This document shows positions 1 through 64,000 of a stretch of DNA of 64,000 nucleotides, one piece after another. Both the position numbers and the translations under genes were made by a program. This DNA is from an uncultured Gammaproteobacteria bacterium (GTDB lineage: Bacteria; Patescibacteriota; Microgenomatia; CAYXHB01; CAZYTL01). Position 1 is the stretch's first letter, and every line of letters starts with the position of its first letter. The notes beneath the pieces are model-generated. The model was given only the letters and a program-made list of their open reading frames with translations, had not been told where the DNA came from and ran no database searches. Location of the stretch: contig CAZYTL010000003.1 in NCBI GenBank assembly GCA_964650355.1, positions 65,750 through 129,749 of the forward strand, in the 5' to 3' direction.

Positions 1-291
1 TCATCAACATTAAAATCAACCCAGAAATCATTCTCCTTTTAGCCATATTCCCTCACCTAAAGTATAACATCCTTGCAATACCTCCTAAGTCCCGATTATC
101 AGTCACTGATCACCCACTACCGACAAGTGATAACCTACTACTTTCTTTCCTTCCCCATACCCTCAACCCAAATTACAGGTTATTTTTACACCCTTGAAAT
201 TTATCCCCATAACAAGTAGAATTAACAGAGTTGCCCTAAAAAACTTGCTAAAACTTAACTTTCTGTGTTATAATATAGGACATCTTGAACC

Positions 292-1260
292 TTGACCTCA
301 AGTAGTCTTGGTCAACAACCCAATAATTATTCAAAATCATTTTCTATGAATCCTGCAAAACCCGCTATCGACGACCAGCATATCACTCCTGATAGCCTTA
401 CCGGCCTCCGGGAGGCTCATGATGCGTTCATCGATTTTCTCAAACAACAGAATCGTTCCAGCTCTACCATTCTCGCCTACGGCAAAGACATCGAACAACT
501 CATCGAATACACCCTCCAAGAACACGGCATCGAACACGTTCACCTCGTCTCTCCCGAACACCTCAACGGCTACAAAGATCATCTCCACGAACAAAAATAC
601 ACCGCCAAATCCATCTCTCGCAAAATCAACTCCATCAAAAGCTTTTTCCGTTACCTTAAAAACCATGGCCACATCGACAGCAATCCCGCCGACCATGTCA
701 CCCATCCCAAATACGAGAACAAATCCCCTCGCATCTTAAGCAAAACCGAATACCGGGCCTTACGCGATGCCTGCCGCGACGATCTCCGTACTTCTGCCAT
801 TGTCGAGGTCCTCCTCCAGACCGGCATCCGCATCGGTGAACTGGCCAGCCTCAAACTCCCCAACGTTAAAAAGGACCATCTGATCATCGAACCTTATGAA
901 TCTCAACCCGGCCGTGAAGTCCCCCTCAACAAATCCGCCCAGGATGCCATTGCCAAATGGCTGGAAATCAGACCCAAAAACGCCAAAACCAACCACCTCT
1001 TCATCACCAAAAATGGCCGCCAACTCCTCATCCGCAATATCCGCACCTCCATTGACCGCTACTTCAAGCTCGCCGGCATTGATGACTGCACCGTCAACGA
1101 CCTCCGTCACACCTGGATCGCCCACCAACTCGCCCATGGTGCCTCCCTAGTTACCATTTCCAAAATCGCCGGCCACAAACGCCTCTCCACCACCGGCAAA
1201 TACCTCCAATTCATCAAAGACAAACTCCAAACCAGCAAAGTTAAATTGGAAGAACTATAA
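292..1260 (+). CDS. tyrosine site-specific recombinase (XerC/XerD / phage-integrase family)
   Basis: C-terminal catalytic signature R...HxxR...Y (RHTWIAHQLAHG...GHKRLSTTGKY). The ORF track start is TTG; an alternative ATG is at 346. A TATAAT-like box lies near 267-272. Confidence 0.8.
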   Translation: MTSSSLGQQPNNYSKSFSMNPAKPAIDDQHITPDSLTGLREAHDAFIDFLKQQNRSSSTILAYGKDIEQLIEYTLQEHGIEHVHLVSPEHLNGYKDHLHEQKYTAKSISRKINSIKSFFRYLKNHGHIDSNPADHVTHPKYENKSPRILSKTEYRALRDACRDDLRTSAIVEVLLQTGIRIGELASLKLPNVKKDHLIIEPYESQPGREVPLNKSAQDAIAKWLEIRPKNAKTNHLFITKNGRQLLIRNIRTSIDRYFKLAGIDDCTVNDLRHTWIAHQLAHGASLVTISKIAGHKRLSTTGKYLQFIKDKLQTSKVKLEEL

Positions 1261-1563
1261 ACTTAAATACCTCATGAGGGTAAGCGTAGAAGTTTATCCA
1301 GAAAACTCTCCGACGGGAAATAAAGTAACAAGAAACTGCACGGCAACAGACTGTGGCGTGCCTACCAAGCTATACCCGTGTGCATTACTCGACGAAACAC
1401 CATCTAATGGTGCCTGTAGACAACTAGATACTTCTCTTCGCCTTCCCCAAAAAACAATGCTTGTCTATTGCCAACTGGTAGATTAATAATCTACTTAAAA
1501 TCCCCTTTTACCTCAAAACAAGACACCTTAAAAACAGACTCCACTACTTGATTCGTAACCTTC

Positions 1564-2094
1564 CTATCTCCCCAACATCTCCTCTATCAACTTGGCCCCC
1601 AGTAAAGCATCCGCTGTTACTACATGTTTAGAAGACAGACACAAATATAACCCCTTGATAGGTATTTTTACCATCTTCTGAATTTCATCCTCGTCCCGAT
1701 CCGTCTCCCCTAACTCAAAATCCTTAACCAAATACAGTGATTTTTTACCTTTATGCCTCACGCCATTATAGAAAGACACTATCTTCTCATAATTTCCTCC
1801 TTTAATTCCTAATTCTTCTCTTAATTCACGCTTTAATTCATCAATTCCGCCACCACGATTTACCCTCGCACCTACAAACTGGGTCATTACCTTCTCAGGG
1901 CCCTGTCTCCACTCTTGCACCATCAGCACGCATCCGTCTTTTGTCACCGGAATCCCATAAACAATGTCCGGATAATCAACTACATCCCACTCCACTATCT
2001 TTCCATTTGGTAATCTAATTGTTTCTACACCAACCTTAACTTTCGGACCATCATACTTTGTCTTACGATCTAGAATCTGATATTCCTCACCCAT
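1564..2094 (-). CDS. Nudix-family hydrolase (imperfect Nudix box)
   Basis: RELREELGI matches the REUxEExGU part of the Nudix box. Size of 176 aa and beta-rich context fit the family. The Glu 7 residues upstream of the Arg is not conserved. Confidence 0.55.
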   Translation of the reverse strand: MGEEYQILDRKTKYDGPKVKVGVETIRLPNGKIVEWDVVDYPDIVYGIPVTKDGCVLMVQEWRQGPEKVMTQFVGARVNRGGGIDELKRELREELGIKGGNYEKIVSFYNGVRHKGKKSLYLVKDFELGETDRDEDEIQKMVKIPIKGLYLCLSSKHVVTADALLGAKLIEEMLGR

Positions 2095-2138
2095 AGGTTG
2101 TCATCTTAACCTCTCTTCTAACTTCTAAATTCTCACCT

Positions 2139-2152
2139 TATATATACTACTT
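2139..2152 (-). promoter_or_regulatory. AAAGTAGTATATA-type motif about 45 nt upstream of the Nudix gene start
   Basis: The same motif lies upstream of the coupling-ATPase gene (4898-4912) and the Nudix gene 13695..14105 (14116-14130, 14145-14157), always with GAGTATATACT and TATACTCCTTCGC companions. Confidence 0.4.
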
Positions 2153-2324
2153 TGCTTAAATAATTTTAAAATTGCAGTATATACTCCGTAGCTGAATTTT
2201 GGTCCATGTAGATATATTCTTAGTAAACTAAGCTTCGTAGTATTATACGAGATTATATTGGCGAAGGAGTATATCTAGGCAGATTCACCCCTCATCCGGC
2301 AGCGGGCCCCGAAGTATAACCTTG

Positions 2325-2396
2325 TGGACGCGCCTGGATTCGAACCAGGGACCATTCGTGTATAAGACGAACGCTCTACCGCTGAGCTACGCGTCC
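2325..2396 (-). tRNA. tRNA with anticodon UAU (decodes AUA; Ile by sequence)
   Basis: A manual cloverleaf fits the reverse complement: 7-bp acceptor stem, D-arm GCTC/GAGC with GG in the loop, anticodon stem TTCGT/ACGAA, loop CTTATAC (U33, A37), T-loop TTCGAAT, discriminator A. CCA is not encoded. Confidence 0.8.
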
Positions 2397-2534
2397 TTTA
2401 AAAACTATCAAACAGCCGCGTAGCGAAATTGCCTGTCCGCCTTTGGCGGAAGCTACGCGTCCAAGTACAAATCTTTTCTGATAACCCTTTACAAATTACC
2501 GATTACGGTTTACTCGGTCCCAATTATACCCTAA

Positions 2535-2560
2535 AAGCTATCAGCTATCAGCTAAAAGCT
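2535..2560. repeat. intergenic AAGCTATCAGCTATCAGCTAAAAGCT repeat between the tRNA and the coupling-ATPase gene
   Basis: Seen directly. Confidence 0.7.
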
Positions 2561-2563
2561 AGA

Positions 2564-4891
2564 CTACAGATTGCTTCTCGCCTGCACTTCCTTTTCCACC
2601 TCCGCCAAATCCCGCCCGTACTTCAACCTGCTCAACTCCTTAATCATCTCCCCCACCTTCCGATTTCGCCTCGCATCTTGTGCTGCCATATCTTTCGTAA
2701 TATCCATTGTAAATGGTGGTATCGGCTCATTCTTCACAATCGTTTTCACAAACAAATGATATTTCTCAATATTCATCAAATCCTGCTCATTAAACGTTGG
2801 CTCAAACTGCCTTACCAACACCGGCGCATCATCCGTTCCCACTCGGTAACACATCAACGTTCCCACATTCCCGAAAATCGCTCCTCTGATCTCATCATCC
2901 AACTGCCCCACAAACTGATTCGCCATCACTAAATTCAAATGATACTTCCTTGCCTCAGACAAAATCGTGGCAAAGTCCGGCGTGGCAAAATTCTGAAACT
3001 CATCCACATATAAATAAAAATCCGGTCGTTGATCTTCTGGCACGTCCGTCCGGCTCAAAGCCGCCATCAGAATCCTGGGCACTAACAACAATCCCAAAAA
3101 ATTTGCATTCTCCTCCCCCAACGCTCCCTTATTCAACCTTACAATCAAAATCTTCCTCTCATCCATCGCCTTACGAAAATCAAACGACGACGTTGACTGT
3201 CCGATCACATTCCTCATCATCTTATTCGTAATAAACCGCCCGAACTTACTCACAATATAATCCAAAATCTCCGACTTGTGAAAATCCGCCGTCTGCGCTA
3301 TCTGATCCGTCCAATATCTCCGCACCACCGGATCTTTCACCTTCGGCAGTAACTCCTGCACATACTTGGCATCCGTCTGCGTCCGCACTAATTCAATAAA
3401 CCCTCCTCCCGGCACCGCCTCCATCACCGTCAGCATCGCATTTCGGATTGCGTGCTCAAATCTCGGCCCGATAATCCCTGTCTTATGTGGATCATACAAC
3501 TTATACATCAAATTAATAATCGCCCCCGTAATAAAATGCCTTTGTTGCTCAGTCTTGGCTTCCATCATATTCATCCCCATCGGCCGTTCCGTGTCTCCTG
3601 GATCAAAATAAATCACGTCCTCAGCCCGATGCGGCGGAATAAAATTCAACAAATCCTCTGCCAAATCGTGCGGATCAATCAGCGCCACCCCTTCACCCGC
3701 CTCAATATCCTGTAAAATCAAATCTCGCAAATACTCTGATTTCCCCACACCCGTCTTCCCCACCAAATACATGTGCCTCTGTCTATCCTGCTTGCCCATA
3801 AAAATCGGCCTTTCAATCCCTCGATAAATACTCTTCCCCAAATACAAACCTGAAGTCGCAATATTTGCCGGTGCTGGCGCCCGCTTTGCCATCACCCAGT
3901 GAATATTCGGCGTTTCCACCGTCTTATTTGGAAAATGATAAATCGTAGCCAACTCATCCGTAGCCAAAATCGACTTTTGCGTCAACCAGTGAAAAACCCG
4001 CGGGTACCGATAAATAAAGTCCGTCATGAACGTATGTGGAATCCACACTCTCTGCTGCGTAAACCCGTTCAAATCTGAAGTGAACTGCTCAAACGTACTC
4101 TCAATATTCTTCAAATGCATCTCTGCCACCGTCTCATCCTTAGCGCTCACCACAATCCTCACCGTCACCTCAAATCCCGGCTTCACAATCTTACTTTCAA
4201 TCTGCTCCAGGCTCCTGGCATCCACCTTGTACTTAGCCTTCTCCGGATCCGCCTCTTCCTTCTTCGTGCTCGAAATATAATTCCTACCTCTTTTCCGCCA
4301 CTCATTCCCTGCCGGAGCCAAAATAATCTGAATCGCCGCCGCTTCCCCTTCCTTCATCTTGGCCATTGCCGAAGTCATCGAATTCAGCGGATCAGTAGCC
4401 AGCTCCTTATACGGCTTAATCGGCTTGTACGATTCGTATGACAATCCCAACTGTGCCCACGCCACTGTCCCCTCTTCAAAAAACATATTATACTCGTCCA
4501 CCACCCGCACATCCGCCCCCGGGTACGCCCCGTGAATCTGCTTCTCAATTAAATCCTGCAACTTCCTGGGTGCCGCAATATAAAACCTGATATCTCCCGG
4601 CATTGCCACCAGCTCCAGCGAAATATGCTCTGCCACCTTAGTAGAAAACATCCCCCCTGCCTTTCCCAAAGACTGAAAAGAGCTGATCATCTGCTCCATA
4701 GCGTCAATCTTGATCTCATTATCCTTGGGCACCGCAATCTGCAGCAGCACAAAGTCTAAAGCCCGCACCTCCCGGTCCTTCCATCTCTGCCAGTATAAAT
4801 ACCCGAAAAATCCCCCCGCCATTAGCCCCACAATCACACACATTCCCACCAACAACCCAAACAAAATGAATAACATCCCAATCGCATCCAT
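2564..4891 (-). CDS. VirD4/TraG/TraD-like type IV coupling ATPase (AAA_10 / TraG-D_C type)
   Basis: N-terminal TM helix. Walker A LVGKTGVGKS. Walker B-like YVDEFQNF followed by RKYHLNLVMANQFVGQL...YRVG, which resembles the TraG/VirD4 C-terminal motif. Confidence 0.55.
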   Translation of the reverse strand: MDAIGMLFILFGLLVGMCVIVGLMAGGFFGYLYWQRWKDREVRALDFVLLQIAVPKDNEIKIDAMEQMISSFQSLGKAGGMFSTKVAEHISLELVAMPGDIRFYIAAPRKLQDLIEKQIHGAYPGADVRVVDEYNMFFEEGTVAWAQLGLSYESYKPIKPYKELATDPLNSMTSAMAKMKEGEAAAIQIILAPAGNEWRKRGRNYISSTKKEEADPEKAKYKVDARSLEQIESKIVKPGFEVTVRIVVSAKDETVAEMHLKNIESTFEQFTSDLNGFTQQRVWIPHTFMTDFIYRYPRVFHWLTQKSILATDELATIYHFPNKTVETPNIHWVMAKRAPAPANIATSGLYLGKSIYRGIERPIFMGKQDRQRHMYLVGKTGVGKSEYLRDLILQDIEAGEGVALIDPHDLAEDLLNFIPPHRAEDVIYFDPGDTERPMGMNMMEAKTEQQRHFITGAIINLMYKLYDPHKTGIIGPRFEHAIRNAMLTVMEAVPGGGFIELVRTQTDAKYVQELLPKVKDPVVRRYWTDQIAQTADFHKSEILDYIVSKFGRFITNKMMRNVIGQSTSSFDFRKAMDERKILIVRLNKGALGEENANFLGLLLVPRILMAALSRTDVPEDQRPDFYLYVDEFQNFATPDFATILSEARKYHLNLVMANQFVGQLDDEIRGAIFGNVGTLMCYRVGTDDAPVLVRQFEPTFNEQDLMNIEKYHLFVKTIVKNEPIPPFTMDITKDMAAQDARRNRKVGEMIKELSRLKYGRDLAEVEKEVQARSNL

Positions 4892-5020
4892 AGCCCTAGT
4901 ATATACTACTTTTTTTTCAATTTACGAATAGCTGTACATCCCGTATGCTCCGATGACCATCGGAGCCATCGGGATAAAACATCCCCATTCCGGAGTCAGA
5001 ATCCAGCAGTCTCAACCCTA

Positions 5021-5056
5021 GGACTTCGGTGAGCCCAGTCGAACCGCTGATCAGCC
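5021..5056 (-). repeat. ~38-nt repeat GGCTGATCAGCGGTTCGACTGGGCTCACCGAAGTCC (minus orientation); second copy at 55076-55116
   Basis: About 90% identity between the two copies. Each begins with the GGCTGATC(A/G)GC palindrome core. Confidence 0.65.
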
Positions 5057-5586
5057 TTTGCCCACGGAGCCTGAATCCCTCCTCAAATTTTCCGTTTAAC
5101 CAACATTTCTTCCTGCGCATCCTTTTCCCCAAGTAGAAACTGCTTCAAAACCCGCCATATCGTTACAGGACTTACGCAGTACCACGTCATTCTGGAACGT
5201 AGCGAGAGAATCCCCTTGGAATCGAATTAGCCTCAAGGTGCATAAGTCCTGATCAGTAGTTATAAGTTCGACTTGCAATACTATAGGTTGACTTTACCCC
5301 CAAACCATGCTATACTGCTTCCATACTGTCTCCCCTACTACTCCACAATCGCGTCAGTATAAACCTGATCGCTCCCTTGTAGAGTTTTGTTCGAGACAAT
5401 ATAGCAGCTCTTTTAAATCAACAGAGCCATTCTTTTTGGTTACCTCTTTCTTGAGGCGGAGTTAACTGGATACAAGTTGTTATATCTAGTTAACTCCGCC
5501 TCGCACCAGCGCTCCCGCCCGTGAGTCTGCCCACCAAGTGGGGAGCACCAGACTCTGGGTGATATGAGGATGCGCATCTCATAAAA

Positions 5587-5594
5587 AGGAGGTG
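5587..5594 (+). promoter_or_regulatory. Shine-Dalgarno AGGAGGTG, 5 nt upstream of the GTG start
   Basis: Seen directly: aaaaAGGAGGTGacccaGTGaaaagg. Confidence 0.6.
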
Positions 5595-5599
5595 ACCCA

Positions 5600-6016
5600 G
5601 TGAAAAGGTTAACTTTTCTGCTCGTATCCCTGCTCGCCGTAGGGCTGGCGGCGTTCCTGGGCCTCATCGCCCGACCCGCCGCCCCGGTCCAGGCTCAAGG
5701 GCCAGGATACACGTGCACAGGTCAAGGCTATGCCTACCAGTGCACGTATTCTGACGACGCCCGTGAGGCAATCAGGCAGCAACGCCGGGAAGAAATCCGC
5801 CAGGCCGCCGAAAACTTGGTAGATCCCAATACCTGGTGGGACGTCCAGACCCAAGGCGGCGGCACCTGGCAAGAGCAACAGGGCTGCGGCATCTTGGGAT
5901 GTAGAAACCCCAACTCCGGTCAGAGTTATACGTGTGGTGACACGTACAACACGTATACTTTCAAGCCGACCGGGGCCCAACACACCACCCGATCGACCAG
6001 CTGCAAGAAAAACTAG
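5600..6016 (+). CDS. small secreted cysteine-containing protein (signal peptide, 6 Cys), on a compositionally foreign island
   Basis: GTG start with a strong SD. N-terminal signal peptide MKRLTFLLVSLLAVGLAAFLGLIARPAAPVQAQG. The mature ~100 aa carries 6 Cys. Codon usage is G-rich, unlike neighbouring plus-strand genes. Confidence 0.55.
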   Translation: MKRLTFLLVSLLAVGLAAFLGLIARPAAPVQAQGPGYTCTGQGYAYQCTYSDDAREAIRQQRREEIRQAAENLVDPNTWWDVQTQGGGTWQEQQGCGILGCRNPNSGQSYTCGDTYNTYTFKPTGAQHTTRSTSCKKN

Positions 6017-6031
6017 GTGGTGTGCACCCAG

Positions 6032-6058
6032 GCTACTTGATAGTGCTCATCAAGTAGC
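6032..6058 (+). terminator. perfect 10-bp stem hairpin (GCTACTTGAT-agtgctc-ATCAAGTAGC) just after the 5600..6016 stop
   Basis: Inverted repeat seen directly. No T-tract follows it. Confidence 0.3.
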
Positions 6059-6072
6059 TATCGACTATCAGG

Positions 6073-6158
6073 GCCACTCTGGCAACACAGATCGCTTTGC
6101 TGCAACTTACTAAAGTGCAGTAAAGTGCCTGTAAGTTCAGAGTGGCCTTAATTTTTTT
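6073..6158 (+). terminator. long-loop hairpin (GGCCACTCTG ... CAGAGTGGCC) followed by TTAATTTTTTT; candidate rho-independent terminator
   Basis: 10-bp inverted repeat with a ~55-nt loop and a downstream T-run, seen directly. Confidence 0.3.
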
Positions 6159-6246
6159 CACAACGGATAGTCCCTCTTCTACCCTAATTTAGACCTCCCA
6201 CCTCTCACAGACAGAACACCAATTCCTCAAATCTCCAAACCATCTC

Positions 6247-6618
6247 CTATCCTCTAAAAAACACCTTTTCCCCCAACTTCTTAATCATGTACGCACACCA
6301 CTCCGCCAGCCACCGTGCCCCTCTGATAATCGGTTCATGCAACCCCACCTGAAACTCATCTTGGGTCATCGGCAAAATCACCGCATCATCCGGCAACTGA
6401 TAATCATCCGTTTGCGGAGCCGGCTGCACCAGCGGCTGTCCTTGGTCATCAGTGGGCACCGGACCAGCCTTCTCCCCTGCCTTTTCCACCTTCTCTATAT
6501 ACCCTTCCACCCCAGCCTCCATCTCCGGCTCTTCCTCTGCCGACTTCACCACTTCCTGCACCGGAATCTCTTCAATTTCCCTATTTCCCTGGTTATCCCG
6601 CTCCGGAGTATCCACCAT
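6247..6618 (-). CDS. hypothetical acidic protein
   Basis: 123-aa ORF whose coding strand has host-like composition. No recognisable motif. Confidence 0.35.
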   Translation of the reverse strand: MVDTPERDNQGNREIEEIPVQEVVKSAEEEPEMEAGVEGYIEKVEKAGEKAGPVPTDDQGQPLVQPAPQTDDYQLPDDAVILPMTQDEFQVGLHEPIIRGARWLAEWCAYMIKKLGEKVFFRG

Positions 6619-6723
6619 TAACTAAATAATACCATTAATTGCCCCACTGTTACATGGCCCCATTGTCATGATTATCATAAATCAGACCACCCTCCATATT
6701 ATCAATGAAACCATGAAGCCCAA

Positions 6724-7605
6724 TTATCTCATCTGGCTCTGCCAGACACTCTCCTCTTCCTCCATCAACCAATTCGCCCACCTATTCGCCACGAACAAAT
6801 AATCCGACAGCCGATTAAGATACCTTAAAATTGCTTCATTGCTCAATTGCTCAATTGTTAAACTGCTCTTTAAGTTTTTAGCTTTAAAATGTGGTTTTGA
6901 GTTTTTAACTTTACGCTTTAAGTTTAAAAAACGAACGAATTCTCGTTCGGTCCTCCGGCATACTGATCTTACCACCATTAACTGTGCCCCGATCACCCCA
7001 CCTCCGGGTAAAATAAACTGATCCACCCGCGGCAAATCACCTTCCATCTCATCAATCAACTGCTCTAACTTACCCGCATCAAACGGCTGGTATTTATCCA
7101 TCTCTTCAATCCTTTTCTCCTCCTCACCTCTATCTTGTCCTTCTGCAGGAAAGCTTTCCCCTCCCCTATCAGACTCTCTGTCTTCCTCTCTCCGGCCCCG
7201 AACAAACTCTTCAGCCATCCTCCCCATTTCCCCCCGGAAACTCAAACCTTTCTCTTCCTGTGCTTTCCTGCTCTTTTGCTCTTTTGCTCTTCTGATCCTC
7301 TGATCTTGTGGTTTCATGGTCTTTGCTAATTCTGCACCCATCTCAAACAACTCTCTTTGCACATCCCGCAACTGTCCCACCAATCTTGCCAAACCGATAT
7401 CGAGATTCTTTCCACCATCTTGCATTTTAACTTTTGCATTTTGAATTGCCATGACACTCTCCGTCATCGCCACTGCTAAGCCCAAACTGGAATTGAGCTC
7501 ATCGACCGCACCAATCACCGCCATCTGCATACTTCCCTTACTCACCCGTCGCCCTCCGATCAACCCCGTTTCCCCTTCATCTCCGGTTCTGGTATAAATC
7601 GCCAT
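6724..7605 (-). CDS. PduO-type ATP:cob(I)alamin adenosyltransferase homolog with a ~100-aa charged insertion
   Basis: N-terminus MAIYTRTGDEGETGLIGGRRVSKGS...AIGAVDELNSSLG is typical of the PduO/MMAB family. The central K/E/R/Q-rich insert is partly encoded by tandem GCTCTTTT-type repeats at 7270-7308. Confidence 0.75.
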   Translation of the reverse strand: MAIYTRTGDEGETGLIGGRRVSKGSMQMAVIGAVDELNSSLGLAVAMTESVMAIQNAKVKMQDGGKNLDIGLARLVGQLRDVQRELFEMGAELAKTMKPQDQRIRRAKEQKSRKAQEEKGLSFRGEMGRMAEEFVRGRREEDRESDRGGESFPAEGQDRGEEEKRIEEMDKYQPFDAGKLEQLIDEMEGDLPRVDQFILPGGGVIGAQLMVVRSVCRRTEREFVRFLNLKRKVKNSKPHFKAKNLKSSLTIEQLSNEAILRYLNRLSDYLFVANRWANWLMEEEESVWQSQMR

Positions 7606-7802
7606 ATATAGGATATTTTAACAAAACATCTCCCAATTGACATCTAACAATTACCATTTAACTCTAAAAACTGCCCCTAACGACCTAACAATTACTTATC
7701 CGCTTTTGACAGTTCAACATATTCCCAACCTCTCCCTGAGTATCTGATACCTTTCCTAAATCATTCTGGATTCTGAATTCTAAATTCTATATCCTATACC
7801 TA

Positions 7803-8039
7803 GTGTTCTCTTGTCCTTACGCCCCATCCTACACCCTTTGGGAACGTCTCACCGGTAAAACCGCTGACTATTCCCGGCTCTCCTGGATCGAACGACTCTT
7901 CGGCTATCCCACTATCTGTCGCACCCAAATCTATCTCCAAATCGGCATTATCGTCCTCATCATCTTATTCACCGCCGTCCTCATCTGGTTCAAATACATC
8001 CGCAAACGCTACTACTACCCTCCTCCACCCAAAAAGTAA
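7803..8039 (+). CDS. small membrane protein (hypothetical)
   Basis: One TM segment IGIIVLIILFTAVLIWF. Host-like C-rich coding strand. Confidence 0.35.
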   Translation: MFSCPYAPSYTLWERLTGKTADYSRLSWIERLFGYPTICRTQIYLQIGIIVLIILFTAVLIWFKYIRKRYYYPPPPKK

Positions 8040-8118
8040 ACGCAGCTTCTCAAAGACCTCACCGCTAACTATCCTCTCAAAGCTTCCACTAAAAAACTGC
8101 CCGCCATGGTGAATACCG

Positions 8119-8158
8119 TGGATCAGCCTCTGGCTGAAACGAAGCTATAAGCAATAAG
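8119..8158. repeat. intergenic copy: GGATCAGCCTCTGGCTGA + AGCTATAAGCAATAAGCT
   Basis: Same composite arrangement as at 35337, degenerate. Confidence 0.65.
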
Positions 8159-9565
8159 CTACTTCGGATACAACTTTCGCAGATCAGCATCATACTGTTG
8201 CCAATTCTCTTGCCTCAACTGATCAAACTTCGCCCAAATTCTCCGGTACGTATCCTCATACTCCCTCTCCAAATACCCTGCCCCGGACACACTTCCCCTT
8301 TGCTCTCCAATATACAACCTCAACCTATCCATATAGTTCAGTGCCCGTAAATACTGCACATTCACACACTGCCCGTAACCGCTCAAATTATCCAAAATAC
8401 ACCGGTTCACCTGGTCCCATAGCCTGATCGCCTCTGCAGACAGTACCAGCGCCTTTTCCAACTCCTCTCGACTATTCGCGGCGTAATATCGCCCTCCGCC
8501 CGATTGCGCGATCAACTCCAACTGCTGCTTCTCCTCTTCGCTCACTACCAATCCCACCACATTCGTCACCACTTCTATCCCTGACTCATTCAACTGCTCG
8601 GCCACCTGAATCGGGTCCCCTCCGCACGTCTCCTTACCGTCAGACAATAAGATCACAAAATTCTGTGCTGCTTCTTTACCTCTTAATAAACTCCCCGCCA
8701 TCTCCAAGGCCTTGGCAATCCCTGTCCACCCCGCCGGCTTAATCCCCTGTACTAAACTCTCAGTTGCTGGCACATCCACCGGCCCTAGCGGCTGCACCAA
8801 CTCCACCCCTTCGCAAGATGCCTGCTTATCTGCCTCCTCAGAACTTCCTTTATGTCCGTAAACAATCACCCCTACATTGGCAAAACTCGGCAACCCGCTA
8901 TCCAGTAAATCCAACAACGCTTTCTGCGCCGAATCCCACTTTGTCACCCCTTCTAACTTATCCCCCATCGATCCTGAAGCATCTAACAAAAACAACAAAT
9001 TGATTTCCAACCTGGCCCTGGGCACCGTAGGAAAGTCACCACATCCCAACTGTCTCACACAGTCATTGGCATTCGCATCATACCCCAAAATCTCTTCCAG
9101 CCGGTCCGGCAAGGCATCCCCGTCGTTATCTACTCCCAACTCTTCCTTAGTCAGCAACTGCACTTCCTCCCCAGATCCCTCCACCACTGACTCTCCCGTT
9201 GGCTGCGCAGACGGGGTAGCCACCTGCTGTCCCGCTGGCCGCGTCACTTGAGGAGCTGGCAGCAACCTTCCCAACACCACAAATCCTACTCCCAGACCTA
9301 AACTCACCATCAAAATCGAAAACAGCATTGCCTTCGGTCCCTTTGACCTATGCTTTCCTGCCGCCCGCACCGGTGCGCTTACCCCTCCCCCTTGCGACTT
9401 TCCCCTTCCTAGACTGGCCACCTTCGGCAACTCAATCTTCGGCAACCCCTTCTGCCCAATACCTGCTCTTCCACTATCACCCGTATTCCCTGCGCCCTCA
9501 GCAGGGCTTGTTTTCACCCCTGGATCATTCCCTGTTCCCTGTTCTTGTGAATCATTCTCTGCCAT
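8159..9565 (-). CDS. von Willebrand factor type A (VWA) domain membrane protein
   Basis: MIDAS-like LLFLLDASGSMG...ILLSDGKETCGG. N-terminal TM helix after a Gly/Ser-rich leader. Confidence 0.7.
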   Translation of the reverse strand: MAENDSQEQGTGNDPGVKTSPAEGAGNTGDSGRAGIGQKGLPKIELPKVASLGRGKSQGGGVSAPVRAAGKHRSKGPKAMLFSILMVSLGLGVGFVVLGRLLPAPQVTRPAGQQVATPSAQPTGESVVEGSGEEVQLLTKEELGVDNDGDALPDRLEEILGYDANANDCVRQLGCGDFPTVPRARLEINLLFLLDASGSMGDKLEGVTKWDSAQKALLDLLDSGLPSFANVGVIVYGHKGSSEEADKQASCEGVELVQPLGPVDVPATESLVQGIKPAGWTGIAKALEMAGSLLRGKEAAQNFVILLSDGKETCGGDPIQVAEQLNESGIEVVTNVVGLVVSEEEKQQLELIAQSGGGRYYAANSREELEKALVLSAEAIRLWDQVNRCILDNLSGYGQCVNVQYLRALNYMDRLRLYIGEQRGSVSGAGYLEREYEDTYRRIWAKFDQLRQENWQQYDADLRKLYPK

Positions 9566-9631
9566 ACCCCTACTTTAACCCAACCAATCTCGGACTCGCA
9601 ACCCGTATGTATGACAAATCTTCAATTGCCA

Positions 9632-10468
9632 CTAGCCTCCCCCACTCGATTTTGCTCCACTTACATTGGTTGACCATTCCAATACTCTCTCCAATGCCTT
9701 CTCCATCGCCATTTCCCAAAAAGTCACATGCTTCTCTCGTTCCTTATCCAGTAAACCTTTCACCTCTTTTAATGTCATCTCCCATTCCGGGATATAAAAC
9801 ACATGATCGAGTGGCGCTCCCATCACCATTTCCCCTCGTGGTTCCGTCAACATCACTCCCCGCATCCTCCCATCAACATACTCCACCTCTCCCTCTTCTC
9901 CCCTTGTTATCTGCTCCATCTGTCCCTTATCTGTTTCCATCTGCCTGCCCGCCGTAACTTTAGTGTTGGCGGGTGTGCTCTCCTCTTGCTTTGCAGGAGG
10001 AGGAAACAACAATCCCACCACACACCGCCACTCTGCTCCCCGCGCCTCCGGAGGTATCGCCTGCATCCGCTCCAAACAATACTCTACAATCTCCTCATCC
10101 CTCATCACCGTTACCCCGTCCCTCCATCTCCTCATCAGCGCTCCCGGCTCTCGTCCCAAAGCATCAATACTCAAACCTCTCTCTTCCGCCATAATTATAT
10201 AATCGTCATTCCGTAAAGCCGTTGCTTCGTTAGATTGTTCCTCTGTATTTTCCTCTCGCTGTTTTTCGACTCTTAAGCTCTTTAGCCTCACCTCATACAT
10301 TCTGCACCTCACTGCCACATTCGCCTCCAACGTCCTCCCCGTATCCGGCAAATCTATCTCTATCCCCAACTCCTTCGGCATCTCCACCTCCACCTTATAC
10401 TTACCAAACCTCTCCCTTACCTCCAACAACTTCTTCTTATCCTCTGTCACATAGAGAACCTTGACCAT
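9632..10468 (-). CDS. Ham1/RdgB-like non-canonical purine NTP pyrophosphatase paralog with a ~100-aa acidic insertion
   Basis: N-terminus LYVTEDKKKLLEVRERF and C-terminus TEPRGEMVMGAPLDHVFYIPEWEMTLKE...ALERV align with the clear Ham1 gene at 43932..44480. The central insert is low-complexity. Confidence 0.5.
   Translation of the reverse strand: MVKVLYVTEDKKKLLEVRERFGKYKVEVEMPKELGIEIDLPDTGRTLEANVAVRCRMYEVRLKSLRVEKQREENTEEQSNEATALRNDDYIIMAEERGLSIDALGREPGALMRRWRDGVTVMRDEEIVEYCLERMQAIPPEARGAEWRCVVGLLFPPPAKQEESTPANTKVTAGRQMETDKGQMEQITRGEEGEVEYVDGRMRGVMLTEPRGEMVMGAPLDHVFYIPEWEMTLKEVKGLLDKEREKHVTFWEMAMEKALERVLEWSTNVSGAKSSGGG
9986..9998. repeat. palindrome variant CTTGCTTTGCAGG, in-frame in the Ham1-like paralog (PPPAKQEE)
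   Basis: Degenerate copy sharing the GCTTTGCAG core. Confidence 0.55.
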
Positions 10469-10647
10469 TAACTTAATAATAACACTCTATACCTCTGCCC
10501 CAAAGAACATCGGGACCATCCGTGTACAACACCTTAACTCCCCCCACCCAGCCCTGTCCTCAATGCGTCCATTCCATCAGCATCTGCACCGGCACCAAAG
10601 ACCCTATTTGTAAAAACTGCGGTTTCAAAGACCCCTGCTGTGACTGG

Positions 10648-11139
10648 CTATTTTCTTTCTTTTTTATAATTCCCCATCTCCGGTATCACATACCTCACCC
10701 CTCCCCGAGGATCATCCATATCGCCCTCATACCTGGGAATCACATGCCAGTGCAAATGATCCACTGTCCTGCCTGCAGCCCGGCCATCATTCACGCCATG
10801 ATTATAAGCATCCGGCTTAGTATTAATCCTCGGATGTTTCAACGCCTGCGTGCAGAACCAAATTGAATTATCATTAAAAGGATTTTCTAAAAAACGCTTG
10901 TATACTTTCCTTAAGTCCTCACTTAAAATACCCTCAATTACCCTGTCTATTGCATTTTTTAAATCCGTCCATTCCTCTCTCGACAACCCTTTCAAATCAG
11001 GCACATGTCGCACAGGGAAAACTAACGCATGACCTGGAGCCACCGGAAACGGCTCAAATATAGCTATCCATTTATCATCCCGCCAGATAACAATCTCATT
11101 CGGTTTCAAAACACAAAAAGGACAATTCCTTACCATCAT
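10648..11139 (-). CDS. HIT-family (histidine triad) nucleotide hydrolase/transferase
   Basis: HLHWHVIPR histidine triad motif. Confidence 0.8.
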   Translation of the reverse strand: MMVRNCPFCVLKPNEIVIWRDDKWIAIFEPFPVAPGHALVFPVRHVPDLKGLSREEWTDLKNAIDRVIEGILSEDLRKVYKRFLENPFNDNSIWFCTQALKHPRINTKPDAYNHGVNDGRAAGRTVDHLHWHVIPRYEGDMDDPRGGVRYVIPEMGNYKKERK

Positions 11140-11194
11140 GAATCTCTGTTAATATAAACTGACCCCATCATATCACCAATAGTAGACCCAAACC

Positions 11195-11662
11195 ATGAAT
11201 CAAACCCTTCTCCGCATCGCCCAAAAAGGCATCATCTTAAACCAAACCAAAACCAAAATCCTGGTTGTAAAATACTCCACCGCCAAATACACCTCACAAA
11301 AGGTCAAAAACAAACTCGGATTACCAGGCGGGCAAATAGACTTCAGCGAGACCCCTGACGAATCATTTGTCAGAGAAGTAAAAGAAGAAACCGGCATCAC
11401 GATCGTTCCTCTCCTTCCTTTCCATATCTATACTTGGACATACCAAACTGAAACCCACCTAAAACAAATCATCGCCGTCGCCAGGCTCGGAATTTATCAA
11501 TCTGGAAAATTAACTACTCACAAGCAAGAAAGGGAAACCACTATAGAGTTTTCCCAATGGCTACCCATTAAAGAACTTCAACCCAAAGGGTTTATCATTG
11601 ATGAACAGCCCGTCATCACCAAATTCCTTCAATACCAAAAGCAAAATCCCTTCTCTCTTTAA
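11195..11662 (+). CDS. Nudix hydrolase
   Basis: Canonical Nudix box GLPGGQIDFSETPDESFVREVKEETGI. Confidence 0.75.
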   Translation: MNQTLLRIAQKGIILNQTKTKILVVKYSTAKYTSQKVKNKLGLPGGQIDFSETPDESFVREVKEETGITIVPLLPFHIYTWTYQTETHLKQIIAVARLGIYQSGKLTTHKQERETTIEFSQWLPIKELQPKGFIIDEQPVITKFLQYQKQNPFSL

Positions 11663-11683
11663 TCATCCAGCCCACTAATAGCT

Positions 11684-12112
11684 TTACTTCGGTACTTTCC
11701 TCTTCCTCCTCTTCGTCACCACTTTCTCTAACTCTAGGCGCATTCTCTCCAATTCCTCATCCGTCATATCTTCTGCATCCATAAACCTGTTCCTCGCCGG
11801 CTTTATTGACCGAATCATCTCATCCAACTTCAAATGAATCGCCTTCGAATCCCGATTCTGCGTATTCTGAATCAAAAACACCATCAAAAAGGTCACAATC
11901 GTCGTCCCCGTATTAATCACCAATTGCCATGTATCCGAAAACCCAAACATCGGTCCCGTTAACAGCCACACCACAATCACCATCACCGCCAACATAAACA
12001 CCCGAGAAGTTCCCGCCAACTCCGCCACCTTCTTGGCAAACTTCCTAAACACATCATGCACCCCATTATGACTCTCCGTCGCCATCATTACTTCTAAATT
12101 ATGGTTTGTCAT
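11684..12112 (-). CDS. small membrane protein, low-affinity iron permease-like (Fet4/PF04120-like)
   Basis: Two TM helices and the conserved-looking WQLVINTGTTIVTFLMVFLIQNTQNRD...HLKLDEMI. The family assignment is from memory of bacterial Fet4-like proteins. Confidence 0.5.
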   Translation of the reverse strand: MTNHNLEVMMATESHNGVHDVFRKFAKKVAELAGTSRVFMLAVMVIVVWLLTGPMFGFSDTWQLVINTGTTIVTFLMVFLIQNTQNRDSKAIHLKLDEMIRSIKPARNRFMDAEDMTDEELERMRLELEKVVTKRRKRKVPK

Positions 12113-12124
12113 AAAACCAGTTTA

Positions 12125-13102
12125 TCAAAAATCCTCTCCTTCGTCGCCTTCTAAATACTCTTCCAGCTTTCCGGCATAAATCAACGGCACCACCCCGTGC
12201 ATAATATTATTGTTACTCGGCAATTCATACCGTAAACCAGTCCGTTCAGCAATCAACAACACATTCGCCAGCCCGATTGCTGCCCCGTCCACAAACCCCG
12301 GATGAGAAGGAAACAACTTCACCCTGTCTTTCCGATCCAATAACCGCGTCCGCCAATAAAATTCCCTTGTCTTATCCAAATCCACCTTAAAAGGATGCGA
12401 CTTTGAAAAATTAAACTTCTCCATCTCCACTCCTGCCTCTTGATAAAAATCAATTACCGATGTGGACCCATGTACCAAAGGCGCCTCTCCATCGAATCTC
12501 ACCTCTAAATCAGCAATCGCCTTTCTAATCTCCTCCTCAATTAATTCAAATTCCCTTTCTGTCGCCGGATCTCCTTTAATAAACCTCTCTCGCAAACTCA
12601 ACACTCCGGTCTTCAACAACTTATAGCTCTCTAACTTCTCCCTCTTTCCCCACATAAACTGCACCGATCCCCCGCCGATATCTATGCCCGCGATCCCCCC
12701 TTTCCACTCAAAATCACTTGTCATTCCTCTCCAAAACAACTCCATCTCCGCCTCATGGCTCAAAATCCGCACCTCCCACCCCAACTTGTCCTTAATCTTC
12801 TTCACCACATCCTTTGCATTCTCTGCCTTCCTTAATACCTCCGTTCCGATCACCTCCACTCGTTCCACCTTCATCCTTTCCACTTCTGACTTAAACCTCT
12901 GCAACGCCTCCATCGTCTTTACCAACCCCTCCTCTGACACCTGATCACCCTCCTCCATCCCTCTTCCCAACCTGGTTTCCTCTTTATCTTGAAAAATCAA
13001 CTTCAAATTCCCAAAATCCTGCTTTGCAGGACCCACCTCAAATACCAACAACTTGCTGCTATTCGTTCCCTGGTCAACCACTGCCACTCTTGCCTGCTTC
13101 AT
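12125..13102 (-). CDS. Ppx/GppA-family phosphatase (exopolyphosphatase / pppGpp phosphohydrolase)
   Basis: ASKHA-fold motifs VAVVDQGTNSSKLLVFEV and GIDIGGGSVQF. Confidence 0.8.
   Translation of the reverse strand: MKQARVAVVDQGTNSSKLLVFEVGPAKQDFGNLKLIFQDKEETRLGRGMEEGDQVSEEGLVKTMEALQRFKSEVERMKVERVEVIGTEVLRKAENAKDVVKKIKDKLGWEVRILSHEAEMELFWRGMTSDFEWKGGIAGIDIGGGSVQFMWGKREKLESYKLLKTGVLSLRERFIKGDPATEREFELIEEEIRKAIADLEVRFDGEAPLVHGSTSVIDFYQEAGVEMEKFNFSKSHPFKVDLDKTREFYWRTRLLDRKDRVKLFPSHPGFVDGAAIGLANVLLIAERTGLRYELPSNNNIMHGVVPLIYAGKLEEYLEGDEGEDF
13017..13031. repeat. palindrome variant TCCTGCTTTGCAGGA, in-frame in ppx/gppA (GPAKQDF)
   Basis: Variant with C/G at the outer positions. Still a perfect palindrome. 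Confidence 0.7.
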
Positions 13103-13165
13103 TCTCCCATTATATCCGGCTCACTAAAACCTACTCAACACCACCTCTAAACTATTTACTCCTAT

Positions 13166-13600
13166 CTAAGCTGCCATTGGCAAGTCTTCTTTCATCATCT
13201 CTATCAAATCGTCTAACTCGCCTGGAAACGCATGCCTCGCATCATGCCACGTTTTCTGGGAAGCTAATTTATCAGGCTCTTTACCTCCAATAAATAAATC
13301 ATGAAATTCATACGCCAATACAGGAATTCCAGGAGTTAACCTTTCAAATTCTCTTAATTGAACTCCATCGTCCTGGAGTGAACTCAACACCTTCGTTCTA
13401 CTTTCTACTTGTCTATTAACCCGAGCAATAAAACTTGACCTACTGAAATCTCCCGCTCTAAACCAATCTCTATCAGCAATCACCGTCTTTAATAAACCCT
13501 CAAATTCAGTCAGCGAATGCTTTGCCTCCATCACCTCACCAAGAGTCGGCTCACCCATTTCTACCACATTTTCCGAACCAACTACTGGAAGTTCTCCCAT
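13166..13600 (-). CDS. hypothetical protein
   Basis: 144-aa ORF with host-like composition and no motif. Confidence 0.35.
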   Translation of the reverse strand: MGELPVVGSENVVEMGEPTLGEVMEAKHSLTEFEGLLKTVIADRDWFRAGDFSRSSFIARVNRQVESRTKVLSSLQDDGVQLREFERLTPGIPVLAYEFHDLFIGGKEPDKLASQKTWHDARHAFPGELDDLIEMMKEDLPMAA

Positions 13601-13694
13601 ACTAAAACATAGTATAACTTAATTACCTCTTCACCAGCAACTGCGATTTCGTACAAAATCTCTAACTCCGCCTCTAAACTCATCCTCAGCACAC

Positions 13695-14105
13695 TCACAT
13701 CTCCAGCTCATCTTGCCAATAAGCCTCTACCAAATTCTTAGTATTCGGCGAGACCTCATTCTCCATCTCCTTTAACTCCTGCCAGGAAAAATAAGCCAGC
13801 TTATCAAACTTCTCTTTTTCCTTGGTCTCTGGTTTCCCATCCTCTACCTCAGCTAAATACCACACATAACCCATCGTGTATCCGTCTTCTTTAAAATCCG
13901 CTCTTCCCAGTTCCTTCACTATCTCCACCTTTACTCCCAATTCTTCCTCCACCTCCCTTTCCGCCGCCTCTTCGGACCCTTCTCCCTCTTCGATCTTTCC
14001 GCCCGGCGTTTCCCACTGCACTCTCTTAGGAGTATTCCTATGCAACAACAGCACTTTACCGGCCCCATCTAAAATCACGCATCCAGCCAACAAAATCTTA
14101 TCCAT
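13695..14105 (-). CDS. Nudix hydrolase
   Basis: Nudix box GGKIEEGEGSEEAAEREVEEELGV. Confidence 0.75.
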   Translation of the reverse strand: MDKILLAGCVILDGAGKVLLLHRNTPKRVQWETPGGKIEEGEGSEEAAEREVEEELGVKVEIVKELGRADFKEDGYTMGYVWYLAEVEDGKPETKEKEKFDKLAYFSWQELKEMENEVSPNTKNLVEAYWQDELEM

Positions 14106-14263
14106 GTTCCATATTGTATACTACTTTACTTTCACTTCTAAATAGTAGTATATACTCAGTAGCCTCAAACTAACTTAAATTCTAACTCCTCAAATCAAGT
14201 GAAAACTCCGTAATATGTACGAATTTCTTAACTTTTAAGCGAAGGAGTATACACCCTAAATCC

Positions 14264-14806
14264 TTAAATCTGCACTTCCCTTCCCTTCGTTGTATCCCTC
14301 CCTCCTTGCCACTGACCTCTGTACAAATTCACCGCCTCTCCTTTAATCTCTACAAAAAACACCTGCACAAACCTGGCCCCCAATTCCATCTCTACCGAAA
14401 TATTTCCCGCATTAAACATTCCAAAATACAACGCTCCCCTATACCCGGGATCCGCAATCCAAGCTCTCAGCATCAAACCGCTCCTCACTGTCGTCCCCCT
14501 AGGCTTGATTATTGCCGTTATATTCTTGGGCAAATCCACCTCTTCAATCGTCTTAGTCAAATAATACTTACCCGGCTCAAACACAAACTTCGTCACCCTC
14601 TTCGGATCATAAGCCGCCAACTCCACCAGATCAGGCGTCTCCCGTTCCTCAATCCCGATAAACGCTTTCCCTTTCAATTCAAATACCTTATCCAACCGCA
14701 AATCAAACACACACCCTTCAGGACTCTCCAATTCCCTTTCCGCCAATCCCGTCACCAAAGCATGTTTCTTCATTAACTTTCGCAATTCCGAATGTCCCAA
14801 AATCAT
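14264..14806 (-). CDS. dUTPase/dCTP-deaminase-fold protein, paralog A (lacks the Dcd catalytic Glu)
   Basis: VFDLRLD, KPRGTTVRSG, DPGYRGALYFGMFN, RFVQVFF and YRGQWQGG align to Dcd/Dut motifs. GMFN replaces the TLExxN motif, so the Glu is absent. Confidence 0.65.
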   Translation of the reverse strand: MILGHSELRKLMKKHALVTGLAERELESPEGCVFDLRLDKVFELKGKAFIGIEERETPDLVELAAYDPKRVTKFVFEPGKYYLTKTIEEVDLPKNITAIIKPRGTTVRSGLMLRAWIADPGYRGALYFGMFNAGNISVEMELGARFVQVFFVEIKGEAVNLYRGQWQGGRDTTKGREVQI

Positions 14807-14907
14807 AAACTACATTATATATTCCCCATACTCTAAATGCGGAACAATTTATCTATCCCCAAATACCCTCTATTTTTAGAATCCTAATTCCATTATATAA
14901 TTAATCC

Positions 14908-15831
14908 ATGGAAACTGTACCCTTGAAAGAAAAAGTTATAAAAACAATCAGACCACAAGAGATAACTAATTTATTTGAAAAATTTCCAGTAGGCAGCTTT
15001 GGCGAAAATTTTGACCAATTTAGTCTAAAAGATGCTGTCTCGGCCAGATATAAACAGGTATTTCGCCGTAAAGGATATCGAGCATTAATGAATGAAATTA
15101 ATCAACAAATCGATCAAGGAACCGAATCATATGAACAAGAGGCAGTAAAACACTTAGAAAGAATAAGATCAAACGTAGAATACATCCAAACTGACGAAGT
15201 ACAACAAATCGCTCACGAACTAACAGAGAAACAACCAAATTTAGATCCCAAATGGTTGTTGGATGACGCTTTATCCGGACGACAGATGGATCAAATCATC
15301 CACACTGACGAGCGAGGTCGGAGAATTACTCGGTTCAGGCTACTTGATAACTATAGGCCACAATCAAATAGAAACCAGCCTCTTTGCGGTTTCAACTTTC
15401 CTCCTTTACACGGAGAGCATTCAAATATCACGGCTCTCTTTGTAAATGGTGAGCTAGACGAATTACAAACAGGAGGAATTTCCCATATCAACAGCCTAAA
15501 ATTCGAAAACGGTCAAGTAACTTCTCTTTCTTATTCTGGCGTAGATTGGTTTGATACCTCTGAAGAAACCATCAAAGCGAAACATAGATTACCAGACAAA
15601 GTCCAATTACAAAAATTTGGAAATTTCTTTACACTTCATTTCCCGGAACTAGTGTCCCAAACTGCGAACTCCCGAACCTTCAGACTCAAAGCGTCTCCTA
15701 TGTGGAAAGACACAGGCCACAATCAACCGCAAGAAAATACTTATACAGTTACCTTAAACCAAGATGGGCAGATTACAGAAATTAGAAACGGATGGGATAA
15801 ACCTCTCCTCACTCCGGCAACCGCCAGTTAA
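14908..15831 (+). CDS. hypothetical protein on an AT-rich compositional island
   Basis: 307-aa ORF with no recognisable motif. Composition is AT-rich with balanced G/C, unlike flanking genes. Confidence 0.45.
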   Translation: METVPLKEKVIKTIRPQEITNLFEKFPVGSFGENFDQFSLKDAVSARYKQVFRRKGYRALMNEINQQIDQGTESYEQEAVKHLERIRSNVEYIQTDEVQQIAHELTEKQPNLDPKWLLDDALSGRQMDQIIHTDERGRRITRFRLLDNYRPQSNRNQPLCGFNFPPLHGEHSNITALFVNGELDELQTGGISHINSLKFENGQVTSLSYSGVDWFDTSEETIKAKHRLPDKVQLQKFGNFFTLHFPELVSQTANSRTFRLKASPMWKDTGHNQPQENTYTVTLNQDGQITEIRNGWDKPLLTPATAS

Positions 15832-15974
15832 ACTAGTTAAACTCTACACTTCGCAAGTACTCCATCCGCTCACCTTATACTTCCAACACCTAGTCTCCTT
15901 TCCTTTTATCTCACTTCTGTTTAAATCGTTTCTTCATTAGACATAATTCCCCTATCAAGCTACAATAAATTCCA

Positions 15975-16811
15975 ATGCTTCCTCTAGACCTTCAATACCA
16001 AAAAATACTCCGCCAACTCATGACCAAAGGCATTGAAGAAACCAACCAACGCACCGGACACCAAACCAAAAGCCTTCCCGGGATTACCGTCCAAATCGAT
16101 CTCCGACACAGCTTCCCCTTACTCACCTTGCGAAAAATACCCATCAAAATCTTCGTCGCCGAACAAATCTGGTTCATCATGGGCAGCCGCCGGCCCGACG
16201 AATTCCTCAAAGAATTCACCGGAATCTGGGACGATTTCACCAACATTGGAGGCGTGGTTACCGTTGCCTACGGCTACCGCATGCGCCACCACTTTGGTAG
16301 AGACCAACTGGCCTTACTCATTAAACTGCTGGAAAAGGACCCCAGTTCTCGCCACGGAGTTATTGTCTTCTGGGACCCGGGTGATGACGGACTCGCCCAA
16401 AGCAGAAAAAAGAAAAACGTCCCCTGTCCCTACACCTTCACCACCAATATCATCGGCGGACAACTGCACTTCCATTTAATTGTTCGCTCCAACGACATGA
16501 TTCTAGGTTTTCCTCACGACTTAGCCGGCTTTGCTCTCCTGGCCCATATCCTAGCTTCCAGACTTGGCGTCCAACCCGGTATCTTTACCCATTCCATCAG
16601 CAACGCTCATGTTTACGACATCCACTATTCAGCAGCCCAAACCATGATCCACAGAAAAATTAATCACCCCCCCATAAAACTTACCACCCAACCTGACTAC
16701 TTCTCCCGCGCAGAACATGGAGATCGCACCCTGGTCAGTGGTATAGTAAGTCAGTTACAATCCCAATATCATCCCGGCCCACCCATCAAAGGCCTCAAAA
16801 TCGTCTTATAA
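15975..16811 (+). CDS. thymidylate synthase (ThyA) family enzyme; predicted deoxycytidylate-specific methylase/hydroxymethylase rather than canonical ThyA
   Basis: ThyA-fold motifs RTGHQT, DPSSRH and catalytic Cys in VPCPYTF. VRSNDMILGFPHDLAGFALL aligns to E. coli [20 protein letters not shown]. Asp sits at the Asn177 position, and the RSND motif matches T4 gp42 RSNDVVFGFRND. Confidence 0.8.
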   Translation: MLPLDLQYQKILRQLMTKGIEETNQRTGHQTKSLPGITVQIDLRHSFPLLTLRKIPIKIFVAEQIWFIMGSRRPDEFLKEFTGIWDDFTNIGGVVTVAYGYRMRHHFGRDQLALLIKLLEKDPSSRHGVIVFWDPGDDGLAQSRKKKNVPCPYTFTTNIIGGQLHFHLIVRSNDMILGFPHDLAGFALLAHILASRLGVQPGIFTHSISNAHVYDIHYSAAQTMIHRKINHPPIKLTTQPDYFSRAEHGDRTLVSGIVSQLQSQYHPGPPIKGLKIVL

Positions 16812-16834
16812 TTACTACCAACTCTCACCACCAC

Positions 16835-17479
16835 ATGACCACCGACAAAATCCTCACCCACAAACAAATCCTTGAGCGCCTTGCTCAAAAAAACATCAAC
16901 TTCGACCCTCCTCTGGATAAATTCCAAATCCAGTCCCATTCCGTCGACCTCAGAATCGGCTTCACCTTCCTCATGCCCAAATATTGGCAACTCGCTCCTG
17001 AAGGTCGGGTCGCCATTCACTCCGATTACACCCAAACCAACGACAACTTTACTGTCATCGAACTCGAGCCCGGACAATTTTTCGAAATTCTCCCCAACGA
17101 ATACGTCGCTTTCTCTACTCTGGAAAAAATCAGTCTCCCTCCTGACCTCATGGCCATCCTCTACCCCCGCTCATCAGTCAACCGCCGGGGTTTATCAGTC
17201 GATCTCAGCGGCATCGTTGACGCCGGCTACGAAGGCCACCTTACTATTCCCGTGAGAAATAATACTCCCACCCAAACCATCAGAGTCTATCCCGGTGAAA
17301 GATTCTGCCAACTTGTTTTTCACACCCTTTCCCAGCCGGTCAAACCCGTTACCAGTCGCTTCCACCGCAAAGACGTGGCCCTTACTTTTGGCAGCCAAAA
17401 GGAAAAGGACCCCCGGGAAACCAAATTAATTAAATCAGGCAAAATCAGCCAATTGAAAGACAAATATACTCTCAAATAA
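16835..17479 (+). CDS. dUTPase/dCTP-deaminase-fold protein, paralog B (lacks the Dcd catalytic Glu)
   Basis: SVDLRIG, PRSSVNRRG, VDAGYEGHLTIPVRNN and RFCQLVF fit the fold. TLE is replaced by TIPVRN. Confidence 0.65.
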   Translation: MTTDKILTHKQILERLAQKNINFDPPLDKFQIQSHSVDLRIGFTFLMPKYWQLAPEGRVAIHSDYTQTNDNFTVIELEPGQFFEILPNEYVAFSTLEKISLPPDLMAILYPRSSVNRRGLSVDLSGIVDAGYEGHLTIPVRNNTPTQTIRVYPGERFCQLVFHTLSQPVKPVTSRFHRKDVALTFGSQKEKDPRETKLIKSGKISQLKDKYTLK

Positions 17480-17486
17480 CCTGTTC

Positions 17487-17996
17487 ATGATCATTGCCAT
17501 CGCCGCCACCTCTTTAGATGGTAAAATTGCCCTTCATTCCCAAGATGACACCTCCTGGAGCTCCCCGGAAGATAAAAAATTATTCAAACAAGCCACCCAA
17601 AAAGCCGGTGTCCTGGTCATTGGTCGCACCACCTGGAAAACCATCAACCGCCCTCTCCCCGACAGACAAATCATCGTCCTCACCCGCAAACCACCAACCT
17701 CTAAATACCCTACCGTCGAATTCACCCATCTTCCTCCTCAAAAATTAATCACCGAACTGACTTCTCGAGGCTACCGCGATATCTTCTTCGCGGGGTGCCA
17801 GCAAATCTACACCCTCTTTTTAACCCAAAAACTCATCGACCAGCTCTGGATCACCATCGAACCCTACCTCTTCGGTCACCCAGCTCTCAGTTTATTCTCC
17901 TCTCTCCCCGCCTCGCCTATCAAACTCAAACTCCTCACCCTCCAACGGCTCAACCCCAACTCAATCCACCTCAAGTACCAAATCATCTATGAGTAA
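17487..17996 (+). CDS. dihydrofolate-reductase-like reductase (RibD C-terminal domain type)
   Basis: IAATSLDGKIA...VLVIGRTTW...RPLPDRQIIVLTR. Overlaps the next gene by 8 nt (ATGA-type coupling). Confidence 0.65.
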   Translation: MIIAIAATSLDGKIALHSQDDTSWSSPEDKKLFKQATQKAGVLVIGRTTWKTINRPLPDRQIIVLTRKPPTSKYPTVEFTHLPPQKLITELTSRGYRDIFFAGCQQIYTLFLTQKLIDQLWITIEPYLFGHPALSLFSSLPASPIKLKLLTLQRLNPNSIHLKYQIIYE

Positions 17997-18609
17997 CCGC
18001 CCCCCTTTCCTTATCTCATCCCAAAAAAATCAAGGAGCCGAAATCGTCTCTCTCACTTACCCCCACGGCACTTCTCCTCAACCATCAGCCCTTGATCTCT
18101 CCGCCCTTGTTTTATTCACTCAAAAAGCCCTCGACCACCAAACCCAAGAAATTTATCTCCGCCTGCCCTACAAATCTCCCCTCATCACCATCGAATATGG
18201 AAACAGCCCTTTTTTACACCAAGCGCAACAAATTGCCCGCCAACACTCCTTGGATCCCGGACATCCCACTGCCACCGTATTAGTTAAAGGCCATCAAATC
18301 ATCAGCTCCGGAGCTAACGGCTCCACCTATCATGATCAATATGGCTGTAGAAGAAAAGAACTAAACATCCCTACCGGCCAAGGATATGAACTCTGTGAAG
18401 GATGCCATCCCAAAAACCACTCCGAACCTACCGCCATCAGAGCCGCAGCAGCCGCTCACAAAACCCACCTCCTTTCCGAAGCCACCGCCTATCTCTATGG
18501 CCACTGGTGGTGTTGCCAACCCTGCTGTGCTGCCCTGGAACAAGCCGGCATAACCAAAGTCGTCTTTTCCCTCCCCTGGACCCAAAAATTTCTGGAGATT
18601 GATATCTAA
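17989..18609 (+). CDS. dCMP deaminase (cytidine/deoxycytidylate deaminase zinc-binding fold)
   Basis: Zinc ligand motifs H(S)E in CHPKNHSEPTAI and PCxxC in CCQPCCAALEQAGI. Confidence 0.8.
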   Translation: MSNRPPFLISSQKNQGAEIVSLTYPHGTSPQPSALDLSALVLFTQKALDHQTQEIYLRLPYKSPLITIEYGNSPFLHQAQQIARQHSLDPGHPTATVLVKGHQIISSGANGSTYHDQYGCRRKELNIPTGQGYELCEGCHPKNHSEPTAIRAAAAAHKTHLLSEATAYLYGHWWCCQPCCAALEQAGITKVVFSLPWTQKFLEIDI

Positions 18610-19064
18610 CCCTCCGTCCCGAAAAACACCACCGATCCCACCTTCATCCCCGAGTACAACTTCACCTTAAACGGCCCTACGTTAGAAATTTCCAAAGTCA
18701 ATTTATTGGACCTTCCCGGATCACAAAAATATGACGCCTGATAAATCGCCACCCCTAATTTTGCCAACTTTGTCCTCCCATCGAGCATTGCCGCTATCTT
18801 TCTTGATAAAGTAATCGTCTCTTTGGTCTCACTCACCACAAACATCCCTGGCTCCAACAGAAAACCCTCATCCTCCATCTCTGTCTCTTCGTACTCCGGA
18901 TCCGTCTTTTCTCGCAAATCAACCACCTGCCCCGGCTTGGGTATCCAGATTTTACTTCCTAATCGCACCTCATAAACCATCCCGTCGATTAACTCTTCAT
19001 CAAAAGGTTCAATGGAAATCTCCTCCTCCGCCATCGCCTGTTTAATCTGCACCCCACTTAACAT
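18606..19064 (-). CDS. dCTP deaminase (Dcd)-like, short form with catalytic TLE motif
   Basis: EVRLGSKIW and DPGRSNKLTLEISN retain the Dcd Glu. Its stop overlaps the stop of the convergent dCMP deaminase gene. Confidence 0.6.
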   Translation of the reverse strand: MLSGVQIKQAMAEEEISIEPFDEELIDGMVYEVRLGSKIWIPKPGQVVDLREKTDPEYEETEMEDEGFLLEPGMFVVSETKETITLSRKIAAMLDGRTKLAKLGVAIYQASYFCDPGRSNKLTLEISNVGPFKVKLYSGMKVGSVVFFGTEG

Positions 19065-19067
19065 ACT

Positions 19068-21581
19068 TCACAAACTACACTCACTCCACCCGCAATCCTG
19101 ACAGGTCACACATCCGCTTTCATATACTACCCCTGCTCCGCACTCCGGACACACCGTCGTCTCTCCTGCTCCGGGTCGCACTGCCCTCATCACGGCCGGC
19201 TCCATTCTCAATTGCTCTGCCCCCCCTACCTCAACCGCTTTACTCACATGACCGTTCAGACTCCCGTTTCCCTGCCCGGCTAATTTCTGCCTCCTGCCTG
19301 TCTCACCGTGTATCGTACCATTTGTGTTCCCCAACTCTCCTTTTACCCCTTCAGCATCTACTCTCTCTCCTGTTCTAACTTTCGATTCCTGCTTACCCAC
19401 TTCTCCAATAGGAACTTCGACCCTCTTCTCCTTCACTTTTTCTTTTGCCAAATTCAGCACCTGATCCTGCTTGCTCCCGTCCCGATAAATCGTAATCCCC
19501 TTGCATCCCAATTTCCAAGCTAACAAATAAGCCTTCTTCACCTCCCCCACCGTCGCCTCGTGTCTGAAATTAATCGTCTTAGAAATCGAATTATCAAACC
19601 ACTTCTGCCAGGCTGCCTGAATCTTCACATGCCAGGTTGGGGCAATCTCGTGCGTAGTCACAAACACCTTATAAAACCACCCCGGCAACCCTTCAACTGC
19701 TTTTAATCCCTGTTCCGCCGCCACCGCCAACACCGCATCCAGATCCTCCAGGATCTTTCCATTAGCTTTTAGCTTATAGCTCTTAGCTCTTAGCTGTTTT
19801 TGAAGAGCATCTTCAAAAACCTTGTCCACCATCATAAATTCCCTTGTCGGTCGATTCTTCTTGTCGTCCTCGTTAAACGCCTTTCTCAAAGTTACCAACG
19901 AAAACACCGGTTCAATCCCGCTGCTTGTGTTCGCCAACAAACTAATCGTCCCCGTCGGCGCAATCATCGTCAAAGCACAATTACGGTACTTCTCCGCCGA
20001 CCCTGCATAAATCGACACATCCCAGTTCGGAAAAGTCCCTCTTACCTTAGCCAGCTCCAAGCTCTCTGCCTCTGCTGTTTTATGAATAAACTTTGCCAGT
20101 CTGCTTGCCAACCGTACCGCTTCCTGAGAATTATAAGGAATCCCCAACAAATAAAGCATATGCGCAAACCCCATCACTCCCAATCCAATCCTCCGGTTCC
20201 CATGCTTCACCATCTGCTCAATCTCCGGTATCGCATAAGTATTCACCTCTATCATGTTATCCAAAAAGCGAATTCCCAATCTTACCGACTTTTCCAAATC
20301 TTCCCAATCAATCTCATATTCCCCTTCATTAATTTTTGATCTTTGCTTTTTGCTTTTTGCTTTTTTAGTCAAGTGCTTATGTAAACAAATACTCGTTAAA
20401 TTACATGATTCATAAGGCAGCAAAGGAATCTCCCCACAGGGATTCGTCGCATCAATCTTCCCTATCGCCGGTGTTGGGTTATCCTCTTCCATCCGGTCCA
20501 AAAACGCCAGTCCCGGATCCCCGCTTACCCAAGCGTGTTCCGTAATCAAATCAAACAACTCTCTGGCTTTCATTCTCTTCCACACCTCTCCATTCCGCGG
20601 ATTCCTCAACTTCCACATCTCATCCCTCTCTACCGCCTCCAAAAACTCATTTGTCACCCCCACACTAATATTAAAATTCTTAATCGTCCCGTCCTCGTCT
20701 TTCAAATGTATAAACTCCTCAACATCCGGATGATCCACATTCAAAATCGCAATATTGGCTCCCTGCCTCTTCGCCCCCTGCAAAATCTGCGCCAAAGTTG
20801 CTGAATACGCCCGTAAAAAGTCCACCGGACCGCTCGCCGCCCCAGGCACATTTTTCACCTTATCGCCGTGCGGCCTGATCCTGCTAAAATTAAACCCTGT
20901 TCCCCCGTTATTCTTGTGCACTACCGCCGCATCTCCCAAAGTCTTAAAAATCGACTGAACCGAATCCTCAATCGGCAACACAAAACATGCGGACATCTGT
21001 CCGCTCCCTCCCGGATTGCCAGCCTCGAACATCGCCTTCCCCGTTGGTAAAAATTTCCAGTTCACCAACCGCTCATAAAACTGCTTTGCCATATCCTTTA
21101 CCTCTCCGTTACCCGACCACTGAATCTCTGCTTTAGCCATATGCTGTGCCACCCGCCAAAACAATTCTCCCGGAGACTCAATCACCTTTCCTTCCATATC
21201 CGTCCGCAAATACCTCTTCTTAGCAATCTCCATCCCCACTTCACTCATCTCCGGCTCCACCAGTTTCACCTGTTTCTTCTGCGCCTGCTCCTTTCTCTCC
21301 CGGTACAAAATATAATACCGCGCCGTTTTAAAATACCCGGCTTCAGCCATTGCTGGTTCCACCACATCTCGGATCTCCTGAGTAGAAATCCTTTCCTTCT
21401 TTACTTTACTCAACCTTTCTCTCACCGTCCTCAAAATCCCCTTTGCTTCCTTTTTGCCAAACGCCTTAGTATCCTTTCCTGCCGCCACCACACTCCTCTC
21501 CACCTTCCCCCACTCAAAGGGTTGCTCAGTCCCATCATTCTTAACGACCATCTTGATTATTAACTTTCTTAATCTCGCCAT
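19068..21581 (-). CDS. nrdJ: class II (adenosylcobalamin-dependent) ribonucleotide reductase NrdJ with N-terminal ATP-cone and C-terminal Zn-ribbon
   Basis: ATP-cone VVKNDGTEQPFEWGKV. Catalytic NPCGEIPL...CNLTS. C-terminal CPECG...CVTCQDCG. Lys-rich insert KKAKSKKQRSK encoded by TTTTTGC repeats. Confidence 0.85.
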   Translation of the reverse strand: MARLRKLIIKMVVKNDGTEQPFEWGKVERSVVAAGKDTKAFGKKEAKGILRTVRERLSKVKKERISTQEIRDVVEPAMAEAGYFKTARYYILYRERKEQAQKKQVKLVEPEMSEVGMEIAKKRYLRTDMEGKVIESPGELFWRVAQHMAKAEIQWSGNGEVKDMAKQFYERLVNWKFLPTGKAMFEAGNPGGSGQMSACFVLPIEDSVQSIFKTLGDAAVVHKNNGGTGFNFSRIRPHGDKVKNVPGAASGPVDFLRAYSATLAQILQGAKRQGANIAILNVDHPDVEEFIHLKDEDGTIKNFNISVGVTNEFLEAVERDEMWKLRNPRNGEVWKRMKARELFDLITEHAWVSGDPGLAFLDRMEEDNPTPAIGKIDATNPCGEIPLLPYESCNLTSICLHKHLTKKAKSKKQRSKINEGEYEIDWEDLEKSVRLGIRFLDNMIEVNTYAIPEIEQMVKHGNRRIGLGVMGFAHMLYLLGIPYNSQEAVRLASRLAKFIHKTAEAESLELAKVRGTFPNWDVSIYAGSAEKYRNCALTMIAPTGTISLLANTSSGIEPVFSLVTLRKAFNEDDKKNRPTREFMMVDKVFEDALQKQLRAKSYKLKANGKILEDLDAVLAVAAEQGLKAVEGLPGWFYKVFVTTHEIAPTWHVKIQAAWQKWFDNSISKTINFRHEATVGEVKKAYLLAWKLGCKGITIYRDGSKQDQVLNLAKEKVKEKRVEVPIGEVGKQESKVRTGERVDAEGVKGELGNTNGTIHGETGRRQKLAGQGNGSLNGHVSKAVEVGGAEQLRMEPAVMRAVRPGAGETTVCPECGAGVVYESGCVTCQDCGWSECSL

Positions 21582-21677
21582 ATAAAACTAAGTATTTAGT
21601 ATCATGCCCGTCTAAATTGTCCCCAAACTATTTTCCTGTCTGCATTTATCTGTTTTACATCGGTTTTCATCACTTGT

Positions 21678-24371
21678 CTAGCACTCCGAATAACCGCATC
21701 CGTGACACGTCTTGCATCCCATTTCATAGACCAGTGTCGCATTTCCGCAATCCGGACAAATATCAGCTGACCTGGCCACCAAATGCATCCCCGCTTCCCT
21801 TGATTTTCCATCAGTCACCGGGGGGTCAACTGCCTCATCTTCCCCTTTTTCATCATCTGTAATCTTCAATTGCATCCCGTCCTCAGCCGTTGACTCTTGA
21901 TGCTTGGAATCTGTCGTTACTGCTTGGTGTTGCTCCCCAAACCCAATCAGTCCCATATCTATCGCCATCGCCTTAGCCACCGCATCCGGCAGAGAATAAA
22001 CCTTTCTTGTCCCGAACCCCACTGACCTGGAACTACCGATCCCGGCTAACTGATCCACAATCAACTTTGCTCTCTCACTCGAAGACAAATTACTGTTAAA
22101 CTTCAAAGACTTTGATATCAACCGCCCCAATGCCTCTGCCATCGCCTGAATATCACTCCCTGCTCTGCCAATATTAATAAACACTTCCACCGGCGATCCG
22201 TCCTCATCATGATTCACCGTCACAAACGCTCTTCCGATCGGTGTATCCATCTTATAAGTCGCTCCCACCACCTTCATCGGCCTCAACCACGAAACTGGTT
22301 TATCCTCCATAGCTTTAGCAAAGGAGGGCTGGCCCTCTGTCGTTCCTGCTAAGACGGATTTTTCCGCCAACCCATTTCCTTTATGCTCTTTATCTGATGC
22401 GCTAGCGCGAATCAGAGTTCCCTCTCTCGACCCCTCCCTCATATACGAAATCCCTTTACAACCTGTTTTGTAAGCCAACTCATATAACCTTTTCACCTCT
22501 TCCACCGTATGAGTCTTCGGGGCATTCACTGTCTTACTAATCGATGAATCAGTATACTTCTGAATCAAAGCCTGAATCTCCACATGCTCTTCAGGACTCA
22601 AATCATCCGCTACCACAAAATACTCCGGCAAACTTCCTTTCTCCAAATTCCCCTCTACCAATCCGCCGGAGGCACCATCATTTTGCTTTTTGCTTTTTGC
22701 TTTTTGCTTTTGTTTCATCCACTCCTCATAGAGTGGATGAAACATCGTCCTCTCTCCCAATCGATCCTTCTGAGTATAAACAAACGAAAACACCGGTTCT
22801 ATCCCCGAAGACGCTCCCGCCAGCAACGCAATCTTCCCTGTCGGCGCTTCCGTCAACAGCAATGCATTCCTTATCCCGTTCTGTCGGATCCTTTCTCTTA
22901 TCCCTTCAGGTATCGTCTTCATAAACCCGCTCGCCAAATACTGGTCAGTCTTAAACATGGGAAACGCTCCCTTCTCCTTAGCCAGCTCTATCGATGTCTC
23001 ATAAGCCACATCTCTCAACATCTTGTAAATCTTCTCAATCATCTCCAAAGATTCTGGAGATCCGTATCTCAGCTTCATCTTCATCAGCGCGTCCGCCAAC
23101 CCCAACGTTCCCAATCCTAACCGCCTCTCTCGCAACTGCCTCTTCTGAATCTGATTATATAAATAATTCTCTGCATCTACCGCATTATCCAAAAATCTCA
23201 CCCCCACTTTAATCAACCCTCTATAGTCTTCCCAGTCAAACCCTGGCCCCCCATTCTGCTTTGCAGAAACCAAGGCCGACAAATTTATCGACGACAGATT
23301 GCACACTCCGAACGCCGGCAACGGTTGCTCCCCGCATGGATTAGTAGAAACATTCTTCTCAAAATACCACGTATTATTCATCCTATTCGCCCTGTCCATA
23401 AAATAAATCCCCGGCTCCGCGCTTCCCCACGCCGACTCACAAATCAGATTCCACAACTCTCTCGCTTTTATGGTTTTGTACACTTTTACCGGATACCCTT
23501 TCTTCTCCCACTCTTCCAAGTCTCCGCCCCATTCACCCCGATATTTGGCAAAATCAGTCTCTGGAAATTTCAACTCCCAATCGCCATCCTCCTCCACTGC
23601 TTTCATCAACTTGTCCGACACACACACACTTAAATTCGCCCCCAACATCTTTCCCTGCTCTTTCTTTACCATAATAAACTCTTCTACATCCGGGTGCCAA
23701 TCCCACAACATCATCATCAACGCCCCCCTCCTCGTCCCTCCTTGCTGAATAATATCGTGCGCCGTCACCGAATATAATTCCGCCCAGCTCACCGATCCTG
23801 AACTCGTTCCGTTCACCGCCTTCAAATAAGACCCTCTCGGCCGTAAACTCGACAAATTAAATCCCACTCCTCCTCCCCGAGCACTAATCTCCGTCACCCT
23901 TTCCAAAGTCTTAATAATCCCCTTCCGCGTGTCCTCCGGGTCAGGAATCACAAAACAATTAATCATCGTCGTTTCCGTTCCCGTCCCTGCCGAAGTTAGG
24001 AACCTCCCCGCCGGACAAAAACGAAAATTTTTCATTGCCGCATAAAACTTCTCTTCCCATTCCTCTCTTAACTCAGTAGTCTTCTCCTCTTGAGCCACCG
24101 CCCAGGCCACCCTCCGCCACATCTGTTCCGGAAATTTCTCCATCGGTTCCCCTTTCTTATTCTTCAACGCATATCGATCTAAAAACAACTGCCTCCGAAT
24201 CCCCTCCAACTCCGTTCCTTGATCCATCGCTACAAAATGCCTACCATTCTCTTTTCCTTGATCTCGCCTTTGCTCTCCTGCCACTCTATTCCCACCTCGC
24301 ACATCTCCACCCCCTCTATTCTGATTAGTATTGATTACCTGATCCGGATAACCATTATTTGTCATAAACAA
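21678..24371 (-). CDS. nrdJ: class II ribonucleotide reductase paralog (no ATP-cone) with C-terminal Zn-ribbon
   Basis: NPCGEQPLPAFGVCNLSS. C-terminal CPDCG...CKTCHGCG. Same KQKAKSKKQ insert encoded by an identical TTTTGCTTTTTGC repeat. Confidence 0.85.
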   Translation of the reverse strand: MFMTNNGYPDQVINTNQNRGGGDVRGGNRVAGEQRRDQGKENGRHFVAMDQGTELEGIRRQLFLDRYALKNKKGEPMEKFPEQMWRRVAWAVAQEEKTTELREEWEEKFYAAMKNFRFCPAGRFLTSAGTGTETTMINCFVIPDPEDTRKGIIKTLERVTEISARGGGVGFNLSSLRPRGSYLKAVNGTSSGSVSWAELYSVTAHDIIQQGGTRRGALMMMLWDWHPDVEEFIMVKKEQGKMLGANLSVCVSDKLMKAVEEDGDWELKFPETDFAKYRGEWGGDLEEWEKKGYPVKVYKTIKARELWNLICESAWGSAEPGIYFMDRANRMNNTWYFEKNVSTNPCGEQPLPAFGVCNLSSINLSALVSAKQNGGPGFDWEDYRGLIKVGVRFLDNAVDAENYLYNQIQKRQLRERRLGLGTLGLADALMKMKLRYGSPESLEMIEKIYKMLRDVAYETSIELAKEKGAFPMFKTDQYLASGFMKTIPEGIRERIRQNGIRNALLLTEAPTGKIALLAGASSGIEPVFSFVYTQKDRLGERTMFHPLYEEWMKQKQKAKSKKQNDGASGGLVEGNLEKGSLPEYFVVADDLSPEEHVEIQALIQKYTDSSISKTVNAPKTHTVEEVKRLYELAYKTGCKGISYMREGSREGTLIRASASDKEHKGNGLAEKSVLAGTTEGQPSFAKAMEDKPVSWLRPMKVVGATYKMDTPIGRAFVTVNHDEDGSPVEVFINIGRAGSDIQAMAEALGRLISKSLKFNSNLSSSERAKLIVDQLAGIGSSRSVGFGTRKVYSLPDAVAKAMAIDMGLIGFGEQHQAVTTDSKHQESTAEDGMQLKITDDEKGEDEAVDPPVTDGKSREAGMHLVARSADICPDCGNATLVYEMGCKTCHGCGYSEC
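22681..22712. repeat. tandem (TTTTTGC)n microsatellite inside nrdJ paralog 2; near-identical tract at about 20335-20366 inside nrdJ paralog 1
   Basis: Encodes KQKAKSKKQ and KKAKSKKQ on the minus strand. Confidence 0.8.
23253..23268. repeat. 16-bp palindrome ATTCTGCTTTGCAGAA, in-frame within nrdJ paralog 2 (peptide SAKQN)
   Basis: Exact palindrome. The other copies are at about 41001-41016, 45921-45936, 47957-47973 and variants at 9986-9998 and 13017-13031. Confidence 0.8.
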
Positions 24372-24440
24372 ATTTTTATCTTAAATTACTTTATAAATTA
24401 ATAGTTGATTTCTCATTTCCCCATTTGATAACGTATCCAG

Positions 24441-24890
24441 TTACGCACTCTCTTTTTCTATAATCTTCTCAAAATCATTTAAATCTTCGAATTCCAAATA
24501 CACACTCGCAAATCGCAGCCAGGCTACTTTATCCAGCTTCTTAATCCTTCTCAACACTACCTGGCCCACCTTTTTACTGGGAATCTCTGCATCGCCTATC
24601 CTTAACAACTCCCGTTCTACCGCATCCACCAGTGAGTCAATCTTCTCTACCGCCACGGGCCGCTTATTAAACGCCCTCCGAATCCCTTCCTCCAACTTCT
24701 GCCGATCAAATGGCTCTCTTTTCCCGTCCTTCTTCACCACCATCAACGCTTGGCCTTCAACCCGTTCATAAGTCGTAAACCTTCGCTTACACTTCCCGCA
24801 CTCTCTCCTCCTCCGCAGAGACTCCCCGTCAATCCCTGCCCTAGACTCCAATACCGAAGTTTCCGTTGAATTACAAAAAGGACATTTCAT
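24441..24890 (-). CDS. nrdR: NrdR transcriptional repressor
   Basis: N-terminal zinc ribbon MKCPFCNSTETSVLESR...CGKCKRRF plus an ATP-cone. Sits upstream of the two nrdJ genes on the same strand. Confidence 0.9.
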   Translation of the reverse strand: MKCPFCNSTETSVLESRAGIDGESLRRRRECGKCKRRFTTYERVEGQALMVVKKDGKREPFDRQKLEEGIRRAFNKRPVAVEKIDSLVDAVERELLRIGDAEIPSKKVGQVVLRRIKKLDKVAWLRFASVYLEFEDLNDFEKIIEKESA

Positions 24891-25010
24891 AAATAAATCA
24901 ATTGCTAAACTGCTCTATTGTCAAATAGTTAATAGCGCATCTTATAAACCAACAGTTTAACCGTTCAACATTTAACAATATCTCTTTTTCCCCTACATTT
25001 AGTGGCGGTA

Positions 25011-25042
25011 TTAACTATCACCCACTAGTCCTAGTATGTCAA
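25011..25042 (-). promoter_or_regulatory. candidate sigma70-like promoter for nrdR (TTGACA ... 18 nt ... TAGTTA)
   Basis: Seen on the reverse complement about 150 nt upstream of the nrdR ATG. Spacing is acceptable. Confidence 0.3.
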
Positions 25043-25445
25043 GACCCAAACCGCAACTCCTTCATCTTTAATCGCCCCTTATCAGCCATCTTCTAATTAC
25101 TGAACAATTACCGCCACCGGCTCTCGCTCCCCTCTTCTTACCACCCATGCCTATCTTTTACCATCTTCGTCTACCCCTTCGCCACTCTTTTATCTCCCCT
25201 TCTCTCCCCTGTAAATTAAATGTACCCAAAAACCAATTTCCACCAAAACTCCGATCATCCCCATTACCCAAAAAGCACAAAAAAATACTCTAATTACCAA
25301 CTTTCTCGCCGCCTCATCCCTAACTCTTCCTCTCTTAATTCTTACTAGTTACGCAATTTCTGAATTGCTAATTACTATTTACCAATTACTTCTTCTTCCT
25401 AATTCTTACTATTTACCGATTACTGATAACTGATTACCGCTTACC

Positions 25446-26018
25446 CTACTTCACCGCCATCAATTTAGGAACATTCAACAACTCCGTCACCCGCGGTCGC
25501 ACCTCTTCCGGCACCGTCTTCTCCAAATCAGACAACAACGCATAATGTAACTGCGCACTATCCAGTAACTCCTTCTTCCACACCCCATCTTGATACATAT
25601 CTTCACTCTCAATCGCATCCGTCAAATATCCTTCGGCCTTCATTAAGGTTTCCAAAGCCAGACTGGTCTTACCTTTTTCGCTCAATTCCCAACCTGACCG
25701 TAACCGCTCATTGGCTAAATACAACAATCGGCGACCTTTCTCCGCCTGAGTCTCTCCCAATCTCCACCACAACCAATCTCCCACCACCTTTACCGGATAC
25801 TCTACTTCCCCCGGCATCACCTTCGCCTTGGGTAACTTATCCGCCATTGACACTTCCTCTACCGTCGTCTTTGGATGATCATGATCCGCCAGCGTATCCA
25901 ATCTCTTTCCTGACCGCGCCCATACCGCTGCCTGTTGACCGTGCCACAATGACAAACCCATCACCCCTAAACCCATTCCCAGCCAGATTCCTGAGACTAT
26001 TAACTTTCTAAAATTCAT
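25446..26018 (-). CDS. hypothetical secreted/membrane-anchored protein
   Basis: N-terminal hydrophobic segment IVSGIWLGMGLGVMGLSLW. No catalytic motif. Confidence 0.4.
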   Translation of the reverse strand: MNFRKLIVSGIWLGMGLGVMGLSLWHGQQAAVWARSGKRLDTLADHDHPKTTVEEVSMADKLPKAKVMPGEVEYPVKVVGDWLWWRLGETQAEKGRRLLYLANERLRSGWELSEKGKTSLALETLMKAEGYLTDAIESEDMYQDGVWKKELLDSAQLHYALLSDLEKTVPEEVRPRVTELLNVPKLMAVK

Positions 26019-26352
26019 AATTCAGATTCTTACCAATCTTCAACTTAGAAACGCCTTTTGACTCCGTAACGAAACTACGAAATAACAACGCTACGATTTT
26101 TTTACGAAATTTTCCGGTGCACTTTCTATTATCTCACAACCGCGCAAGGGGGAAAAGCCTATATACCCGTAAAAAACCCGAACAACAACCCTTTAATCTG
26201 CTCATCTCAGTCCAAATAAATCCCAATTGATTGCCTAACCAACCACTAAAAAGGCCGTGAACAAAAACGTTCACGGCCCATGATCATCAGGAATTCTAGA
26301 CAGGGGCGGAGAGGAAGTGCGGTCCTCCCCGCCCCCAAGGGGGTAATCAGTC

Positions 26353-27186
26353 TCAAGGGACTACGATTCCCCCCCCGTCGTCGGGGCACCGCCCGTGACG
26401 GTCGGGGTCGCACCCCCCGTCCCCGCCACCGGCCGGATTCAACCCAAAGTCCACATCGAGGTAGACTTCGGGCTCGTTCAGCACCTTATAGGGTTCGGTT
26501 TGCACAACCTGAACCCCCACTCGGTGTTGGCCGTAGAATCCGGCAGGCGACCCGAAGGTCGCCTGCCACCCCGAGATCGGGGCGGGCTTCACCAGCTTCT
26601 GGAATTCGCGGGCATCATACAACCCGCGAATTTGCCCGTCAGGCGTACGTTCGACGGGCTCCCAGATGGCTGGGGACCCATCCCAGCGGAACGTCACCAG
26701 CCCGCCCCCCTCAGGGCGAACTTCGACGATCCGTGCCCCGACAACAATCATCGTGGTCGACGTGAGCGGCACCGGTGTAACCGTCGGCGGGATTGCCGTC
26801 GGAGTCGGGATGGGTGTCTCAGTGGGCGCCGGCGTCGGCGGTACTCGGGTGGGCGTGGGCGGCACTCGAGTGGCCGTTGGCGACGGAGTCGGCGTGTCCG
26901 TGGGCACCGGAGTGGGTGTGGGGGGCACCGGCGTGGGTGTGTCGGTCGGCACCGACATCGCCGTCGCCTCGGGCGTGGCCGTGGCAGCCAACCAGCTCCA
27001 ATCTCTGGTTGGCGTGGGCGGTACCGGCGTCTCCGTGGTCACAGGCACCGCAGACGCGAACTTGATAGTGATCTCGACGACCCCCGCACGGGCCGCCTCG
27101 ATCACCACCACCACCCCCATCAGGAGCACCAGAACCGCAAAAAACACCCCGAAAAACTCCATCAACAACTTCAGTCGCTTCTTCAT
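26353..27186 (-). CDS. secreted/membrane-anchored Pro/Thr-repeat protein on a GC-rich island
   Basis: Preferred start MKKRL, with SD AAAGGAGA 7 nt upstream. The track's longer ORF runs to 27243. TM anchor, PTPTPVPPTPT linker and a ~120-aa C-terminal domain. GC is very high relative to host. Confidence 0.5.
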   Translation of the reverse strand: MKKRLKLLMEFFGVFFAVLVLLMGVVVVIEAARAGVVEITIKFASAVPVTTETPVPPTPTRDWSWLAATATPEATAMSVPTDTPTPVPPTPTPVPTDTPTPSPTATRVPPTPTRVPPTPAPTETPIPTPTAIPPTVTPVPLTSTTMIVVGARIVEVRPEGGGLVTFRWDGSPAIWEPVERTPDGQIRGLYDAREFQKLVKPAPISGWQATFGSPAGFYGQHRVGVQVVQTEPYKVLNEPEVYLDVDFGLNPAGGGDGGCDPDRHGRCPDDGGGIVVP

Positions 27187-27324
27187 TTGGAGGTCTCCTT
27201 TCGAAGCGTATACGGCCACCCCTTTCGGGACAGCCAAGACCAATCACGAGAAGCTAGAGACAAAGTCAGTAATCAGGTAATTGATAATAATTAATCGTAA
27301 TTCATTGACAATCACTCCTAACAA

Positions 27325-27357
27325 CCAATTACTTAATTACCAATTACTACTGATTAC
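27325..27357. repeat. intergenic ATTAC-unit repeat CCAATTACTTAATTACCAATTACTACTGATTAC upstream of PBP1A-like paralog 1
   Basis: Seen directly. Confidence 0.65.
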
Positions 27358-27629
27358 AACCTCTTATCCCCAACTTCCCATGATCGGTCACTTCTTCCAG
27401 ACAGCCTCCATTCAGCCCCTTGATATTCCTGATTTTCAAAGTACTTTCCTAACCTATCTGAACTTCCAACGCATTGTCAGAATCCAAATGGTTAAGAAAT
27501 CGGCTTAGCCTCACGACTAAACCCAAACATCAATACTCTACCAGAGTTGAACCTAAATGTCAATACTATAAGACGGTCCACTATCTTCCCCTCGCCTCAA
27601 ATTTCCTAACCGTGTACAATATACCAACT

Positions 27630-30404
27630 ATGGCAAAACCCTCCTCCCGGTCTCCAAAATCCAAACCCTCACTACCTCGTTCTCAACACTCCGTCTCAAA
27701 CCATCGCTCACCGCGACGGTCACCCCGTCGTCCTAAAAAACCCCAAAAATTCTTCTCCCGCCAGTCATCCCGTACTCAAACATCTACCCGCATCCTCAAA
27801 CTGCTCCCCACCACTAAAAGCTTCGCTCAAGTCATTAAAAAGATCCCCTTTCCCTCTTTCTCCCTTTCCTCCTTCATAACTAACCTTTTTAACTACCTTC
27901 GCAGATTTTCCCCTCAACTAAAACCCCGTTCGCCTCGTCGTCAGCAGCCCACTCCCTCCCACCCCCGAACCCGACCCCAACCCTTCTCATCGCTGCTCAA
28001 GCTTTCCACCTTCAAATCCAAACTCATTGCCTTGGCTCTTATCCTTATCTTGTCCACCGCTCTTTCCACCTATTGGTTCGTCCTCCGTGACCTCCCTTCC
28101 CCCAATAAACTCTCCACAAATCCCTACCCTACCTCCACCCTCATCTACGACCGCCACGGTCAACTACTTTACGAAATCTATGCTGATCAGAACCGCATCC
28201 CCGTCAAACTCGACCAACTCCCCGATTACCTCATCCAAGCCACCATCGCCATCGAAGACAAAGACTTCTATCACCACCACGGTCTTTCCTTCACTGGCAT
28301 CCTCCGCGCTCTCTATAAAAACTCCAAATTCACCCTCTGTCAAATAACCACTCGAAACTGTCAACTCAACTTTCAAGGGGGCTCCACCATCACCCAACAA
28401 TTAGTCAAAAACACCCTCCTTACTCCCCGCCGTACCATCCAACGCAAAGTCAAAGAAGCTCTCCTCACCCTCGCAGTCGAAACCCGCTATTCCAAGGACC
28501 AGATACTGGAAATGTACCTTAACCATGTTCCCTATGGTGGTACCGCCTACGGTATCGAATCCGCCTCCCAAACTTACTTTTCCAAACATGCTTCCCAACT
28601 CTCCATGGCCGAAGCCACCATTCTTGCCGGCCTCCCTGCTGCCCCTACTACCTACTCTCCCTTCGGTGTCGACCCCCACGCCTACAAAACCCGCCAGCAA
28701 CTAGTTCTTAACCGCATGGTAGAAGACCATTACATCACGTCTGAACAAGCCCAACAAATACTCAACACTCCCGTTCAATTTCAACCTCAGTCCAACCTCG
28801 TCCACGCTCCTCACTTTGTTCTCTGGATCAAAGACCTCCTGGTGGCTAAATACGGCCAACAGATAGTCGAACAAGGGGGCCTCCGTGTCTACACCTCTTT
28901 GGACCTTGATCTCCAGGAATACGCCCAACAAACCGTATCCGACCAAATCCAGGACCTCACCAACTACCACGTCACCAACGGCGCCGTCCTCATCACTCAA
29001 CCTTCTACCGGCCAAATCCTGGCCATGGTCGGTTCAGCTGATTACTTCAACACCAAAAACGACGGCAACGTCAACCTTACCCTTCGTTACCGACAACCCG
29101 GATCATCCATCAAACCCCTTAACTACGTTCTCGGCATTGACTCCGGAAACCTTTTTGCTTCGTCTCTCCTCGCCGACCTCCCCACTTGCTTTAGCGTCAC
29201 TGGCCAGGCTCTCTACTGCCCGGTCAACTACGATGGTCAATTCCACGGTCCGGTCCAAGCCCGTTACGCTCTTGCCAACTCCTACAACATTCCAGCCGTC
29301 CGGGTACTCGCTAAAAATGGCATCCAAAACTTTATCGCTACCGCCTCAGCCATGGGTATCACCGGCTGGGATGACCCTTCCCACTACGGGCTCTCCCTCA
29401 CCCTCGGAGGCGGAGATGTCCGCATGGTAGACATGGCCGTCGCCTATGGCACCCTAGCCAATCTTGGCCAAAGAGTCGATCTCAACCCCATCCTCAAAGT
29501 CTCCACTCACACCGGCGAAATTCTTGAAGAAAACTACTGCCCTCCTCTTGACCTCTCTCAAATCATCGCCACCTCATCTCCAGACAATACCGAAACCCAA
29601 AACCCAACCACTGAAAACACCCCCACATCGACGGAATCCGTATCAGAAAATCTTAATCAAACTGACAACTGCCACAACACCTCCGTCCTCTCCCCTGCTG
29701 CCGCCTACATCGTTAATCAAATCCTCTCTGATTCCTCAGCCCGAGCCCCTACCTTTGGCTCTAACCTTAACATCTCCGACCACCCTGAAGTCGCCGTAAA
29801 AACCGGCACCACCAACGACCTTCGCGACAACTGGACCATCGGCTACACTCCCAACTACCTCATCACCACCTGGGTCGGCAATTTTGACAACTCCCCCATG
29901 TCTCACATCGCCTCCGGTATCACCGGTGCTGCTCCCATCTGGAAACAAATCATGACTTACCTCTTAAACGACTACCATCCAGATACTACCGTAGAGGCGA
30001 ACCCCAGTGTAAGTCCTCCAGAAGAGCAGACCCCCACGTCTACTCCAACTAATTACCAATTACTCACTACCGATTATTCAAACGGTTGGCCTCGTCCAGA
30101 TGACGTCGTCGACCTCCCCGTCTGTGTCGAAGACGGCTTGTCTGTCTCCCCAGACCCCAACGCTCCCTGCACCCCTCGGCCGGAAATCTTTATCAAAGAC
30201 CGCATTCCCCAACACCACACCAATTCCCGCCGTCCCTGGCCTATCGACAAAACCACCGGTCAACCCGCCATTGACCGCACTCCGTTGGAAAACGTCGAAA
30301 TGCAGGACAGAACCATCTACTTCGACGTCCTCGGCACCGCCATCTGCGTCGACTGCACCCCACCAGAAGATCCTGTTATCATCAAGTACCCTCTAACCGA
30401 GTAA
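27630..30404 (+). CDS. bifunctional penicillin-binding protein 1A-like (GT51 transglycosylase + transpeptidase) with ~190-aa S/P/R-rich N-terminal extension
   Basis: GT51 motifs IAIEDKDFYHHHG and GGSTITQQLVKN. Transpeptidase motifs SSIKP, SYN and KTGT. The track ORF starts at 27474; MAKPSS at 27630 is the likelier start. Confidence 0.85.
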   Translation: MAKPSSRSPKSKPSLPRSQHSVSNHRSPRRSPRRPKKPQKFFSRQSSRTQTSTRILKLLPTTKSFAQVIKKIPFPSFSLSSFITNLFNYLRRFSPQLKPRSPRRQQPTPSHPRTRPQPFSSLLKLSTFKSKLIALALILILSTALSTYWFVLRDLPSPNKLSTNPYPTSTLIYDRHGQLLYEIYADQNRIPVKLDQLPDYLIQATIAIEDKDFYHHHGLSFTGILRALYKNSKFTLCQITTRNCQLNFQGGSTITQQLVKNTLLTPRRTIQRKVKEALLTLAVETRYSKDQILEMYLNHVPYGGTAYGIESASQTYFSKHASQLSMAEATILAGLPAAPTTYSPFGVDPHAYKTRQQLVLNRMVEDHYITSEQAQQILNTPVQFQPQSNLVHAPHFVLWIKDLLVAKYGQQIVEQGGLRVYTSLDLDLQEYAQQTVSDQIQDLTNYHVTNGAVLITQPSTGQILAMVGSADYFNTKNDGNVNLTLRYRQPGSSIKPLNYVLGIDSGNLFASSLLADLPTCFSVTGQALYCPVNYDGQFHGPVQARYALANSYNIPAVRVLAKNGIQNFIATASAMGITGWDDPSHYGLSLTLGGGDVRMVDMAVAYGTLANLGQRVDLNPILKVSTHTGEILEENYCPPLDLSQIIATSSPDNTETQNPTTENTPTSTESVSENLNQTDNCHNTSVLSPAAAYIVNQILSDSSARAPTFGSNLNISDHPEVAVKTGTTNDLRDNWTIGYTPNYLITTWVGNFDNSPMSHIASGITGAAPIWKQIMTYLLNDYHPDTTVEANPSVSPPEEQTPTSTPTNYQLLTTDYSNGWPRPDDVVDLPVCVEDGLSVSPDPNAPCTPRPEIFIKDRIPQHHTNSRRPWPIDKTTGQPAIDRTPLENVEMQDRTIYFDVLGTAICVDCTPPEDPVIIKYPLTE
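30045..30079. repeat. CCAACTAATTACCAATTACT repeat, in-frame in PBP1A-like paralog 1 (PTNYQLLTTDYS)
   Basis: The 20-mer is identical to 55853-55872. Related copies are at 27325-27357 (intergenic) and 25371-25440 (intergenic). Confidence 0.7.
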
Positions 30405-30411
30405 ATAAACC

Positions 30412-31548
30412 CTACTCCAGCAATTTAGGTAAATTTACCAGTGCCTCTTCTACCGGAATAATTTCAATCTTTCCCTCCCTCATCGCCCGCTTGCCTCCGT
30501 AAATTAAATAACCCTTGGCCTCAGGATAGTCTTTAAGAAAAAGTTTTAAACCCTTAACCGCCTCAGCAGACAACCGTCGCGACCTTTTAACTTCAAACGC
30601 GCACAAGCCTCTTTCCCCGTATGCCACAAAATCCACTTCCACACCGGTAGCCGTTCGATAATAATAAAATTTATACCCCAAATCCAAATTATCATTAACC
30701 GCCCGCAAATTTTGATAAACCAGATTCTCCAAGGCTATTCCCTCAATTTCTTCCGGTTTATCCAACGGTCCTGCCGGCCTAATCGCCCGATATACTCCGC
30801 TATCAAAAAAGTGAAATTTCGGGTGAACAGTTAACCTTCTTTTCGCCTTCTTGCTAAAAACAGGTACCTTCACTCCTACCAGTAAATCTTCCAAAATCGT
30901 AAAATAATTCTCCACTACCTTTCTCTCTATCGCTGCTTCACGGCCTACGGCTGAAGTATTCAATACCGAGCCCACCGAAAAACTCGCCGTTTCTAAAAAC
31001 CTGGAAAACGCGGCCAAGTTTCTGGTTAAACCTTCCTGAAAAATCTCCTGTTCTAAATAAATCTGAATATAACTCTGTAAATACTTCCCCGGATCCTCTT
31101 CCTGATTAATTGACGGCAGGCACCCAAACCGCAAAGCCGAATCCAAGTCAAAATCTTCAGCCAATTCTATGGCTGTCAGCGGATACATAAACAAGGTCAA
31201 AGCTCTCCCGGCCAATAAATTCTGCCCCCCCTTTCTTAATTTACGGGCATTAGAACCAGTCAAAATAAACTTCCAATGCGCACCTTCAATCAATCGGTGA
31301 ATTTCATTCAGTAATTCTGGGACTCTTTGAATCTCATCCACAATGATATAATCCTCGTGCCCCGCAGGGATATAATTCATCAATCTCTGAGGGTCAGCCA
31401 GTAAAGCATTAAACACTTCCGCCTCCAAAAGATCTAAATATACCGCCTTGGGAAAGGTAGTCTTCACCCAAGTCGTCTTCCCTGTACCCCGGGGCCCAAA
31501 AAGAAAAAAACTTTTATTCTCTGGCGGTTTAAGCAATCTGGAATACAT
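30412..31548 (-). CDS. AAA+ ATPase (AAA_14 + DUF4143-type)
   Basis: Walker A FGPRGTGKTT. Walker B IIVDEIQ. Length and architecture typical of the family. Confidence 0.7.
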   Translation of the reverse strand: MYSRLLKPPENKSFFLFGPRGTGKTTWVKTTFPKAVYLDLLEAEVFNALLADPQRLMNYIPAGHEDYIIVDEIQRVPELLNEIHRLIEGAHWKFILTGSNARKLRKGGQNLLAGRALTLFMYPLTAIELAEDFDLDSALRFGCLPSINQEEDPGKYLQSYIQIYLEQEIFQEGLTRNLAAFSRFLETASFSVGSVLNTSAVGREAAIERKVVENYFTILEDLLVGVKVPVFSKKAKRRLTVHPKFHFFDSGVYRAIRPAGPLDKPEEIEGIALENLVYQNLRAVNDNLDLGYKFYYYRTATGVEVDFVAYGERGLCAFEVKRSRRLSAEAVKGLKLFLKDYPEAKGYLIYGGKRAMREGKIEIIPVEEALVNLPKLLE

Positions 31549-31842
31549 AATTCCATTTTACACACACTTCTGGAATTGTCAACTCCAAAAAACACCGCAA
31601 ACAGCCTCAAAAAGGAAATCTCACCCTTAAATAACTCCCTCTTCCCGCCTCCTAGACAGATTACACTCCCCCCCAAAAACCCCATCATCATCAAGTACCC
31701 CTTATCCGAATAGAACTGTTTACCTTTCAAGACCCTTCACTAAAACCGCATCAATCGCTCATTAAACTGCTATCTCCACCCATCATTACCTTTACTCCAG
31801 AACTTACTCTCATTATTTTGAAGCTCGTAAATACTTACTCAG

Positions 31843-32352
31843 TTAACTTTCGGAAGGCGTTTCAACCAACCAGTCCTTATCTATTATCTCGCGGGCAAGT
31901 ACTTTAGGATCAGGACAAAAAGCATCAGTATCTCCCTCTCGAGTAACTAAACCTCTCTTTCTACATTCCCTTTCCACCTCTCCCATACTATAAAGAATGT
32001 CCCAAGTCATGGATGGGACTCTCTTCTCAGCTACTTTTTTTGCTAGGCGATAATTTAAAACCAATAATCCTTCACCCAATGACCTAGGGCGAGGCGTTCT
32101 CCCAGAATCACAGGCAAAACTCAAAACCATTTGAGCCGCTCTCTCAACTCTCCTCAAATCTCCCTTGTCATAACGCGAACCACCCTCACTAATCTCTCGT
32201 GCTATCTTTAATCTAGCTAAAAAATTAGCCGATTCCAGACCTATTCCTGATCCGCCTTCATCCAGATCACCTCTCAGTGCTTGCTCAAGCATCGATGTCC
32301 GTACCAATTTCTCCTCATCAACACTCCTCTCACGTTCTGTACTCACATCCAA
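31843..32352 (-). CDS. hypothetical protein (island gene 3)
   Basis: 169-aa ORF with no motif. Lies within the compositionally distinct segment 31800-34700. Confidence 0.4.
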   Translation of the reverse strand: MDVSTERERSVDEEKLVRTSMLEQALRGDLDEGGSGIGLESANFLARLKIAREISEGGSRYDKGDLRRVERAAQMVLSFACDSGRTPRPRSLGEGLLVLNYRLAKKVAEKRVPSMTWDILYSMGEVERECRKRGLVTREGDTDAFCPDPKVLAREIIDKDWLVETPSES

Positions 32353-32378
32353 AAGCTCCTAGAATTAAAATAATTATC

Positions 32379-32660
32379 TCAACTGATCCCCAAAAATTCC
32401 TTCTGATACTCAAGACGATTATTCCTAAACTCTGTCAGCAAGTTAATTAATTCCGTGTCCCCTGCTGCAATTGCTGCATTCTCTAACCGTTCGTATTCCT
32501 TATCTAAAAACTCATTCAGTTCTTCAAAGGCCTCAAAATCACCAACCTTACCCTGCTTCAAATCATCAAGCAAAGAAAGATATTTGACTTTGCTAGCCTC
32601 CTCAAGCAGTTCAGAGTTGTTAATTATCTCTCTGAGTGGTTGGTAAATGTCATCATTCAT
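32379..32660 (-). CDS. hypothetical small acidic helical protein (island gene 2)
   Basis: 93 aa, E/L/N-rich. Confidence 0.4.
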   Translation of the reverse strand: MNDDIYQPLREIINNSELLEEASKVKYLSLLDDLKQGKVGDFEAFEELNEFLDKEYERLENAAIAAGDTELINLLTEFRNNRLEYQKEFLGIS

Positions 32661-32680
32661 ATATACTGCATTATATTATA

Positions 32681-34444
32681 CTAACGTCTTCCAGAAAGCC
32701 GACTCACGGCTCCCCTAAATTGATCAGTAAATGACAGGGCCCCCGCCAATATACCTCCCGCAGCAGCTAACTTTTTAATCACCTGTGCTTGTTGCATCAA
32801 CTCATCAGCTCTCTCTGGACCTAGCTCCTTTAGTTTATCAAGATGAGCTGCTTGCTTCAATGCTTCTACCAATAAAGCCGATTTATCTCCTAATTGCGTT
32901 GCCATTACTTCTCCATACTGCGCAGCATGCTCCGCAACGTAATTCTGTAGTTGGTTTACATCAACACCCAATGTACTTGTTAACTGATCGATAGATCTCC
33001 ACAGAGCCGTACTTTTTTCTGGCGCTTCCAAAATCGCCTGTGCTTCTAGTCTTCTAGGTCTCACTCCTACATAATTGGCAACACCTAAAACAATACCACA
33101 AGCTACGACAGCCTCAGCACCTCTAACCCCCGTCTCTGCCAAAGAAGATTTCAATTTCCCAGACCTCACCCCATCTGCCACTAACAACCCATTTATCCTC
33201 GCGTCAACATTTCCCAGCAGGGCCGTCCTGAGTTCATCGTTGGCCTCTAACGATTTCACCAGGGTCTGCACGCGATTAACATCTTCAGGATTAACTTCCT
33301 GCAATTGACTCCTTATCTGCCTTTCCACTTCTTCGCACTCCACCAACTTGGCAAAAAGCTCGCTTCTTTCCTCACCTTCTTCTTCCTCTGGCACCAATTC
33401 CATGTCAATCTGGCGCTCTTCTCCTTCACCAGTAACCATAATACGACAACCTAAAGCTTCCTCTACAGACTGCCTACCAACATGTTTAAATGCCCATCTT
33501 CTTAACGGATCTACTAACTCATCTTCATGCTCTGCCTCATAAGAACTCAGACCCTCCTCAGTTAAAAACTCATTGCTCAAGGGTTTCTTTGTCAATCCGG
33601 GTTTCTCAATTAATACTCTCACTTTGTCAGCCGCCGCAGTCACCGCTTCTGGTGAGTTGCCTTCTCTCTCCAAATCGCTTCTTAAGTTTTCAACCAGCTG
33701 TTCACTGCTTCTAGCAATTTGCAGATTCCTTCGATCTTGTTGACCGTCAACTGTAGCTGTGAAATTACCTTCTTTGCCCACAAAAACATCAGAGCCCACA
33801 ATCTCGTCCATCCTCCTCGCCAAACTAATTTCCTTTTTATCTATAGCCTCTTGAACTTGCCGCAAAACCTCGCCCTGCTGCATTACCCCTTCCCTTAAAG
33901 GTAATTCTACCGCCGCTTGTTCAATCACCCGTCTGGCTGCCTCCACCCTAGCTGCATGATAAAATGGCATCTCTTCCTCTACTTGTTTAAGAAATTTTAC
34001 CGCCGCTTGTACTTCTGCCAGTTGCTTCGAAGCTTCTCTATGTACTCCTCGGTTTTCTAACTCCTGCCCGAGTTCTCCAAGCACATCGCCTGCTCGTATT
34101 TCCTTTCTTCTTTCAATTGCCGCCGCAATTTTACCCTTTGCCTCCTTTAACTGCGTATCTGCTTCAGCCTGGGATGCCAGTATCGCCTGTCCCACCCCAC
34201 TAATTCCTCTATCAAAGTTGCCCCTTTCCGGGCGTGAAATATTGTCTCCTTGACCCAGCAATGACCAATGCACTCTGTCCATCTCATCAAGATCTTCAAT
34301 CCTTTTCGTAACCTTTGCCAATTCAACCCTGCCTTCTCTTTCATCCCTTCTCGCTTCTTTTTTCTTTCTCCGTGCTTCCTTGAACGGTTTTAATAAATCT
34401 GGCCTGGTCGTTTCTACCGTACCTTCCAAGCCTGCAGCAATCAT
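32681..34444 (-). CDS. hypothetical large coiled-coil protein (island gene 1)
   Basis: 587 aa, heptad-like E/R/K/Q/A-rich segments. One hydrophobic stretch AVVACGIVLGVANYVGV. No catalytic motif. Confidence 0.45.
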   Translation of the reverse strand: MIAAGLEGTVETTRPDLLKPFKEARRKKKEARRDEREGRVELAKVTKRIEDLDEMDRVHWSLLGQGDNISRPERGNFDRGISGVGQAILASQAEADTQLKEAKGKIAAAIERRKEIRAGDVLGELGQELENRGVHREASKQLAEVQAAVKFLKQVEEEMPFYHAARVEAARRVIEQAAVELPLREGVMQQGEVLRQVQEAIDKKEISLARRMDEIVGSDVFVGKEGNFTATVDGQQDRRNLQIARSSEQLVENLRSDLEREGNSPEAVTAAADKVRVLIEKPGLTKKPLSNEFLTEEGLSSYEAEHEDELVDPLRRWAFKHVGRQSVEEALGCRIMVTGEGEERQIDMELVPEEEEGEERSELFAKLVECEEVERQIRSQLQEVNPEDVNRVQTLVKSLEANDELRTALLGNVDARINGLLVADGVRSGKLKSSLAETGVRGAEAVVACGIVLGVANYVGVRPRRLEAQAILEAPEKSTALWRSIDQLTSTLGVDVNQLQNYVAEHAAQYGEVMATQLGDKSALLVEALKQAAHLDKLKELGPERADELMQQAQVIKKLAAAGGILAGALSFTDQFRGAVSRLSGRR

Positions 34445-34719
34445 CTCTGTCTGTCCGTCTAAGAGGGGAAGTACATATCCAAGACTCGACTGTATATAAA
34501 AAGAAACTTACCCTCATTTAAATGCTCTCCAATCGCCTCTCGTCCTAACCTAGTTAACTCTTTAGGTAAAGTAACGGCTTCGCGATTAGTATCTCCTGAA
34601 GGTCCCGTTTCATCCATATTAAGGGCTTATTATAGCTCAGCTCCTCTAGCATAGCATAGAGTCTTTTCGTACACAATAGTCATTTCTACTTTTTATACAA
34701 AATCCGTTAAAATAGCCTT

Positions 34720-36069
34720 ATGCTAAAAAAAATCCTTTTCCTTACCATTCCCCTCTTTCTCCTTCTTCTCCTCATTCCCGTCAAGCTCGCCTATGACCAA
34801 TTTACCCAACCAGTCACTTTCGTGTCTCCCGAAAGCTCTCGTGTCCTCTCTGCCTCCACCGATAAACTAGCTAACAGCTATCAGCTATCAGCTAACAACT
34901 ATGTAATCCTCGGTTTCCTCCCCTATTGGCTTCTCAACCAAGCCGATTACCTTCAATACGACAAGCTCACCCATATCGCCTACTTTGGTATTGAATACGA
35001 CGAGCAAGCTCAACTCCTCACCAAACTTCCTGACGGTAGCCAAGAACTCGGTAACTATCGTCTGGGCCAAAACACCCTCTCCCATGTCATCCGTCTGGCT
35101 CGAGAGAACCAGACCCAACCCATCTTAACCGTCAAAATCCTCAACAACGAAGGTATCCAAGCCGCTGTCGCTCCTCAAAACCGTGCCTCAGTCATTGCCC
35201 ATCTCATCCAAACCATGCAACAACACAACTTCACCGGCCTTAACATCGACTTCGAATATATCCATGAGCCCACCGTCGAAACCCAAACCCAATTCACCCA
35301 ATTCATTAAAGAGCTCCGTCAACAACTTCAGCCAAAGGCTGATCAGCCTCTGGCTGACAATAACTATCAGCTATCAGCCAACAGCTATCAACTAAGTTTA
35401 GACATCTACCCCGACACTGCCGCCAAACAATCCCAACGCCTCTGGCAGCTTACCGACCTGGCCCCTTACGTTGACTACTTCATCGTCATGGGTTACGATT
35501 TCCACCGTACCACCTCTCCTCAAGCCGGGCCTGTTGCTCCCATCCACGGCGCGCCCCAACGCTGGGAAGAAGACCTCAGCACCAGTCTCGCTCAGATTTC
35601 CCAACTGGCTCCTCCTAACCAAATCATCCTCGGTGTCCCCTACTACGGTTATGAATGGACTACCTACACCAACCAGCCCAACTCCGCCACCCTCACCAAG
35701 TCTGGCCAGCTCGCCTCCTATTCTCGCATCAAAGACACCTTCCCCGATTGCCTCAATCCCCAAAACTCTCAATTATCTTTCCCATACTCAATACCTGCCC
35801 GCAATGCTTCGCAAAGCGATGCAGGCGGGCCAAATACTAAATACGAAATACTGAGCTGTGCTCTAGATCCCGACGCCCTTTCTCCCTACCTCATCTATAA
35901 AGACGGCCGCCACTACCAGCAAATCTGGTTTGAAAACCCTCAATCACTTAAACAAAAATACCAACTCGTCAAACAAGCCGGCCTGGCCGGCATCGCCATT
36001 TGGGCCTTAGGCTATGACGCTCCTCACCCTGACCTCTGGAACCTCATCGACCAGGAATTCCACAACTAG
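34720..36069 (+). CDS. glycoside hydrolase family 18 (chitinase-like) domain protein, secreted
   Basis: Signal/TM at the N-terminus. GH18 catalytic motif LNIDFEY (DxxDxDxE). Contains two in-frame copies of the AGCTATCAGCT repeat (peptide N/SYQLSAN). Confidence 0.65.
   Translation: MLKKILFLTIPLFLLLLLIPVKLAYDQFTQPVTFVSPESSRVLSASTDKLANSYQLSANNYVILGFLPYWLLNQADYLQYDKLTHIAYFGIEYDEQAQLLTKLPDGSQELGNYRLGQNTLSHVIRLARENQTQPILTVKILNNEGIQAAVAPQNRASVIAHLIQTMQQHNFTGLNIDFEYIHEPTVETQTQFTQFIKELRQQLQPKADQPLADNNYQLSANSYQLSLDIYPDTAAKQSQRLWQLTDLAPYVDYFIVMGYDFHRTTSPQAGPVAPIHGAPQRWEEDLSTSLAQISQLAPPNQIILGVPYYGYEWTTYTNQPNSATLTKSGQLASYSRIKDTFPDCLNPQNSQLSFPYSIPARNASQSDAGGPNTKYEILSCALDPDALSPYLIYKDGRHYQQIWFENPQSLKQKYQLVKQAGLAGIAIWALGYDAPHPDLWNLIDQEFHN
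34869..34898. repeat. AGCTATCAGCTATCAGCT repeat, in-frame in the GH18 gene (ANSYQLSANNY)
   Basis: Seen directly. Confidence 0.7.
35337..35392. repeat. composite element GGCTGATCAGCC-TC-TGGCTGA + AACTATCAGCTATCAGCC...AGCTATCAACT, in-frame inside the GH18 gene
   Basis: Perfect 12-bp palindrome GGCTGATCAGCC, immediately followed by AGCTATCAGCT-type repeats. Encodes KADQPLADNNYQLSANSYQLS. Confidence 0.75.
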
Positions 36070-36074
36070 ACCAA

Positions 36075-36344
36075 TCAGGTCTTCGACTTCCTTTTTAGCT
36101 TATAAATTAGACGCCATCCCAAATATAAAACTAACAAAACCACTAATCCTGACAAAAAATAGATAGAAACACATGATTGTTTCGTAAATTTACCTGTAGA
36201 AAAAGTTTCATCAAAAATATTCCAAAAACCACAATAACATTTCTCTACAAACTTTTCCGAGGCAACTTTAACATAGATGCCACCTAAACTCTGACAATTA
36301 ACTCTTCTCAAAATATCACCATAATAAGGCATTCGATAATCCAT
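36075..36344 (-). CDS. small hypothetical membrane protein
   Basis: 89-aa ORF with one C-terminal TM helix. Weak. Confidence 0.25.
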   Translation of the reverse strand: MDYRMPYYGDILRRVNCQSLGGIYVKVASEKFVEKCYCGFWNIFDETFSTGKFTKQSCVSIYFLSGLVVLLVLYLGWRLIYKLKRKSKT

Positions 36345-36418
36345 GAATTAATCTTAAACTGATTTGACAAAACTTAGCAATACTAACCTCTCTCGTTCTC
36401 TGCCCGCAAACATCCTCT

Positions 36419-38776
36419 ATGCGAGCCTCTCAAAAAACCCTCATCTATCTCCGCCCTCAATCCCCCCTCCGTAAGATTATCTATCTATTCTTATTTAGCA
36501 CTATCATCTCCCTCTTTCTCACCACCGCCCTCTTCCTTTACCAATACCTCTACACCGACCTCCCGGACATCAACCAACTAATCACTGGCCATCAACAACT
36601 GACCACTACCAACATCTACGACCGTCATCATCGTCTCCTCTATCAAATCTACCAGGACCAGAACCGCCTGCCCGTTTCCATCTCAGAACTTCCTCCTTAC
36701 CTCATCCAGGCTCATATCGCCATCGAAGACCAAAACTTCTACCATCACCTCGGCATCAATCCTCCCGACATCCTCCGCGCAGCCTATGTAAATATTTACA
36801 ACTATCTTAACTGTAAACTTTATACTAAAAACTGTAATCTATCTTTACAAGGCGCCTCGACCATCACCCAACAACTCATCAAAAACACCCTCCTTTCCCC
36901 TCAACGCACCCTCAAGCGGAAACTCCAGGAAATCATCCTCGCCCTCCATTTAGAAAGAAAACTCACCAAAGACCAAATTCTCGAAAAATACCTCAACACC
37001 GTCTCCTATGGCGGCACCGCCTACGGTATCGAAGCCGCCGCCCGCAAATACTTTGCCAAACCTGCCTCTCAACTCAATTTAGCCGAGTCCGCCCTCCTGG
37101 CTGGTCTGCCTGCCGCTCCCACCACCTATTCTCCTTACGGTGCCCATCCCGAACTCGCCCTCACCCGTCAACACCAAGTACTCCAACGCATGTATGAAGA
37201 CGGCTATATTACTGAAAATCAAAAACAGACAGCCATCAGCTATCAACTGACTTACGCCGCTCCTGATAAACAAATCAAAGCCCCGCATTTCGTCATGTAC
37301 GTCCGCAAACAACTTGAAGAGCAATTCGGACCCCAATACCTCACCCAAAACAGCCTCGACATCACCACCTCACTCGATCTCGACCTTCAGGAACTCACCC
37401 AAAACATTCTTCAATCAGAAATCTCGAATCTTAAATCTTTACACGTCACCAACGGCGCCGTTCTCATCACCCAACCCGCCACCGGAGACATCTTAGCCAT
37501 GGTCGGCTCTGTCAACTATTTCGACACCCAACACCAGGGCAACTACAATGCCACCACTGCCCCTCGGCAACCCGGATCCTCTATCAAACCCGTCAACTAC
37601 GCCGCCGCCCTCAGTCTAAATTTAACTGACAACTTAACTCCACAGTACACTGCAGCAAGCCTCATTGATGACTCTCCTGTCACCCTCACCTTTCCTGATC
37701 AGCCTCCCTACACCCCTACTAACTACGATGGCCAATATCATGGTTTGGTCACCCTCCGCACCGCTCTCGCTTCCTCTTTCAACATCCCGGCCGTCAAAGT
37801 GCTTCACAGTTACGGTGTAGAAAAAATGTTCTCCCTTGGCCAACAACTCGGCATCACTACCTGGACCGATCCCCACCGCTACGGCCCCTCTCTCACTTTG
37901 GGCGGAGGAGAAGTGCGCATGACTGACATGGCCGTCGTCTACGGTACCTTCGCCAACCTCGGCTATCGGATAGACCTTAACCCTATCACTGCCATCAACG
38001 ATGCTAATGGCCAAAATTACCTACCCCAAATCCCCAATAACCAAAATTCGACATTTCCACATCACGATGCTCTCGTCCTCGATCCCCGGGTTGCTTTCCT
38101 CATCAATCATATCCTTTCTGATAACCAGGCCCGCATTCCTGGATTCGGTCGTTACTCACTCCTCAACATCAAAGACCACATCGCGGCAGTCAAAACCGGT
38201 ACTTCAGACAACCTCCGGGATAACTGGGCCATCGGTTACACTCCCGACTACCTAGTAGCTGTTTGGGTCGGCAACTTTGACAACTCTCCCATGGATCACA
38301 TCGCCTCCGGCATTACCGGCGCCACCCCCATCTGGCACCAACTCATGACCTATCTCCTCGATGAATACAACACCACCTCTTCTCATGAAACAGAGAGGTT
38401 GTCTGGAGTCACAGAAAATACCGACAATTCTTCTTCTAATGAAGCTAAAATCGATTTTCCCTGGCCGCCGCCAGCAGGCCTCACCCAAGTCTCCATCTGT
38501 CCTCTCACCAATACCCTTTCCTGCCAAGACTGCCCCAACACCCAGGAATGGTTTATTGACGGCACTCAACCTACCGGAACCTGCACCGGCGTCCCCCCTT
38601 CTCCTTCACCCACCATTCCACCGTCACCGCCTACTCCACCGATCACTGCTTCACCGACCACGTATCCTTTCTTTATCCGCACGACCCCTCCCCCTTTAAA
38701 CCCCTACCTCCTCTATCAGCAACGCGATACCTACCTCCAGCAACTCATCGAGGATCTCAAGCGCCAAACACCCTAA
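36419..38776 (+). CDS. bifunctional penicillin-binding protein 1A-like paralog (GT51 + transpeptidase)
   Basis: IAIEDQNFYHHLG, GASTITQQLIKN, SSIKP, SFN and KTGT. C-terminal Pro-rich tail. Confidence 0.85.
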   Translation: MRASQKTLIYLRPQSPLRKIIYLFLFSTIISLFLTTALFLYQYLYTDLPDINQLITGHQQLTTTNIYDRHHRLLYQIYQDQNRLPVSISELPPYLIQAHIAIEDQNFYHHLGINPPDILRAAYVNIYNYLNCKLYTKNCNLSLQGASTITQQLIKNTLLSPQRTLKRKLQEIILALHLERKLTKDQILEKYLNTVSYGGTAYGIEAAARKYFAKPASQLNLAESALLAGLPAAPTTYSPYGAHPELALTRQHQVLQRMYEDGYITENQKQTAISYQLTYAAPDKQIKAPHFVMYVRKQLEEQFGPQYLTQNSLDITTSLDLDLQELTQNILQSEISNLKSLHVTNGAVLITQPATGDILAMVGSVNYFDTQHQGNYNATTAPRQPGSSIKPVNYAAALSLNLTDNLTPQYTAASLIDDSPVTLTFPDQPPYTPTNYDGQYHGLVTLRTALASSFNIPAVKVLHSYGVEKMFSLGQQLGITTWTDPHRYGPSLTLGGGEVRMTDMAVVYGTFANLGYRIDLNPITAINDANGQNYLPQIPNNQNSTFPHHDALVLDPRVAFLINHILSDNQARIPGFGRYSLLNIKDHIAAVKTGTSDNLRDNWAIGYTPDYLVAVWVGNFDNSPMDHIASGITGATPIWHQLMTYLLDEYNTTSSHETERLSGVTENTDNSSSNEAKIDFPWPPPAGLTQVSICPLTNTLSCQDCPNTQEWFIDGTQPTGTCTGVPPSPSPTIPPSPPTPPITASPTTYPFFIRTTPPPLNPYLLYQQRDTYLQQLIEDLKRQTP
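37240..37261. repeat. CAGCCATCAGCTATCAACTGAC, in-frame in the PBP1A-like paralog 2 (TAISYQLTY)
   Basis: Seen directly. Confidence 0.6.
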
Positions 38777-38779
38777 AAT

Positions 38780-39394
38780 CTATAACTCAAGTGATTTCTC
38801 AACAAATTCACATAACTGTCCTCCAATCAACCTCTGCCAAAACCCCACCTTCTCTTCATCACTTATTTCCGAAAAGTATTTCCCCCTCCTCAAATCAATT
38901 TGTAAAGACTCAATCGGGTAACCATGCTTCAAAGCTTTACTCGGTTTCCATACCAACTTTCTTGGTTCCTTAAAACTACTCTCAAACACTTGTCCATTTA
39001 CAGTTGCCAAACACACGGCATATTGCCAATAACCTTCAGCTTCCCCTCCTAATCCCCTGATCACTCCGGAAAAATGAGCCAATAATTCCTCATCTGACAT
39101 TTCTCTCTTCCCAAAAAATCTTCTTACATATATTCCGGGTTGTAAATCATCCACCAAACCCTCAATATACAGCCCGATATCAACCGCTAACACGGCCTCA
39201 CCTAACTTACTAGCATAACCTAATGCCTTTAACCGTGCATTCTCAACTTCATTCTTACCAGATTCCTCAACTTCAAAATCGTTTATCGCTCCAAAATCAG
39301 CTAAGTTCCTTAACTCAATATCCAAAGAACTCAACGCATCCTTTATCTGCTTAAACTTAGCCTTATTCCTAGTCGCAATCACCAACTGCTTCAT
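38780..39394 (-). CDS. Ham1/Maf-like nucleoside-triphosphate pyrophosphatase paralog
   Basis: VIATRNKAKFKQIK ... ENARLKA ... LAVDIGL...PGIY resemble ITPase-family motifs. The start at MKQLV is preferred over the track's 39436. Confidence 0.5.
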   Translation of the reverse strand: MKQLVIATRNKAKFKQIKDALSSLDIELRNLADFGAINDFEVEESGKNEVENARLKALGYASKLGEAVLAVDIGLYIEGLVDDLQPGIYVRRFFGKREMSDEELLAHFSGVIRGLGGEAEGYWQYAVCLATVNGQVFESSFKEPRKLVWKPSKALKHGYPIESLQIDLRRGKYFSEISDEEKVGFWQRLIGGQLCEFVEKSLEL

Positions 39395-39545
39395 AACCAA
39401 AATATACACCAGAGTACCACGGCCATGAAGTTCCAAATAATTAGAAACATTCTATCCCATTCTTCCACCCCGTCAACTGAAAAATTTTTTAGCTATTCTC
39501 CCACTTCAGAAACATCAACTCTTATAAACAAACACCCACTCTATC

Positions 39546-40304
39546 TCACTCAACCGTCTCTTTCACTTGCTCTCCTTGTTTAGACACTTCCAGCCATTTA
39601 CCCCTCATTTTAACCGTCCCAGCAGCAAAATCCACAACCTCCGGCGCCCGAGTCTTTACATCATCCACTAAACTCTCCAGCTTCTCGGCATCCACCCCTT
39701 GACGCTCCCGATAGCTTTCACGTCTCAGCGGCACAGGAGCTCCTGGTTTTACCTCTTCAGGTACTATATGACTAGAATGCGGATATGAAAAAGCCACAAA
39801 ATCTAAATCCCCGGGTCTGTTGGCATCCAAAGCAATCCTTCCTATTCCCCCTTCATTCCCCGCACTGGGTACATACAGCGTCATTCCAACTTGCTGGTCA
39901 TTTCTCGAAACATCAATTCTTTCTGGATACATAGTTCTTATTCTTTTTAGGACCAATCCCCGCTTTTCAACTCGGTAAGGAACCGTCGCATACCAAGAAA
40001 AATTAACCCCATCCCTTTCCACTTGTCTTCGTAAACTTACGTCTCTCGCAATTCTAGATCTTTCTACTATCCAGGTACCTGTCTCATCCGTTATCCTTCT
40101 CATTTCACCCGGCTCCATGTTTTTTATCAATTGTTCTCCAATCCCATGTATAACTTCTATCGTCTCAGCGCACGTTTCCAAAGTTAATCCTTCCACCACA
40201 ATTACTTGGTTTCCAGTAGTTCTATCCTTAGAGGCTTCACCACCATTGTGAGAAACACCCCCATCTTCATCTTGCACCTGGGTAGGAAGCCCTTCCTCTA
40301 ACAT
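39546..40304 (-). CDS. hypothetical protein
   Basis: 252-aa ORF with no confident motif. Confidence 0.35.
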   Translation of the reverse strand: MLEEGLPTQVQDEDGGVSHNGGEASKDRTTGNQVIVVEGLTLETCAETIEVIHGIGEQLIKNMEPGEMRRITDETGTWIVERSRIARDVSLRRQVERDGVNFSWYATVPYRVEKRGLVLKRIRTMYPERIDVSRNDQQVGMTLYVPSAGNEGGIGRIALDANRPGDLDFVAFSYPHSSHIVPEEVKPGAPVPLRRESYRERQGVDAEKLESLVDDVKTRAPEVVDFAAGTVKMRGKWLEVSKQGEQVKETVE

Positions 40305-40358
40305 AAATCAATTATACCAAAATCCTCTCATCTGTTACGCCTTTTTTCAAAAAGTCCT

Positions 40359-41441
40359 TTAGTCTTTAATCTCGCTCTGCCATTTCCACACCGTCCTACT
40401 GATCTCCGGCACCGCTTCCTTCGCCTCTATCTCATTAACATTCTCAGTCATCACTACCAATAAATAAGGTTGCGGAGCATACACAATCCCTGCATCTCCC
40501 ACCACTCCGACTTCTGTTCCCACCTTATGCGCCACTTTAATATCATCAGGCACTCCGGCAGGAATCCGATCCTCATACCACGTCTTTATCATCGAATCCA
40601 ATATTTGTTCACTATCATCTTTATTTACCCATCTATATGCATACAATCCTTCGAATAAATCCACAATTTCTTTCGGCGTTACCTGATTATCTTTAATCGA
40701 CACTTGCCATAAACCCATCTTCGTAAACTCCCCTGCCAACCTCTCTTCTCCCACCAAATTTACCATCGCTTGGAAAGCTGTATTGTCTGATTCGTTCCCC
40801 ATGTGCCACAACAACTTTCTCCACGTCACTTCATACCCCACCGGCTTGCCTACCAGACTCCCGCTCCCTCCTACTCGATCCGCCTCTCTTAATTTATATA
40901 CATCTTCCAAATCTACCTCTCCCCTTTCTGCCATCCTGTACACTGCTACAATCACGGGCACCTTAATCAAACTCGCTGCTTGCATCGGCTCATTCATAAA
41001 ATTCTGCTTTGCAGAAAAATCTCCTTCCGGCCCCACCTCAAATTCCCAATTCCCCCTACTCTTACATTCTGAATTCTGCATTTTTACACTGAGCGAAGTC
41101 GAAGTGCTGCATTCTAAATTCTTGCTATATACCACATACCTCCCTCGCAACCCCTCCACCATCCCCCGAATCTGCCCCTCTACTTCTGAAGTGTCGATGA
41201 TTACTTCATCTTTGATATCCGTCCGCCGACTGGCGGATTGATTTTTGACTTCTTCCCTCTCCCACACCATTGGTTTGGGCTGCCAAACATCCTTCACCCC
41301 CTCCTTTAATTTCCCTTGCCACCAAAACCCTACCGTCACCAAAGTCATCACCAAAAACACCCCCGCCACCACCCATCTATTCTTCCTCTTCTTCTCCTGC
41401 CATTCCCGAATGGTTTCCTGTTTCACCTTCTTCTTTACCAT
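40359..41441 (-). CDS. class A beta-lactamase-like / penicillin-binding serine hydrolase, membrane-anchored
   Basis: SxxK (ASLIKV), SDN (ESDNTA) and KxG (HKVGTE) motifs. N-terminal TM helix. Confidence 0.6.
   Translation of the reverse strand: MVKKKVKQETIREWQEKKRKNRWVVAGVFLVMTLVTVGFWWQGKLKEGVKDVWQPKPMVWEREEVKNQSASRRTDIKDEVIIDTSEVEGQIRGMVEGLRGRYVVYSKNLECSTSTSLSVKMQNSECKSRGNWEFEVGPEGDFSAKQNFMNEPMQAASLIKVPVIVAVYRMAERGEVDLEDVYKLREADRVGGSGSLVGKPVGYEVTWRKLLWHMGNESDNTAFQAMVNLVGEERLAGEFTKMGLWQVSIKDNQVTPKEIVDLFEGLYAYRWVNKDDSEQILDSMIKTWYEDRIPAGVPDDIKVAHKVGTEVGVVGDAGIVYAPQPYLLVVMTENVNEIEAKEAVPEISRTVWKWQSEIKD
41001..41016. repeat. ATTCTGCTTTGCAGAA palindrome, in-frame in the beta-lactamase-like gene (DFSAKQNF)
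   Basis: Exact copy. Confidence 0.8.
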
Positions 41442-41565
41442 TCCCTATATTCTAACCCAAGGCCTTACAAAACGCTAAAAACCAAATTATTTCATCCTTA
41501 CCATTTTGCATTTTGCTTGCCCCGTAGTCCTCTGCACTACTGGGGATCTTTGATTTTTGATTTAA

Positions 41566-42198
41566 TTATGTCATAAACGCTTTCTCCTTACACACCCGAC
41601 AATGCGTATGGTCCAACCTCCCCATCTGCTTCTCAAACTTCTCAATCGCTTCCATAATTTCCTCCTTAGAGTCAACAATCTCAAACAACTTCACCGATTC
41701 TTTTCTGATCCGCATATTCTTTACTAACACCTTTGTAATCGCCTTCCAAAAATCTCCGTACAACACAAACCCTTTGTGATGCCCTCTATACAACTTCGCT
41801 AACACCCAGGCAGTAGAAAACTCAGACAAAGTCCCCGTTCCTCCGTTAAACACCACATAAAAATCCGCGTGCTCCAACAACTTAAACATCCTCTCAATAT
41901 AATTACCCGTCTTAATTTCCACATCCGGGATATTTCCCACATACCGACCTTCAAACCCGGGCGCGTCCTTAGGATCAAACGTCACCGTCAGTGTCTCGCC
42001 TCCCCCGGCCTCCGCCCCTTTTGTCGAAGCATCCATCACTCCAGGCCCACCGCCGTTAATAATCGTATACCCCTTTTGAGCCAAAAACTTAGCCGCTTCA
42101 TAGGCCGAATCATACAACTCCTCCCCCGGGTCCGTATCCGAAAACCCGAAAAAGGCAATATTCTTCACCAACCTAGGTATCACCAACTTCCTTTTCTC
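41566..42198 (-). CDS. LOG-family (TIGR00730) Rossmann-fold nucleotide-binding protein
   Basis: GGGPGVMDA and PGGTGTLSEF motifs. Start moved to MEKRKL to remove the overlap with the upstream gene; the track ORF extends to 42288. Confidence 0.7.
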   Translation of the reverse strand, partial: EKRKLVIPRLVKNIAFFGFSDTDPGEELYDSAYEAAKFLAQKGYTIINGGGPGVMDASTKGAEAGGGETLTVTFDPKDAPGFEGRYVGNIPDVEIKTGNYIERMFKLLEHADFYVVFNGGTGTLSEFSTAWVLAKLYRGHHKGFVLYGDFWKAITKVLVKNMRIRKESVKLFEIVDSKEEIMEAIEKFEKQMGRLDHTHCRVCKEKAFMT

Positions 42199-42220
42199 CA
42201 TATCCCCTACTTTACCATAT

Positions 42221-42904
42221 TTAGCCCGCCAATTGCGCATATAAATTTCGCAGATTCTCCCCAAAATCTCCCGACCCAAACAACCCACTATTCACCTCTG
42301 CCATATCTACACCCAAATCTCTCAACATATTTACATTCTCCAGCTTTACCCCCCCATCAACCTCTATCTGAAAATTCACTGACAACTGATCTCTGACAAC
42401 TGACAACTGTTTTACCTTCTCCAATAGCTCATTCTTCATCTTCCGCCCCGAAAACCCCGCCTCAATCGTCATCACCTGCACCACATCCAAATCCCTCCCC
42501 ACCTCCTCCTTTATCGCTAATATCGGCGTTTGCGCATCGATTGACAACCCACATTCCAAACCCCACTCGCCTTTCACTAAACTCACCCACGAGACCTGAT
42601 CCTTAACCACCTCCACCTGCGGCATTATCCGATCAAACCCCACCCCATAACAGCCCTTCATCCACTCCTGTAAATTATCCTCGTCCACCATCAAATGTGC
42701 CTCAAACTTCAACCCTAATCCCTTATTCTTAATTCCCAATTCAATATCTCTGGGCCTTAACGTCTTATTATTAGCATAGATTCCGTCAATAAAATCCACT
42801 TGTACCCACTCAATCAACCCCTGGCTGGCCCCTTTTCGGACCAACTCCACCCTCTGTTCAAAAATCTTTATATCATCAGTCAAAATCCCGGGAACAATCT
42901 GCAT
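42221..42904 (-). CDS. ribulose-phosphate 3-epimerase-like (Rpe family, divergent)
   Basis: TIM-barrel-like pattern with HLMV and QVMTIEAGFSGRK (~ VMSVNPGFGGQ). Confidence 0.5.
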   Translation of the reverse strand: MQIVPGILTDDIKIFEQRVELVRKGASQGLIEWVQVDFIDGIYANNKTLRPRDIELGIKNKGLGLKFEAHLMVDEDNLQEWMKGCYGVGFDRIMPQVEVVKDQVSWVSLVKGEWGLECGLSIDAQTPILAIKEEVGRDLDVVQVMTIEAGFSGRKMKNELLEKVKQLSVVRDQLSVNFQIEVDGGVKLENVNMLRDLGVDMAEVNSGLFGSGDFGENLRNLYAQLAG

Positions 42905-42950
42905 AACCCCATTGAAACATAAACATAAATTAATTTCACCTTCCCCTGCT

Positions 42951-43415
42951 CTAATGTTTTCTTGTTGTCATGAATCTGTATCCTAAAACCACCACCAACC
43001 CATACCCCACCAACTTCAAACTCATATAAATCGCCTCTATTACCGCTCTTAAACTTCCGGTTCCGTCACCATACCCATTCCCTTTTAACAACGTCATCAA
43101 CTCCTCATCTCCTCCTCTCCCCGATGCCCACCACACGGTTACCATCCATCCCAGCCACACCAATATTACCACGTACACCCACAATCCATACTTGGCAATC
43201 AATTCCTTCACCTCCTTAATCTTCCGAATCTCTTCAGAGTAATTGATCATATAAACCAGCCCTAATCCCAATCCCAATAACTCAAACAACCACCCCCAGT
43301 TCTTTACCCACCACCTCATTCCAATCAAACCTCCCAATACAGTTAAACCCAAACCGAGCACCAATCCCCAACTAATACCTAACTTCAACAATCGCCAATT
43401 CACCAACCGCATCAT
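42951..43415 (-). CDS. hypothetical membrane protein
   Basis: Multiple TM helices, W/G-rich. Confidence 0.35.
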   Translation of the reverse strand: MMRLVNWRLLKLGISWGLVLGLGLTVLGGLIGMRWWVKNWGWLFELLGLGLGLVYMINYSEEIRKIKEVKELIAKYGLWVYVVILVWLGWMVTVWWASGRGGDEELMTLLKGNGYGDGTGSLRAVIEAIYMSLKLVGYGLVVVLGYRFMTTRKH

Positions 43416-43479
43416 CTCTCATTAAACCATAAAACCATTACAACATAAAAGCACTAGAACAACCTATCAATATAACTAC

Positions 43480-43935
43480 TTACTTCTCTATGTTACTAAT
43501 CTTCTCCAACCTCCTCTTATGCCTCTCTTCCCCGCTAAACTCCGTCTCCAAAAACGCTTTCACCATTTCCTTTGCCTGCTGAGCGTCTACATAATCCACC
43601 GCCAAAGCCAGCACATTAATGTCATCATCTCTCCTTGCCGCCCCTACCTGCTCCTCATTCAAACCCAACCCACACCGCACCCCCTTAAACTTATTGGCCA
43701 CCACACATACCCCTACCCCGCTCCCGCAAATCACAATCCCACAACTTTTCATTTCCCGCTCTTCGAGCTTCATTACTTGCTGCCCAACCAGCACAGCAAA
43801 ATCCACATAATCATCCTCCTCATCCAACTCTTCAGCCCCGCAATCCACCACTTCATAATCCATGCCCATCAACCACCCTTTCAAGAATTCCTTTAACTTA
43901 AACCCCCGGTGATCAACCCCAATAAAAACTTTCAT
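43480..43935 (-). CDS. rpiB: ribose-5-phosphate isomerase B (RpiB/LacAB family)
   Basis: KVFIGVDHRGF...GIVICGSGVGVCVVANK...DDINVLAL match RpiB motifs. Confidence 0.8.
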   Translation of the reverse strand: MKVFIGVDHRGFKLKEFLKGWLMGMDYEVVDCGAEELDEEDDYVDFAVLVGQQVMKLEEREMKSCGIVICGSGVGVCVVANKFKGVRCGLGLNEEQVGAARRDDDINVLALAVDYVDAQQAKEMVKAFLETEFSGEERHKRRLEKISNIEK

Positions 43936-44480
43936 ACTCCTAGTTTATCACGTAACCTTTCCAATGCTCTCCTTCTCATCGAAACCTGATTCTTCTCCTC
44001 CATCCCCATCTCCGCAAACGTCTTGTCAAAACCCTCAGGAATAAAAATCGGGTCCCACCCAAACGCATACTCTCCTCTTGGTTCTTTTGCAATCATTCCT
44101 TTAACCTCCCCCTCAAACAACCGCACTTGCTCTCCATCATGATATCCTATTACCACCACAGCCCTCGCCCTGCGATCCTTTTCGTTTTCCATCATCCTAC
44201 AAATCCCTTCACACCCTACAGCTTCCAAAAACCAATGAATTAACGCCCCAGGCAATCCGTTCCACGCCTCAAAATACAACTGATTATCTTCCACCATCAA
44301 GGGCCGCTTCAGCTTCTTATAAGCTTGTTCAACTTTATACCTTACTACAGTTCTTCCATCAATCGCCTGAATCTCATCCAAATTCAAATCTCTTCCCTCA
44401 ACCTTAAAACCGCTCCCCAAAATCTCCCTTGCTTCTCGCAGCTTATTCTTGTTCCCAGTCACAAACAAAATCTTCTTCAT
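43932..44480 (-). CDS. Ham1/RdgB dITP/XTP pyrophosphatase
   Basis: ILFVTGNKNKLREAREIL, EAWNGLPGAL and AFGWDPIF. Confidence 0.8.
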   Translation of the reverse strand: MKKILFVTGNKNKLREAREILGSGFKVEGRDLNLDEIQAIDGRTVVRYKVEQAYKKLKRPLMVEDNQLYFEAWNGLPGALIHWFLEAVGCEGICRMMENEKDRRARAVVVIGYHDGEQVRLFEGEVKGMIAKEPRGEYAFGWDPIFIPEGFDKTFAEMGMEEKNQVSMRRRALERLRDKLGV

Positions 44481-44845
44481 ATGGAAATAAACAAATCAAA
44501 AAAAACAAACACCACCAACATCAACACCGATTTTAATATATCAATCAATAACCTGGATTCAGTATCCTTTAGCTGGCCTAAAAATCTCCACATCGGCCAG
44601 ATCCAAATTAACAAACTTACCGCCGAATCCATCAGCAACCAAAACAACCAGGGATTGTCGTAGTAAAAAAACTGTTCTCCCGGTTTAAATTCATCTGCCA
44701 GTCTGCGGCCAATATCATTATAAACCATGTCATTCATCATCCAAATCACCACAAAATTCAAGCCATAAACCCAAAACACCAACCCTGGCATCGTCAATTC
44801 TTCCTTTTTAGCAATCCTTGCCGCATCAACCACTACGGCCTTCAA
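44477..44845 (-). CDS. hypothetical membrane protein
   Basis: 122 aa with 2-3 TM helices. Start codon overlaps the Ham1 gene by 4 nt. Confidence 0.35.
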   Translation of the reverse strand: MKAVVVDAARIAKKEELTMPGLVFWVYGLNFVVIWMMNDMVYNDIGRRLADEFKPGEQFFYYDNPWLFWLLMDSAVSLLIWIWPMWRFLGQLKDTESRLLIDILKSVLMLVVFVFFDLFISI

Positions 44846-45014
44846 CCACTAATTACTTAACGGCATCGTTAAGTGAGATCTGCTTAGTGCTACTAAAAAC
44901 TTACCTACACTTCCTTCCGTGTGAATTGCCAAACCCCAAAACACCACCCAACCAATTCCAAACAAACCAGTCAGTAAATAATCAGTAATCCTCAACTGCC
45001 ACCACCTTTTCATA

Positions 45015-45695
45015 TTAGGTCATTGAGTTATATCCCTTCACCAACTCCCTCAACTCTCCTTCCGGATCATCAGCCTTCATCACATCCGAAGCGATCAAAA
45101 ACCCATACGCTCCCAGCTCTAAACCAATCTTAATATCCTCTACTGAATGCACGCCTGCCCCGATCAACAACCTTTCGCCCCCCACAATCTCTACCACCTC
45201 CTGTACCACTTCCGGCTTCGACGAGGCCACCGATTTATCCCGACTCCCAATCAACTCCGGCGGTTCATAAGCCACATAATCAGGATCAAACTTCAACACT
45301 TTCTTCACCTCTTCTGGATCAGCCCCACAAATCAACGTTTTGAATCCTACATCTCTGGCTCTATTCATCGCCTTCTCAATATCCTCCATAATCAACTTCC
45401 TCTCCGAATGATTCAACATCACCCCCACTGCCCCGTTCGCCTTCACCGCCTCCGGCAGCACCCATCCCGTATGCGCCCCATACTCAATCCCGTCCACATG
45501 CTGACACCACACCGGCACCAACACTTCCCTGGCAATCCGCAACACATCAGACACCTGCACCACCACCGCCATCTCAATCCCGGTTTCCCGGCTCACCCGT
45601 TCCACAATCTGTGCCATCCGCAACCCCTCCTCCCCTGTCCCTGACTGATAAGTTTTAAAATTTACGAATATCATAAGCGATCCTAATCTCAGCAA
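45015..45695 (-). CDS. tpiA: triose-phosphate isomerase, archaeal-type short form
   Basis: FVNFKTY, GAHTG, LNHSERK and YEPPELIG motifs. About 225 aa. Confidence 0.75.
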   Translation of the reverse strand: MLRLGSLMIFVNFKTYQSGTGEEGLRMAQIVERVSRETGIEMAVVVQVSDVLRIAREVLVPVWCQHVDGIEYGAHTGWVLPEAVKANGAVGVMLNHSERKLIMEDIEKAMNRARDVGFKTLICGADPEEVKKVLKFDPDYVAYEPPELIGSRDKSVASSKPEVVQEVVEIVGGERLLIGAGVHSVEDIKIGLELGAYGFLIASDVMKADDPEGELRELVKGYNSMT

Positions 45696-45697
45696 AG

Positions 45698-45719
45698 GGT
45701 GATCAGCCTTTGGCTGATA
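45698..45719. repeat. intergenic copy: GGTGATCAGCCTTTGGCTGATA
   Basis: Palindromic TGATCAGCC...GGCTGATA. Confidence 0.65.
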
Positions 45720-45724
45720 CGAAT

Positions 45725-45952
45725 TTATCCGAATGATCCTAATACAAAATCATATAACCAGAATATTAATGGTCTCTTTATCATCCAATGAGAGCAGCCA
45801 GGGCATCCCAAACCAGCCTGACATGGAAAACATACCTCCTTTTGACTATAAACCGGAATAGGCATAATTAAAACCACAACCAACAACCCCACCATCAACT
45901 TCTTCTTCCCGCTCCATTGAATTCTGCTTTGCAGAACCTTCATTAACTCCAC
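45725..45952 (-). CDS. possible small secreted Cys-containing peptide (weak)
   Basis: Signal-like KKKLMVGLLVVVLIMPIPVYSQ, then 38 aa with CFPCQAGLGCPGC. Overlaps a copy of the ATTCTGCTTTGCAGAA palindrome. May be spurious. Confidence 0.25.
   Translation of the reverse strand: MELMKVLQSRIQWSGKKKLMVGLLVVVLIMPIPVYSQKEVCFPCQAGLGCPGCSHWMIKRPLIFWLYDFVLGSFG
45921..45936. repeat. ATTCTGCTTTGCAGAA palindrome (in the weak small ORF 45725..45952, or intergenic)
   Basis: Exact copy. Confidence 0.8.
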
Positions 45953-46002
45953 TCTACCACAAAATTGCCTCTCTCTACTCTCTCATGCTAATCTAAAATC
46001 AA

Positions 46003-46290
46003 ATGCTTAAAAAACTCCTTTTACTCTACTTGCTAGATTTTGCTCTCCTCGCCATTATTTTCTTTCTTGGCGGAGCCATAAAAATATTTGAAACTATTCC
46101 AATTAATATCTACTACATCAGTCTACCTTTTCTCATCTTCGTCCCTGCGTACTTTGTAAACCATTCATACCTAAAAGTTCCCTTTAAGCGTTTCTTTCAA
46201 ATCCAACTCCTCTTCCTCCTTACCATGGTCATCTTTATTTACTGGATTTTAATTGAAATTGCCGCTAATTTCGGCTCTATGATTCTGTAA
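46003..46290 (+). CDS. small membrane protein (MLKK-family paralog 1)
   Basis: 95 aa, 3 TM helices. AT-rich local composition. Confidence 0.35.
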   Translation: MLKKLLLLYLLDFALLAIIFFLGGAIKIFETIPINIYYISLPFLIFVPAYFVNHSYLKVPFKRFFQIQLLFLLTMVIFIYWILIEIAANFGSMIL

Positions 46291-46322
46291 CCTATTCCCC
46301 CAAACAAAATAAGTCTCTGTCT

Positions 46323-46625
46323 ATGCTCAAAAAAACTCTCCTCCTCTTTATCGAATTTAATATCCTGTTCCTTCTATTTAGCTTTATTGGTTTTATTCTC
46401 ATCACCGCCGTCACCCCTGCCCCGCCTGGTGATAGAATTATCAGCCTTGGACCCTTTATAAGAAAAGGTGCATACTTCGGCTACATCCTTAGCATTATAT
46501 CCACATTAGCGCTTAACATAAAAAACCTAAAATCCAAAAAATACGAATTAATCACCACCTGTCTCTTCTTCTCTGCCCTATATTTCATTCTTCTCTGGAA
46601 GGGTGGCCCGTTTTTGGGAATTTAG
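46323..46625 (+). CDS. small membrane protein (MLKK-family paralog 2)
   Basis: 100 aa. Shares the MLKK.LLL N-terminus and TM topology with the preceding gene. Confidence 0.35.
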   Translation: MLKKTLLLFIEFNILFLLFSFIGFILITAVTPAPPGDRIISLGPFIRKGAYFGYILSIISTLALNIKNLKSKKYELITTCLFFSALYFILLWKGGPFLGI

Positions 46626-46632
46626 CCTTCAA

Positions 46633-46950
46633 CTAGAACATCCCCAACTCTGCTTTTGCTTCCTCGCTCATCTTCTCCATACTCCACGCCGGTTCCCATG
46701 TCAATTCAATCTCCACCGCTTCCACCCCTTCTAAACTCTTCACCGCCTTCGTCACCAAACTCTCAAAAGTACTGGCCAGCGGGCACCCCGGACTCGTCAA
46801 CGTCATCTTCACGAACACCTTGAACCTTGAATCTTGAATCTTGAGTTTAACATCGTATATCAAACCCAAATCCACAATATTAATCAACAGCTCAGGATCC
46901 ACCACCTCCTTTAACTTCTCTCTCACCTGGTCTTCTGTTAACATCACCAT
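46633..46950 (-). CDS. SufT/DUF59 (MIP18-family) Fe-S cluster assembly protein
   Basis: VVDPEL.INIVDLGLIYDV...TLTSPGCP pattern. Confidence 0.65.
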   Translation of the reverse strand: MVMLTEDQVREKLKEVVDPELLINIVDLGLIYDVKLKIQDSRFKVFVKMTLTSPGCPLASTFESLVTKAVKSLEGVEAVEIELTWEPAWSMEKMSEEAKAELGMF

Positions 46951-46979
46951 AAATCAAATCAGAAATTAATGAAGACAAC

Positions 46980-48206
46980 TTAAACCTTAAACATCTTCAT
47001 CGCCTTCTCCACCCCTTCCACCAACTTATCCACGTCCTCCTTCGTATTATAAACATAAAAACTTGCCCGCACCGTCGCCATCAAACCCAAATAAGTATGT
47101 AAAGGCATTGCACAGTGGTGCCCTGCCCGCACGTACACATTATCCGAGTCCAACACCTGCGCCACATCATGAGGATGAATCCCATCTACTGTAAATGAAA
47201 TCACTCCCCCTCGTTTACCCACATCATTCGGCCCGTAAACAGTCACGCCTCTCAGCCCATTTAGCTCTTTCAGCCCATATCGCACCAGCTCGCATTCGTG
47301 AGCTCTCACCTTCTCCATCTCTAAATTGTCCAAATAATCCACGGCCGCTCCTAATCCAATCGCTCCCGCAATATGTGGTGTTCCTGCCTCAAACTTATAA
47401 GGCGCCTCTTTAAATTCCGCTTTGTCAAAACTCACCTCACTAATCATTTCTCCCCCATACATAAACGGGGCCATCTCTTCCAACAACTCCTCTCTCCCCC
47501 ACAACACGCCGATCCCCGAAGGCCCCAGCATCTTATGCCCGGAAAACGCATACCAATCACACCCCAACTTCTGCATATCCACTTTCATATGCGGCACCGC
47601 CTGCGCCCCATCGATTAGTAATTTCGTTGCCTTGTTGTTTTGTTTCACCACTTTACTTATCCTCTCGATATCATTAATCGTTCCCAACACATTCGACACG
47701 TGAGTCACCGCCACCAGCCTGGTTTTCTTCGTCAAAGCTCGTCCCAAGGCTTCCATATCTAACAACCCCTTCTCATTTATCTGAACAACTTTTAACTTCG
47801 CCTCCGTAATCCCCGCCAACACCTGCCAGGTCACCAAATTAGCATGATGTTCCATCACCGAAATCACTATCTCATCTCCTCTGGTAAAATTCCTCAATCC
47901 CCAACTATACATCACCATATTCAGCGCCTCCGTCGCATTCCTCACAAACACAATTTCATTCTGCTTTGCAGAAATAAATTTTGCCATCTTTCCCCTCGCG
48001 CCTTCATAAGCCATTGTTGCCTCTTCGCTCAACTTATAAATTCCCCGGAAAATATTCGCCGTGTACTCTTCATAATACTTCCGCACCGCCTCCACCACTG
48101 GCTTTGGCTTCAAACTCGTGGCCGCCGAATCCAAATACACAATCGGCTGCCCTTCAATCTTCCGCTTAAAAATCGCAAAATCCTGTTTAATATTTTTCCC
48201 GATCAC
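46980..48206 (-). CDS. sufS: cysteine desulfurase SufS (class V aminotransferase)
   Basis: PLP-lysine region FSGHKMLGPSGIGVLWG, active-site Cys RAGHHCAMPL. GTG start with SD AAGGGAG. Confidence 0.85.
   Translation of the reverse strand: MIGKNIKQDFAIFKRKIEGQPIVYLDSAATSLKPKPVVEAVRKYYEEYTANIFRGIYKLSEEATMAYEGARGKMAKFISAKQNEIVFVRNATEALNMVMYSWGLRNFTRGDEIVISVMEHHANLVTWQVLAGITEAKLKVVQINEKGLLDMEALGRALTKKTRLVAVTHVSNVLGTINDIERISKVVKQNNKATKLLIDGAQAVPHMKVDMQKLGCDWYAFSGHKMLGPSGIGVLWGREELLEEMAPFMYGGEMISEVSFDKAEFKEAPYKFEAGTPHIAGAIGLGAAVDYLDNLEMEKVRAHECELVRYGLKELNGLRGVTVYGPNDVGKRGGVISFTVDGIHPHDVAQVLDSDNVYVRAGHHCAMPLHTYLGLMATVRASFYVYNTKEDVDKLVEGVEKAMKMFKV
47957..47973. repeat. ATTCTGCTTTGCAGAA palindrome, in-frame in sufS (FISAKQNE)
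   Basis: Exact copy. Confidence 0.8.
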
Positions 48207-48249
48207 TCCCTTATTATATACTAAAAATAGCCGTTAATCGTAAGTCCGC

Positions 48250-48609
48250 ATGTCATTTATCATCCTCCTCTCCATTTCATTCATCTCTTTATATATCAAT
48301 GACCGATCATTCTGGTCTAAACAAGACATTGCTAATAAATTCCTCAGTCTCTATCACTACCTATTAATATTCATCTTTGTCAGATTCATTCTATTAGCCT
48401 TCATCACGGAAGCCTCAAAGCAGATTGAATCTGGCTTTAACCTTCCTCTCACTACAGCCCAACTCATTGTCTATGTCTTTGATTTTATCTATTGGATGGG
48501 CATCCCCCATCTGATTAAAATGACCAACAACAATGCTTTTAATAAAGCCATTGTTTACACCTTTATTGAATTACTTATCCTCCCCGGAGTTACAACACTT
48601 CTAACTTAA
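48250..48609 (+). CDS. hypothetical membrane protein
   Basis: 119 aa, 3 TM helices. Confidence 0.3.
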   Translation: MSFIILLSISFISLYINDRSFWSKQDIANKFLSLYHYLLIFIFVRFILLAFITEASKQIESGFNLPLTTAQLIVYVFDFIYWMGIPHLIKMTNNNAFNKAIVYTFIELLILPGVTTLLT

Positions 48610-48993
48610 ATTACCGCTCTTTTTCTCCTTATCCTTTGTCATCATTTCCAACACCGAATTTACCATCCACAACACAATACTGAACAAAACCGCCGACCCG
48701 AAACCCGCTACCGTAAACCCTGGTACCAACCACCCTACCAACCCCACCATCAACGCATTCAAAATCAATAAAAATATCCCCAAAGTTAAAATCGTCACCG
48801 GTAAAGTCAACACCACCAAAATCGGCCTTACGAACGTATTCACCACCCCTAAAACCAGCGCCACCACCACCGCAATTAACCAACTGTCCACCTTCACCCC
48901 AGGGATCAGCAACGCCGTTACCCACACCGCCAACCCATTAATCAACAACTTCATCACCAAATTCACCATAATTACATTATACGACAACCTCAA
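48601..48993 (-). CDS. 4-TM membrane protein, Phage_holin_4_2 (PF04020)-like
   Basis: LINGLAVWVTALLIPGV...VLGVVNTFVRPILVVLTLPVTILTLGIFLLILNA is typical of the family. Confidence 0.45.
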   Translation of the reverse strand: MRLSYNVIMVNLVMKLLINGLAVWVTALLIPGVKVDSWLIAVVVALVLGVVNTFVRPILVVLTLPVTILTLGIFLLILNALMVGLVGWLVPGFTVAGFGSAVLFSIVLWMVNSVLEMMTKDKEKKSGNLS

Positions 48994-49065
48994 ACTTTGC
49001 TATAATCCACGTATAAAATAAACCTTTATCCTCATTCACGATTCCTGATTCATATTTCAATTTCT

Positions 49066-51369
49066 ATGGACAAAAAATATCGACCCCAAGATCACGAACA
49101 ACGCATCTACCAACTTTGGGAATCTTCCGGAGCCTTCACTCCCCAAATAGATCCCGATAAAAAACCCTACACCATCGTCCTTCCTCCTCCCAATGCCAGC
49201 GGTAAAATGCATATCGGCAATGTCCTCATGATTGCCATTGAAGACTTACTCATCCGGTGGAAAAGAATGCAGGGCTATAATGCCCTCTGGCTCCCAGGAA
49301 CCGACCATGCCGGATTTGAAACCCAGATTAAATACGAAAACAAATTAAAAACCCAAGGCAAATCCCGTTTTGATTTTGACCGCCAGACTCTCTACCAAAA
49401 TATCTGGGACTTTGTTCAAAACAACAAAAAGCTCATCGAAGACCAAATCAGGAGCATGGGCGCCAGCGTTGACTGGACCAGATATACCTTTACTCTTGAC
49501 CCCAAAGTCATTGATCTCGTCTTCAACACCTTCAGCAAAATGCACCAAGAAGGATATGTCTATCGAGACGATTATATGGTCAATTACTGCCCTCAGTGTG
49601 GTACCACCTTTGCTGATCTTGAAATAGTTCATCAAACTCGCCAAGATCCCCTCTACTACATCAAATATGGCCCACTTATCGTAGCCACTGTCCGTCCGGA
49701 AACTAAATTCGGTGACACTGCCCTCGCCATCCATCCGGATGATCCTCGCTACCAAAAATATATCGGCCAAGAAATCGAGGTCCAAGGTCTCTCAGAAAAA
49801 TTCAACCTCAAAGTTATCGCCGACGACATGGTCGATCCCGAATTCGGTACTGGAGTAGTTAAAATCACTCCGGCTCATGATCCCAATGACTTTGAAGCCG
49901 GTAAACGCCATAAACTTGATATCAAAAGCGTTATTGACCTCGATGGCAAACTCAATGAACTCACCGGTCCTTACCAAGGCATGACCGTCTCGCATGCGCG
50001 TGGGGTTATCGCCGCCGACCTGGAAAGAGAAAACCTCATCGAAAAAGTCGATCCCAACTATACTCACTCCGTAGCTATCTGCTACAAAGCCGGCCATGAT
50101 ATCGAACCTACCATCCTCCCTAACTGGTTTATCAAAGTCGCCGATCTCAAGAAACCTGCTCATCAAGTAGTCAAAAATAGGCAAGTAAAAATCTACCCTA
50201 AATGGCAGGAGACCAAATACCATCGCTGGATGGAAATTATGCACGACTGGCCGATCTCCAGACAAGTTGTCTGGGGCATCAGAATCCCAGCCTGGTATTC
50301 GGTCAAACAAAACCCTCACCTCATGATCACTTTTCTTAACTCCCAAAGCAAAGTCGAATCCGGCTCTATATCTGACCTTCTAAAAAATCACCCCTTTTCA
50401 GAAATCGAAGCCGGTTTACAAACCCTCATTGCCCCAAAAGACGCTAAATTTACCATTAGCAAAACCAAACCCGGAGACGATTTCCTGCAAGAAACTGACA
50501 CCTTTGACACCTGGTTCTCCTCGGGTCACTGGCCTCTGGTTACCACAGGCTACCCCTACTCTCCTGACTTCAAATACTTCTATCCCACTGACGTTTTAGA
50601 AACCGGTTGGGAAATACTTCGCCTTTGGGTTTCCCGCATGATTATGTTTGGCATCTATCACACCGGTCAGCCGCCCTTCCGTAACGTTTATTTACACGGG
50701 ATGGTCAGAGCCATTGACGGACGCAAAATGAGTAAAAGCCTGGGGAATGAAATCGTCCCTGAAGACTACCAACAACAATTCGGTACCGATGCTCTTCGTA
50801 TGGGTCTCATCATGGGCACAGCCAACGGCAAGGACTTTAACTTTCCTCATGATAAGATCCTAGCATTCCGCAATTTTGCCAACAAACTCTGGAACATCGC
50901 CAGGTTTATAGAATTGTCTTTTTCCAAAACACCAACCCCAGTCCCTTGGTATCAAGATCTCTCTCCCGAGTTACTCACTAAAGAGGATCAAAACATCATC
51001 GACCAACTCAACAAAACTATCAAAATCACGAATAAATCTCTCACTGACTACAAATTCGCTCTTGCCGCCGAAACTATCTACCATTTTGCCTGGGATGATC
51101 TAGCTTCTAACTATCTCGAAGCCATCAAACCCCGCCTCAGGCCTAAAGAAACCAAACAAACCTCTTCCGCACAGGCAGGTAACAAAACGAACGAAGACTC
51201 TAGACGTGCAGCACTTTCAATCCTCCGGCATACCTATTTCAATATTCTCAAACTTCTCCACCCCTTTATGCCTTTTGTCACCGAAGCCATCTGGCAGGAA
51301 CTCAAACATCTCCGCAAATACCCCGATCAACTGCTCATCTCCTCCAAATGGCCAAGCCTTAAAACCTAA
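49066..51369 (+). CDS. valS: valyl-tRNA synthetase-like class I aminoacyl-tRNA synthetase
   Basis: HIGH-type PPPNASGKMHIGNVL, KMSKS (RKMSKSLGN) and DWPISRQVVWGIRIP (ValRS-type WCISRQ..WG). Confidence 0.75.
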   Translation: MDKKYRPQDHEQRIYQLWESSGAFTPQIDPDKKPYTIVLPPPNASGKMHIGNVLMIAIEDLLIRWKRMQGYNALWLPGTDHAGFETQIKYENKLKTQGKSRFDFDRQTLYQNIWDFVQNNKKLIEDQIRSMGASVDWTRYTFTLDPKVIDLVFNTFSKMHQEGYVYRDDYMVNYCPQCGTTFADLEIVHQTRQDPLYYIKYGPLIVATVRPETKFGDTALAIHPDDPRYQKYIGQEIEVQGLSEKFNLKVIADDMVDPEFGTGVVKITPAHDPNDFEAGKRHKLDIKSVIDLDGKLNELTGPYQGMTVSHARGVIAADLERENLIEKVDPNYTHSVAICYKAGHDIEPTILPNWFIKVADLKKPAHQVVKNRQVKIYPKWQETKYHRWMEIMHDWPISRQVVWGIRIPAWYSVKQNPHLMITFLNSQSKVESGSISDLLKNHPFSEIEAGLQTLIAPKDAKFTISKTKPGDDFLQETDTFDTWFSSGHWPLVTTGYPYSPDFKYFYPTDVLETGWEILRLWVSRMIMFGIYHTGQPPFRNVYLHGMVRAIDGRKMSKSLGNEIVPEDYQQQFGTDALRMGLIMGTANGKDFNFPHDKILAFRNFANKLWNIARFIELSFSKTPTPVPWYQDLSPELLTKEDQNIIDQLNKTIKITNKSLTDYKFALAAETIYHFAWDDLASNYLEAIKPRLRPKETKQTSSAQAGNKTNEDSRRAALSILRHTYFNILKLLHPFMPFVTEAIWQELKHLRKYPDQLLISSKWPSLKT

Positions 51370-51426
51370 CCTCTTCCTCCTCATCCCCCACTTCCCCCAT
51401 CTATTCCACTCCGCTATCATACAACT

Positions 51427-52245
51427 ATGGCCAAAAAAGATCCTCATCTCATCCAACGCTTCGAAGAACTTTATCCAGGTGCCGCTACTCCTAAAACCCC
51501 GACCAAACCCTTCACCACGGTCAGCCCGTTCCCTCGTAAGCCATACACTCCCGATTATCAAACCACCACTCCTCAGGAACCTGCTCCTCCCCAGCCTCTT
51601 CCTCCTCCCCCGCCTCTCCTCATCAACTATCAACCTGAATTCAAAGAAATCACTGACCAGGAAGCCCGAGACACCCTTGAATCCAACAACTTCACGGGTT
51701 TTGATCCAGTCTCCGTCCGCAAACTCCTTATCCGCAGCCCCCGAGTTCTCTTAACTGCCCTTCAACAAAAATGGTCCGATGTTCTCCTCTATCCTTGGCG
51801 TGCCGGTTGGACTGAATTCACTTCACAGGAACGCAACGCCATGCCCTGGCTATCCGCCGCCCTTGACTGGGGCATTTCATCAATAGAAATGTATGATAAC
51901 GCCCACGCTTTACCCCACGACCATCCCCTTAAAAACATTTGCCTTACCGCAGCCAAACAAATGCGCGAATGGGAACAAAACCACCCCCGATTCTCCGGTC
52001 TTGCGGCAGAGTCAAAACCCTTGGATCAACTCCTAGGCCAACCCATTCTCATCGGTTCTGACGGTTGGCCTTTGAACAAATTAGACGACGATGGTTTACC
52101 TCTGCCTGAAGAAGAACTCTATTCCAACACTTACCTCCTTTATCGTCGCTATCGTCCCCATATCTCCAAAAGACTCCAAAAACTCTTCCGCAAAATTGCC
52201 CGCGTCGCTCTGGAAAAAGGCCGCATCATATTAATCCAACCATAA
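51427..52245 (+). CDS. hypothetical protein with Pro-rich N-terminal region
   Basis: 272-aa ORF with no motif. Confidence 0.4.
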   Translation: MAKKDPHLIQRFEELYPGAATPKTPTKPFTTVSPFPRKPYTPDYQTTTPQEPAPPQPLPPPPPLLINYQPEFKEITDQEARDTLESNNFTGFDPVSVRKLLIRSPRVLLTALQQKWSDVLLYPWRAGWTEFTSQERNAMPWLSAALDWGISSIEMYDNAHALPHDHPLKNICLTAAKQMREWEQNHPRFSGLAAESKPLDQLLGQPILIGSDGWPLNKLDDDGLPLPEEELYSNTYLLYRRYRPHISKRLQKLFRKIARVALEKGRIILIQP

Positions 52246-52383
52246 CCAGACCGCCAAACCACCTAACCTCTCTTCTTTATCTGCTTATATCCGTATTACT
52301 GCTTTCGTCCCTCAATCCTGACTACCCCTACCCTTTTCTCCTCAAACTCGGTATCATGAAAATAGTAATTTCACTACTCTTCC

Positions 52384-55032
52384 ATGGCTTCAAAACGAGA
52401 TTCACAAACAACCAATCGCGGCAATCCTCTTGAAGGCTATCAAAATTATGACAAAACCCAATTCGCCCAAGATCTCCTCAATGGTAAAATCTCTCCTTAT
52501 AGCAAAGAAGCGCATCAATTCGCCCAACAAATATTAAACGACCAAGCTGCCAGTCCTGCGTCTCAAAAATTCGCTCAGGACTTACTCTCAGGAAAACTCA
52601 GCAGTCCACCTCTCAAATCCGCTCAAGACATTGCCAAGGAAGAGCCTCCCCCAAAAACCGGATCAAAAACCCTTGCCAAAGGTACGGCAATTGACACTTC
52701 CAAACTCGTTCCTCCCCCCACCGGTTTTCCTTCCTCACTTTTCCGGAAACCACCCACAGGCAAAGACATTCTTGTTGGCGACATTTCTATTGACCCCAAC
52801 CAGCCACTCCCGCCGGAAACCCAACGCCAACTCCTGGAGCGCTACCAAAACGATCTTCTCGCCGGCCAGGAAGCTCTGGCGCACCAGAAAAACATTCCTG
52901 CTCCGGTTGCCCACGACATCGTTGCCCTCGACACCGCTTTCGACCTGCTTAAAAAACGCGGTCACTGGGATCCAAAGCTTGAACAGCAACTCTATAAGGA
53001 CAACCAAACCGCCTTGGCACCTCTAAAACCCACAGCTCTCTCTCCAGAAGAACAACAACAATTAATGACCGACGCCGCCCACAATGTCCTCGAAGCCAGC
53101 AAAATTGCTGCCCAAGGCAAAACCATCCCCGAACCTCTCCGCTTGGAACTCGTTAAAAACGAAATCAAAATCTCTGATCTTCGGGCCCACGGAGGGCTAG
53201 ACCTAAATGTAGAAGAACAGGTTATTAAACAATTGGAAGTTGATCAAGCTCCACTCCTGACCACTCCTGCCATCGCCGCTCCATCACCACCCTCCGGAGC
53301 AGTCCAAGTTCCTCCTTCGCGTGAACAATTAGCAGCTCAACCCAAAATGGCCTTTGCTGTCCCCAAAGAAGTTCGTTCATTAATCCGCAAACCCTTCGAC
53401 GCTGCCCGCCATGAAGTTTCCAAACAGGCTCAGTCCGAAGTCAAGAAACTCGCCGAAAAACGCACTAAATCCGCTGCCCAAAAAGCCGTGGGCAAAGCCA
53501 CCAAAAGCACCCTCATGAAACTCGGCTCCAAGGCTTTAGCCATTGCCTCTGGTGTCGGCGCCGCCGTCCTCACCGCCGTTGGCATCACCCGCTTCCTTTG
53601 GAAACACAAAGAACTTGTCCTCGCCGCCCTCTCCTGGCTCATGCTCCAACTCGCCGCTCTCATCAACCTCATCATCGGCTCAGTCTTTGTCTTAACCGGA
53701 GCAGTCGTTGGTTTCGTCATCGCCGGACCGATCGGTGCCGTTGTCGGCGGCGCAGCCGGCTACGCCCTCCAATCCTGGCTCCGCACTTTGGGCCACGGCA
53801 GCACTGCCCAAGGTTTGGGCATCGCCACCAAACACTTAGCCGGCCAAACCACCGCTATAGTTGACGCCACCACCGGCCAAGTTGTTACCGTAGTCGACTC
53901 AGGCATCGGTGGTATTCTCTCCGGAGCCACTATCGTCCCAGCCAGCCTAGTTGCTCTCCCTGTCTTCGCTGCCCTAGGCACCGCCGGGTTCATGACCTTC
54001 TTTGTCATGATGCATATCCTCGTTGCCTTCACCGTTCCCAATCCTTTAGGCACCACCTTTCAATATCCCACCGGGCCTAATGTTCCTCCCGGCAGTGTCG
54101 TTCCCAATCCCGCCCAGCCTAACTCTCAACAACTACTAGACATCATGGAATCTGCTGCTAACAAAGCCTGTATTCCTTCTGCCCTCCTCAGCGCCATCAT
54201 GCAAACTGAAGGTGGCGGTTCTTTTAACTGGAGCGATGCTCAGGTTACCCGTTTCGGCGGATCTGTCCGTTGGTGGGAAAACGCGCTCCTCTCTAACGGC
54301 ACTCGCGGCAATTGCTACCTCACTCATGACGCTAGTTCTACCAGCGAATGCGGCCGAGGCCAAGGCTATTGCTTCGACGCCTGCACCGACTCCGGTCTTT
54401 GCTCAGGACAAGACGAATATGTCGCCGTTTATGGTTGGCCATCAGGAAACTGCTCGAGTCTATCCGGGCAACCCTGTAAAAGTGTTCCCTCCGCCCAAAT
54501 TTGTCCTCTCCGAAAAACTCGCCAATGCACCCTCTACGATGTCTACGGTATTACCCAATTTCGCCGCGTCACTTTCCACGGTGGTAGCTGTACAGATCGC
54601 GAAGGCCTCCAAGGTGAACCTCCCAGATATGGAAGCCCGCCCGCTTCCATCCAATGTCTCCAAGGTATCGCTTCCCGAATCGGGATCACCAACCATGGCC
54701 CCCCTAACCGTTGCCACGCTGGAGACGCTATCCAGGCCACCTCATTCTTTATCCAAGACAGGGCCCAAATCTCCTGTCCCTTTGATCCCACCCAATGGAA
54801 AATTGGTAATATCTGTGCCGTCGCCAGAAGCTATTGTGGCTCCTGCGGCACCGTTGCCGATCCAAATAGTTCCAACTATGTCACCGCCCAAATGTATCAA
54901 CAATACCCAGAACTCTATCCTTGTTATCCATATTATGGCAACCCTGGATCAAACCCCGAAGGTTGCACTTCAGGCAACGAGGGTTATTGCGATAAAATCT
55001 ACCGCCTCTACATCGGCAGCGGCAGCCCTTAA
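52384..55032 (+). CDS. large membrane protein: N-terminal ~22-aa FAQDLL repeats, central multi-TM/Gly-zipper segment, C-terminal ~330-aa Cys-rich extracellular domain (possible SLT-like region)
   Basis: Repeats QFAQDLLNGK / HQFAQQILND / QKFAQDLLSGK. TM cluster with GAVVGFVIAGPIGAVVGGAAGYAL. About 30 Cys in the last 330 aa. AIMQTEGG is only weakly SLT-like. Confidence 0.5.
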   Translation: MASKRDSQTTNRGNPLEGYQNYDKTQFAQDLLNGKISPYSKEAHQFAQQILNDQAASPASQKFAQDLLSGKLSSPPLKSAQDIAKEEPPPKTGSKTLAKGTAIDTSKLVPPPTGFPSSLFRKPPTGKDILVGDISIDPNQPLPPETQRQLLERYQNDLLAGQEALAHQKNIPAPVAHDIVALDTAFDLLKKRGHWDPKLEQQLYKDNQTALAPLKPTALSPEEQQQLMTDAAHNVLEASKIAAQGKTIPEPLRLELVKNEIKISDLRAHGGLDLNVEEQVIKQLEVDQAPLLTTPAIAAPSPPSGAVQVPPSREQLAAQPKMAFAVPKEVRSLIRKPFDAARHEVSKQAQSEVKKLAEKRTKSAAQKAVGKATKSTLMKLGSKALAIASGVGAAVLTAVGITRFLWKHKELVLAALSWLMLQLAALINLIIGSVFVLTGAVVGFVIAGPIGAVVGGAAGYALQSWLRTLGHGSTAQGLGIATKHLAGQTTAIVDATTGQVVTVVDSGIGGILSGATIVPASLVALPVFAALGTAGFMTFFVMMHILVAFTVPNPLGTTFQYPTGPNVPPGSVVPNPAQPNSQQLLDIMESAANKACIPSALLSAIMQTEGGGSFNWSDAQVTRFGGSVRWWENALLSNGTRGNCYLTHDASSTSECGRGQGYCFDACTDSGLCSGQDEYVAVYGWPSGNCSSLSGQPCKSVPSAQICPLRKTRQCTLYDVYGITQFRRVTFHGGSCTDREGLQGEPPRYGSPPASIQCLQGIASRIGITNHGPPNRCHAGDAIQATSFFIQDRAQISCPFDPTQWKIGNICAVARSYCGSCGTVADPNSSNYVTAQMYQQYPELYPCYPYYGNPGSNPEGCTSGNEGYCDKIYRLYIGSGSP

Positions 55033-55075
55033 CTCATCATAAAATCAAAAATCAATCCAACAATTTTCAGCCAAT

Positions 55076-55116
55076 GGCTGATCGGCGGTTCGACTGAGCT
55101 CACCGTCGAAGTCCCC
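55076..55116 (+). repeat. ~40-nt repeat GGCTGATCGGCGGTTCGACTGAGCTCACCGTCGAAGTCCCC (plus orientation); internal hairpin TTCGAC/GTCGAA
   Basis: Intergenic between 52384..55032 and 55146..55826. Confidence 0.65.
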
Positions 55117-55145
55117 CAACCGAAACAATTTAACCATTTATATCC

Positions 55146-55826
55146 ATGAAGATCCCTTCTCTCTCAATTCCCAAACTCCCTCCCCAAAAATGGCTCTTTA
55201 TTGCCATCTTAGCTTTTGTTGCCCTCATCATCACCCTCCTAGCCACTCGTCCCTTCAGCCTAAAAGTCACTCAAACCGATCCCCGTGATCAACAAACCGA
55301 AGTTCCTCTTAACTACCTCTTAACCGTCACTTTCAACCGCCCGGTTAATTCTCGGATCCAACCCTCCTTGCTCATTACTTTCGAGCCACCGGTCACCGGC
55401 CAAATATCTTTTAGTGCTGACCAGACTCAAGCTGTCTTTCAACCAAACGACTTTTATCAACCAGACACCCAGTATACCGTTACCGTCACCGGTCAAACCA
55501 TCAAAGATTTCACCTTCACCTTTCATACTCGTACTCAGATTGAACTTCCCCACTTTCCCCTGCTTAACCCCTCCTCTCCTCCAGCCGGTCCTCAAAGTCT
55601 TCAAGAGAAAAAACAACAACTCCTTAGCCACCTCCCTTACTATGGAAAAAACTTCTATATTCAATACACCTTGCTCGGAGACTTCATCTATGTCAACATC
55701 TTTACCGACCCGGTAGAGCAGGCCAAACAACAAGCCATCGCCTGGCTCAAAACTCAAGGCTTTGACGACCCTGAAAACCAACTCAACATCCGTTATACTT
55801 TTCCTAAAAGCTTTAATCCCAAATAA
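55146..55826 (+). CDS. membrane-anchored hypothetical protein (possible Ig-like beta domain)
   Basis: N-terminal TM, then a beta-rich T/V/Q segment. Confidence 0.4.
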   Translation: MKIPSLSIPKLPPQKWLFIAILAFVALIITLLATRPFSLKVTQTDPRDQQTEVPLNYLLTVTFNRPVNSRIQPSLLITFEPPVTGQISFSADQTQAVFQPNDFYQPDTQYTVTVTGQTIKDFTFTFHTRTQIELPHFPLLNPSSPPAGPQSLQEKKQQLLSHLPYYGKNFYIQYTLLGDFIYVNIFTDPVEQAKQQAIAWLKTQGFDDPENQLNIRYTFPKSFNPK

Positions 55827-55831
55827 TTTCT

Positions 55832-58800
55832 ATGTCAAACCTCCACTCCAACCAACTAATTACCAATTACTACTTACTAATTACATCTCTCTTTCTTATT
55901 CTACTTGCTACCTCCTACTTGCTACTTACTAATAAGGTCTCTGCCCAAGGAGTCGATTGTACTACCGCACCCACAGGCGCGTGCTGTAACGACTCATCAA
56001 TCTGTCAAGGTGAAACTTGCGCTTTCGTTCCCGGAGCACCTTGCGGCGATTCCTTTTGTCGAGACATCTACGATAATCCTCGTAACACCGGAGAATGCTG
56101 CGGAGGCTCAGATCTCTGTAATACCAGTGGAAACTGTGCTTTCGTTCCAGGTGCTTCATCGAAATGCTCAGGAGGTGGCGGTAACGTCACTCCATCTCCC
56201 GGCGTGACCCCCGACCCGGATCTCATCGACTACACTCCTCCCACCACCTACGGTGCCAATCAGCGCTGTGCAGGCAAAGAAACCAACGCCTTATCATCTC
56301 GTCCCGTCGAATGTGGAGTTTGCTACGACTACACACCCAAAGCCACTAACGCTTGTACCAATCCCAACATCACCGCCACCGCCACTCTGGAATACTCAGC
56401 AAACGAAGGCTTCACCTGCGGTACTGGTGAATGTAAATATGATAAAAGCGCCTGCACTGTCGAACAGGCACCTTTCTATAACTGCTGCACTGCCGTCACT
56501 GACCCCGAAGTCCGAGACAGAGCCGACATGCCTCCCCTTGGAGCAGATTGCGATCCTTGTGCTGACTGCGGCTACTGGGTAGAAGATAACTGCGGCGAAA
56601 ACGGTAACCCCCCTCAAATCCCGGAAACCCAACAGCTTCTGGTCGGTCCCAAACCTTGGAGCGGTATCTTCGCCGTTGACACCCGAGTACCCAGAGAAAC
56701 CATCCTTCCCTTTGCCGGCAATGACAACGAGGAATCCCTGGAGCGCTACATCGCCGACTACTTCGACGGCACCATCTACTATAAATCCGCCATCGATCCA
56801 GAATCTCACCCTCCCGACCTTTCAAACGATCCCTTCCCCATCTACAACCACCACGTCACCAGCTACTACGACATCCCTCCCTTCGATCCCCGATTCGTTT
56901 CCTATTCCGGGATTTTTTCCAAACTCGCTCCCCAAGCCTATCAGGACCGCCTTAAACAAGGCATCATCCATCGAGTCATCGAAGCCAACTATAACCAGAC
57001 CAATCAGCCAGTTCACAATATCACCATCAGATCCTGGCACGGGGACCAGGTCCAATTACTCAACTTCTTTGTCCTTCCCCAGCAACCTCCCCGTATGCGC
57101 CCTCTAGCTCCCAATGAAGGCGGCGGCGGCACCTGGGATCAATACGTTCAGTCCCTCACCGCCTGGAGTGTTCGCGACGGTGGCAAATGGTACCGCCTCT
57201 GGTCATACGTTCCTATCTCTTCCAGGGAAGACACTCCAGGCGAACTTGTTCCCATTCCCCAAACTCCAGCTTACGTCATTCCCTTAAATTCATCCATCGA
57301 AGGTCCGCCTCTCGCTGACAACCCATCTAATCAAATTCAACTAACAACTCCAGCCCTAAGCTGGTCCTCCACTGGCGGAAATAGCCAACCTGCCTCGCCT
57401 AGTCAAGGCGGACAGCTAACAGCCGATTCATCCCTCATCGCTTCCAGCACTGTCTATAGTCCTTCAACCGCATCATCAAACACATCTCCATCATCGCCCT
57501 CTTCCGCCCCTGATAATTCTGTCCTCCTAGCTCAAGTAGACCAACATGATCCTGACCCCACCTGTTTCGAAGACTACATCCCCTTCGGCGGAACTAAGGA
57601 GTTCGATGGATATTGCACCGCCATCGCCGAACATGGGGATTACAGTTGTTCAGATGGTACTACCTGTCACCCCGACCGACATCTATGTTATAACACCACC
57701 TGTAGCATCGAAGACCAATATGTGTACGAGGGTCACTGCAAATGCGAACCTAAGCAATGCCCCAACGGCACCGATGCAGAATGCAACGACAACGATCCTT
57801 GCACCACCGATACCTGCAACCAAACTACCAAAGTATGTAATGAACCAGAACCCATCATTGGTTGCGTCAAACCTCCGCCTTGGGTCAATCTCCAACAACC
57901 TCACTCTGCCCGTCTCTACCAAACCGAACGCCAAGTCCGCGCCCTCCTCAAGCCCGCCGACGCCCGCGGCGTCCCCACCGCCCAAACCACCACCGAATCA
58001 CCGTTAAATGCTTACGCTCCCACCACTACCTCCTCTACTTCTCCGGCATCTCAGCTTGCTTCTCTTCAACCTTTCTCTCCCGCTAATTCTCAACTAACAG
58101 CTAATTCGTCCCTCCTCGCCCAAGTCTCTCCCTCTCCAACCGCGTCACCGTCTCCAAACCCTAACGCCAGTCCCACTCCCAACCCCATAGTCGGTAGCAA
58201 TTATAGTAGTTGTGCTCCAGCCTTCCTAGATATCGTCCCCATCGCTACTCATGCCACAGGTAGCGGATACATCTGTGAATTCGCCGTCAACATCAGAGAA
58301 AACCAACCTTGCATCAGAGCCTTTGATACCGCCTGCTGTGAAAACGGAGACCAAGGCCTCCCCACTCCCGACGACTGCCCTATCCCCTGGTATCATTCAT
58401 GCAACTTTCCCAGGCTTAATGATATCCCTTGGGCATATCCTTTAGGAGATGCCGCCTGGCAAATTGATGTTACTACTCCCAGCGGATATCACGCTTATCC
58501 TGTACCAATCCACAAAATTGCCGTGGGCGGAGACTTGGCTTCCGGTATTGTCCACTGGGGAGAGATCGCGCTTGGCTACGGTGAGACCATGAACGCCCAA
58601 GGCTACTTCCTCAATGGGTTTAATTGGAATACCTATGAAATAGACAAACACAACTTTCCCGGATCAGCTTACTGGCAGTGGATCATTAGTGGTTTAGGAC
58701 CATCCGGCACCCTTACCTGTCAAGCCCCTCCCCAAGGAGGATGGGCTGATGCAGCAGCAGGAGAAGAATTCGACTGCAAATGTAACCGCACCGGCCCCAT

Positions 58801-61507
58801 GGCCATCCCTCCGCCTCCCCCTTACTGTGGCCCCACTCAACTTGGCACCCTTCCCACTTGTAGCGGCGACGTCCGCATCGGCCCGGGCGATCCCCTTTGC
58901 GGCCAAATGTCATATGAATTCCATGACAGTAATGACGGAGAATACTTCTGGAGCTCCAATCCTTATGACACCCAATACCGCTTCGACAGCCAAGAACCTC
59001 GACCCGGAGACTCCCGCGGCGAATATTCAGAATCCCGCTGCGGCGCTGACATGGCTTGTCTGGGATGCAACTGCATCGCCCCGGATGACATGATTGTCAC
59101 CATTTGGACCATCAACGAGGAAATTTGCCACGATGAGCAAACCGGAGCACCTTACACCTGCGAAAAAGAACACATCACTAGAACGTGTTGTGGTCCAAAC
59201 AGTGAACCTGACACCGATCCCAGTGACGTCAACACCTCAGTTTGCAAACCTAACCGTTGGCCGTCTTCTGATGCCTGTCCCGACGGTATGACTTGTATGC
59301 GCCAAAGACCTGGAACATCCGGAGAAGAAAACGTTGAATCCCTTTGCTGTATCAAACCCTATGGCTCGGATAGCCTAGCCACCGGCGGTCAGCTCTGTCA
59401 ACAAATGGAACCTTATCTCTTTCCCGATCGTGACCTTTTCATTACCGCTCAAAGAGAAATCCAACTCTCCGTTAAACTTCCCCACTGGGGCATTCTCTGG
59501 AACCATCTTGTTGAAAACAAAAAATCAACTTTCAAGCTCCTCACCCCCTACCGCGGAGCCTTAACCGCTCCTGATACGGTCCCCTGGTACGATTTCCATG
59601 ACGGCGAGGCTTCCGGAGAACTCAACATCATCAACCTCTCGGGTCCAGCCACCTTTAGCCCCAATACCGTCAACCTCTTCTTCCCTCATCTTGGCGGTAT
59701 CCAAGATGCCACCACTTTTGTTCGTGACTGCCTTACCAATCCCTATCGCTATGACATCCAAGGCAACGGCTGCAACTACTCTGACGTCACCGAACCCACT
59801 CGCGAGTGCATCGTCAACTTCCAAAAAATCTCCGTCATGGTTAACTCTGATCCCGGCGACCTCATGCCCTACATCAACGCCGCCCAGCCTCCCGTCGTCA
59901 CCCTCATGGACAACGGCCTCACCTACGCCTCAGCCATCAAAGCCGCTTCTCCCGCAACTCGCATCGTCGGCAGAGTCTATGATCCCTATTTCGCCCAACT
60001 ACCAGACCCACTTCCGTCTACTGGTGAAATTCCCGCCCTTGTCCAGCGTTGGGTCTCCTCTCTCGGAGGGCATATCAACAACGATCAAGTAAATTACTGG
60101 CAAGGTTTCAACGAACCCATCGTCGACACCGCAGATAAAATGGCCTGGCTCGCTCAATTTGAAAAAGCTCGTGTCGAATGGTTAGCCTCTCAAGGCAAAC
60201 AAGCTTGCATCGGCAACTTCGGCACCGGTAACCCCAATCCTAACTTCTGGGGAGATTTTGAACCAGCATTCACAGCTATCGAGCAACACGGCGGAGTTGT
60301 CTGTCTCCATGAATATGGTGGAGTCAACACCGGTGACAACATGGAGATCGGCAGTGGCCATCTTGGCCGATTCCAAGATATGTATAATTATCTCGGGAGC
60401 CGCAACATTCAAACCGTTATTTCTGAAACTGGCATGGACCGCAGTGGCAACGCCGCCTCCGATGGCTGGAAAGCCAGAGTGACTGCCGATGTCTTCCTCG
60501 AAGGCCTCACCGGCTATGACCAATTTCTCATGGGCGAACCCCGCATCATCGGCGCCACCCTCTTCATCCTCGGTCACCCTGGTTGGCCCAGTTTCGAAAT
60601 TTCCCCCGAAATCATCCAGGCCATGACCGAAGGCGCTCAACAAAATCTTGATCCCGGAGCCATCCAATGCGTCTCTACTGGCTCTCCTCAACCCCCGGGA
60701 AATCCCGGCACACCCGGCACCACCGCAGACTTAAACGGCATCGGCATTTTTACCAGTGGCGGTGATGCCGCTACCACCTGGATCAATACCACCAACCCAG
60801 ACATGATCCTCCTCCTCAACAGCTTCTCTTACGCCAACGAGATCCCCTCTTCCATCCTGGTTGTGGGCCGCACTACCGAACTACCAGATGGCGGAACTGA
60901 TCTCGGCCGTCTCGACACTACCCTCCGGAACTACATGCAAGCCAACCCTGCTGTCGACGTCTGGCAGGGTTATAACGAAATCCTCTATCACTCCAGTGGC
61001 AACTATGACCTTCTCACCCAACACGACCGCCGCATGATCCAACTCGGCAGCCAATTAGGCAAAAAGGTCTGCATCGGCAATTTCAAAGAAGGCTGGCCCC
61101 TGGACCCCGGCAGTTCAGCCTTCAGCACCTACGCCAGCGCCATCATGCAGGAAATCAGTACTCAAAGCATGTCCGGCAACGTCTACCTCTGTGTCCATGA
61201 GCATGAGAAGGATAACTGGTCCTTTGGGGCCAACGATAGCTATATTGGCCGATTCACCCAACTCACCAGTAACGGCCTCGATCTTCCTGTCCTCGTCACT
61301 GTCTCCGGCTATGACTCCGAAGCTGGTCCCACCATCGACCACGGCGCGGGCTGGCAAGATAGCGGAATAGATGCTGCTACCTATCGCGGCTGGCTTAGAG
61401 ATTACTATCAGGCAGCCCGCGGTGCTGGAGCCCAAGGCATGGCCGTCTTCCAGGTCGGTCTGGGAGGTGAATGGAATGGCTTTGATGCTCTCCCCCTCCT
61501 CCAGTAA
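55832..61507 (+). CDS. giant (1891 aa) secreted/surface protein: N-terminal Cys-rich repeats, S/T/P linkers, two tandem clan GH-A (GH5-like) domains
   Basis: Signal/TM anchor. Repeated CxxxxxxCC...CAFVPGA modules. WQGFNEP (acid/base NEP) and VISETGMD (nucleophile ETG). A degenerate second copy has WQGYNEI. Confidence 0.6.
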   Translation: MSNLHSNQLITNYYLLITSLFLILLATSYLLLTNKVSAQGVDCTTAPTGACCNDSSICQGETCAFVPGAPCGDSFCRDIYDNPRNTGECCGGSDLCNTSGNCAFVPGASSKCSGGGGNVTPSPGVTPDPDLIDYTPPTTYGANQRCAGKETNALSSRPVECGVCYDYTPKATNACTNPNITATATLEYSANEGFTCGTGECKYDKSACTVEQAPFYNCCTAVTDPEVRDRADMPPLGADCDPCADCGYWVEDNCGENGNPPQIPETQQLLVGPKPWSGIFAVDTRVPRETILPFAGNDNEESLERYIADYFDGTIYYKSAIDPESHPPDLSNDPFPIYNHHVTSYYDIPPFDPRFVSYSGIFSKLAPQAYQDRLKQGIIHRVIEANYNQTNQPVHNITIRSWHGDQVQLLNFFVLPQQPPRMRPLAPNEGGGGTWDQYVQSLTAWSVRDGGKWYRLWSYVPISSREDTPGELVPIPQTPAYVIPLNSSIEGPPLADNPSNQIQLTTPALSWSSTGGNSQPASPSQGGQLTADSSLIASSTVYSPSTASSNTSPSSPSSAPDNSVLLAQVDQHDPDPTCFEDYIPFGGTKEFDGYCTAIAEHGDYSCSDGTTCHPDRHLCYNTTCSIEDQYVYEGHCKCEPKQCPNGTDAECNDNDPCTTDTCNQTTKVCNEPEPIIGCVKPPPWVNLQQPHSARLYQTERQVRALLKPADARGVPTAQTTTESPLNAYAPTTTSSTSPASQLASLQPFSPANSQLTANSSLLAQVSPSPTASPSPNPNASPTPNPIVGSNYSSCAPAFLDIVPIATHATGSGYICEFAVNIRENQPCIRAFDTACCENGDQGLPTPDDCPIPWYHSCNFPRLNDIPWAYPLGDAAWQIDVTTPSGYHAYPVPIHKIAVGGDLASGIVHWGEIALGYGETMNAQGYFLNGFNWNTYEIDKHNFPGSAYWQWIISGLGPSGTLTCQAPPQGGWADAAAGEEFDCKCNRTGPMAIPPPPPYCGPTQLGTLPTCSGDVRIGPGDPLCGQMSYEFHDSNDGEYFWSSNPYDTQYRFDSQEPRPGDSRGEYSESRCGADMACLGCNCIAPDDMIVTIWTINEEICHDEQTGAPYTCEKEHITRTCCGPNSEPDTDPSDVNTSVCKPNRWPSSDACPDGMTCMRQRPGTSGEENVESLCCIKPYGSDSLATGGQLCQQMEPYLFPDRDLFITAQREIQLSVKLPHWGILWNHLVENKKSTFKLLTPYRGALTAPDTVPWYDFHDGEASGELNIINLSGPATFSPNTVNLFFPHLGGIQDATTFVRDCLTNPYRYDIQGNGCNYSDVTEPTRECIVNFQKISVMVNSDPGDLMPYINAAQPPVVTLMDNGLTYASAIKAASPATRIVGRVYDPYFAQLPDPLPSTGEIPALVQRWVSSLGGHINNDQVNYWQGFNEPIVDTADKMAWLAQFEKARVEWLASQGKQACIGNFGTGNPNPNFWGDFEPAFTAIEQHGGVVCLHEYGGVNTGDNMEIGSGHLGRFQDMYNYLGSRNIQTVISETGMDRSGNAASDGWKARVTADVFLEGLTGYDQFLMGEPRIIGATLFILGHPGWPSFEISPEIIQAMTEGAQQNLDPGAIQCVSTGSPQPPGNPGTPGTTADLNGIGIFTSGGDAATTWINTTNPDMILLLNSFSYANEIPSSILVVGRTTELPDGGTDLGRLDTTLRNYMQANPAVDVWQGYNEILYHSSGNYDLLTQHDRRMIQLGSQLGKKVCIGNFKEGWPLDPGSSAFSTYASAIMQEISTQSMSGNVYLCVHEHEKDNWSFGANDSYIGRFTQLTSNGLDLPVLVTVSGYDSEAGPTIDHGAGWQDSGIDAATYRGWLRDYYQAARGAGAQGMAVFQVGLGGEWNGFDALPLLQ
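55853..55884. repeat. CCAACTAATTACCAATTACTACTTACTAATTAC repeat at the 5' end of the giant surface-protein gene, in a different reading frame (NQLITNYYLLIT)
   Basis: Seen directly. Confidence 0.7.
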
Positions 61508-61591
61508 CCAAGACCAACTGTCCTTTTCAATTACTTAATTCGTGCTAATTCGCTCGCCATCTCTCCATTCAGATAAATTCGTGTGAAAACT

Positions 61592-62953
61592 TCAAAACAA
61601 CCCTAACTGTTCCTCTCTTTCTTTACTTTCTTTCTCTAAATCTCCAATCTTGATCACTCCATACACCCCATCATACCCCGGCTTAATCTCCACCTCACCT
61701 TTGCGCATCTTCTCAATCGCCAGCGCTAACTTCTTAAAACCTGCTTCTTGAATCTCTTCTATTGGCATCCATAACAAAATCTCAAAATCACCCCCCAGCT
61801 TCTGCGTCACTAAATTATACATCTGCTGGACCGACCTGCTAGTAATACTCTTCACCTCCAACAACTCTGCCATGGTCCACAACAACGGAATCAAATACTT
61901 CACCTCTTTTCCTCTCATCCGACCCTGCCCTTGAGCATCGCCCTTTACTTCTTCCTGAATCAGCTTTTCTGCTTCTTCCTTACTCCTGTCTGCCAAATCA
62001 ATCACCCTTGATAGCACCCCCACCGTCAATGGCCTTCCGCACTTTGGACATCTGCCTTCCAGCTTCTTCGTCTCTTCCGGTTCACAGCTAAAATCACAAC
62101 TCCTATGCCCGTCTGCATGATACATCCCCTCTTGCGGATAAAACTCAATCGTTCCCACATATCGCTCATCTCCCACTTTTATCGCCTCAATAATATCACT
62201 ATAACTTAACTCACAATCAAACAAATTTGCCTCCCTACCGATATTCTTAGCCGAATGCGCGTCCGACCCAGACAACAGCGTCCGGCTGTCCAAATCGCTC
62301 ACCATCCTACACATCATCGGGTCTGCAGATAACCCGGTTTCCACTGCATAAATATATTTAGCATAGTCCCCAAACGCCTCTTCTACCGAATCAAACCCCG
62401 ACTTTGATCCGAACATCGCAAAATGTGGCGTCCAAATATGCGCCGGCACAAATAAACAATCTTCAGAGGCTTCCAGCATCACCTTTAACAACTCCTCGCT
62501 GTCCAAACCCAAAATCGGCCTTCCGTCCGACTTCAAATTTCCCACCTCTTGTAATTTAGCATTAATCTTAGCCGCCACCTCCAAACTCGGAGCCACTATC
62601 TGATTATGCAACCGCCTCACCTTCCCGTACCGCTTATAGATATTGCTAATCTCAACTGACAACGCAAACCTTATCTCTCGCTCTCTACACTTCATTGGCA
62701 AACTCTTATCCATCTCCTTTGCCAATTCCTCTTTCAATTTATATAACACACCTGAACCCTCCGTGGCCGTAACCTCATCTGCCACCAGTTTCGTCCGCAG
62801 CTCCTCAAACCACACCGGATGCGTAAAATCTCCTGTCCCAATCACATCCAACCCTTTTAACTTCCCCCACTGATACAAATTCTCCAAAGTCAAATCCTTA
62901 CTTGTCGCTCTGGCAAAATGCGAATGCACATGAAAATCAACAATCAATTTCAT
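61592..62953 (-). CDS. Endonuclease Q (EndoQ)-like PHP-domain nuclease with C-terminal Zn-finger
   Basis: DFHVHSHFARATS, GLDVIGTGDFTHPVW, PAHIWTPHF, ETGLSADP, SGSDAHSAKNIGREANLF and CPKCGRPLTVG align with archaeal EndoQ motifs. Confidence 0.7.
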   Translation of the reverse strand: MKLIVDFHVHSHFARATSKDLTLENLYQWGKLKGLDVIGTGDFTHPVWFEELRTKLVADEVTATEGSGVLYKLKEELAKEMDKSLPMKCREREIRFALSVEISNIYKRYGKVRRLHNQIVAPSLEVAAKINAKLQEVGNLKSDGRPILGLDSEELLKVMLEASEDCLFVPAHIWTPHFAMFGSKSGFDSVEEAFGDYAKYIYAVETGLSADPMMCRMVSDLDSRTLLSGSDAHSAKNIGREANLFDCELSYSDIIEAIKVGDERYVGTIEFYPQEGMYHADGHRSCDFSCEPEETKKLEGRCPKCGRPLTVGVLSRVIDLADRSKEEAEKLIQEEVKGDAQGQGRMRGKEVKYLIPLLWTMAELLEVKSITSRSVQQMYNLVTQKLGGDFEILLWMPIEEIQEAGFKKLALAIEKMRKGEVEIKPGYDGVYGVIKIGDLEKESKEREEQLGLF

Positions 62954-63002
62954 AGATCAGAAATTCAACATACTAAGATATTCTTATCTCTTTCTTTTTG
63001 CA

Positions 63003-63980
63003 TTACTTCACCCGATAAATCCTTGTCTCGCCGCTCTCAAACACCACCTCCCCCAATTGCTTAAAGTTTTCCTCCCGCAGTCTCGGATACTTCTCCCTCT
63101 CCTTATCCCCCACAAACACATATTCAACGCGGTACTTACTCAAAATCTTCCTTACCTCCTCTAAATCTACCGACGTATATACCTTCTCTACCTCAGCCTG
63201 CCTGGCTCCCGGCTCATCAAAACTTCCCCGCCATAACCATTCGTGCACCAACCAACCCTGAATCGTCGGATATCCAGTATAAGCCGACACCCGGTCAAAC
63301 TCCGTATAACTGTCACCCACCGCCTCCAACACCACGGGCTGCCTGTCCGCCATAGCTTTAGCAGAGATGAATCCCTCCAATTCCCTCAACCACTCAATCC
63401 CCGCAAAATCATCAGCATACTTATTCTTTAACCAGGCTTCACCATCCAATCCCCTGTAAACCTTCAATCCATTGTAATAATCCCGAATCGCAAACCGCGG
63501 ATAACTCCCGACTGCCACCAATCCTAGTACTACCAACATTATCCATCCATATTTCAAATACTTATTGTTCCACACTACCAACGGTGCACTCACCAACCGT
63601 ACAATCGTATACGCTCCTGCAAACGCAAACAAAATCCACGATTGATATACCAACTTAAACATCGTATTCGCTCGATGGTAATCCGCGATATAAATATCCT
63701 TCACGTACACCAACTCTGGAATCAAAATCAGCAACCACCCCACCCCGTACCAACCCAACATTACATAGTCCACCAACAAAGCCTTCAATTCCCTACTCCC
63801 CTTATCAACTCTCCTCACTCCAATCACAAACATTAACAAACTCACAAACAGAAACAAATCCCATCCCCACAACACCAACAGCTTAGAAATTTCTGAATTC
63901 GCTTCCACCGGCAATATCCCTTTGGCAATTTGCTCAAAGTGCATCTGAAAAGGCAAACTCACCATTATGGTCAATCCCAC
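63003..63980 (-). CDS. polytopic membrane protein with C-terminal soluble domain (possible glycosyltransferase-associated, uncertain)
   Basis: GTG start with SD AGGAGGG. About 5 TM helices followed by a ~150-aa hydrophilic domain. Confidence 0.4.
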   Translation of the reverse strand: MGLTIMVSLPFQMHFEQIAKGILPVEANSEISKLLVLWGWDLFLFVSLLMFVIGVRRVDKGSRELKALLVDYVMLGWYGVGWLLILIPELVYVKDIYIADYHRANTMFKLVYQSWILFAFAGAYTIVRLVSAPLVVWNNKYLKYGWIMLVVLGLVAVGSYPRFAIRDYYNGLKVYRGLDGEAWLKNKYADDFAGIEWLRELEGFISAKAMADRQPVVLEAVGDSYTEFDRVSAYTGYPTIQGWLVHEWLWRGSFDEPGARQAEVEKVYTSVDLEEVRKILSKYRVEYVFVGDKEREKYPRLREENFKQLGEVVFESGETRIYRVK

Positions 63981-64000
63981 TAATATCCCTCCTATTAACC

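Follow-up and report, generated by a model that had tools for sequence, protein, structure and literature searches.

Strong strand asymmetry of base composition, independent of gene orientation, in a 64-kb stretch of an uncultured Microgenomates bacterium

The window, that is, the whole 64,000-nt stretch of DNA that was analysed, carries the features collected in Table 1. Its best named matches are from Woese-, Pace-, Collier-, Beckwith-, Ames- and Shapirobacteria at 60-70% identity, and the closest synteny was found with a contig whose ribonucleotide reductase (RNR) is named Beckwithbacteria by NCBI. The inventory of nucleotide-pool and sanitation genes given by the initial annotation was recovered: three Ham1 and three Nudix proteins (one of the latter marginal), a HIT protein, three dCTP-deaminase-fold proteins, a dCMP deaminase and EndoQ. 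A 60%-identical EndoQ copy is present in a relative, L089, and Ham1-a is a member of a conserved Ham1-VWA-CobAdoT-T4CP block.

Table 1. Features of the window, with the basis of assignment or the base composition where given (positions of the whole stretch)
Positions	Strand	Feature	Basis or composition
5600..6016	+	Low-skew gene; small protein with signal-peptide-like N-terminus (by eye)	GC-rich (59%)
9632..10468	-	Ham1-a, divergent Ham1-family protein	Pfam E 1e-19; under NCBIfam cut-offs
10648..14105		HIT hydrolase, Nudix (11195-11662), iron permease, Ppx/GppA, second Nudix (13695-14105)	
14264..19064		dNTP interconversion cluster: DCD-fold protein, unassigned ORF, ThyA, dCTP deaminase, DHFR, dCMP deaminase, second dCTP deaminase	
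14908..15831	+	Gene with no assigned function	39% GC; four-fold skew only -0.35
19068..24371	-	Two tandem class II RNRs	Pfam; G-rich strand; four-fold skew -0.77 to -0.79 in + strand terms
26353..27186	-	Low-skew gene; protein with hydrophobic N-terminus and Pro/Thr-rich repeats	63% GC
27474..30404	+	PBP1a-type gene	Pfam; C-rich strand; four-fold sites 56% C, 6% G; skew -0.82
30412..34444	-	Block: AAA_14/DUF4143 ATPase and unassigned ORFs	Four-fold skew weak, -0.18 to -0.52
38780..39436	-	Ham1-b, divergent Ham1-family protein	Under NCBIfam cut-offs
43932..44480	-	Canonical RdgB/Ham1 XTP/dITP diphosphatase	TIGR00042, 161 bits (cut-off 145)
49066..61507	+	ValRS, 882-aa ORF, 1891-aa ORF	Total skew ~-0.25; four-fold skew -0.78 to -0.84
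61592..62953	-	Endonuclease Q homologue	PDB 5zb8/7k30, E 2e-43

The + strand of the window consists of 26.4% A, 33.4% C, 14.2% G and 26.0% T (GC content 47.6%), C being more than twice as frequent as G. The GC skew is -0.402, about 70 SD away from the expectation of G = C (binomial SD 0.0057), and the AT skew is +0.007. When the window was divided into 2-kb segments, the skew of every one lay between -0.22 and -0.64. In 1-kb segments the medians were 13.5% G, 33.4% C and a skew of -0.42; the skew was beyond -0.2 in 60 of 64 and its absolute value fell below 0.2 in the other 4, and at a resolution of 300 nt only 9.9% of the segments were above -0.2 and 0.7% above 0. The cumulative skew drops monotonically across 1..64000, and the + strand is C-rich and G-poor throughout, with no change of sign within the 64 kb. 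The strong asymmetry noticed initially is therefore real; its size had been overstated, G being about 14% and not about 10%, and the skew about -0.4 and not -0.5.

The asymmetry had also been described as independent of gene orientation, and this was confirmed. In + strand terms the GC skew was -0.32 in + genes, -0.48 in - genes and -0.43 in spacers; the bulk AT skew follows gene direction (+0.08 in + genes, -0.055 in - genes). At positions 1, 2 and 3 of the codons, the coding-strand GC skew was -0.02, -0.29 and -0.69 in + genes and +0.52, +0.06 and +0.72 in - genes. At four-fold sites it reached -0.81 (bootstrap interval -0.83 to -0.78) and +0.75 (0.69 to 0.79) respectively, which corresponds to -0.81 and -0.75 in + strand terms, and most genes of both orientations individually gave four-fold values of -0.7 to -0.9 in these terms. 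The strand effect at positions 3, 1 and 2 was 0.70, 0.27 and 0.18. This comparison, proposed with the initial annotation, thus yielded the order 3 > 1 > 2 expected for mutation pressure. Two-fold sites were mirror-imaged: C/(C+T) on the + strand was 0.60-0.64 and G/(G+A) was 0.17-0.20, a difference of about 7-fold in odds. At four-fold sites, the genes of the two orientations prefer opposite codons (NNC 54% versus NNG 51%). Four-fold sites of the window's G-rich strand are rich in A as well (75-81% purine, A>T); this A/T component is invisible in bulk and was seen only at these sites. Four-fold sites may not be purely neutral, because on the + strand pyrimidines make up only 58% of spacers versus about 80% of four-fold sites.

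The strand bias also extends to the proteins. Pro (2.2x), Thr, Gln and His (1.9x each), Cys, Asn and Ser are enriched in + strand proteins, and Met (2.7x), Glu (2.4x), Val (1.9x), Arg, Lys and Gly in - strand proteins. The proteome imprint claimed earlier therefore held as a shift of amino-acid usage by strand; the enrichment of leucine in + strand proteins that was part of the same claim did not (1.03x). Since the bias is strongest at four-fold sites, then at position 1 and then at position 2, these data point to mutation pressure reshaping the proteome. Taken together, the bias is independent of the direction of transcription, strongest at synonymous sites and weaker under amino-acid constraint.

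The bias is weak in genes of import-like composition. The two low-skew genes at 5600..6016 and 26353..27186 gave no match in Rfam or Pfam. The first is probably a recent import whose composition the bias has yet to reshape, and, judged likewise by composition, the second, the gene at 14908..15831 and the ATPase block at 30412..34444 are probably recent imports as well. In contrast, the seeming islands formed by ValRS and the two long ORFs next to it are due to amino-acid constraint and not to foreign origin.

Related contigs were then compared. The size of the skew was 0.30-0.40 in the nearest relatives L096, L097 and L098 (T4CP 79-82% identical) and 0.375 in L100 (T4CP 67% identical), it reached about |0.45| on both arms of L089, and it was 0.10 in L099, a sister lineage to the L100-like one. 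T4CP and RNR lie on the G-rich strand in all of the skewed relatives (L089, L096, L097, L098 and L100). The bias is common to the nearest relatives, where it is oriented in the same way with respect to conserved genes, and one sister lineage is without it. The G-rich strand carries 66 of the 77 genes called in L089, L096, L097 and L100 together (86%) and 35 of 53 in the window; at four-fold sites its purine share is 60-82% in these four relatives, with A>T in the window and L089 and T>A in L100. The only skew switch found in relatives lies at ~8.1-9.6 kb of L089, between two arms of opposite polarity. It coincides with a 1.3-kb low-skew IS-like element bordered by 36-nt inverted repeats, no DnaA-box cluster was found there, and contigs from other samples stop at it. 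The switch cannot count as an origin because it sits on the IS-like element, and it may have arisen by inversion or from the way the contig was joined in assembly.

Considered as a whole, the results are best explained by strand-specific mutation pressure that is tied to replication, with the window in one arm; we put the probability of this reading at roughly 0.6. The window comes from the chromosome of a Microgenomates bacterium (CPR/Patescibacteria) that has not been cultured, and this chromosome would be under very strong pressure of this kind. The pressure would act on one kind of base pair, in which the C-rich strand contributes G and the G-rich strand contributes C. In a toy equilibrium model such pairs would disappear several-fold to roughly 20-fold faster than their mirror image, by transitions (G to A, seen from the opposite strand as C to T) and by transversions. 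In this model, which has as many parameters as data points and assumes equilibrium and equal baseline transversion rates, an asymmetry of transitions only deviated from the observed four-fold composition by 0.06-0.14 in each of the four lineages, and the solutions required G-origin transversions raised 5-10 fold. Within the limits of such a toy model, a transition-only (deamination-type) asymmetry would be insufficient, and the C-rich strand would also have to lose G through transversions. The link to replication is one that we infer, because no origin, terminus or skew switch lies within the 64-kb window. The G-rich (-) strand would be the leading-strand sequence, in which case forks would move leftwards through the window, and all 64 kb would belong to one replication arm.

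A possible alternative, to which we give clearly less weight, is that the two strands have permanently different roles. If the whole chromosome were copied one way (unidirectional theta), or by strand displacement or a rolling-circle-like mechanism, it would always be the same strand that is exposed, and no arm of opposite skew would arise. Such one-way copying was proposed by Kadnikov et al. for the closed genomes of Ca. Chazhemtobacterium aquaticus Ch65, a Collierbacteria and a Beckwithbacteria, in which the cumulative skew falls continuously (PMC7143001). The lack of a sign change in the window, and also in the 14-22 kb of L096, L097 and L100, would agree with it. However, the strongly skewed sequence amounts to ~144 kb in all, in which only ~0.3 switches are expected at two per roughly 1-Mb genome, so the absence of switches is uninformative. 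L089 does have two arms of opposite polarity, albeit with a suspect junction, and composition alone cannot reveal the mode of replication. A more specific proposal is slightly more doubtful still: the bias would be a strand-specific loss of guanine with a 5-10 fold excess of transversions, and not an exaggerated cytosine-deamination skew. It would be linked to an unconventional mode of chromosome copying, for instance one-way or by strand displacement, which evolved in some of the Microgenomates, and its strength would differ between sister lineages (L100 0.375 versus L099 0.10).

It seems unlikely that the bias stems from odd dNTP ratios or contaminated pools, connected with the Ham1, Nudix, Dcd and dCMP-deaminase genes and misincorporated mainly on one strand. 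The initial annotation had taken these genes as a hint of a peculiar mutational or nucleotide-pool regime. The sanitation and deamination genes are indeed present and clustered in the window, and the transversions that the model requires would suit oxidised-guanine chemistry, oxidised guanine being policed by Nudix (MutT-type) enzymes. Against this, the near-zero-skew relatives L092 and L095 (0.06) carry the part of the inventory that was compared (NrdR, 2-3 RNRs, Nudix and Maf) beside the same conserved genes as the window, Ham1-a belongs to a conserved block (see above), and an imbalance by itself affects both strands alike unless some strand-specific step is involved. CPR bacteria are generally without nucleotide synthesis pathways (PMC7143001).

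Mutation coupled to transcription is very improbable as the source, and so is selection acting on codons, on amino acids or on the composition of mRNA. The bulk AT skew does track gene direction, which indicates a coding-strand component for A and T. The GC skew, however, did not flip its sign with gene orientation in the window, as transcription-coupled mutation would make it do, but agreed in sign, and closely in size, between the two orientations and the spacers, and the opposite codon choice of the two gene sets is beyond translational selection. That the sequence is a chimeric, synthetic or chemically converted (bisulfite-like) artefact, for which no support was found, has a negligible chance, as the initial annotation had held: ~88% of the window is under long ORFs, most of them with strong Pfam matches; two Logan contigs (a separate assembly of run SRR14802573, possibly the MAG's own run) match at 100% over 6350 and 4932 bases; assemblies made by other centres from other samples (JGI, Logan) show the same bias; and chemical conversion would give a matching AT skew, which was not seen in bulk.

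[quoted passage not shown] The bias also splits the proteome of one cell into two halves that differ in amino-acid usage and have opposite codon preferences, so that nature offers a test of the limits to which mutation pressure can shift the composition of proteins. Because sister lineages differ sharply in the strength of the bias, its cause can be approached by comparative genomics of repair and replication genes. A practical use is that weak bias flags genes as probable recent imports.

The phenomenon itself was published in 2020 for related bacteria, and the window adds another Microgenomates case. Kadnikov et al. described a whole-chromosome G/C disparity in Ch65 (order UBA1400; closed genome of 801,504 bp, 44.8% GC, 29.8% C, 15.0% G, skew -0.33) and weaker ones in a Collierbacteria and a Beckwithbacteria genome (-0.14 and -0.16) (PMC7143001). 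In a 2024 survey, Ch65 was the one obvious outlier among 17,873 complete RefSeq genomes (PMC11514846). The window shares with this type the large excess of C over G on one strand, the lack of a comparable bulk A/T disparity, the independence from gene orientation and distribution, and the small CPR genomes of the Microgenomates group. It differs in its stronger skew, although this is a local value over 64 kb and the published ones are genome-wide, and in its higher GC content; likewise, the monotonic fall of the cumulative skew covers 64 kb here and closed chromosomes there. The window's clade favours the G-rich strand for genes, whereas Ch65 has its rRNA genes and slightly more of its genes on the C-rich strand (PMC7143001), which makes a G-rich leading strand a poor fit for Ch65. 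The window represents a Microgenomates lineage distinct from that of Ch65, with a stronger local bias. New here are the probable-import islands, the transversion requirement (in the toy model) and the L089 switch on an IS-like element.

With ordinary replication GC skew (Lobry 1996; Grigoriev 1998; PMC5291525) the window shares the maximum at third positions, the independence of transcription and the location of most genes on the G-rich strand. In size it is several times larger, in agreement with the initial claim that it far exceeds such skew: our own controls, 51 actinobacterial loci, ranged from -0.006 to +0.117, i.e. at most 0.12. The T>A excess usual on the G-rich strand is moreover absent in bulk and reversed at four-fold sites; such a keto skew, the kind that cytosine deamination produces, was found only in L100, and neither in the window nor in L089. 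The purine asymmetry of the Firmicutes type (G+A-rich leading strand, PolC, strong gene-strand bias; PMC5291525) is matched by the purine-rich G-rich strand at four-fold sites of the window and by the strong gene-strand bias of the relatives, but the size is far greater here and the G-rich strand of L100 has T>A. Vertebrate mitochondrial DNA, with its heavy and light strands, likewise has one very G-poor strand and a deamination-type imbalance of transitions. The mitochondrial G-poor strand is A+C-rich, whereas that of the window is C+T-rich at four-fold sites, and it is therefore that the toy model would require an asymmetry of transversions.

The + strand of the window is composed of 26.4% A, 33.4% C, 14.2% G and 26.0% T, which gives a GC content of 47.6%, a GC skew of -0.402 (binomial standard deviation 0.0057 under G = C) and an AT skew of +0.007. 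The skew lies between -0.22 and -0.64 in all 2-kb windows, and the cumulative skew falls without a break from one end to the other. In 1-kb windows the medians are 13.5% G, 33.4% C and a skew of -0.42; |skew| is below 0.2 in only 4 of the 64 and at least 0.2 in the other 60. The extreme G-poor, C-rich composition claimed in the initial annotation is thus real, and a |skew| below about 0.2 over most of the window was not found. The direction had been read correctly, while the figures given with it (about 10% G, skew near -0.5) were slightly too strong. The asymmetry is no artefact, since Logan contigs assembled from run SRR14802573 match the window at 100% identity over 6350 and 4932 bases, and relatives recovered from other samples and by other sequencing centres carry the same bias. 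Chemical conversion is expected to break ORFs and to skew A against T, and the window shows neither effect.

Expressed in + strand terms, the skew is -0.32 in + genes, -0.48 in - genes and -0.43 in spacers. Because the sign is the same in both gene sets and in the spacers, the GC skew is independent of transcription, as had been proposed from the sequence. A small AT skew tracks transcription (+0.08 in + genes, -0.055 in - genes). On the coding strand, the GC skew of + genes is -0.02, -0.29 and -0.69 at codon positions 1, 2 and 3, and -0.81 at four-fold degenerate sites (interval from gene resampling, -0.83 to -0.78); the corresponding values for - genes are +0.52, +0.06, +0.72 and +0.75 (0.69 to 0.79). 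Most genes, in either orientation, have a per-gene four-fold skew of -0.7 to -0.9. In the comparison of third with first and second positions, the strand effect is strongest at position 3 (0.70), followed by position 1 (0.27) and position 2 (0.18), which is the order expected of mutation pressure filtered by selection. Codon choice is opposite between the strands, with NNC at 54% of four-fold sites in + genes and NNG at 51% in - genes. As for the proteins, P, T, Q and H are about twice as common in those coded on the C-rich strand, and M, E, V, R, K and G are 1.4-2.7 times higher in those coded on the G-rich strand. The imprint on the proteome described initially therefore holds for the P/T/Q- and G/E/K/V/R-type shifts and fails for leucine, which is equal between the strands. 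The G-rich strand carries 35 of the 53 genes in the window and 66 of 77 across the related loci L089, L096, L097 and L100, a preference in line with the general rule by which the leading strand is the G-rich one.

Some features of the mutational process can be seen at silent sites. The base fractions of the + strand at four-fold sites, whichever way the genes run, are 0.52 (C), 0.26 (T), 0.15 (A) and 0.065 (G). Two-fold sites give 0.60-0.64 for C/(C+T) as against 0.17-0.20 for G/(G+A), odds about 7-fold apart, and the direction is as expected if there is an excess of C-to-T and/or A-to-G changes on the G-rich strand. Transitions leave the purine:pyrimidine ratio unaffected; the purine share of the G-rich strand at four-fold sites is 75-81% in the window and 60-82% in L089, L096, L097 and L100. 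In a toy equilibrium model, whose parameters equal the data points in number and in which sites are taken to be neutral and at equilibrium, with equal baseline transversion rates, an asymmetry of transitions only was off by 0.06-0.14 from the observed composition in all four lineages, and the exact solutions raised G-origin transversions on the C-rich strand 5-10 fold and transitions 2-23 fold. The model only shows that simple cytosine deamination would be insufficient for the four-fold composition. Across the clade the rarest base is C on the G-rich strand (0.04-0.10), while the A/T component varies in sign, with an excess of A on the G-rich strand of the window and of T on that of L100. Pyrimidines make up only 58% of spacers but about 80% of four-fold sites; the respective GC contents are 41% and 58%. 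A polarised mutation spectrum from relatives was dropped, because synonymous sites are saturated at identities of at most 73% (class II ribonucleotide reductase, RNR) or 82% (coupling ATPase, T4CP).

Low-skew stretches are of two kinds, namely constrained parts of large genes and genes of deviant composition with weak four-fold skew. To the first belong ValRS, an 882-aa ORF and a 1891-aa ORF (49-61.5 kb); foreign DNA was ruled out here, since at four-fold sites they are as strongly skewed as the rest of the window, and the combination of this with a lower total skew points to amino-acid constraint. Genes of the second kind are listed in the table. Four-fold skew is -0.18 to -0.52 in the 4-kb block and the gene of weak four-fold skew, and the two skew-free genes have no Pfam match. 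The islands are not structured RNA genes: nothing credible was found in Rfam at E up to 1, and the sequence there reads as protein genes with signal-peptide-like N-termini. The genes of deviant composition are best read as recent imports, probably yet to be reshaped by the bias, and the two skew-free ones probably came from an organism of ordinary composition. Such imports, still without the bias, would again point to a continuing mutational process. In L096 a low-skew tail holds the same type of ATPase (AAA_14/DUF4143) beside a primase-like (AEP-TOTE) gene, which suggests that these ATPase genes may be part of a mobile cassette.

Features with coordinates in the window and in the related locus L089
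Feature	Locus	Position	Strand	Remarks
Integrase	window	292-1260
Conserved block	window	292-10468		Ham1, VWA protein, cobalamin adenosyltransferase, small ORF, DUF8128/TrwB coupling ATPase, XerC-like recombinase
tRNA-Ile	window	2324-2396	-	anticodon UAU; ARAGORN; Rfam 74.7 bits
Island gene	window	5600-6016	+	59% GC; signal-peptide-like N-terminus; skew-free
Island gene	window	14908-15831		weak four-fold skew
RNR paralogues with NrdR	window	19068-24890		tandem
Island gene	window	26353-27186	-	63% GC; hydrophobic, signal-peptide-like N-terminus; Pro/Thr-rich tandem repeats; skew-free
Island block	window	30412-34444		weak four-fold skew; includes AAA_14/DUF4143 ATPase
Inverted repeat	L089	8206-8241		36 nt
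Low-skew stretch	L089	8206-9570		1.3 kb, between the arms
Inverted repeat	L089	9535-9570		36 nt

Long ORFs (greedy set) span 88% of the window, most with a clear Pfam match, and the gene content is typical of CPR/Patescibacteria. It includes two PBP1a-type proteins and a DUF5667 protein; NrdR and two class II RNRs; ThyA, DHFR, three dCTP-deaminase-fold proteins and dCMP deaminase; three Ham1-family, three Nudix and one HIT protein; SufS, TIM, RpiB, Rpe and ValRS; T4CP and a XerC-like recombinase; and endonuclease Q (PDB 5zb8, E 2e-43). The nucleotide-sanitation and deamination genes named initially are all present, though the NCBI equivalog cut-off is passed by only one of the three Ham1 proteins and the dCTP-deaminase cut-off by two of the three Dcd-fold proteins. 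The accompanying hint that this set is linked to the strand bias is improbable: NrdR, multiple RNRs, Nudix and Maf occupy the same neighbourhood in the near-skewless relatives L092 and L095, one divergent Ham1 is a member of a conserved block, and the idea contains no strand-specific step. Around ValRS, none of 28 Patescibacteria loci shared synteny with the window.

The window, L089, L092 and L095 each carry two or three class II RNR paralogues in tandem with NrdR, with an ATP-cone in one paralogue and a TSCPD domain in another. In L082 the RNR match covers 3530 nt for 828 residues, probably owing to an intein. The block from Ham1 to the recombinase is kept in L096, L099 and L100, so that the integrase at its edge was rejected as a mobile-island marker. 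The tRNA-Ile is the sole tRNA of the window, and a 79%-identical copy adjoins T4CP in L097. In most bacteria AUA is read by a lysidine-modified CAU anticodon.

Relatives were sought with several genes. A metagenome scan with RNR gave 6 loci (top identity 73%), and protein searches gave no relative above 69% (RNR) or 82% (T4CP) identity. ValRS relatives (59-70% identity) have skews mostly within ±0.1, with a few loci at -0.32, -0.23 or +0.2. Some of the loci with ValRS 54-70% identical to that of the window (L002, L003, L008, L009, L013, L021 and others) are Patescibacteria MAGs titled 'uncultured Gammaproteobacteria' or 'Pseudomonadales' in GenBank; named Microgenomates are similarly close, and to judge from these identities the titles look like labelling errors. 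The best neighbourhood resolution was obtained with T4CP. In the tier of 79-82% identity, GC skew is 0.30 (L096), 0.33 (L097) and 0.40 (L098); the remaining matches, beyond L099 and L100, lie on a plateau of 60-64%. With 5115 homologues in all at E ≤ 1e-30, the coupling ATPase seems to belong to the core genes of Microgenomates. T4CP and RNR are on the G-rich strand in the window and all skewed relatives. L092 and L095, named Collierbacteria and Beckwithbacteria, share RNR-region synteny with the window and have a skew of only 0.06. The bias is a trait of the clade to which the window belongs and differs sharply in strength between sister lineages. L099 and L100 have the same synteny and equal distance from the window (T4CP 68% and 67%) with about four-fold different skew (0.10 vs 0.375), and they form a natural pair for tracing the genetic cause of the bias.

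The only switch in skew that was found lies in L089 (JGI 3300038679; RNR 69% identical), from -0.45 in the first 8.1 kb to +0.5 from 9.6 kb on. The negative arm contains a + strand gene, so the bias is orientation-independent there too. This left arm is syntenic with the right end of the window (EndoQ, DUF2298), and RNR lies on the right arm. The low-skew stretch between them, with an inverted repeat at either end, has two ORFs, one with a faint integrase-core match, and resembles an insertion sequence; in two other samples contigs end at exactly this point. No DnaA-box cluster was found in L089 (10 matches vs 5.7 expected, none near the switch), and with an IS-like element at that point the switch was discarded as evidence for an origin. 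It may be a genuine inversion, an assembly join, or an origin or terminus at which an insertion sequence lies by chance.

A strand bias of this kind was described earlier by Kadnikov et al. 2020 (PMC7143001) in Ca. Chazhemtobacterium aquaticus Ch65, whose genome is closed. Along its full length one strand contains 29.8% C and 15.0% G (skew -0.33), A/T disparity is absent and the bias is unconnected to gene distribution; weaker versions are given for one genome each of Collierbacteria (-0.14) and Beckwithbacteria (-0.16), and the bias is absent from family PJMF01. In a 2024 survey of 17,873 complete genomes (PMC11514846), Ch65 is singled out as the obvious outlier. The phenomenon is therefore already known. 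In the sections consulted, neither paper breaks the skew down by codon position or infers a mutation spectrum. No later literature on the mechanism of Ch65-type bias was found, and none turned up for the sample accessions. In Ch65 the C-rich strand holds the rRNA genes and a slight majority of the genes (PMC7143001), whereas genes in the clade of the window favour the G-rich strand. The window is not Ch65; it comes from another lineage and adds a new, somewhat stronger case to a real and striking feature that had been described before.

Follow-up and report, generated by a model that had tools for sequence, protein, structure and literature searches.

The 64-kb window considered here, which is the whole stretch of DNA that was analysed, contains a short palindrome both between and within genes, together with heptameric repeats, and raises the question of whether these form one composite element, as the initial annotation had proposed, or distinct repeats that overlap. 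The true recurring unit is a 15-nt hairpin (TC-NN-CC / N3 / GG-NN-GA, with a 6-bp stem and a 3-nt loop), mostly doubled to 30 nt, the doublet being a near-perfect palindrome centred on GATC. As this unit takes the form TCAGCC-N3-GGCTGA (exact at 8123, 35328, 35343, 45703 and 55067), the palindrome originally reported at five sites, GGCTGATCAGCC, is the junction ...GGCTGA/TCAGCC... between two tandem units, and the unit boundaries first given were wrong. The junction itself matches exactly at 35337 and with one mismatch at 5045 and 45697 (three matches with at most one mismatch versus 0.07 expected in the window), the variants at ~8119 and ~55076 being more distant from it. The generic unit with a complementary stem has 6 exact occurrences at 5 loci of the window, against a mean of 0.045 and a maximum of 1 in 200 dinucleotide shuffles. 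These loci, together with the decayed copy at 5019..5062, are:

2417..2459, unstranded, intergenic: single unit TCCGCCTTTGGCGGA (2436-2450) in an 8-bp outer stem (2417-2424 / 2452-2459)
5019..5062, minus strand: decayed composite copy in which a degenerate hairpin unit precedes the 28-nt element GGTTCGACTGGGCTCACCG..AAGTCC
8123..8160, unstranded, intergenic: unit TCAGCCTCTGGCTGA (8123-8137), then AAGCTAT AAGCAAT AAGCTAC
35328..35357, plus strand: doublet TCAGCCAAAGGCTGA TCAGCCTCTGGCTGA within the GH18 gene, encoding QPKADQPLAD
45689..45717, unstranded: doublet with a decayed first unit (one deletion, one mismatch)
55067..55123, plus strand, intergenic: composite copy, unit TCAGCCAATGGCTGA followed by a second unit (TCGGC...CCGA)

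The unit at 2436 lies 40 nt upstream of tRNA-Ile(TAT) (2324-2396, minus strand), and its locus folds as DNA at -14.2 kcal/mol (z -2.8) and scores 20.3 bits with model R1; the corresponding values for the GH18 doublet are -10.9 kcal/mol, z -4.6 and 57.8 bits. The copy at 8123..8160 is situated 22 nt past the stop codon of a VWA-domain gene (8159-9565, minus strand), and the doublet at 45689..45717 upstream of the probable start codon (ATG) of triose-phosphate isomerase, with an 8-nt direct repeat, ATCCTAAT, around it (45680-45687 and 45736-45743). Another 8-nt direct repeat, AACAATTT, lies on both sides of 55067..55123 (55059-55066 and 55124-55131); the second unit of this copy is interrupted by the 28-nt element GGTTCGACTGAGCTCACCGTCGAAGTC (55087-55113), and 5019..5062 is its inverted partner, the two sharing this additional element (at 5027 and 55087). 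The 28-nt hairpin element is widespread; it is nested in these two window copies and also in unit 2 at four loci elsewhere (L141, L144, L153, L188), and an identical 21-mer of it occurs in unrelated genomes. Model R1 recovered 5 loci at E<0.01 in the window, whereas the 59 kb of syntenic relatives gave 0 at E<1, the hairpin element being absent from them.

One of the five hairpin loci is genic. The GH18 doublet is a clean 30-nt (10-aa) in-frame insertion, present in 0/18 aligned homologues including syntenic orthologues; it is a genuine insertion, found only in the source genome among those compared. The chitinase-like gene is intact, and the catalytic DxxDxDxE region is preserved. Thus, the earlier proposal of a dispersed palindromic element occurring both intergenically and in frame within a gene is borne out, and its comparison with the Rickettsia RPEs fairly describes the behaviour.

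The heptamers proved to be a separate matter. There are 21 period-7 tandem arrays in the window against 2.07 expected (maximum 5 in 30 shuffles), of which AGCTATC is just one. Matches to AGCTATCAGCT with at most one mismatch number 12 versus 0.63 expected from dinucleotide-preserving shuffles (2536, 34869-34893, 35362-35393, 37231-37248), and the AGCTATC-type repeats first noted are real; the site at 19771-19781 has a single one-mismatch match on the minus strand, AGCTATAAGCT, and another stray match lies at 50073. Heptamers had been placed 5-25 nt after the palindrome in three places; this is the case at 35343 and 8123 (AAGCTAT AAGCAAT AAGCTAC) but not at 45703, 5046 and 55067, where different short repeats (ATCCTAAT, AACAATTT, ATCAAAA) lie alongside. 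Hairpin and AGCTATC heptamers do not make up one composite element; the heptamers form a class of period-7 arrays of their own that is genome-wide. Individual arrays are:

2531..2561, plus strand, intergenic: AGCTATC array, 2.7 perfect copies with degenerate flanking units
19762..19795, minus strand: AGCTAAG-type units (sense strand) in ribonucleotide reductase 1 (RNR1), encoding QLRAKSYKLKAN
20333..20365, minus strand: (AGCAAAA)n array in RNR1
22681..22711, minus strand: perfect (AGCAAAA)x4.4 array in ribonucleotide reductase 2 (RNR2)
34869..34902, plus strand: AGCTAAC / AGCTATC array in the N-terminal linker of GH18, encoding LANSYQLSANNY
35362..35397, plus strand: AACTATC AGCTATC AGCCAAC AGCTATC AACTAAG in GH18, encoding NYQLSANSYQLS
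37231..37258, plus strand: units AGCCATC AGCTATC AACTGAC in PBP1A paralogue 2 (PBP2), encoding TAISYQLTYA

The NYQLSAN segments at both GH18 sites and in PBP2 had been read as in-frame insertions. They are in frame but are not recent insertions, and alignment of orthologues indicates that the only net insertion there is the hairpin doublet. The GH18 orthologues L121, L122 and L123 have 7-nt-periodic DNA at both sites: at the first, L121 carries (GACAACT)x4 and L122 AGC-type heptamers, and the second array is common to the orthologues (NNYQLTTNNYQLS in L121). The PBP2 segment has the same length in orthologue and paralogue, the L123 orthologue displaying (AAAACTC)x4 there, and the RNR1 array at 19762..19795 equals in length that of the L125 orthologue, itself 7-nt periodic at this site. 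Orthologous arrays thus retain their length and differ in unit sequence. Other arrays do add sequence: that at 20333..20365 corresponds to a 10-aa in-frame insertion, KKAKSKKQRS, which the orthologues do not have, and the RNR2 array lies within an insertion missing from the L125 and L123 orthologues. Judged from orthologues of syntenic relatives, arrays in RNR1, RNR2 and PBP1 are true in-frame insertions. Over half of the arrays are genic (~14/25), including those in the essential genes for RNR, PBP and GH18.

These heptamers are slippage-prone tandem repeats of a known kind, belonging to the TAACTGA/STRR class and independent of the hairpin element. Shared with that class (PMC4679880; Mrazek 2007 LSSR) are the 7-nt head-to-tail arrays, indels in 7-nt steps, units that are single-base variants of TAACTGA (TAGCTGA, CAACTGA, TTACTGA), and the restriction within ORFs to the stop-free orientation with SxxSYQL-type peptides, SxxSYQL being the reading in reverse orientation (MacGregor 2015, PMC4679880). 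The present case differs in its CPR-like host, as against a cyanobacterium, Beggiatoa or Bacteroidetes, in the genic location of more than half of the arrays, and in orthologous arrays of the same length with changed units.

The initial annotation had missed, besides the other period-7 arrays and the 28-nt element at 5027/55087, a second hairpin family, TTCTGCTTTGCAGAA, which encodes SAKQN in minus-strand genes (23254..23268, minus strand). It has four exact copies in the window, the others at 41002-41016, 45922-45936 and 47959-47973, and a compensated variant, TCCTGCTTTGCAGGA, at 13017-13031. Its SufS copy matches native sequence position by position in the alignment, and simple insertion does not account for it.

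The same doublet, with the consensus tt-TCCGCC-ARA-GGCGGA-TCAGCC-TYT-GGCTGA-aa, occurs in more than ten phyla, mostly in intergenic positions and within short direct or tandem repeats. Of 124 genome matches to a 17-mer, 81 have a second hairpin unit directly upstream, for which the chance expectation is ~0.5% per site. The matches span Patescibacteria, Ignavibacteria, Bacteroidota, Chlorobi, Gammaproteobacteria, Bdellovibrionota, Omnitrophica, Elusimicrobia, Chloroflexota, Kiritimatiellae and Eisenbacteria, although some of these labels may be binning errors, because nearly all the cross-phylum matches are metagenome-assembled genomes; none of the cyanobacterial records among the matches carries the element. 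Stem positions 3 and 4 show compensatory changes (CG/CG, AG/CT, GT/AC, GG/CC), the statistics of which are biased because the copies were chosen for having the hairpin. Direct repeats that are common to both flanks and 8 nt or longer accompany 24% of loci versus 2.8% of controls; since their lengths vary, they are not classical target-site duplications. Doublets are nested in their own copies (L084, L096, L117), and copies in tRNA gene fragments are located at break points within loops. Only 16/81 doublets, versus 28/43 chance-type matches, fall in stop-free frames of 150 aa or more, and two in-frame copies in other CPR genomes use the same reading frame (PQPEADRPLDD in L010, SQPEADRPLDE in L090). 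Convergent and divergent spacers hold 9 doublets each, and 24 are closest to a 3' gene end as against 23 closest to a 5' end. Of the 30 loci checked, 11 have a tRNA or tmRNA gene no more than ~300 nt away, and at L015 hairpin units bracket a tmRNA gene on both sides. No gene family recurs beside the element, and neither a matching Rfam family nor a published description was found in the literature.

Several alternatives merit consideration. Chance, or codon or oligonucleotide bias of the C-rich, G-poor strand, might be invoked on the strength of the extreme composition (33% C and 14% G on the plus strand), but the excess of units, arrays and AGCTATCAGCT matches over dinucleotide-preserving shuffles refutes it and leaves it practically nil probability. 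It is highly doubtful that nothing is mobile and that the hairpins and heptamers arose in situ through slippage or template switching (quasi-palindrome correction), driven by the extreme strand-biased mutation of the lineage and similar by convergence. The extreme GC skew, the differing units of orthologous arrays, and the PBP2, RNR1 (aa595) and SufS patches of unchanged length but different sequence would fit such an origin; however, unrelated genomes of ordinary composition from many phyla contain identical 15- to 30-mers as well as the 21-mer of the 28-nt element, the window has four identical 16-mer copies, and local template switching yields perfect palindromes rather than one sequence at different loci. 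REPs are normally species-specific. The possibility that the present elements are extragenic palindromes of the REP/REPIN type, copied by a RAYT (Y1/HUH) transposase whose gene lies in another part of the genome, is quite improbable, even though they too are short, GC-rich, mostly extragenic, dispersed in many copies and fold as doublets into one longer hairpin (PMC3116915), as their units abut directly instead of forming spaced inverted REPs, nest within each other, do not have the conserved 5' GTAG-type tetranucleotide and are identical across many phyla. The window encodes no transposase, RAYT-like, Y1 or other, and no Y1 gene recurs near the copies.

A further proposal, which we regard as rather unlikely, is that the doublet is a functional cis-element, either a hairpin that serves in RNA processing or stability or a palindrome to which a protein binds, acting near stable-RNA genes and in untranslated regions, with the genic copies accidental. 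A conserved partner would explain the conservation of 30-34 nt over phyla, and the stable fold, the proximity to tRNA and tmRNA genes (including the unit at 2436) and the bracketed tmRNA gene favour this view. Against it stand the lack of bias towards 5' or 3' gene ends or convergent or divergent spacers, the copies nested in each other and within broken tRNA genes, those in frame in proteins, the syntenic relatives entirely free of the element, and the Rfam result. Moreover, the T-run before and A-run after the element are the reverse of an intrinsic terminator, and no terminator-like placement was found.

By analogy, the hairpin elements appear to resemble cyanobacterial SDRs and the RPEs as well as REPs. 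The SDR1-8 of Nostocaceae are said to be hairpins of tens of nucleotides supported by compensatory changes, often embedded in tandem heptameric repeats, self-nested and encoding no enzyme, all features which, on the basis of descriptions, have counterparts here. RPEs are reportedly palindromic selfish DNA inserted in frame in protein-coding genes without destroying them, as well as intergenically; they measure 100-150 bp and are restricted to Rickettsia. The present element shares this behaviour but has a 15-30-nt unit, is cosmopolitan and is genic at only one of the five window loci. SDRs are reported to be restricted to Nostocaceae (PMC5861425), whereas the doubled 15-nt unit occurs in more than ten non-cyanobacterial phyla and also in frame in proteins.

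Thus, the best explanation, to which we assign about even chances of being correct, is that very small non-autonomous dispersed hairpin elements and slippage-driven heptamers are two independent selfish or neutral micro-repeats overlapping here. The heptanucleotide arrays would arise and turn over through replication slippage; those in genes would survive only in stop-free orientation and in-frame lengths, and would therefore add or overwrite short xYQLxxx or K-rich peptides in loops and linkers that tolerate them. The doublet, as a putative mobile or copied element, appears to enter DNA at short tandem repeats or beside them, and also at the tips of other hairpins, including its own copies, the related 28-nt element and tRNA gene loops. 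It appears to rely for its movement on an enzyme that acts in trans and whose gene is not close by, possibly with an ssDNA hairpin or an RNA as the intermediate. Neither an intermediate of transposition nor a mobilising enzyme was observed, and no empty-site/filled-site pair was seen between close strains. Given lengths of 15 and 30 nt and two of three frames open on either strand, one reading xP(K/E)AD xPLA(D/E), copies can persist in frame in permissive protein loops, the QPKADQPLAD insertion of GH18 being such a case. Nevertheless, conservation of 30 nt over more than ten phyla is unusual for REP-like selfish DNA, which is normally species-specific, and could instead reflect a functional role through a conserved binding partner.

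The initial annotation had described a palindrome followed by heptamer-type repeats as one composite repeat family. Its strings are real and above chance, with the palindrome GGCTGATCAGCC being matched three times at no more than one mismatch (0.07 expected) and the heptamer string AGCTATCAGCT 12 times at the same threshold (0.63 expected), but the unit boundaries had been misdrawn. Reading of each site revealed that the true repeat unit is a 15-nt hairpin, TCAGCC-N3-GGCTGA, and that GGCTGATCAGCC is the junction between two such units in tandem. Hairpins of the general form TC-NN-CC/N3/GG-NN-GA with a complementary stem occur six times in the window, whereas 200 dinucleotide-preserving shuffles average 0.045 and never exceed 1:

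8123, 35328, 35343, 45703 and 55067: exact TCAGCC-N3-GGCTGA units
2436: hairpin unit TCCGCCTTTGGCGGA

In the doublet the two units, each itself palindromic, abut directly, and the resulting 30-mer is a near-perfect palindrome with GATC at its centre; the copy in the chitinase-like GH18 gene (35328-35357) folds into one long hairpin (-10.9 kcal/mol, z -4.6). The hairpin element is 15-30 nt in length, and the composite copy 57 nt. A covariance model of the doublet recovered five window loci at E<0.01, whereas 59 kb of sequence of syntenic relatives yielded no match at E<1.

The heptamers, which the annotation had joined to the palindrome in a single element, are separate from it and genome-wide. 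Tandem Repeats Finder recovered 21 non-overlapping period-7 arrays in the window, where 2.07 would be expected and none of 30 shuffles gave more than 5, with many unit sequences that besides AGCTATC include AGCAAAA, ACTGACA, AATTACT/AATTACC, ATTCTGA and ACCTTGA; unlike period 7, periods 8-10 were only 2- to 3.5-fold above expectation. The TCAGCTA unit, which reverse-complements to TAGCTGA, is common to five dispersed loci, and AGCAAAA is common to two non-homologous sites, one in each of the two ribonucleotide reductase genes (RNR1 and RNR2). Several of the window heptamers differ from TAACTGA by a single base, and two arrays belong to this class or are variants of it:

25413: TAACTGA/TTACTGA array, TAACTGA class
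42378: CAACTGA array, TAACTGA variant

The TAACTGA heptamer is known from Beggiatoaceae, cyanobacteria and Bacteroidetes, and its arrays occur within ORFs only in the stop-free orientation, where they encode SVISYQL-type peptides (PMC4679880). The NSYQLSA peptides of the window are the same thing, and every genic array in it sits in the stop-free sense orientation. With its head-to-tail 7-nt arrays and TAACTGA-related units the heptamer part of the finding is a member of this known kind of repeat, the STRR/LSSR TAACTGA class, although likely genes contain about 14 of 25 arrays and the predominantly intergenic placement of the class is not seen here. At 26300-27300 the otherwise G-poor strand has a local G-rich island, where tandem repeats of 21-24 nt (GGCGTCGGCGGCACTCGAGTG and similar) accompany long ORFs that overlap on both strands and lack a Pfam match.

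Contigs of relatives (L121-L126) that are syntenic with 19-45 kb of the window (RNR, RNR, PBP, GH18, PBP, beta-lactamase-like, and so on) allowed the genic copies to be compared with their orthologs. An exact look-up of the GH18 protein gave no identical record, and the homology search recovered homologs at most 63% identical, the best being 55-63%. The 30-nt GH18 doublet encodes QPKADQPLAD, which is missing from all 18 aligned homologs, while the residues around it (xQL and NNYQL) run continuously in the orthologs and the invariant catalytic columns are intact despite the 10-residue insertion. It is thus a clean, lineage-specific in-frame insertion, and to this extent the earlier proposal of palindromic insertions within genes holds. 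The NYQLSAN-type segments, which had likewise been read as insertions, are a different matter, and those of GH18 are not unique to this genome. At the first heptamer site of GH18 there is (GACAACT)x4 in L121 and AGC-type heptamers in L122, while at the second (AACTATC/AACTAAC)x5 encodes NNYQLTTNNYQLS in L121 and a 7-nt periodicity is also present in L122 and L123. In the second PBP1A paralog (PBP2) the segment TAISYQLTYA aligns without gaps to its ortholog and paralogs, and the L123 ortholog has (AAAACTC)x4 exactly where this segment sits. True in-frame insertions by heptamer arrays are instead found in RNR1 at residue 405 (KKAKSKKQRS, 10 residues), in the residue-553 region of RNR2 and in the first PBP1A paralog, PBP1 (NYQLLTTDY). 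Another window-specific insertion in GH18, of about 16 residues (QNSQLSFPYSIPARNA...), was observed at 35700-35860 (residues 330-380), adjoined by an (AAATACT)x3 array. In sum, the annotation's interpretation is partly supported, for the GH18 doublet but neither for the NYQLSAN segments nor for a single composite element.

Heptamer richness is a trait of a sub-lineage, since L123 has nine period-7 arrays in 14 kb and L125 none in 17.8 kb. Where arrays occupy orthologous positions, they agree in length and differ in the sequence of their units:

window 37231-37258 and L123 9017-9044: same-length heptamer pair
window 19762-19795 and the RNR1 gene of L125: same-length heptamer pair
window 34869-34902 and positions 180-225 of the L121 gene: same-length heptamer pair

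The heptamer arrays are best explained as driven by slippage.

The window and these relatives also display an extreme strand asymmetry. Across positions 1-64000 all 2-kb bins, regardless of gene orientation, have a GC skew between about -0.25 and -0.64, the third codon position being about 50% C and 8% G in plus-strand genes and the reverse in minus-strand genes, and L121-L126 have the same asymmetry with a skew of -0.25 to -0.45. Genes of nucleotide-pool and deamination functions are unusually dense at 9632-19064 and 38780-44480: three Ham1-like, three dCTP-deaminase-like, two NUDIX, HIT, thymidylate synthase, DHFR, dCMP deaminase and two class-II-like RNRs. One of the two NUDIX matches, that at 1564-2094, lies exactly on the Pfam cutoff. 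This density may be connected to the extreme skew.

Scanning a collection of one genome for each species for the 17-mer GATCAGCCTYTGGCTGA, which should match there about 140 times by chance, places the hairpin element far beyond this lineage. Among the matches listed, 81 of 124 have a second hairpin unit directly upstream, against a chance rate of about 0.5% per site, yielding the doublet consensus tt-TCCGCC-ARA-GGCGGA-TCAGCC-TYT-GGCTGA-aa. In the same listed matches this doublet was found in more than 10 phyla, its hosts including many classes of Patescibacteria as well as Ignavibacteria, Bacteroidota, Chlorobi, Gammaproteobacteria, Bdellovibrionota, Omnitrophica, Elusimicrobia, Chloroflexota, Kiritimatiellae and Eisenbacteria. 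In several genomes two or three contigs carry the 17-mer, some loci have 3-5 units, and alignment of the doublet loci showed no conservation outside about 34 nt. Stem positions 3 and 4 covary (TCCGCC, TCAGCC, TCGTCC and TCGGCC with matching 3' arms): among 80 copies, selected for the hairpin, there are 27 double changes at stem pair 3 and 14 at pair 4, and 98% of stem cells are paired against 91% in shuffles. An adapter or assembly artefact was rejected in view of the in-frame copy in an intact gene, the diverse flanks, the many assemblers involved and a copy in an isolate genome (Marivirga, L008).

A further hairpin of 28 nt is nested in two of the window copies, where an inverted repeat (5027-5060 versus 55072-55105) includes GGTTCGACTG(A/G)GCTCACCG(TC)GAAGTCC. 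A second family of 15-nt hairpins, TTCTGC-TTT-GCAGAA, is also present, with four identical copies of TTCTGCTTTGCAGAA and a compensated variant, TCCTGCTTTGCAGGA:

5027-5045 (minus strand) and 55087-55113 (plus strand): 28-nt hairpin GGTTCGACTGRGCTCACCG(TC)GAAGTCC, also at loci L139-L258
23254, 41002, 45922 and 47959: identical copies of the second hairpin family
13017: variant of the second hairpin family

A 21-mer of the 28-nt element was recovered at at least 120 loci in a metagenome scan, from groundwater and sediment, where a rough estimate of collection size predicts only a few chance matches. In four of these loci (L141, L144, L153 and L188), as at window 55067-55123, it lies within unit 2 of a doublet, while at others it occupies the apex of unrelated hairpins or GC-rich mini-palindromes; the surrounding DNA is rich in CCCTGAGC..GTCGAAGGG-type palindromes. 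Minus-strand genes always read the second family as (S/P)AKQ. Its copy in the beta-lactamase-like gene lies within a 10-residue insertion relative to L123 and L125, that in RNR2 is in a segment shared with L123 and missing in L125, and that in SufS aligns residue for residue with native sequence.

Rfam searches at gathering thresholds over the window and 33 loci recovered tRNA, tmRNA, RNase P and rRNA, leaving the elements, including the 28-nt hairpin, unmatched. Literature searches by sequence string and topic gave no account of the hairpins, turning up just the TAACTGA heptamer paper and works that cite the paper on the small dispersed repeats (SDRs) of Nostocaceae; a search by sequence found no paper on the 28-nt element. 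Of 12 viral-contig matches to the 17-mer just two are true doublets, and the 28-nt element is matched twice there; hence these elements are not mainly phage-borne. In plasmids of cultured bacteria matches did not rise above chance level, and the 28-nt element is absent.

The main rival to mobility is that the doublet is a conserved functional hairpin, as its conservation across phyla and the proximity of tRNA and tmRNA genes might suggest; against this, it lacks positional bias, copies are nested in one another, some are genic, and relatives lack it. Doublets are depleted in coding DNA, with stop-free frames of at least 150 codons holding 16 of 81 doublets against 28 of 43 chance-type matches among those listed, and they are extragenic at four of five window loci and about 80% of loci elsewhere. 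Neither type of gene end is preferred, 24 doublets lying nearest to a 3' end and 23 to a 5' end, convergent and divergent spacers number nine each, and a T-run precedes the doublet and an A-run follows it. It is therefore neither terminator-like nor promoter-like, and an intrinsic terminator in particular is rejected by the T-run on the wrong side of the hairpin and the even split of gene ends. In-frame copies do recur in low-complexity linkers of other CPR proteins (PQPEADRPLDD in L010 and SQPEADRPLDE in L090), in the same reading frame as the GH18 copy.

The flanks of the doublet are direct repeats of at least 8 nt in 24% of loci (2.8% in controls) and of at least 10 nt in 13% (0.4% in controls), so that it is located within short tandem or direct repeats, often heptamers (e.g. 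L037, L079, L081 and L119). A period-7 array lies within 100 nt at three of five window loci, where about 7.5% would be expected:

2436, 8123, 35343 and 55067: window units adjoined by arrays
around 45689-45717: 8-nt direct repeat ATCCTAAT
around 55067-55123: 8-nt direct repeat AACAATTT

Nested copies, with one copy within the loop side of another, were found in L084, L096 and L117. A T-shaped or three-way junction formed by a flank stem was rejected as a general feature, as inverted complementarity of at least 8 nt is barely enriched (7% versus 2.9% in controls), although an outer stem does occur at some loci, e.g. window 2417-2459. The region 292-4891, possibly one border of an integrated conjugative element, groups a tyrosine recombinase (292-1260) with a NUDIX gene, tRNA-Ile(TAT) and a TraG/VirD4-like coupling protein (2564-4891), hairpin and heptamers being located between the last two. 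Elsewhere, truncated tRNA gene copies break at doublets, with an intact tRNA gene adjoining:

L071 4180-4300 and L036 400-450: break in the T-loop
L041 4010-4090 and L055 6085-6146: break in the anticodon loop
L060 2850-2930 and L097 2986-3045: break in the D-loop

A tRNA intron or tRNA-derived origin was considered because of GGTTCGA-like strings and the adjoining tRNA fragments but was rejected; ARAGORN finds intact neighbors only, the interrupted copies being truncated pseudogenes.

Palindromic in-frame insertion into an intact gene, as in the GH18 copy, is typical of Rickettsia palindromic elements (RPEs), but these measure 100-150 bp and form Rickettsia families, and identity with them fails on both size and host. 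REP/REPIN-RAYT systems are species-specific and have a GTAG-like head, and identity with them fails as well: the doublet recurs across more than 10 phyla, its consensus has no GTAG, and no RAYT (Y1 transposase) is encoded in the window or recurs within 8 kb of 77 loci, where ORF clustering found no recurring protein family (largest cluster, seven loci). The SDRs of Nostocaceae, described by Elhai in 2008, are reported to be compensated hairpins without an enzyme gene of their own that sit within tandem heptamers and nest inside their own copies. The present elements likewise show compensatory changes (in hairpin-selected copies), embedding in heptameric or other short repeats and self-nesting. 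They behave like these SDRs and, in their in-frame copies, also like RPEs, with the SDRs being at best an analog since the hosts here are not cyanobacteria.

Thus, the observations best fit two overlapping micro-repeat classes, namely slippage-driven heptamers and a very small dispersed hairpin element, apparently a widespread and so far undescribed variant among the small palindromic dispersed repeats. From its lineage-specific presence, dispersal in unrelated contexts, nesting and precise 30-nt boundaries we infer that the latter may be mobile; neither an intermediate nor an enzyme was seen, nor were empty sites between close strains. Tentatively, and with less than even confidence, the units, doublets and 28-nt GGTTCGAC..GTCGAAGTC hairpin might be cosmopolitan, horizontally spreading ultra-small mobile elements of uncultivated bacteria. 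Such elements would insert into the apices of other hairpins, thus accounting for both nesting and broken tRNA genes, and also into short tandem repeats, would at times remodel proteins in-frame, and would be moved by an enzyme or an RNA-mediated route.

The heptamer arrays show that essential genes in a reduced genome tolerate slippage-prone DNA, and orthologous arrays with differing units offer a tractable case for repeat turnover under a length constraint. If mobile, the hairpin units would rank with the smallest known mobile DNA and, on the cosmopolitan-element reading, smaller than any established transposable element. CPR bacteria have genomes of roughly 1 Mb, thought to be poor in selfish DNA. 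Mobility would extend the SDR phenomenon, described for Nostocaceae alone, to many phyla including these bacteria, could lie behind many of the contig breaks and spurious small ORFs seen when metagenomes are assembled, and would offer a concrete way for short peptides to enter loops of conserved enzymes such as GH18, ribonucleotide reductase and a beta-lactamase-like protein.

Follow-up and report, generated by a model that had tools for sequence, protein, structure and literature searches.

What is a stretch of DNA with nearly balanced G and C doing between two conserved genes of a chromosome whose strands otherwise differ strongly in these bases, and where did it come from? CPR bacteria depend on hosts and have not been cultured; among their proteins, those that are secreted or exposed at the surface, nearly all of them uncharacterised, are the main candidates for host attachment. 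The bacterium in question is a tiny, uncultured CPR member of the Microgenomates type (UBA1400-like). Its G/C strand disparity runs across the whole chromosome; in the window, that is, the whole stretch of 64,000 nucleotides analysed here, the skew is -0.40, and host G/(G+C) is 0.272, equal for genes and intergenic DNA. Against so extreme a strand-specific bias, recent arrivals stand out at once. This bias is shared by close relatives (0.30-0.44) and is therefore older than their divergence. Chromosome-wide G/C strand disparity has already been published for the order UBA1400 (Kadnikov et al. 2020, PMC7143001), and the background here resembles that of UBA1400 Microgenomates, in which C is about twice as frequent as G on one strand, whatever the gene orientation, without AT skew (PMC7143001). 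That publication describes a genome-wide trend, whereas the present case concerns local skew-free islands inside such a genome; the terms 'island' and 'horizontal' are absent from its text, so that local skew-free islands are apparently undiscussed there.

An earlier note had reported that the strand bias vanishes in a segment beside a coupling-ATPase gene. The segment and its flanks are as follows.

2564..4891, minus strand: VirD4/TraG-like ATPase gene (DUF8128), 775 aa, the left conserved flank, recognised by weak Pfam TrwB/TraG-D_C matches and the precomputed DUF8128 annotation of its homologs.
4892..5160, no strand: left transition zone of intermediate composition, containing a hairpin with 18-nt arms (4938-4975) and a copy of an intergenic motif; folding z -3.5.
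5162..6170, no strand: core skew-free island, the maximum-likelihood segment (44.6 nats), with G 244 / C 280 against the host G/(G+C) of 0.272.
6247..6618, minus strand: 123-aa gene, function unassigned, the right conserved flank, recognised by tblastn matches adjoining VirD4 at many loci.

The loss of bias is confirmed by this skew-free core, and G/(G+C) differs significantly from the host in each of its parts, reaching 0.44 in 5161-5599 (p=1e-7), 0.47 in a 138-aa open reading frame (p=2e-11) and 0.49 in 6017-6165 (p=8e-5); total G over 4900-6199, summed from bins, is about 22%. The right edge is sharp, at about 6165, and host composition resumes from about 6166 (0.14 in 6166-6246, host-like). 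The left edge is less abrupt than the earlier note had it: the bias is indeed lost, but not directly after the ATPase start, as 4892-5160 is borderline (0.34, p=0.05 vs host). This zone may be native spacer DNA or a piece of an insert. As also claimed, some 700 nt hold no convincing reading frame: 4892-5599 has only ORFs of up to 75 aa, and none of these six-frame small ORFs matches a Pfam family, so that nothing points to a pseudogene in this stretch.

The flanking genes allow the same junction to be found in other genomes. The VirD4-like gene is conserved at more than 80 Microgenomates loci, and in most relatives the 123-aa gene lies directly upstream of it. The four nearest relatives (L082, L084-L086) carry VirD4-like proteins with 79-82% identity, three of them (L082, L084, L085) with 81-82%, and L090 one with 68%; for the 123-aa protein identity is 52-67% in L082 and L084-L086 and 47-58% in L090 and L091. 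Six closest relatives were examined, and in four of them (L082, L084, L085, L090) 45-106 nt separate the end of the 123-aa homolog from the VirD4 start; across 69 relatives the nearest ORF lies a median of 30 nt away; here the gap between the two genes is 1355 nt. The island DNA has no match in these six relatives, so that the segment is absent while its flanks are conserved, the comparison that the earlier note had proposed. Unrelated small genes occupy the junction in the other two (L086, L091), which makes it a variable spot. The relatives are at most 82% identical, and the time of an insertion is bounded only loosely.

The neighbourhood itself is ordinary. The 'coupling ATPase' of the earlier note is a conserved chromosomal Microgenomates gene and does not indicate a conjugative element, and we rejected an ICE neighbourhood, as the VirD4-like gene, the 123-aa gene and a Xer-type integrase stand together on the chromosome throughout Microgenomates, in a conserved arrangement. 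A -10-like TATACT box (4903-4898) stands 6 nt before the VirD4-like ATG, and a TATACT-type box lies right before this ATG in the four closest relatives examined (L082, L084-L086).

An artefact of assembly, with the island mis-joined to the VirD4 side at a repeated motif near 5009-5065, is hardly credible. An independent Logan assembly of the same genome does break at window position 5009, beside that motif, and the left junction (4892-5009) is present in the deposited assembly only. However, the order CobAT, 123-aa gene, VirD4 around the island is exactly that of the relatives, and the Logan contig is 100% identical over window positions 5009-16016, which spans the right junction and 11 kb beyond it base for base.

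The island carries what look like the elements of a single gene.

5288..5316, plus strand: predicted sigma-70-type promoter of the 138-aa gene (TTGACT, 17-nt spacer, TATACT, TG extension).
5438..5598, plus strand: structured 5' leader domain with a 12-bp closing helix between an anti-SD (5438-5449) and the SD region (5586-5597).
5587..5594, plus strand: canonical Shine-Dalgarno (SD) sequence AGGAGGTG, 5 nt before GTG at 5600.
5600..6016, plus strand: 138-aa ORF (p138) with a signal-peptide-like N-terminus, then a mature protein of about 105 aa (pI about 6.7), which has 6 Cys and abundant T, G, Q and Y.
6003..6031, minus strand: terminator-like hairpin with T-run (terminator scan: site 6031-6013 plus T-run), overlapping the stop codon of the 138-aa ORF.
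6032..6158, plus strand: two 3' hairpins, 6032-6058 (10-bp stem) and a compound one, 6067-6152, then T7 at 6152-6158; folding z -6.5.

The SD sequence, its 5-nt spacing and the GTG start are as the earlier note described them, and so are the 6 Cys of the protein; where it saw a signal peptide there is an N-terminal hydrophobic segment. The start of the ORF reads, by inspection, MKR, 21 hydrophobic residues (Kyte-Doolittle up to 2.28) and PAAPVQA followed by QG; the h-region is long, and may be a membrane anchor instead. Codon usage was said to be alien to this genome, which is borne out by third-position G: 0.27 in the 138-aa ORF vs 0.05-0.11 in every host plus-strand gene (binomial p=2e-10), with GC3 of 0.70. 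The translation signals differ as well. About 45 of 50 host genes have no SD core upstream, and in 18 of 50 a -10 box lies 5-12 nt before the start (2.6% in the background), whereas the 138-aa gene has one of the six AGGAGG found on the plus strand of the window.

Could the ORF nevertheless be no gene at all, the island being a hairpin-rich non-coding element, such as a structured RNA or the remnant of a decayed mobile element, in which base-pairing constraints and not recent arrival keep G and C balanced? Folding far exceeds that of shuffled sequences (4892-5599 has z -6.7 and -8.1, the leader -8.7 and the 3' end -6.5, and even the ORF reaches -3.75), and a tRNA gene likewise breaks the skew locally. 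Moreover, DNA palindromes (5711-5747, 5927-5957) lie exactly where the Cys motifs YTCT..QCTY and YTCG.. are encoded, the length of the p138 ORF is by itself marginal for this GC content (p=0.033 in shuffles), an antisense ORF of 124 aa is present, and no homolog backs coding. Against this, a perfect AGGAGGTG precedes the start by 5 nt where AGGAGG occurs six times per 64 kb of the strand, and a signal-peptide-like N-terminus of n-h-c type begins exactly at the ORF start. The codon-position pattern, GC3 > GC1 > GC2, fits the sense frame and is reversed in the antisense ORF, and the structure of 5150-5330 is not above chance (z 0.06). The Rfam scan that the earlier note had suggested brought no family match in the island, leader included: at gathering level tRNA-Ile was the one match in the window, and relaxing the threshold to E of 10 over 4700-6400 brought only spurious miRNA-type matches on the hairpin; a tmRNA/tRNA scan likewise gave none in the island. 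A non-coding island is on this evidence unlikely, and the ORF plausibly codes for an exported, Cys-rich protein.

Upstream of this gene, the predicted promoter has 10 of 12 matches plus the TG extension, and transcription from it would give a leader of about 275 nt; the region has no more promoter-like sites than shuffles lead one to expect. The 13-bp inverted repeat of the earlier note (about 5455-5510) is real and larger than described, with 23-nt arms (5453-5475 / 5480-5502), 91% complementary, around a 4-nt loop. The leader domain encloses this hairpin (5453-5502), which contains AGTTAACT palindromes, two in number, and a further, compound one at about 5509-5575; for the domain MFE and centroid structures agree (z -8.5, -8.7). 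The hairpin was considered as an operator or repeat and rejected, its sequence GGAGTTAACT being neither enriched elsewhere in the window nor present in IMG/VR. Among shuffles, 0.7% form a helix of at least 12 bp with the SD region, and among 260-mers drawn at random from the host 1% do, so that the predicted anti-SD/SD pairing is moderately improbable by chance (p about 0.01). The gene had been called strongly SD-driven; its SD is canonical, but is predicted to be locked in this helix. Like RNA thermometers and the expression platforms of riboswitches, the leader is predicted to mask the SD by pairing it with an anti-SD further upstream, the 12-bp helix closing a compact multi-hairpin domain right before the start codon; unlike them, it has no Rfam family, no homologous leaders for covariation, and no known ligand or aptamer features.

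Downstream, the two terminator-like hairpins claimed earlier, the second with a T-run, were recovered. On the plus strand the stem 6067-6152 followed by T7 has the form of an intrinsic terminator, with an atypically long hairpin, and the 3' hairpins are likely the terminator of the 138-aa gene; the sharp right edge of the island falls at this point. The minus-strand site (6031-6013), with its T-run, also has this form, and would halt transcripts coming from the 123-aa gene.

The protein itself stands nearly alone. A phmmer search of 1.84 billion representative proteins gave p138 itself and two repeat-protein matches, with no convincing homolog; a word-indexed set of 5.8 billion gave self only, and there was nothing in Pfam (even at E up to 1), NCBIfam, PHROGs or PDB (phmmer), nor by tblastn in phages, plasmids or IMG/VR. 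The BLAST/HMM check thus returned no family. A single-sequence AlphaFold model is poor (pLDDT 61, pTM 0.31), and Foldseek vs PDB, which found nothing at E up to 0.001, is uninformative given this model. The two repeat proteins, P0002 and P0003, share GxGTW...DTYxTYxF with residues 86-122 of p138 (38-41% identity over 37 aa); the E-value of P0002 is inflated by summing 12 repeats. The motif is common to p138 and the PKD-type (K319L-like) Ig-fold repeats of giant surface adhesins, P0003 matching PF22352, but p138 itself stays below every Pfam threshold and its Cys are unaligned. A PKD-like domain identity is not supported: the likeness is a 37-aa, motif-level BLASTP similarity to P0003 repeats with no Pfam match at E up to 1.

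The earlier note had seen in this protein a toxin, bacteriocin or effector-like peptide. A cassette for a secreted toxin or bacteriocin directed against competitors or the host would agree with the small size and high Cys content of the protein, its apparent export by Sec, its restriction to the lineage and its foreign composition, and with the variable junction, since accessory antagonism genes are typical of variable spots. In its size (about 105 aa when mature), putative signal peptide, even Cys count (6) and lineage restriction p138 is like small secreted Cys-rich proteins of bacteriocin or effector type; it differs in resembling no described family in sequence or fold, and in having no partner for immunity or export. 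Searches of Pfam, NCBIfam, PHROGs and PDB, and Foldseek, offer no similarity to a toxin or bacteriocin family. The island contains no gene for immunity, an ABC exporter or modification, and 4892-6246 no second credible ORF; relatives that have no cassette still conserve the adjacent 123-aa gene, which is therefore not a dedicated immunity gene. Furthermore, the lone weak similarity, with PKD-type repeats in giant surface proteins, suggests a binding function more than a killing one. We consider a toxin improbable.

As to origin, the gene might be native, either fast-evolving or born de novo at a variable intergenic spot. No donor or homolog was found among the 1.84 billion representatives, the unrelated small genes of L086 and L091 lie at the same junction, and mobility signatures were not found: the island has no integrase or transposase ORF and no terminal inverted repeat, and no target-site duplication is convincing, a lone flanking 9-mer TTTTTTTCA (T7CA) being at chance level. 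A MITE or IS-derived element was rejected on the same grounds. Yet sequence derived from the host should be skewed and SD-less, and the island has G/(G+C) of 0.44-0.49 vs 0.27, GC3 of 0.70 and a canonical SD; the small genes of L086 and L091 keep part of the host skew (0.16-0.44), and the 138-aa gene does not. A native origin is thus very improbable.

The best explanation, and in our view a probable one, is a lineage-specific insertion of DNA of foreign composition carrying an autonomous cassette for an exported p138. That foreign DNA was inserted recently is well supported, and this origin of the cassette looks real. About 1.0 kb (5162-6170) certainly belongs to the insert; if the left zone does too, its length rises to at most about 1.25 kb (or 1.3). 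The horizontal acquisition proposed by the earlier note agrees with the atypical composition, the absence from relatives and the foreign translation signal, although donor and homologs were not found. Genomic islets and 'morons' likewise have atypical composition (here also third-position G of 0.27 vs at most 0.11), lie between conserved flanks, are missing in relatives that keep those flanks (L082, L084, L085, L090), and consist of a self-contained promoter, RBS, ORF and terminator with secreted accessory cargo. Unlike them, the present cassette has no phage or plasmid context, integrase, att-like repeats, or identifiable donor or homolog in proteins, phages, plasmids or IMG/VR; a blastn search with the island as query, over phages, plasmids and the full set of 91 loci compared, returned itself and a short motif only. 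It is also unusually easy to see when compared with ordinary islets or 'morons', its host having a chromosome-wide G/C disparity.

On this insertion reading, the DNA would have entered the short spacer between the conserved, co-oriented 123-aa and VirD4-like genes, with the cassette on the opposite strand. The cassette would be transcribed from its own promoter with the leader of about 275 nt, and the final 160 nt of this leader would fold compactly and base-pair with the ribosome-binding site, gating translation, and a bidirectional terminator zone would insulate it from the flanking genes. If expressed, p138 would most likely leave the cell by the Sec pathway, with cleavage after VQA, and up to three disulfides would stabilise it; it would then act outside the cell, at the surface or where symbiont and host meet, either in binding or adhesion or as an antagonistic factor.

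A wider reading would see here a recently captured, SD-dependent foreign gene in a host whose genes mostly have no SD or no leader, with the 160-nt leader (5438-5598) as a new signal-dependent switch of translation, p138 as founder of a disulfide-rich extracellular family that an episymbiotic CPR bacterium uses on its partner, and skew-free islands as an acquisition clock. If so, the leader would unmask the SD only upon a specific signal (host contact, temperature or a ligand), and skew-free islands in the G/C-disparate UBA1400 genomes would be a built-in clock and a marker of recent acquisition. We regard this reading as quite unlikely as a whole. The practical value lies in a hint for method, that skew-free islands mark recent acquisition, and in a candidate for expression studies.

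A second skew-free island in the window, at 26.1-27.3 kb, is of like character and speaks for the insertion reading: it holds an SD-led, signal-anchored ORFan and a terminator; a homology search for a donor of its protein gave no matches. Both clear G+C-rich, skew-free islands of the window (5162-6170; 26.1-27.3 kb) thus hold SD-led genes for exported or anchored orphan proteins, which suggests that the accessory genes reaching this lineage serve mainly extracellular functions, and that foreign genes retain a translation 'dialect' unlike that of the host. C3 exceeds G3 in the plus-strand 138-aa gene and G3 exceeds C3 in the minus-strand gene of the second island, which fits partial amelioration toward the host bias.

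The repeated motif beside the island, which the earlier note had called a 38-nt repeat, an approximate length, is found at two places in the window.

5020..5065, minus strand: conserved motif copy GCGGTTCGACTG(A/G)GCTCACCG..AAGTC, in the orientation of the VirD4-like gene and about 130 nt upstream of its start.
55066-55114, plus strand: second motif copy.

The match is inverted (5027-5060 vs 55072-55105, 34 nt, 91%). Rfam gave no match to the motif at E up to 10 (4700-6400, 54950-55250 and the L089 contig). Its 30-nt core had 0 matches in 100 shuffles, and further copies lie on an unskewed metagenome contig (L087) and on two IMG/VR contigs (L088 and L089).

The window comes from the chromosome of a Microgenomates-group CPR (Patescibacteria) bacterium, and housekeeping-type genes (cobalamin adenosyltransferase, VWA, Ham1, HIT and Ppx/GppA) neighbour the segment described here. 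GC skew is -0.40 over the whole window, independent of gene orientation. Third codon positions consequently flip with orientation: genes on the - strand have G3 ~0.5 and C3 ~0.06 (ranges 0.38-0.57 and 0.05-0.11), and the reverse is found in most + strand genes (C3 0.41-0.55, G3 0.05-0.11), orf14908 being an AT-rich outlier. The six nearest relatives analysed have a VirD4-like protein 66-82% identical to that of the window; five of them show a skew of 0.30-0.44, and L090 one of 0.11; in more distant Microgenomates loci (identity at most 62%) it is at most 0.27. This disparity matches the chromosome-wide G/C disparity already published for order UBA1400 (Ch65, Collierbacteria and Beckwithbacteria; Kadnikov et al. 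2020, PMC7143001), so that the host background is unusual but known.

Against this background the earlier note described a loss of strand bias near the start of the VirD4-like ATPase gene, and its observation was confirmed, every listed element being present. By likelihood segmentation, skew is absent from 5162 to 6170 (44.6 nats; G 244, C 280, where the host G/(G+C) is 0.272). On the right the boundary is sharp, with host-like composition back at ~6166, directly after a T-run; on the left the composition shifts gradually, and 4892-5160 is only borderline (G/(G+C) 0.34, p=0.05). The skew of host genes is matched by that of host intergenic DNA (G/(G+C) 0.27), so that non-coding status does not explain the G/C balance of the island. 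The 700 nt described as lacking a convincing ORF correspond to the 708 nt that separate the VirD4-like start from the ORF of p138, the 138-aa product; the longest ORF there has at most 75 aa, and a family search with these short ORFs gave no matches. The inverted repeat exists as claimed, with arms longer than the 13 bp first given. The elements of the island are:

5288-5316: predicted sigma-70-type promoter with an extended -10, which would give a leader of ~275 nt
5453-5475 and 5480-5502: inverted repeat with 23-nt arms
5587-5594: Shine-Dalgarno (SD) sequence AGGAGGTG, followed after 5 nt by the GTG start at 5600
5600-6016, + strand: ORF of 138 aa with six Cys
6032-6058, and 6067-6152 plus T7, + strand: two 3' hairpins
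6031-6013 plus T-run, - strand: terminator-like site

Three independent signals say that the island is foreign: strand composition, codon third positions and translation signals. The p138 gene has a G3 of 0.27, compared with at most 0.11 in all host + strand genes (p=2e-10), and a GC3 of 0.70. Its C3 (0.43) exceeds G3, in the same direction as host pressure, as expected from partial amelioration, and a mirror pattern is seen in the - strand gene of a second island (G3 0.47, C3 0.30). Regarding translation signals, the SD core is absent upstream of ~45 of 50 host genes, and a TATAAT-like hexamer ends 5-12 nt before the start in 18 of the 50, against 2.6% of random positions (upstream regions inspected include 4898-4903, 6619-6640 and 13103-13125). 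These start-proximal boxes suggest that many host mRNAs may be leaderless or near-leaderless; we found no paper reporting SD scarcity or start-proximal -10 boxes in this lineage. The p138 gene has no start-proximal -10 box and carries a perfect AGGAGGTG, among six AGGAGG on the + strand of the 64 kb. The clearest canonical SDs in the window are those of its two G+C-rich skew-free islands.

Sequence comparison identifies the island as an insertion with respect to all available comparators. Three relatives at 81-82% identity (L082, L084, L085) and one at 68% (L090) share the gene order CobAT, 123-aa gene, VirD4, with a gap of 45-106 nt between the last two, compared with 1355 nt in the window. 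Over 69 relatives, the nearest ORF of at least 70 aa lies at a median of 30 nt from the VirD4 start. A blastn search of the island against close relatives matched only the 123-aa gene (6247-6618, - strand), and nothing from 4892-6246. A TATACT -10-type box lies a few nt before the VirD4 ATG here, as it does in L082 and L084-L086, the four closest of the relatives examined, which indicates that the insertion spared the proximal promoter of that gene. At the same junction L086 (1000-1445) has an unrelated 83-aa Cys-containing ORF and L091 (4669-5912) three unrelated small membrane-protein genes, so the junction is a recurrent variable spot; those inserts retain part of the host skew (0.16-0.44), whereas the window island has almost none. 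A second, independent assembly of this genome, from Logan, breaks off at 5009, beside the copy of the conserved 38-nt repeat at 5020-5065, and is otherwise identical to the window over 11 kb.

The earlier note had proposed horizontal acquisition. Neither homologs in the same context in related genomes nor a host-like composition was found, and horizontal insertion of the island is well supported. The island lacks integrase and transposase genes, terminal inverted repeats and any credible target duplication, and has no match in phage, plasmid or IMG/VR collections. The donor cannot be named: of 1.84 billion cluster representatives searched, none is a convincing homolog of p138. The flanking 775-aa VirD4-like protein (gene at 2564-4891, - strand), called a coupling ATPase in the earlier note, has weak TrwB/TraG matches, and its homologs in the protein collection bear a precomputed DUF8128 annotation. 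Since its homologs number in the thousands among Gottesman-, Levy-, Woese-, Roizman- and Daviesbacteria-type MAGs and usually adjoin the same Xer-type integrase, we regard it as a conserved chromosomal gene and rejected it as a marker of a conjugative element.

The 138-aa ORF is probably a gene. Length alone is weak evidence, as 138 codons or more occur in 3.3% of dinucleotide shuffles of the segment, and a 124-aa ORF lies antisense to it. A chance ORF is nevertheless unlikely given the ideal SD spacing, an N-terminus made of MKR, a 21-residue hydrophobic stretch and PAAPVQA|QG, and a sense-frame pattern of GC3 > GC1 > GC2, where the antisense frame would give GC1 > GC3. The putative mature protein has ~105 aa, a pI of ~6.7, six Cys and a high content of T, G, Q and Y. 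The searches brought up a single similarity, a GxGTW...DTYxTYxF motif (38-41% over 37 aa, Cys unaligned) that p138 shares with PKD-type repeats in two giant surface proteins; for one of them, P0002, the striking E-value arises from summing 12 repeats. We take this motif as a lead towards a possible beta-rich binding module, not as homology. The single-sequence AlphaFold model was poor (pLDDT 61) and Foldseek uninformative. Apart from its size, export signal and Cys content, nothing about p138 supports the toxin, bacteriocin or effector label. The cassette is a lineage-specific single-gene accessory islet with a predicted orphan secreted protein, of a kind already known. The Y-T-C and C-T-Y peptide motifs of p138 are encoded by DNA palindromes with 12-nt arms at 5711-5747 and 5927-5957 (ACGTGCACAGGT/ACCAGTGCACGT and TATACGTGTGGT/ACAACACGTATA), and the ORF region folds at z -3.75, which may reflect either mRNA structure or how the sequence originated.

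The last 160 nt of the leader form a well-defined predicted fold, on which MFE and centroid agree (z -8.5 to -8.7). In it, 5438-5449 pairs with the SD region (5586-5597) in a 12-bp helix enclosing the 23-nt-arm hairpin and a second compound hairpin. As ~1% of sequences, shuffled or drawn at random from the host, form a helix of such length with the SD region, we propose that translation of p138 would be off by default and would require opening of this helix. Downstream, where the 138-aa and 123-aa genes converge, the + strand hairpins and the - strand site would together stop transcripts from both directions, which would insulate the cassette transcriptionally from both neighbours.

Further skew-free segments indicate that this island is one of several foreign-looking accessory genes. 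The second island (26101-27300; GC 0.63, skew -0.05) holds a gene at 26356-27186 (-) with SD AAGGAGA and a canonical terminator at 26285-26250 (-); its predicted product has a signal anchor, a Pro/Thr-rich linker and a C-terminal domain, and a homology search with it gave no matches. This protein is missing from the protein collection, so the gene may have been annotated on the wrong strand at source. Both G+C-rich islands thus appear to encode exported or anchored proteins. The third (14801-15831) is AT-rich (GC 0.38) and skew-free, with a 307-aa + strand ORFan, the outlier orf14908 (A3 0.40), that has no Pfam, NCBIfam or PHROG match. In L082, the closest relative, skew vanishes over a block (11000-14215) with an AAA_14/DUF4143 ATPase and an AEP-type primase domain; these genes are mobile-element-like, which supports reading the skew-free islands of the lineage as foreign DNA. 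Some interest lies in the clean visibility of recent acquisitions against a G/C-disparate host, in SD-led foreign genes set among SD-poor host genes, and in the predicted SD-sequestering leader.

Skew is also locally abolished at a tRNA-Ile gene (2324-2396, - strand), as expected of structured RNA. Its anticodon, TAT (UAU), is uncommon in bacteria, where AUA is usually decoded by a lysidine-modified CAU tRNA. Several housekeeping proteins (genes at 9632-10468, 10648-11139 and 6724-7605) are far longer than their Pfam domains: Ham1 has 278 aa against a 186-position profile, 98 HIT profile positions are matched over 124 residues, and the CobAT profile is matched in two stretches. These lengths point to probable lineage-specific insertions within conserved proteins.

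The 38-nt repeat of the earlier note has a nearly invariant core of ~27 nt, GCGGTTCGACTG(A/G)GCTCACCG..AAGTC, in the following copies:

5020-5065, - strand, window
55066-55114, + strand, window, matching the preceding copy
8850-8897, L087, an unskewed metagenome contig, CPR-like in appearance
6804-6830, - strand, L088, a high-GC viral IMG/VR contig
14262-14300, L089, also a high-GC viral IMG/VR contig

The motif is upstream of and co-oriented with the next gene in the four copies inspected (both in the window, L087 and L088); this is another small secreted-protein gene in L087, and the L088 copy lies between the prohead protease and major capsid genes. Two copies are preceded by a short hairpin with a compensatory change. 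The motif is not in Rfam and is absent from 85 other Microgenomates loci. Short palindromic repeats, TCAGCCAAAGGCTGATCAGCC, at 35328-35357 and 45693-45717 share its first hairpin and may represent a REP-like family.
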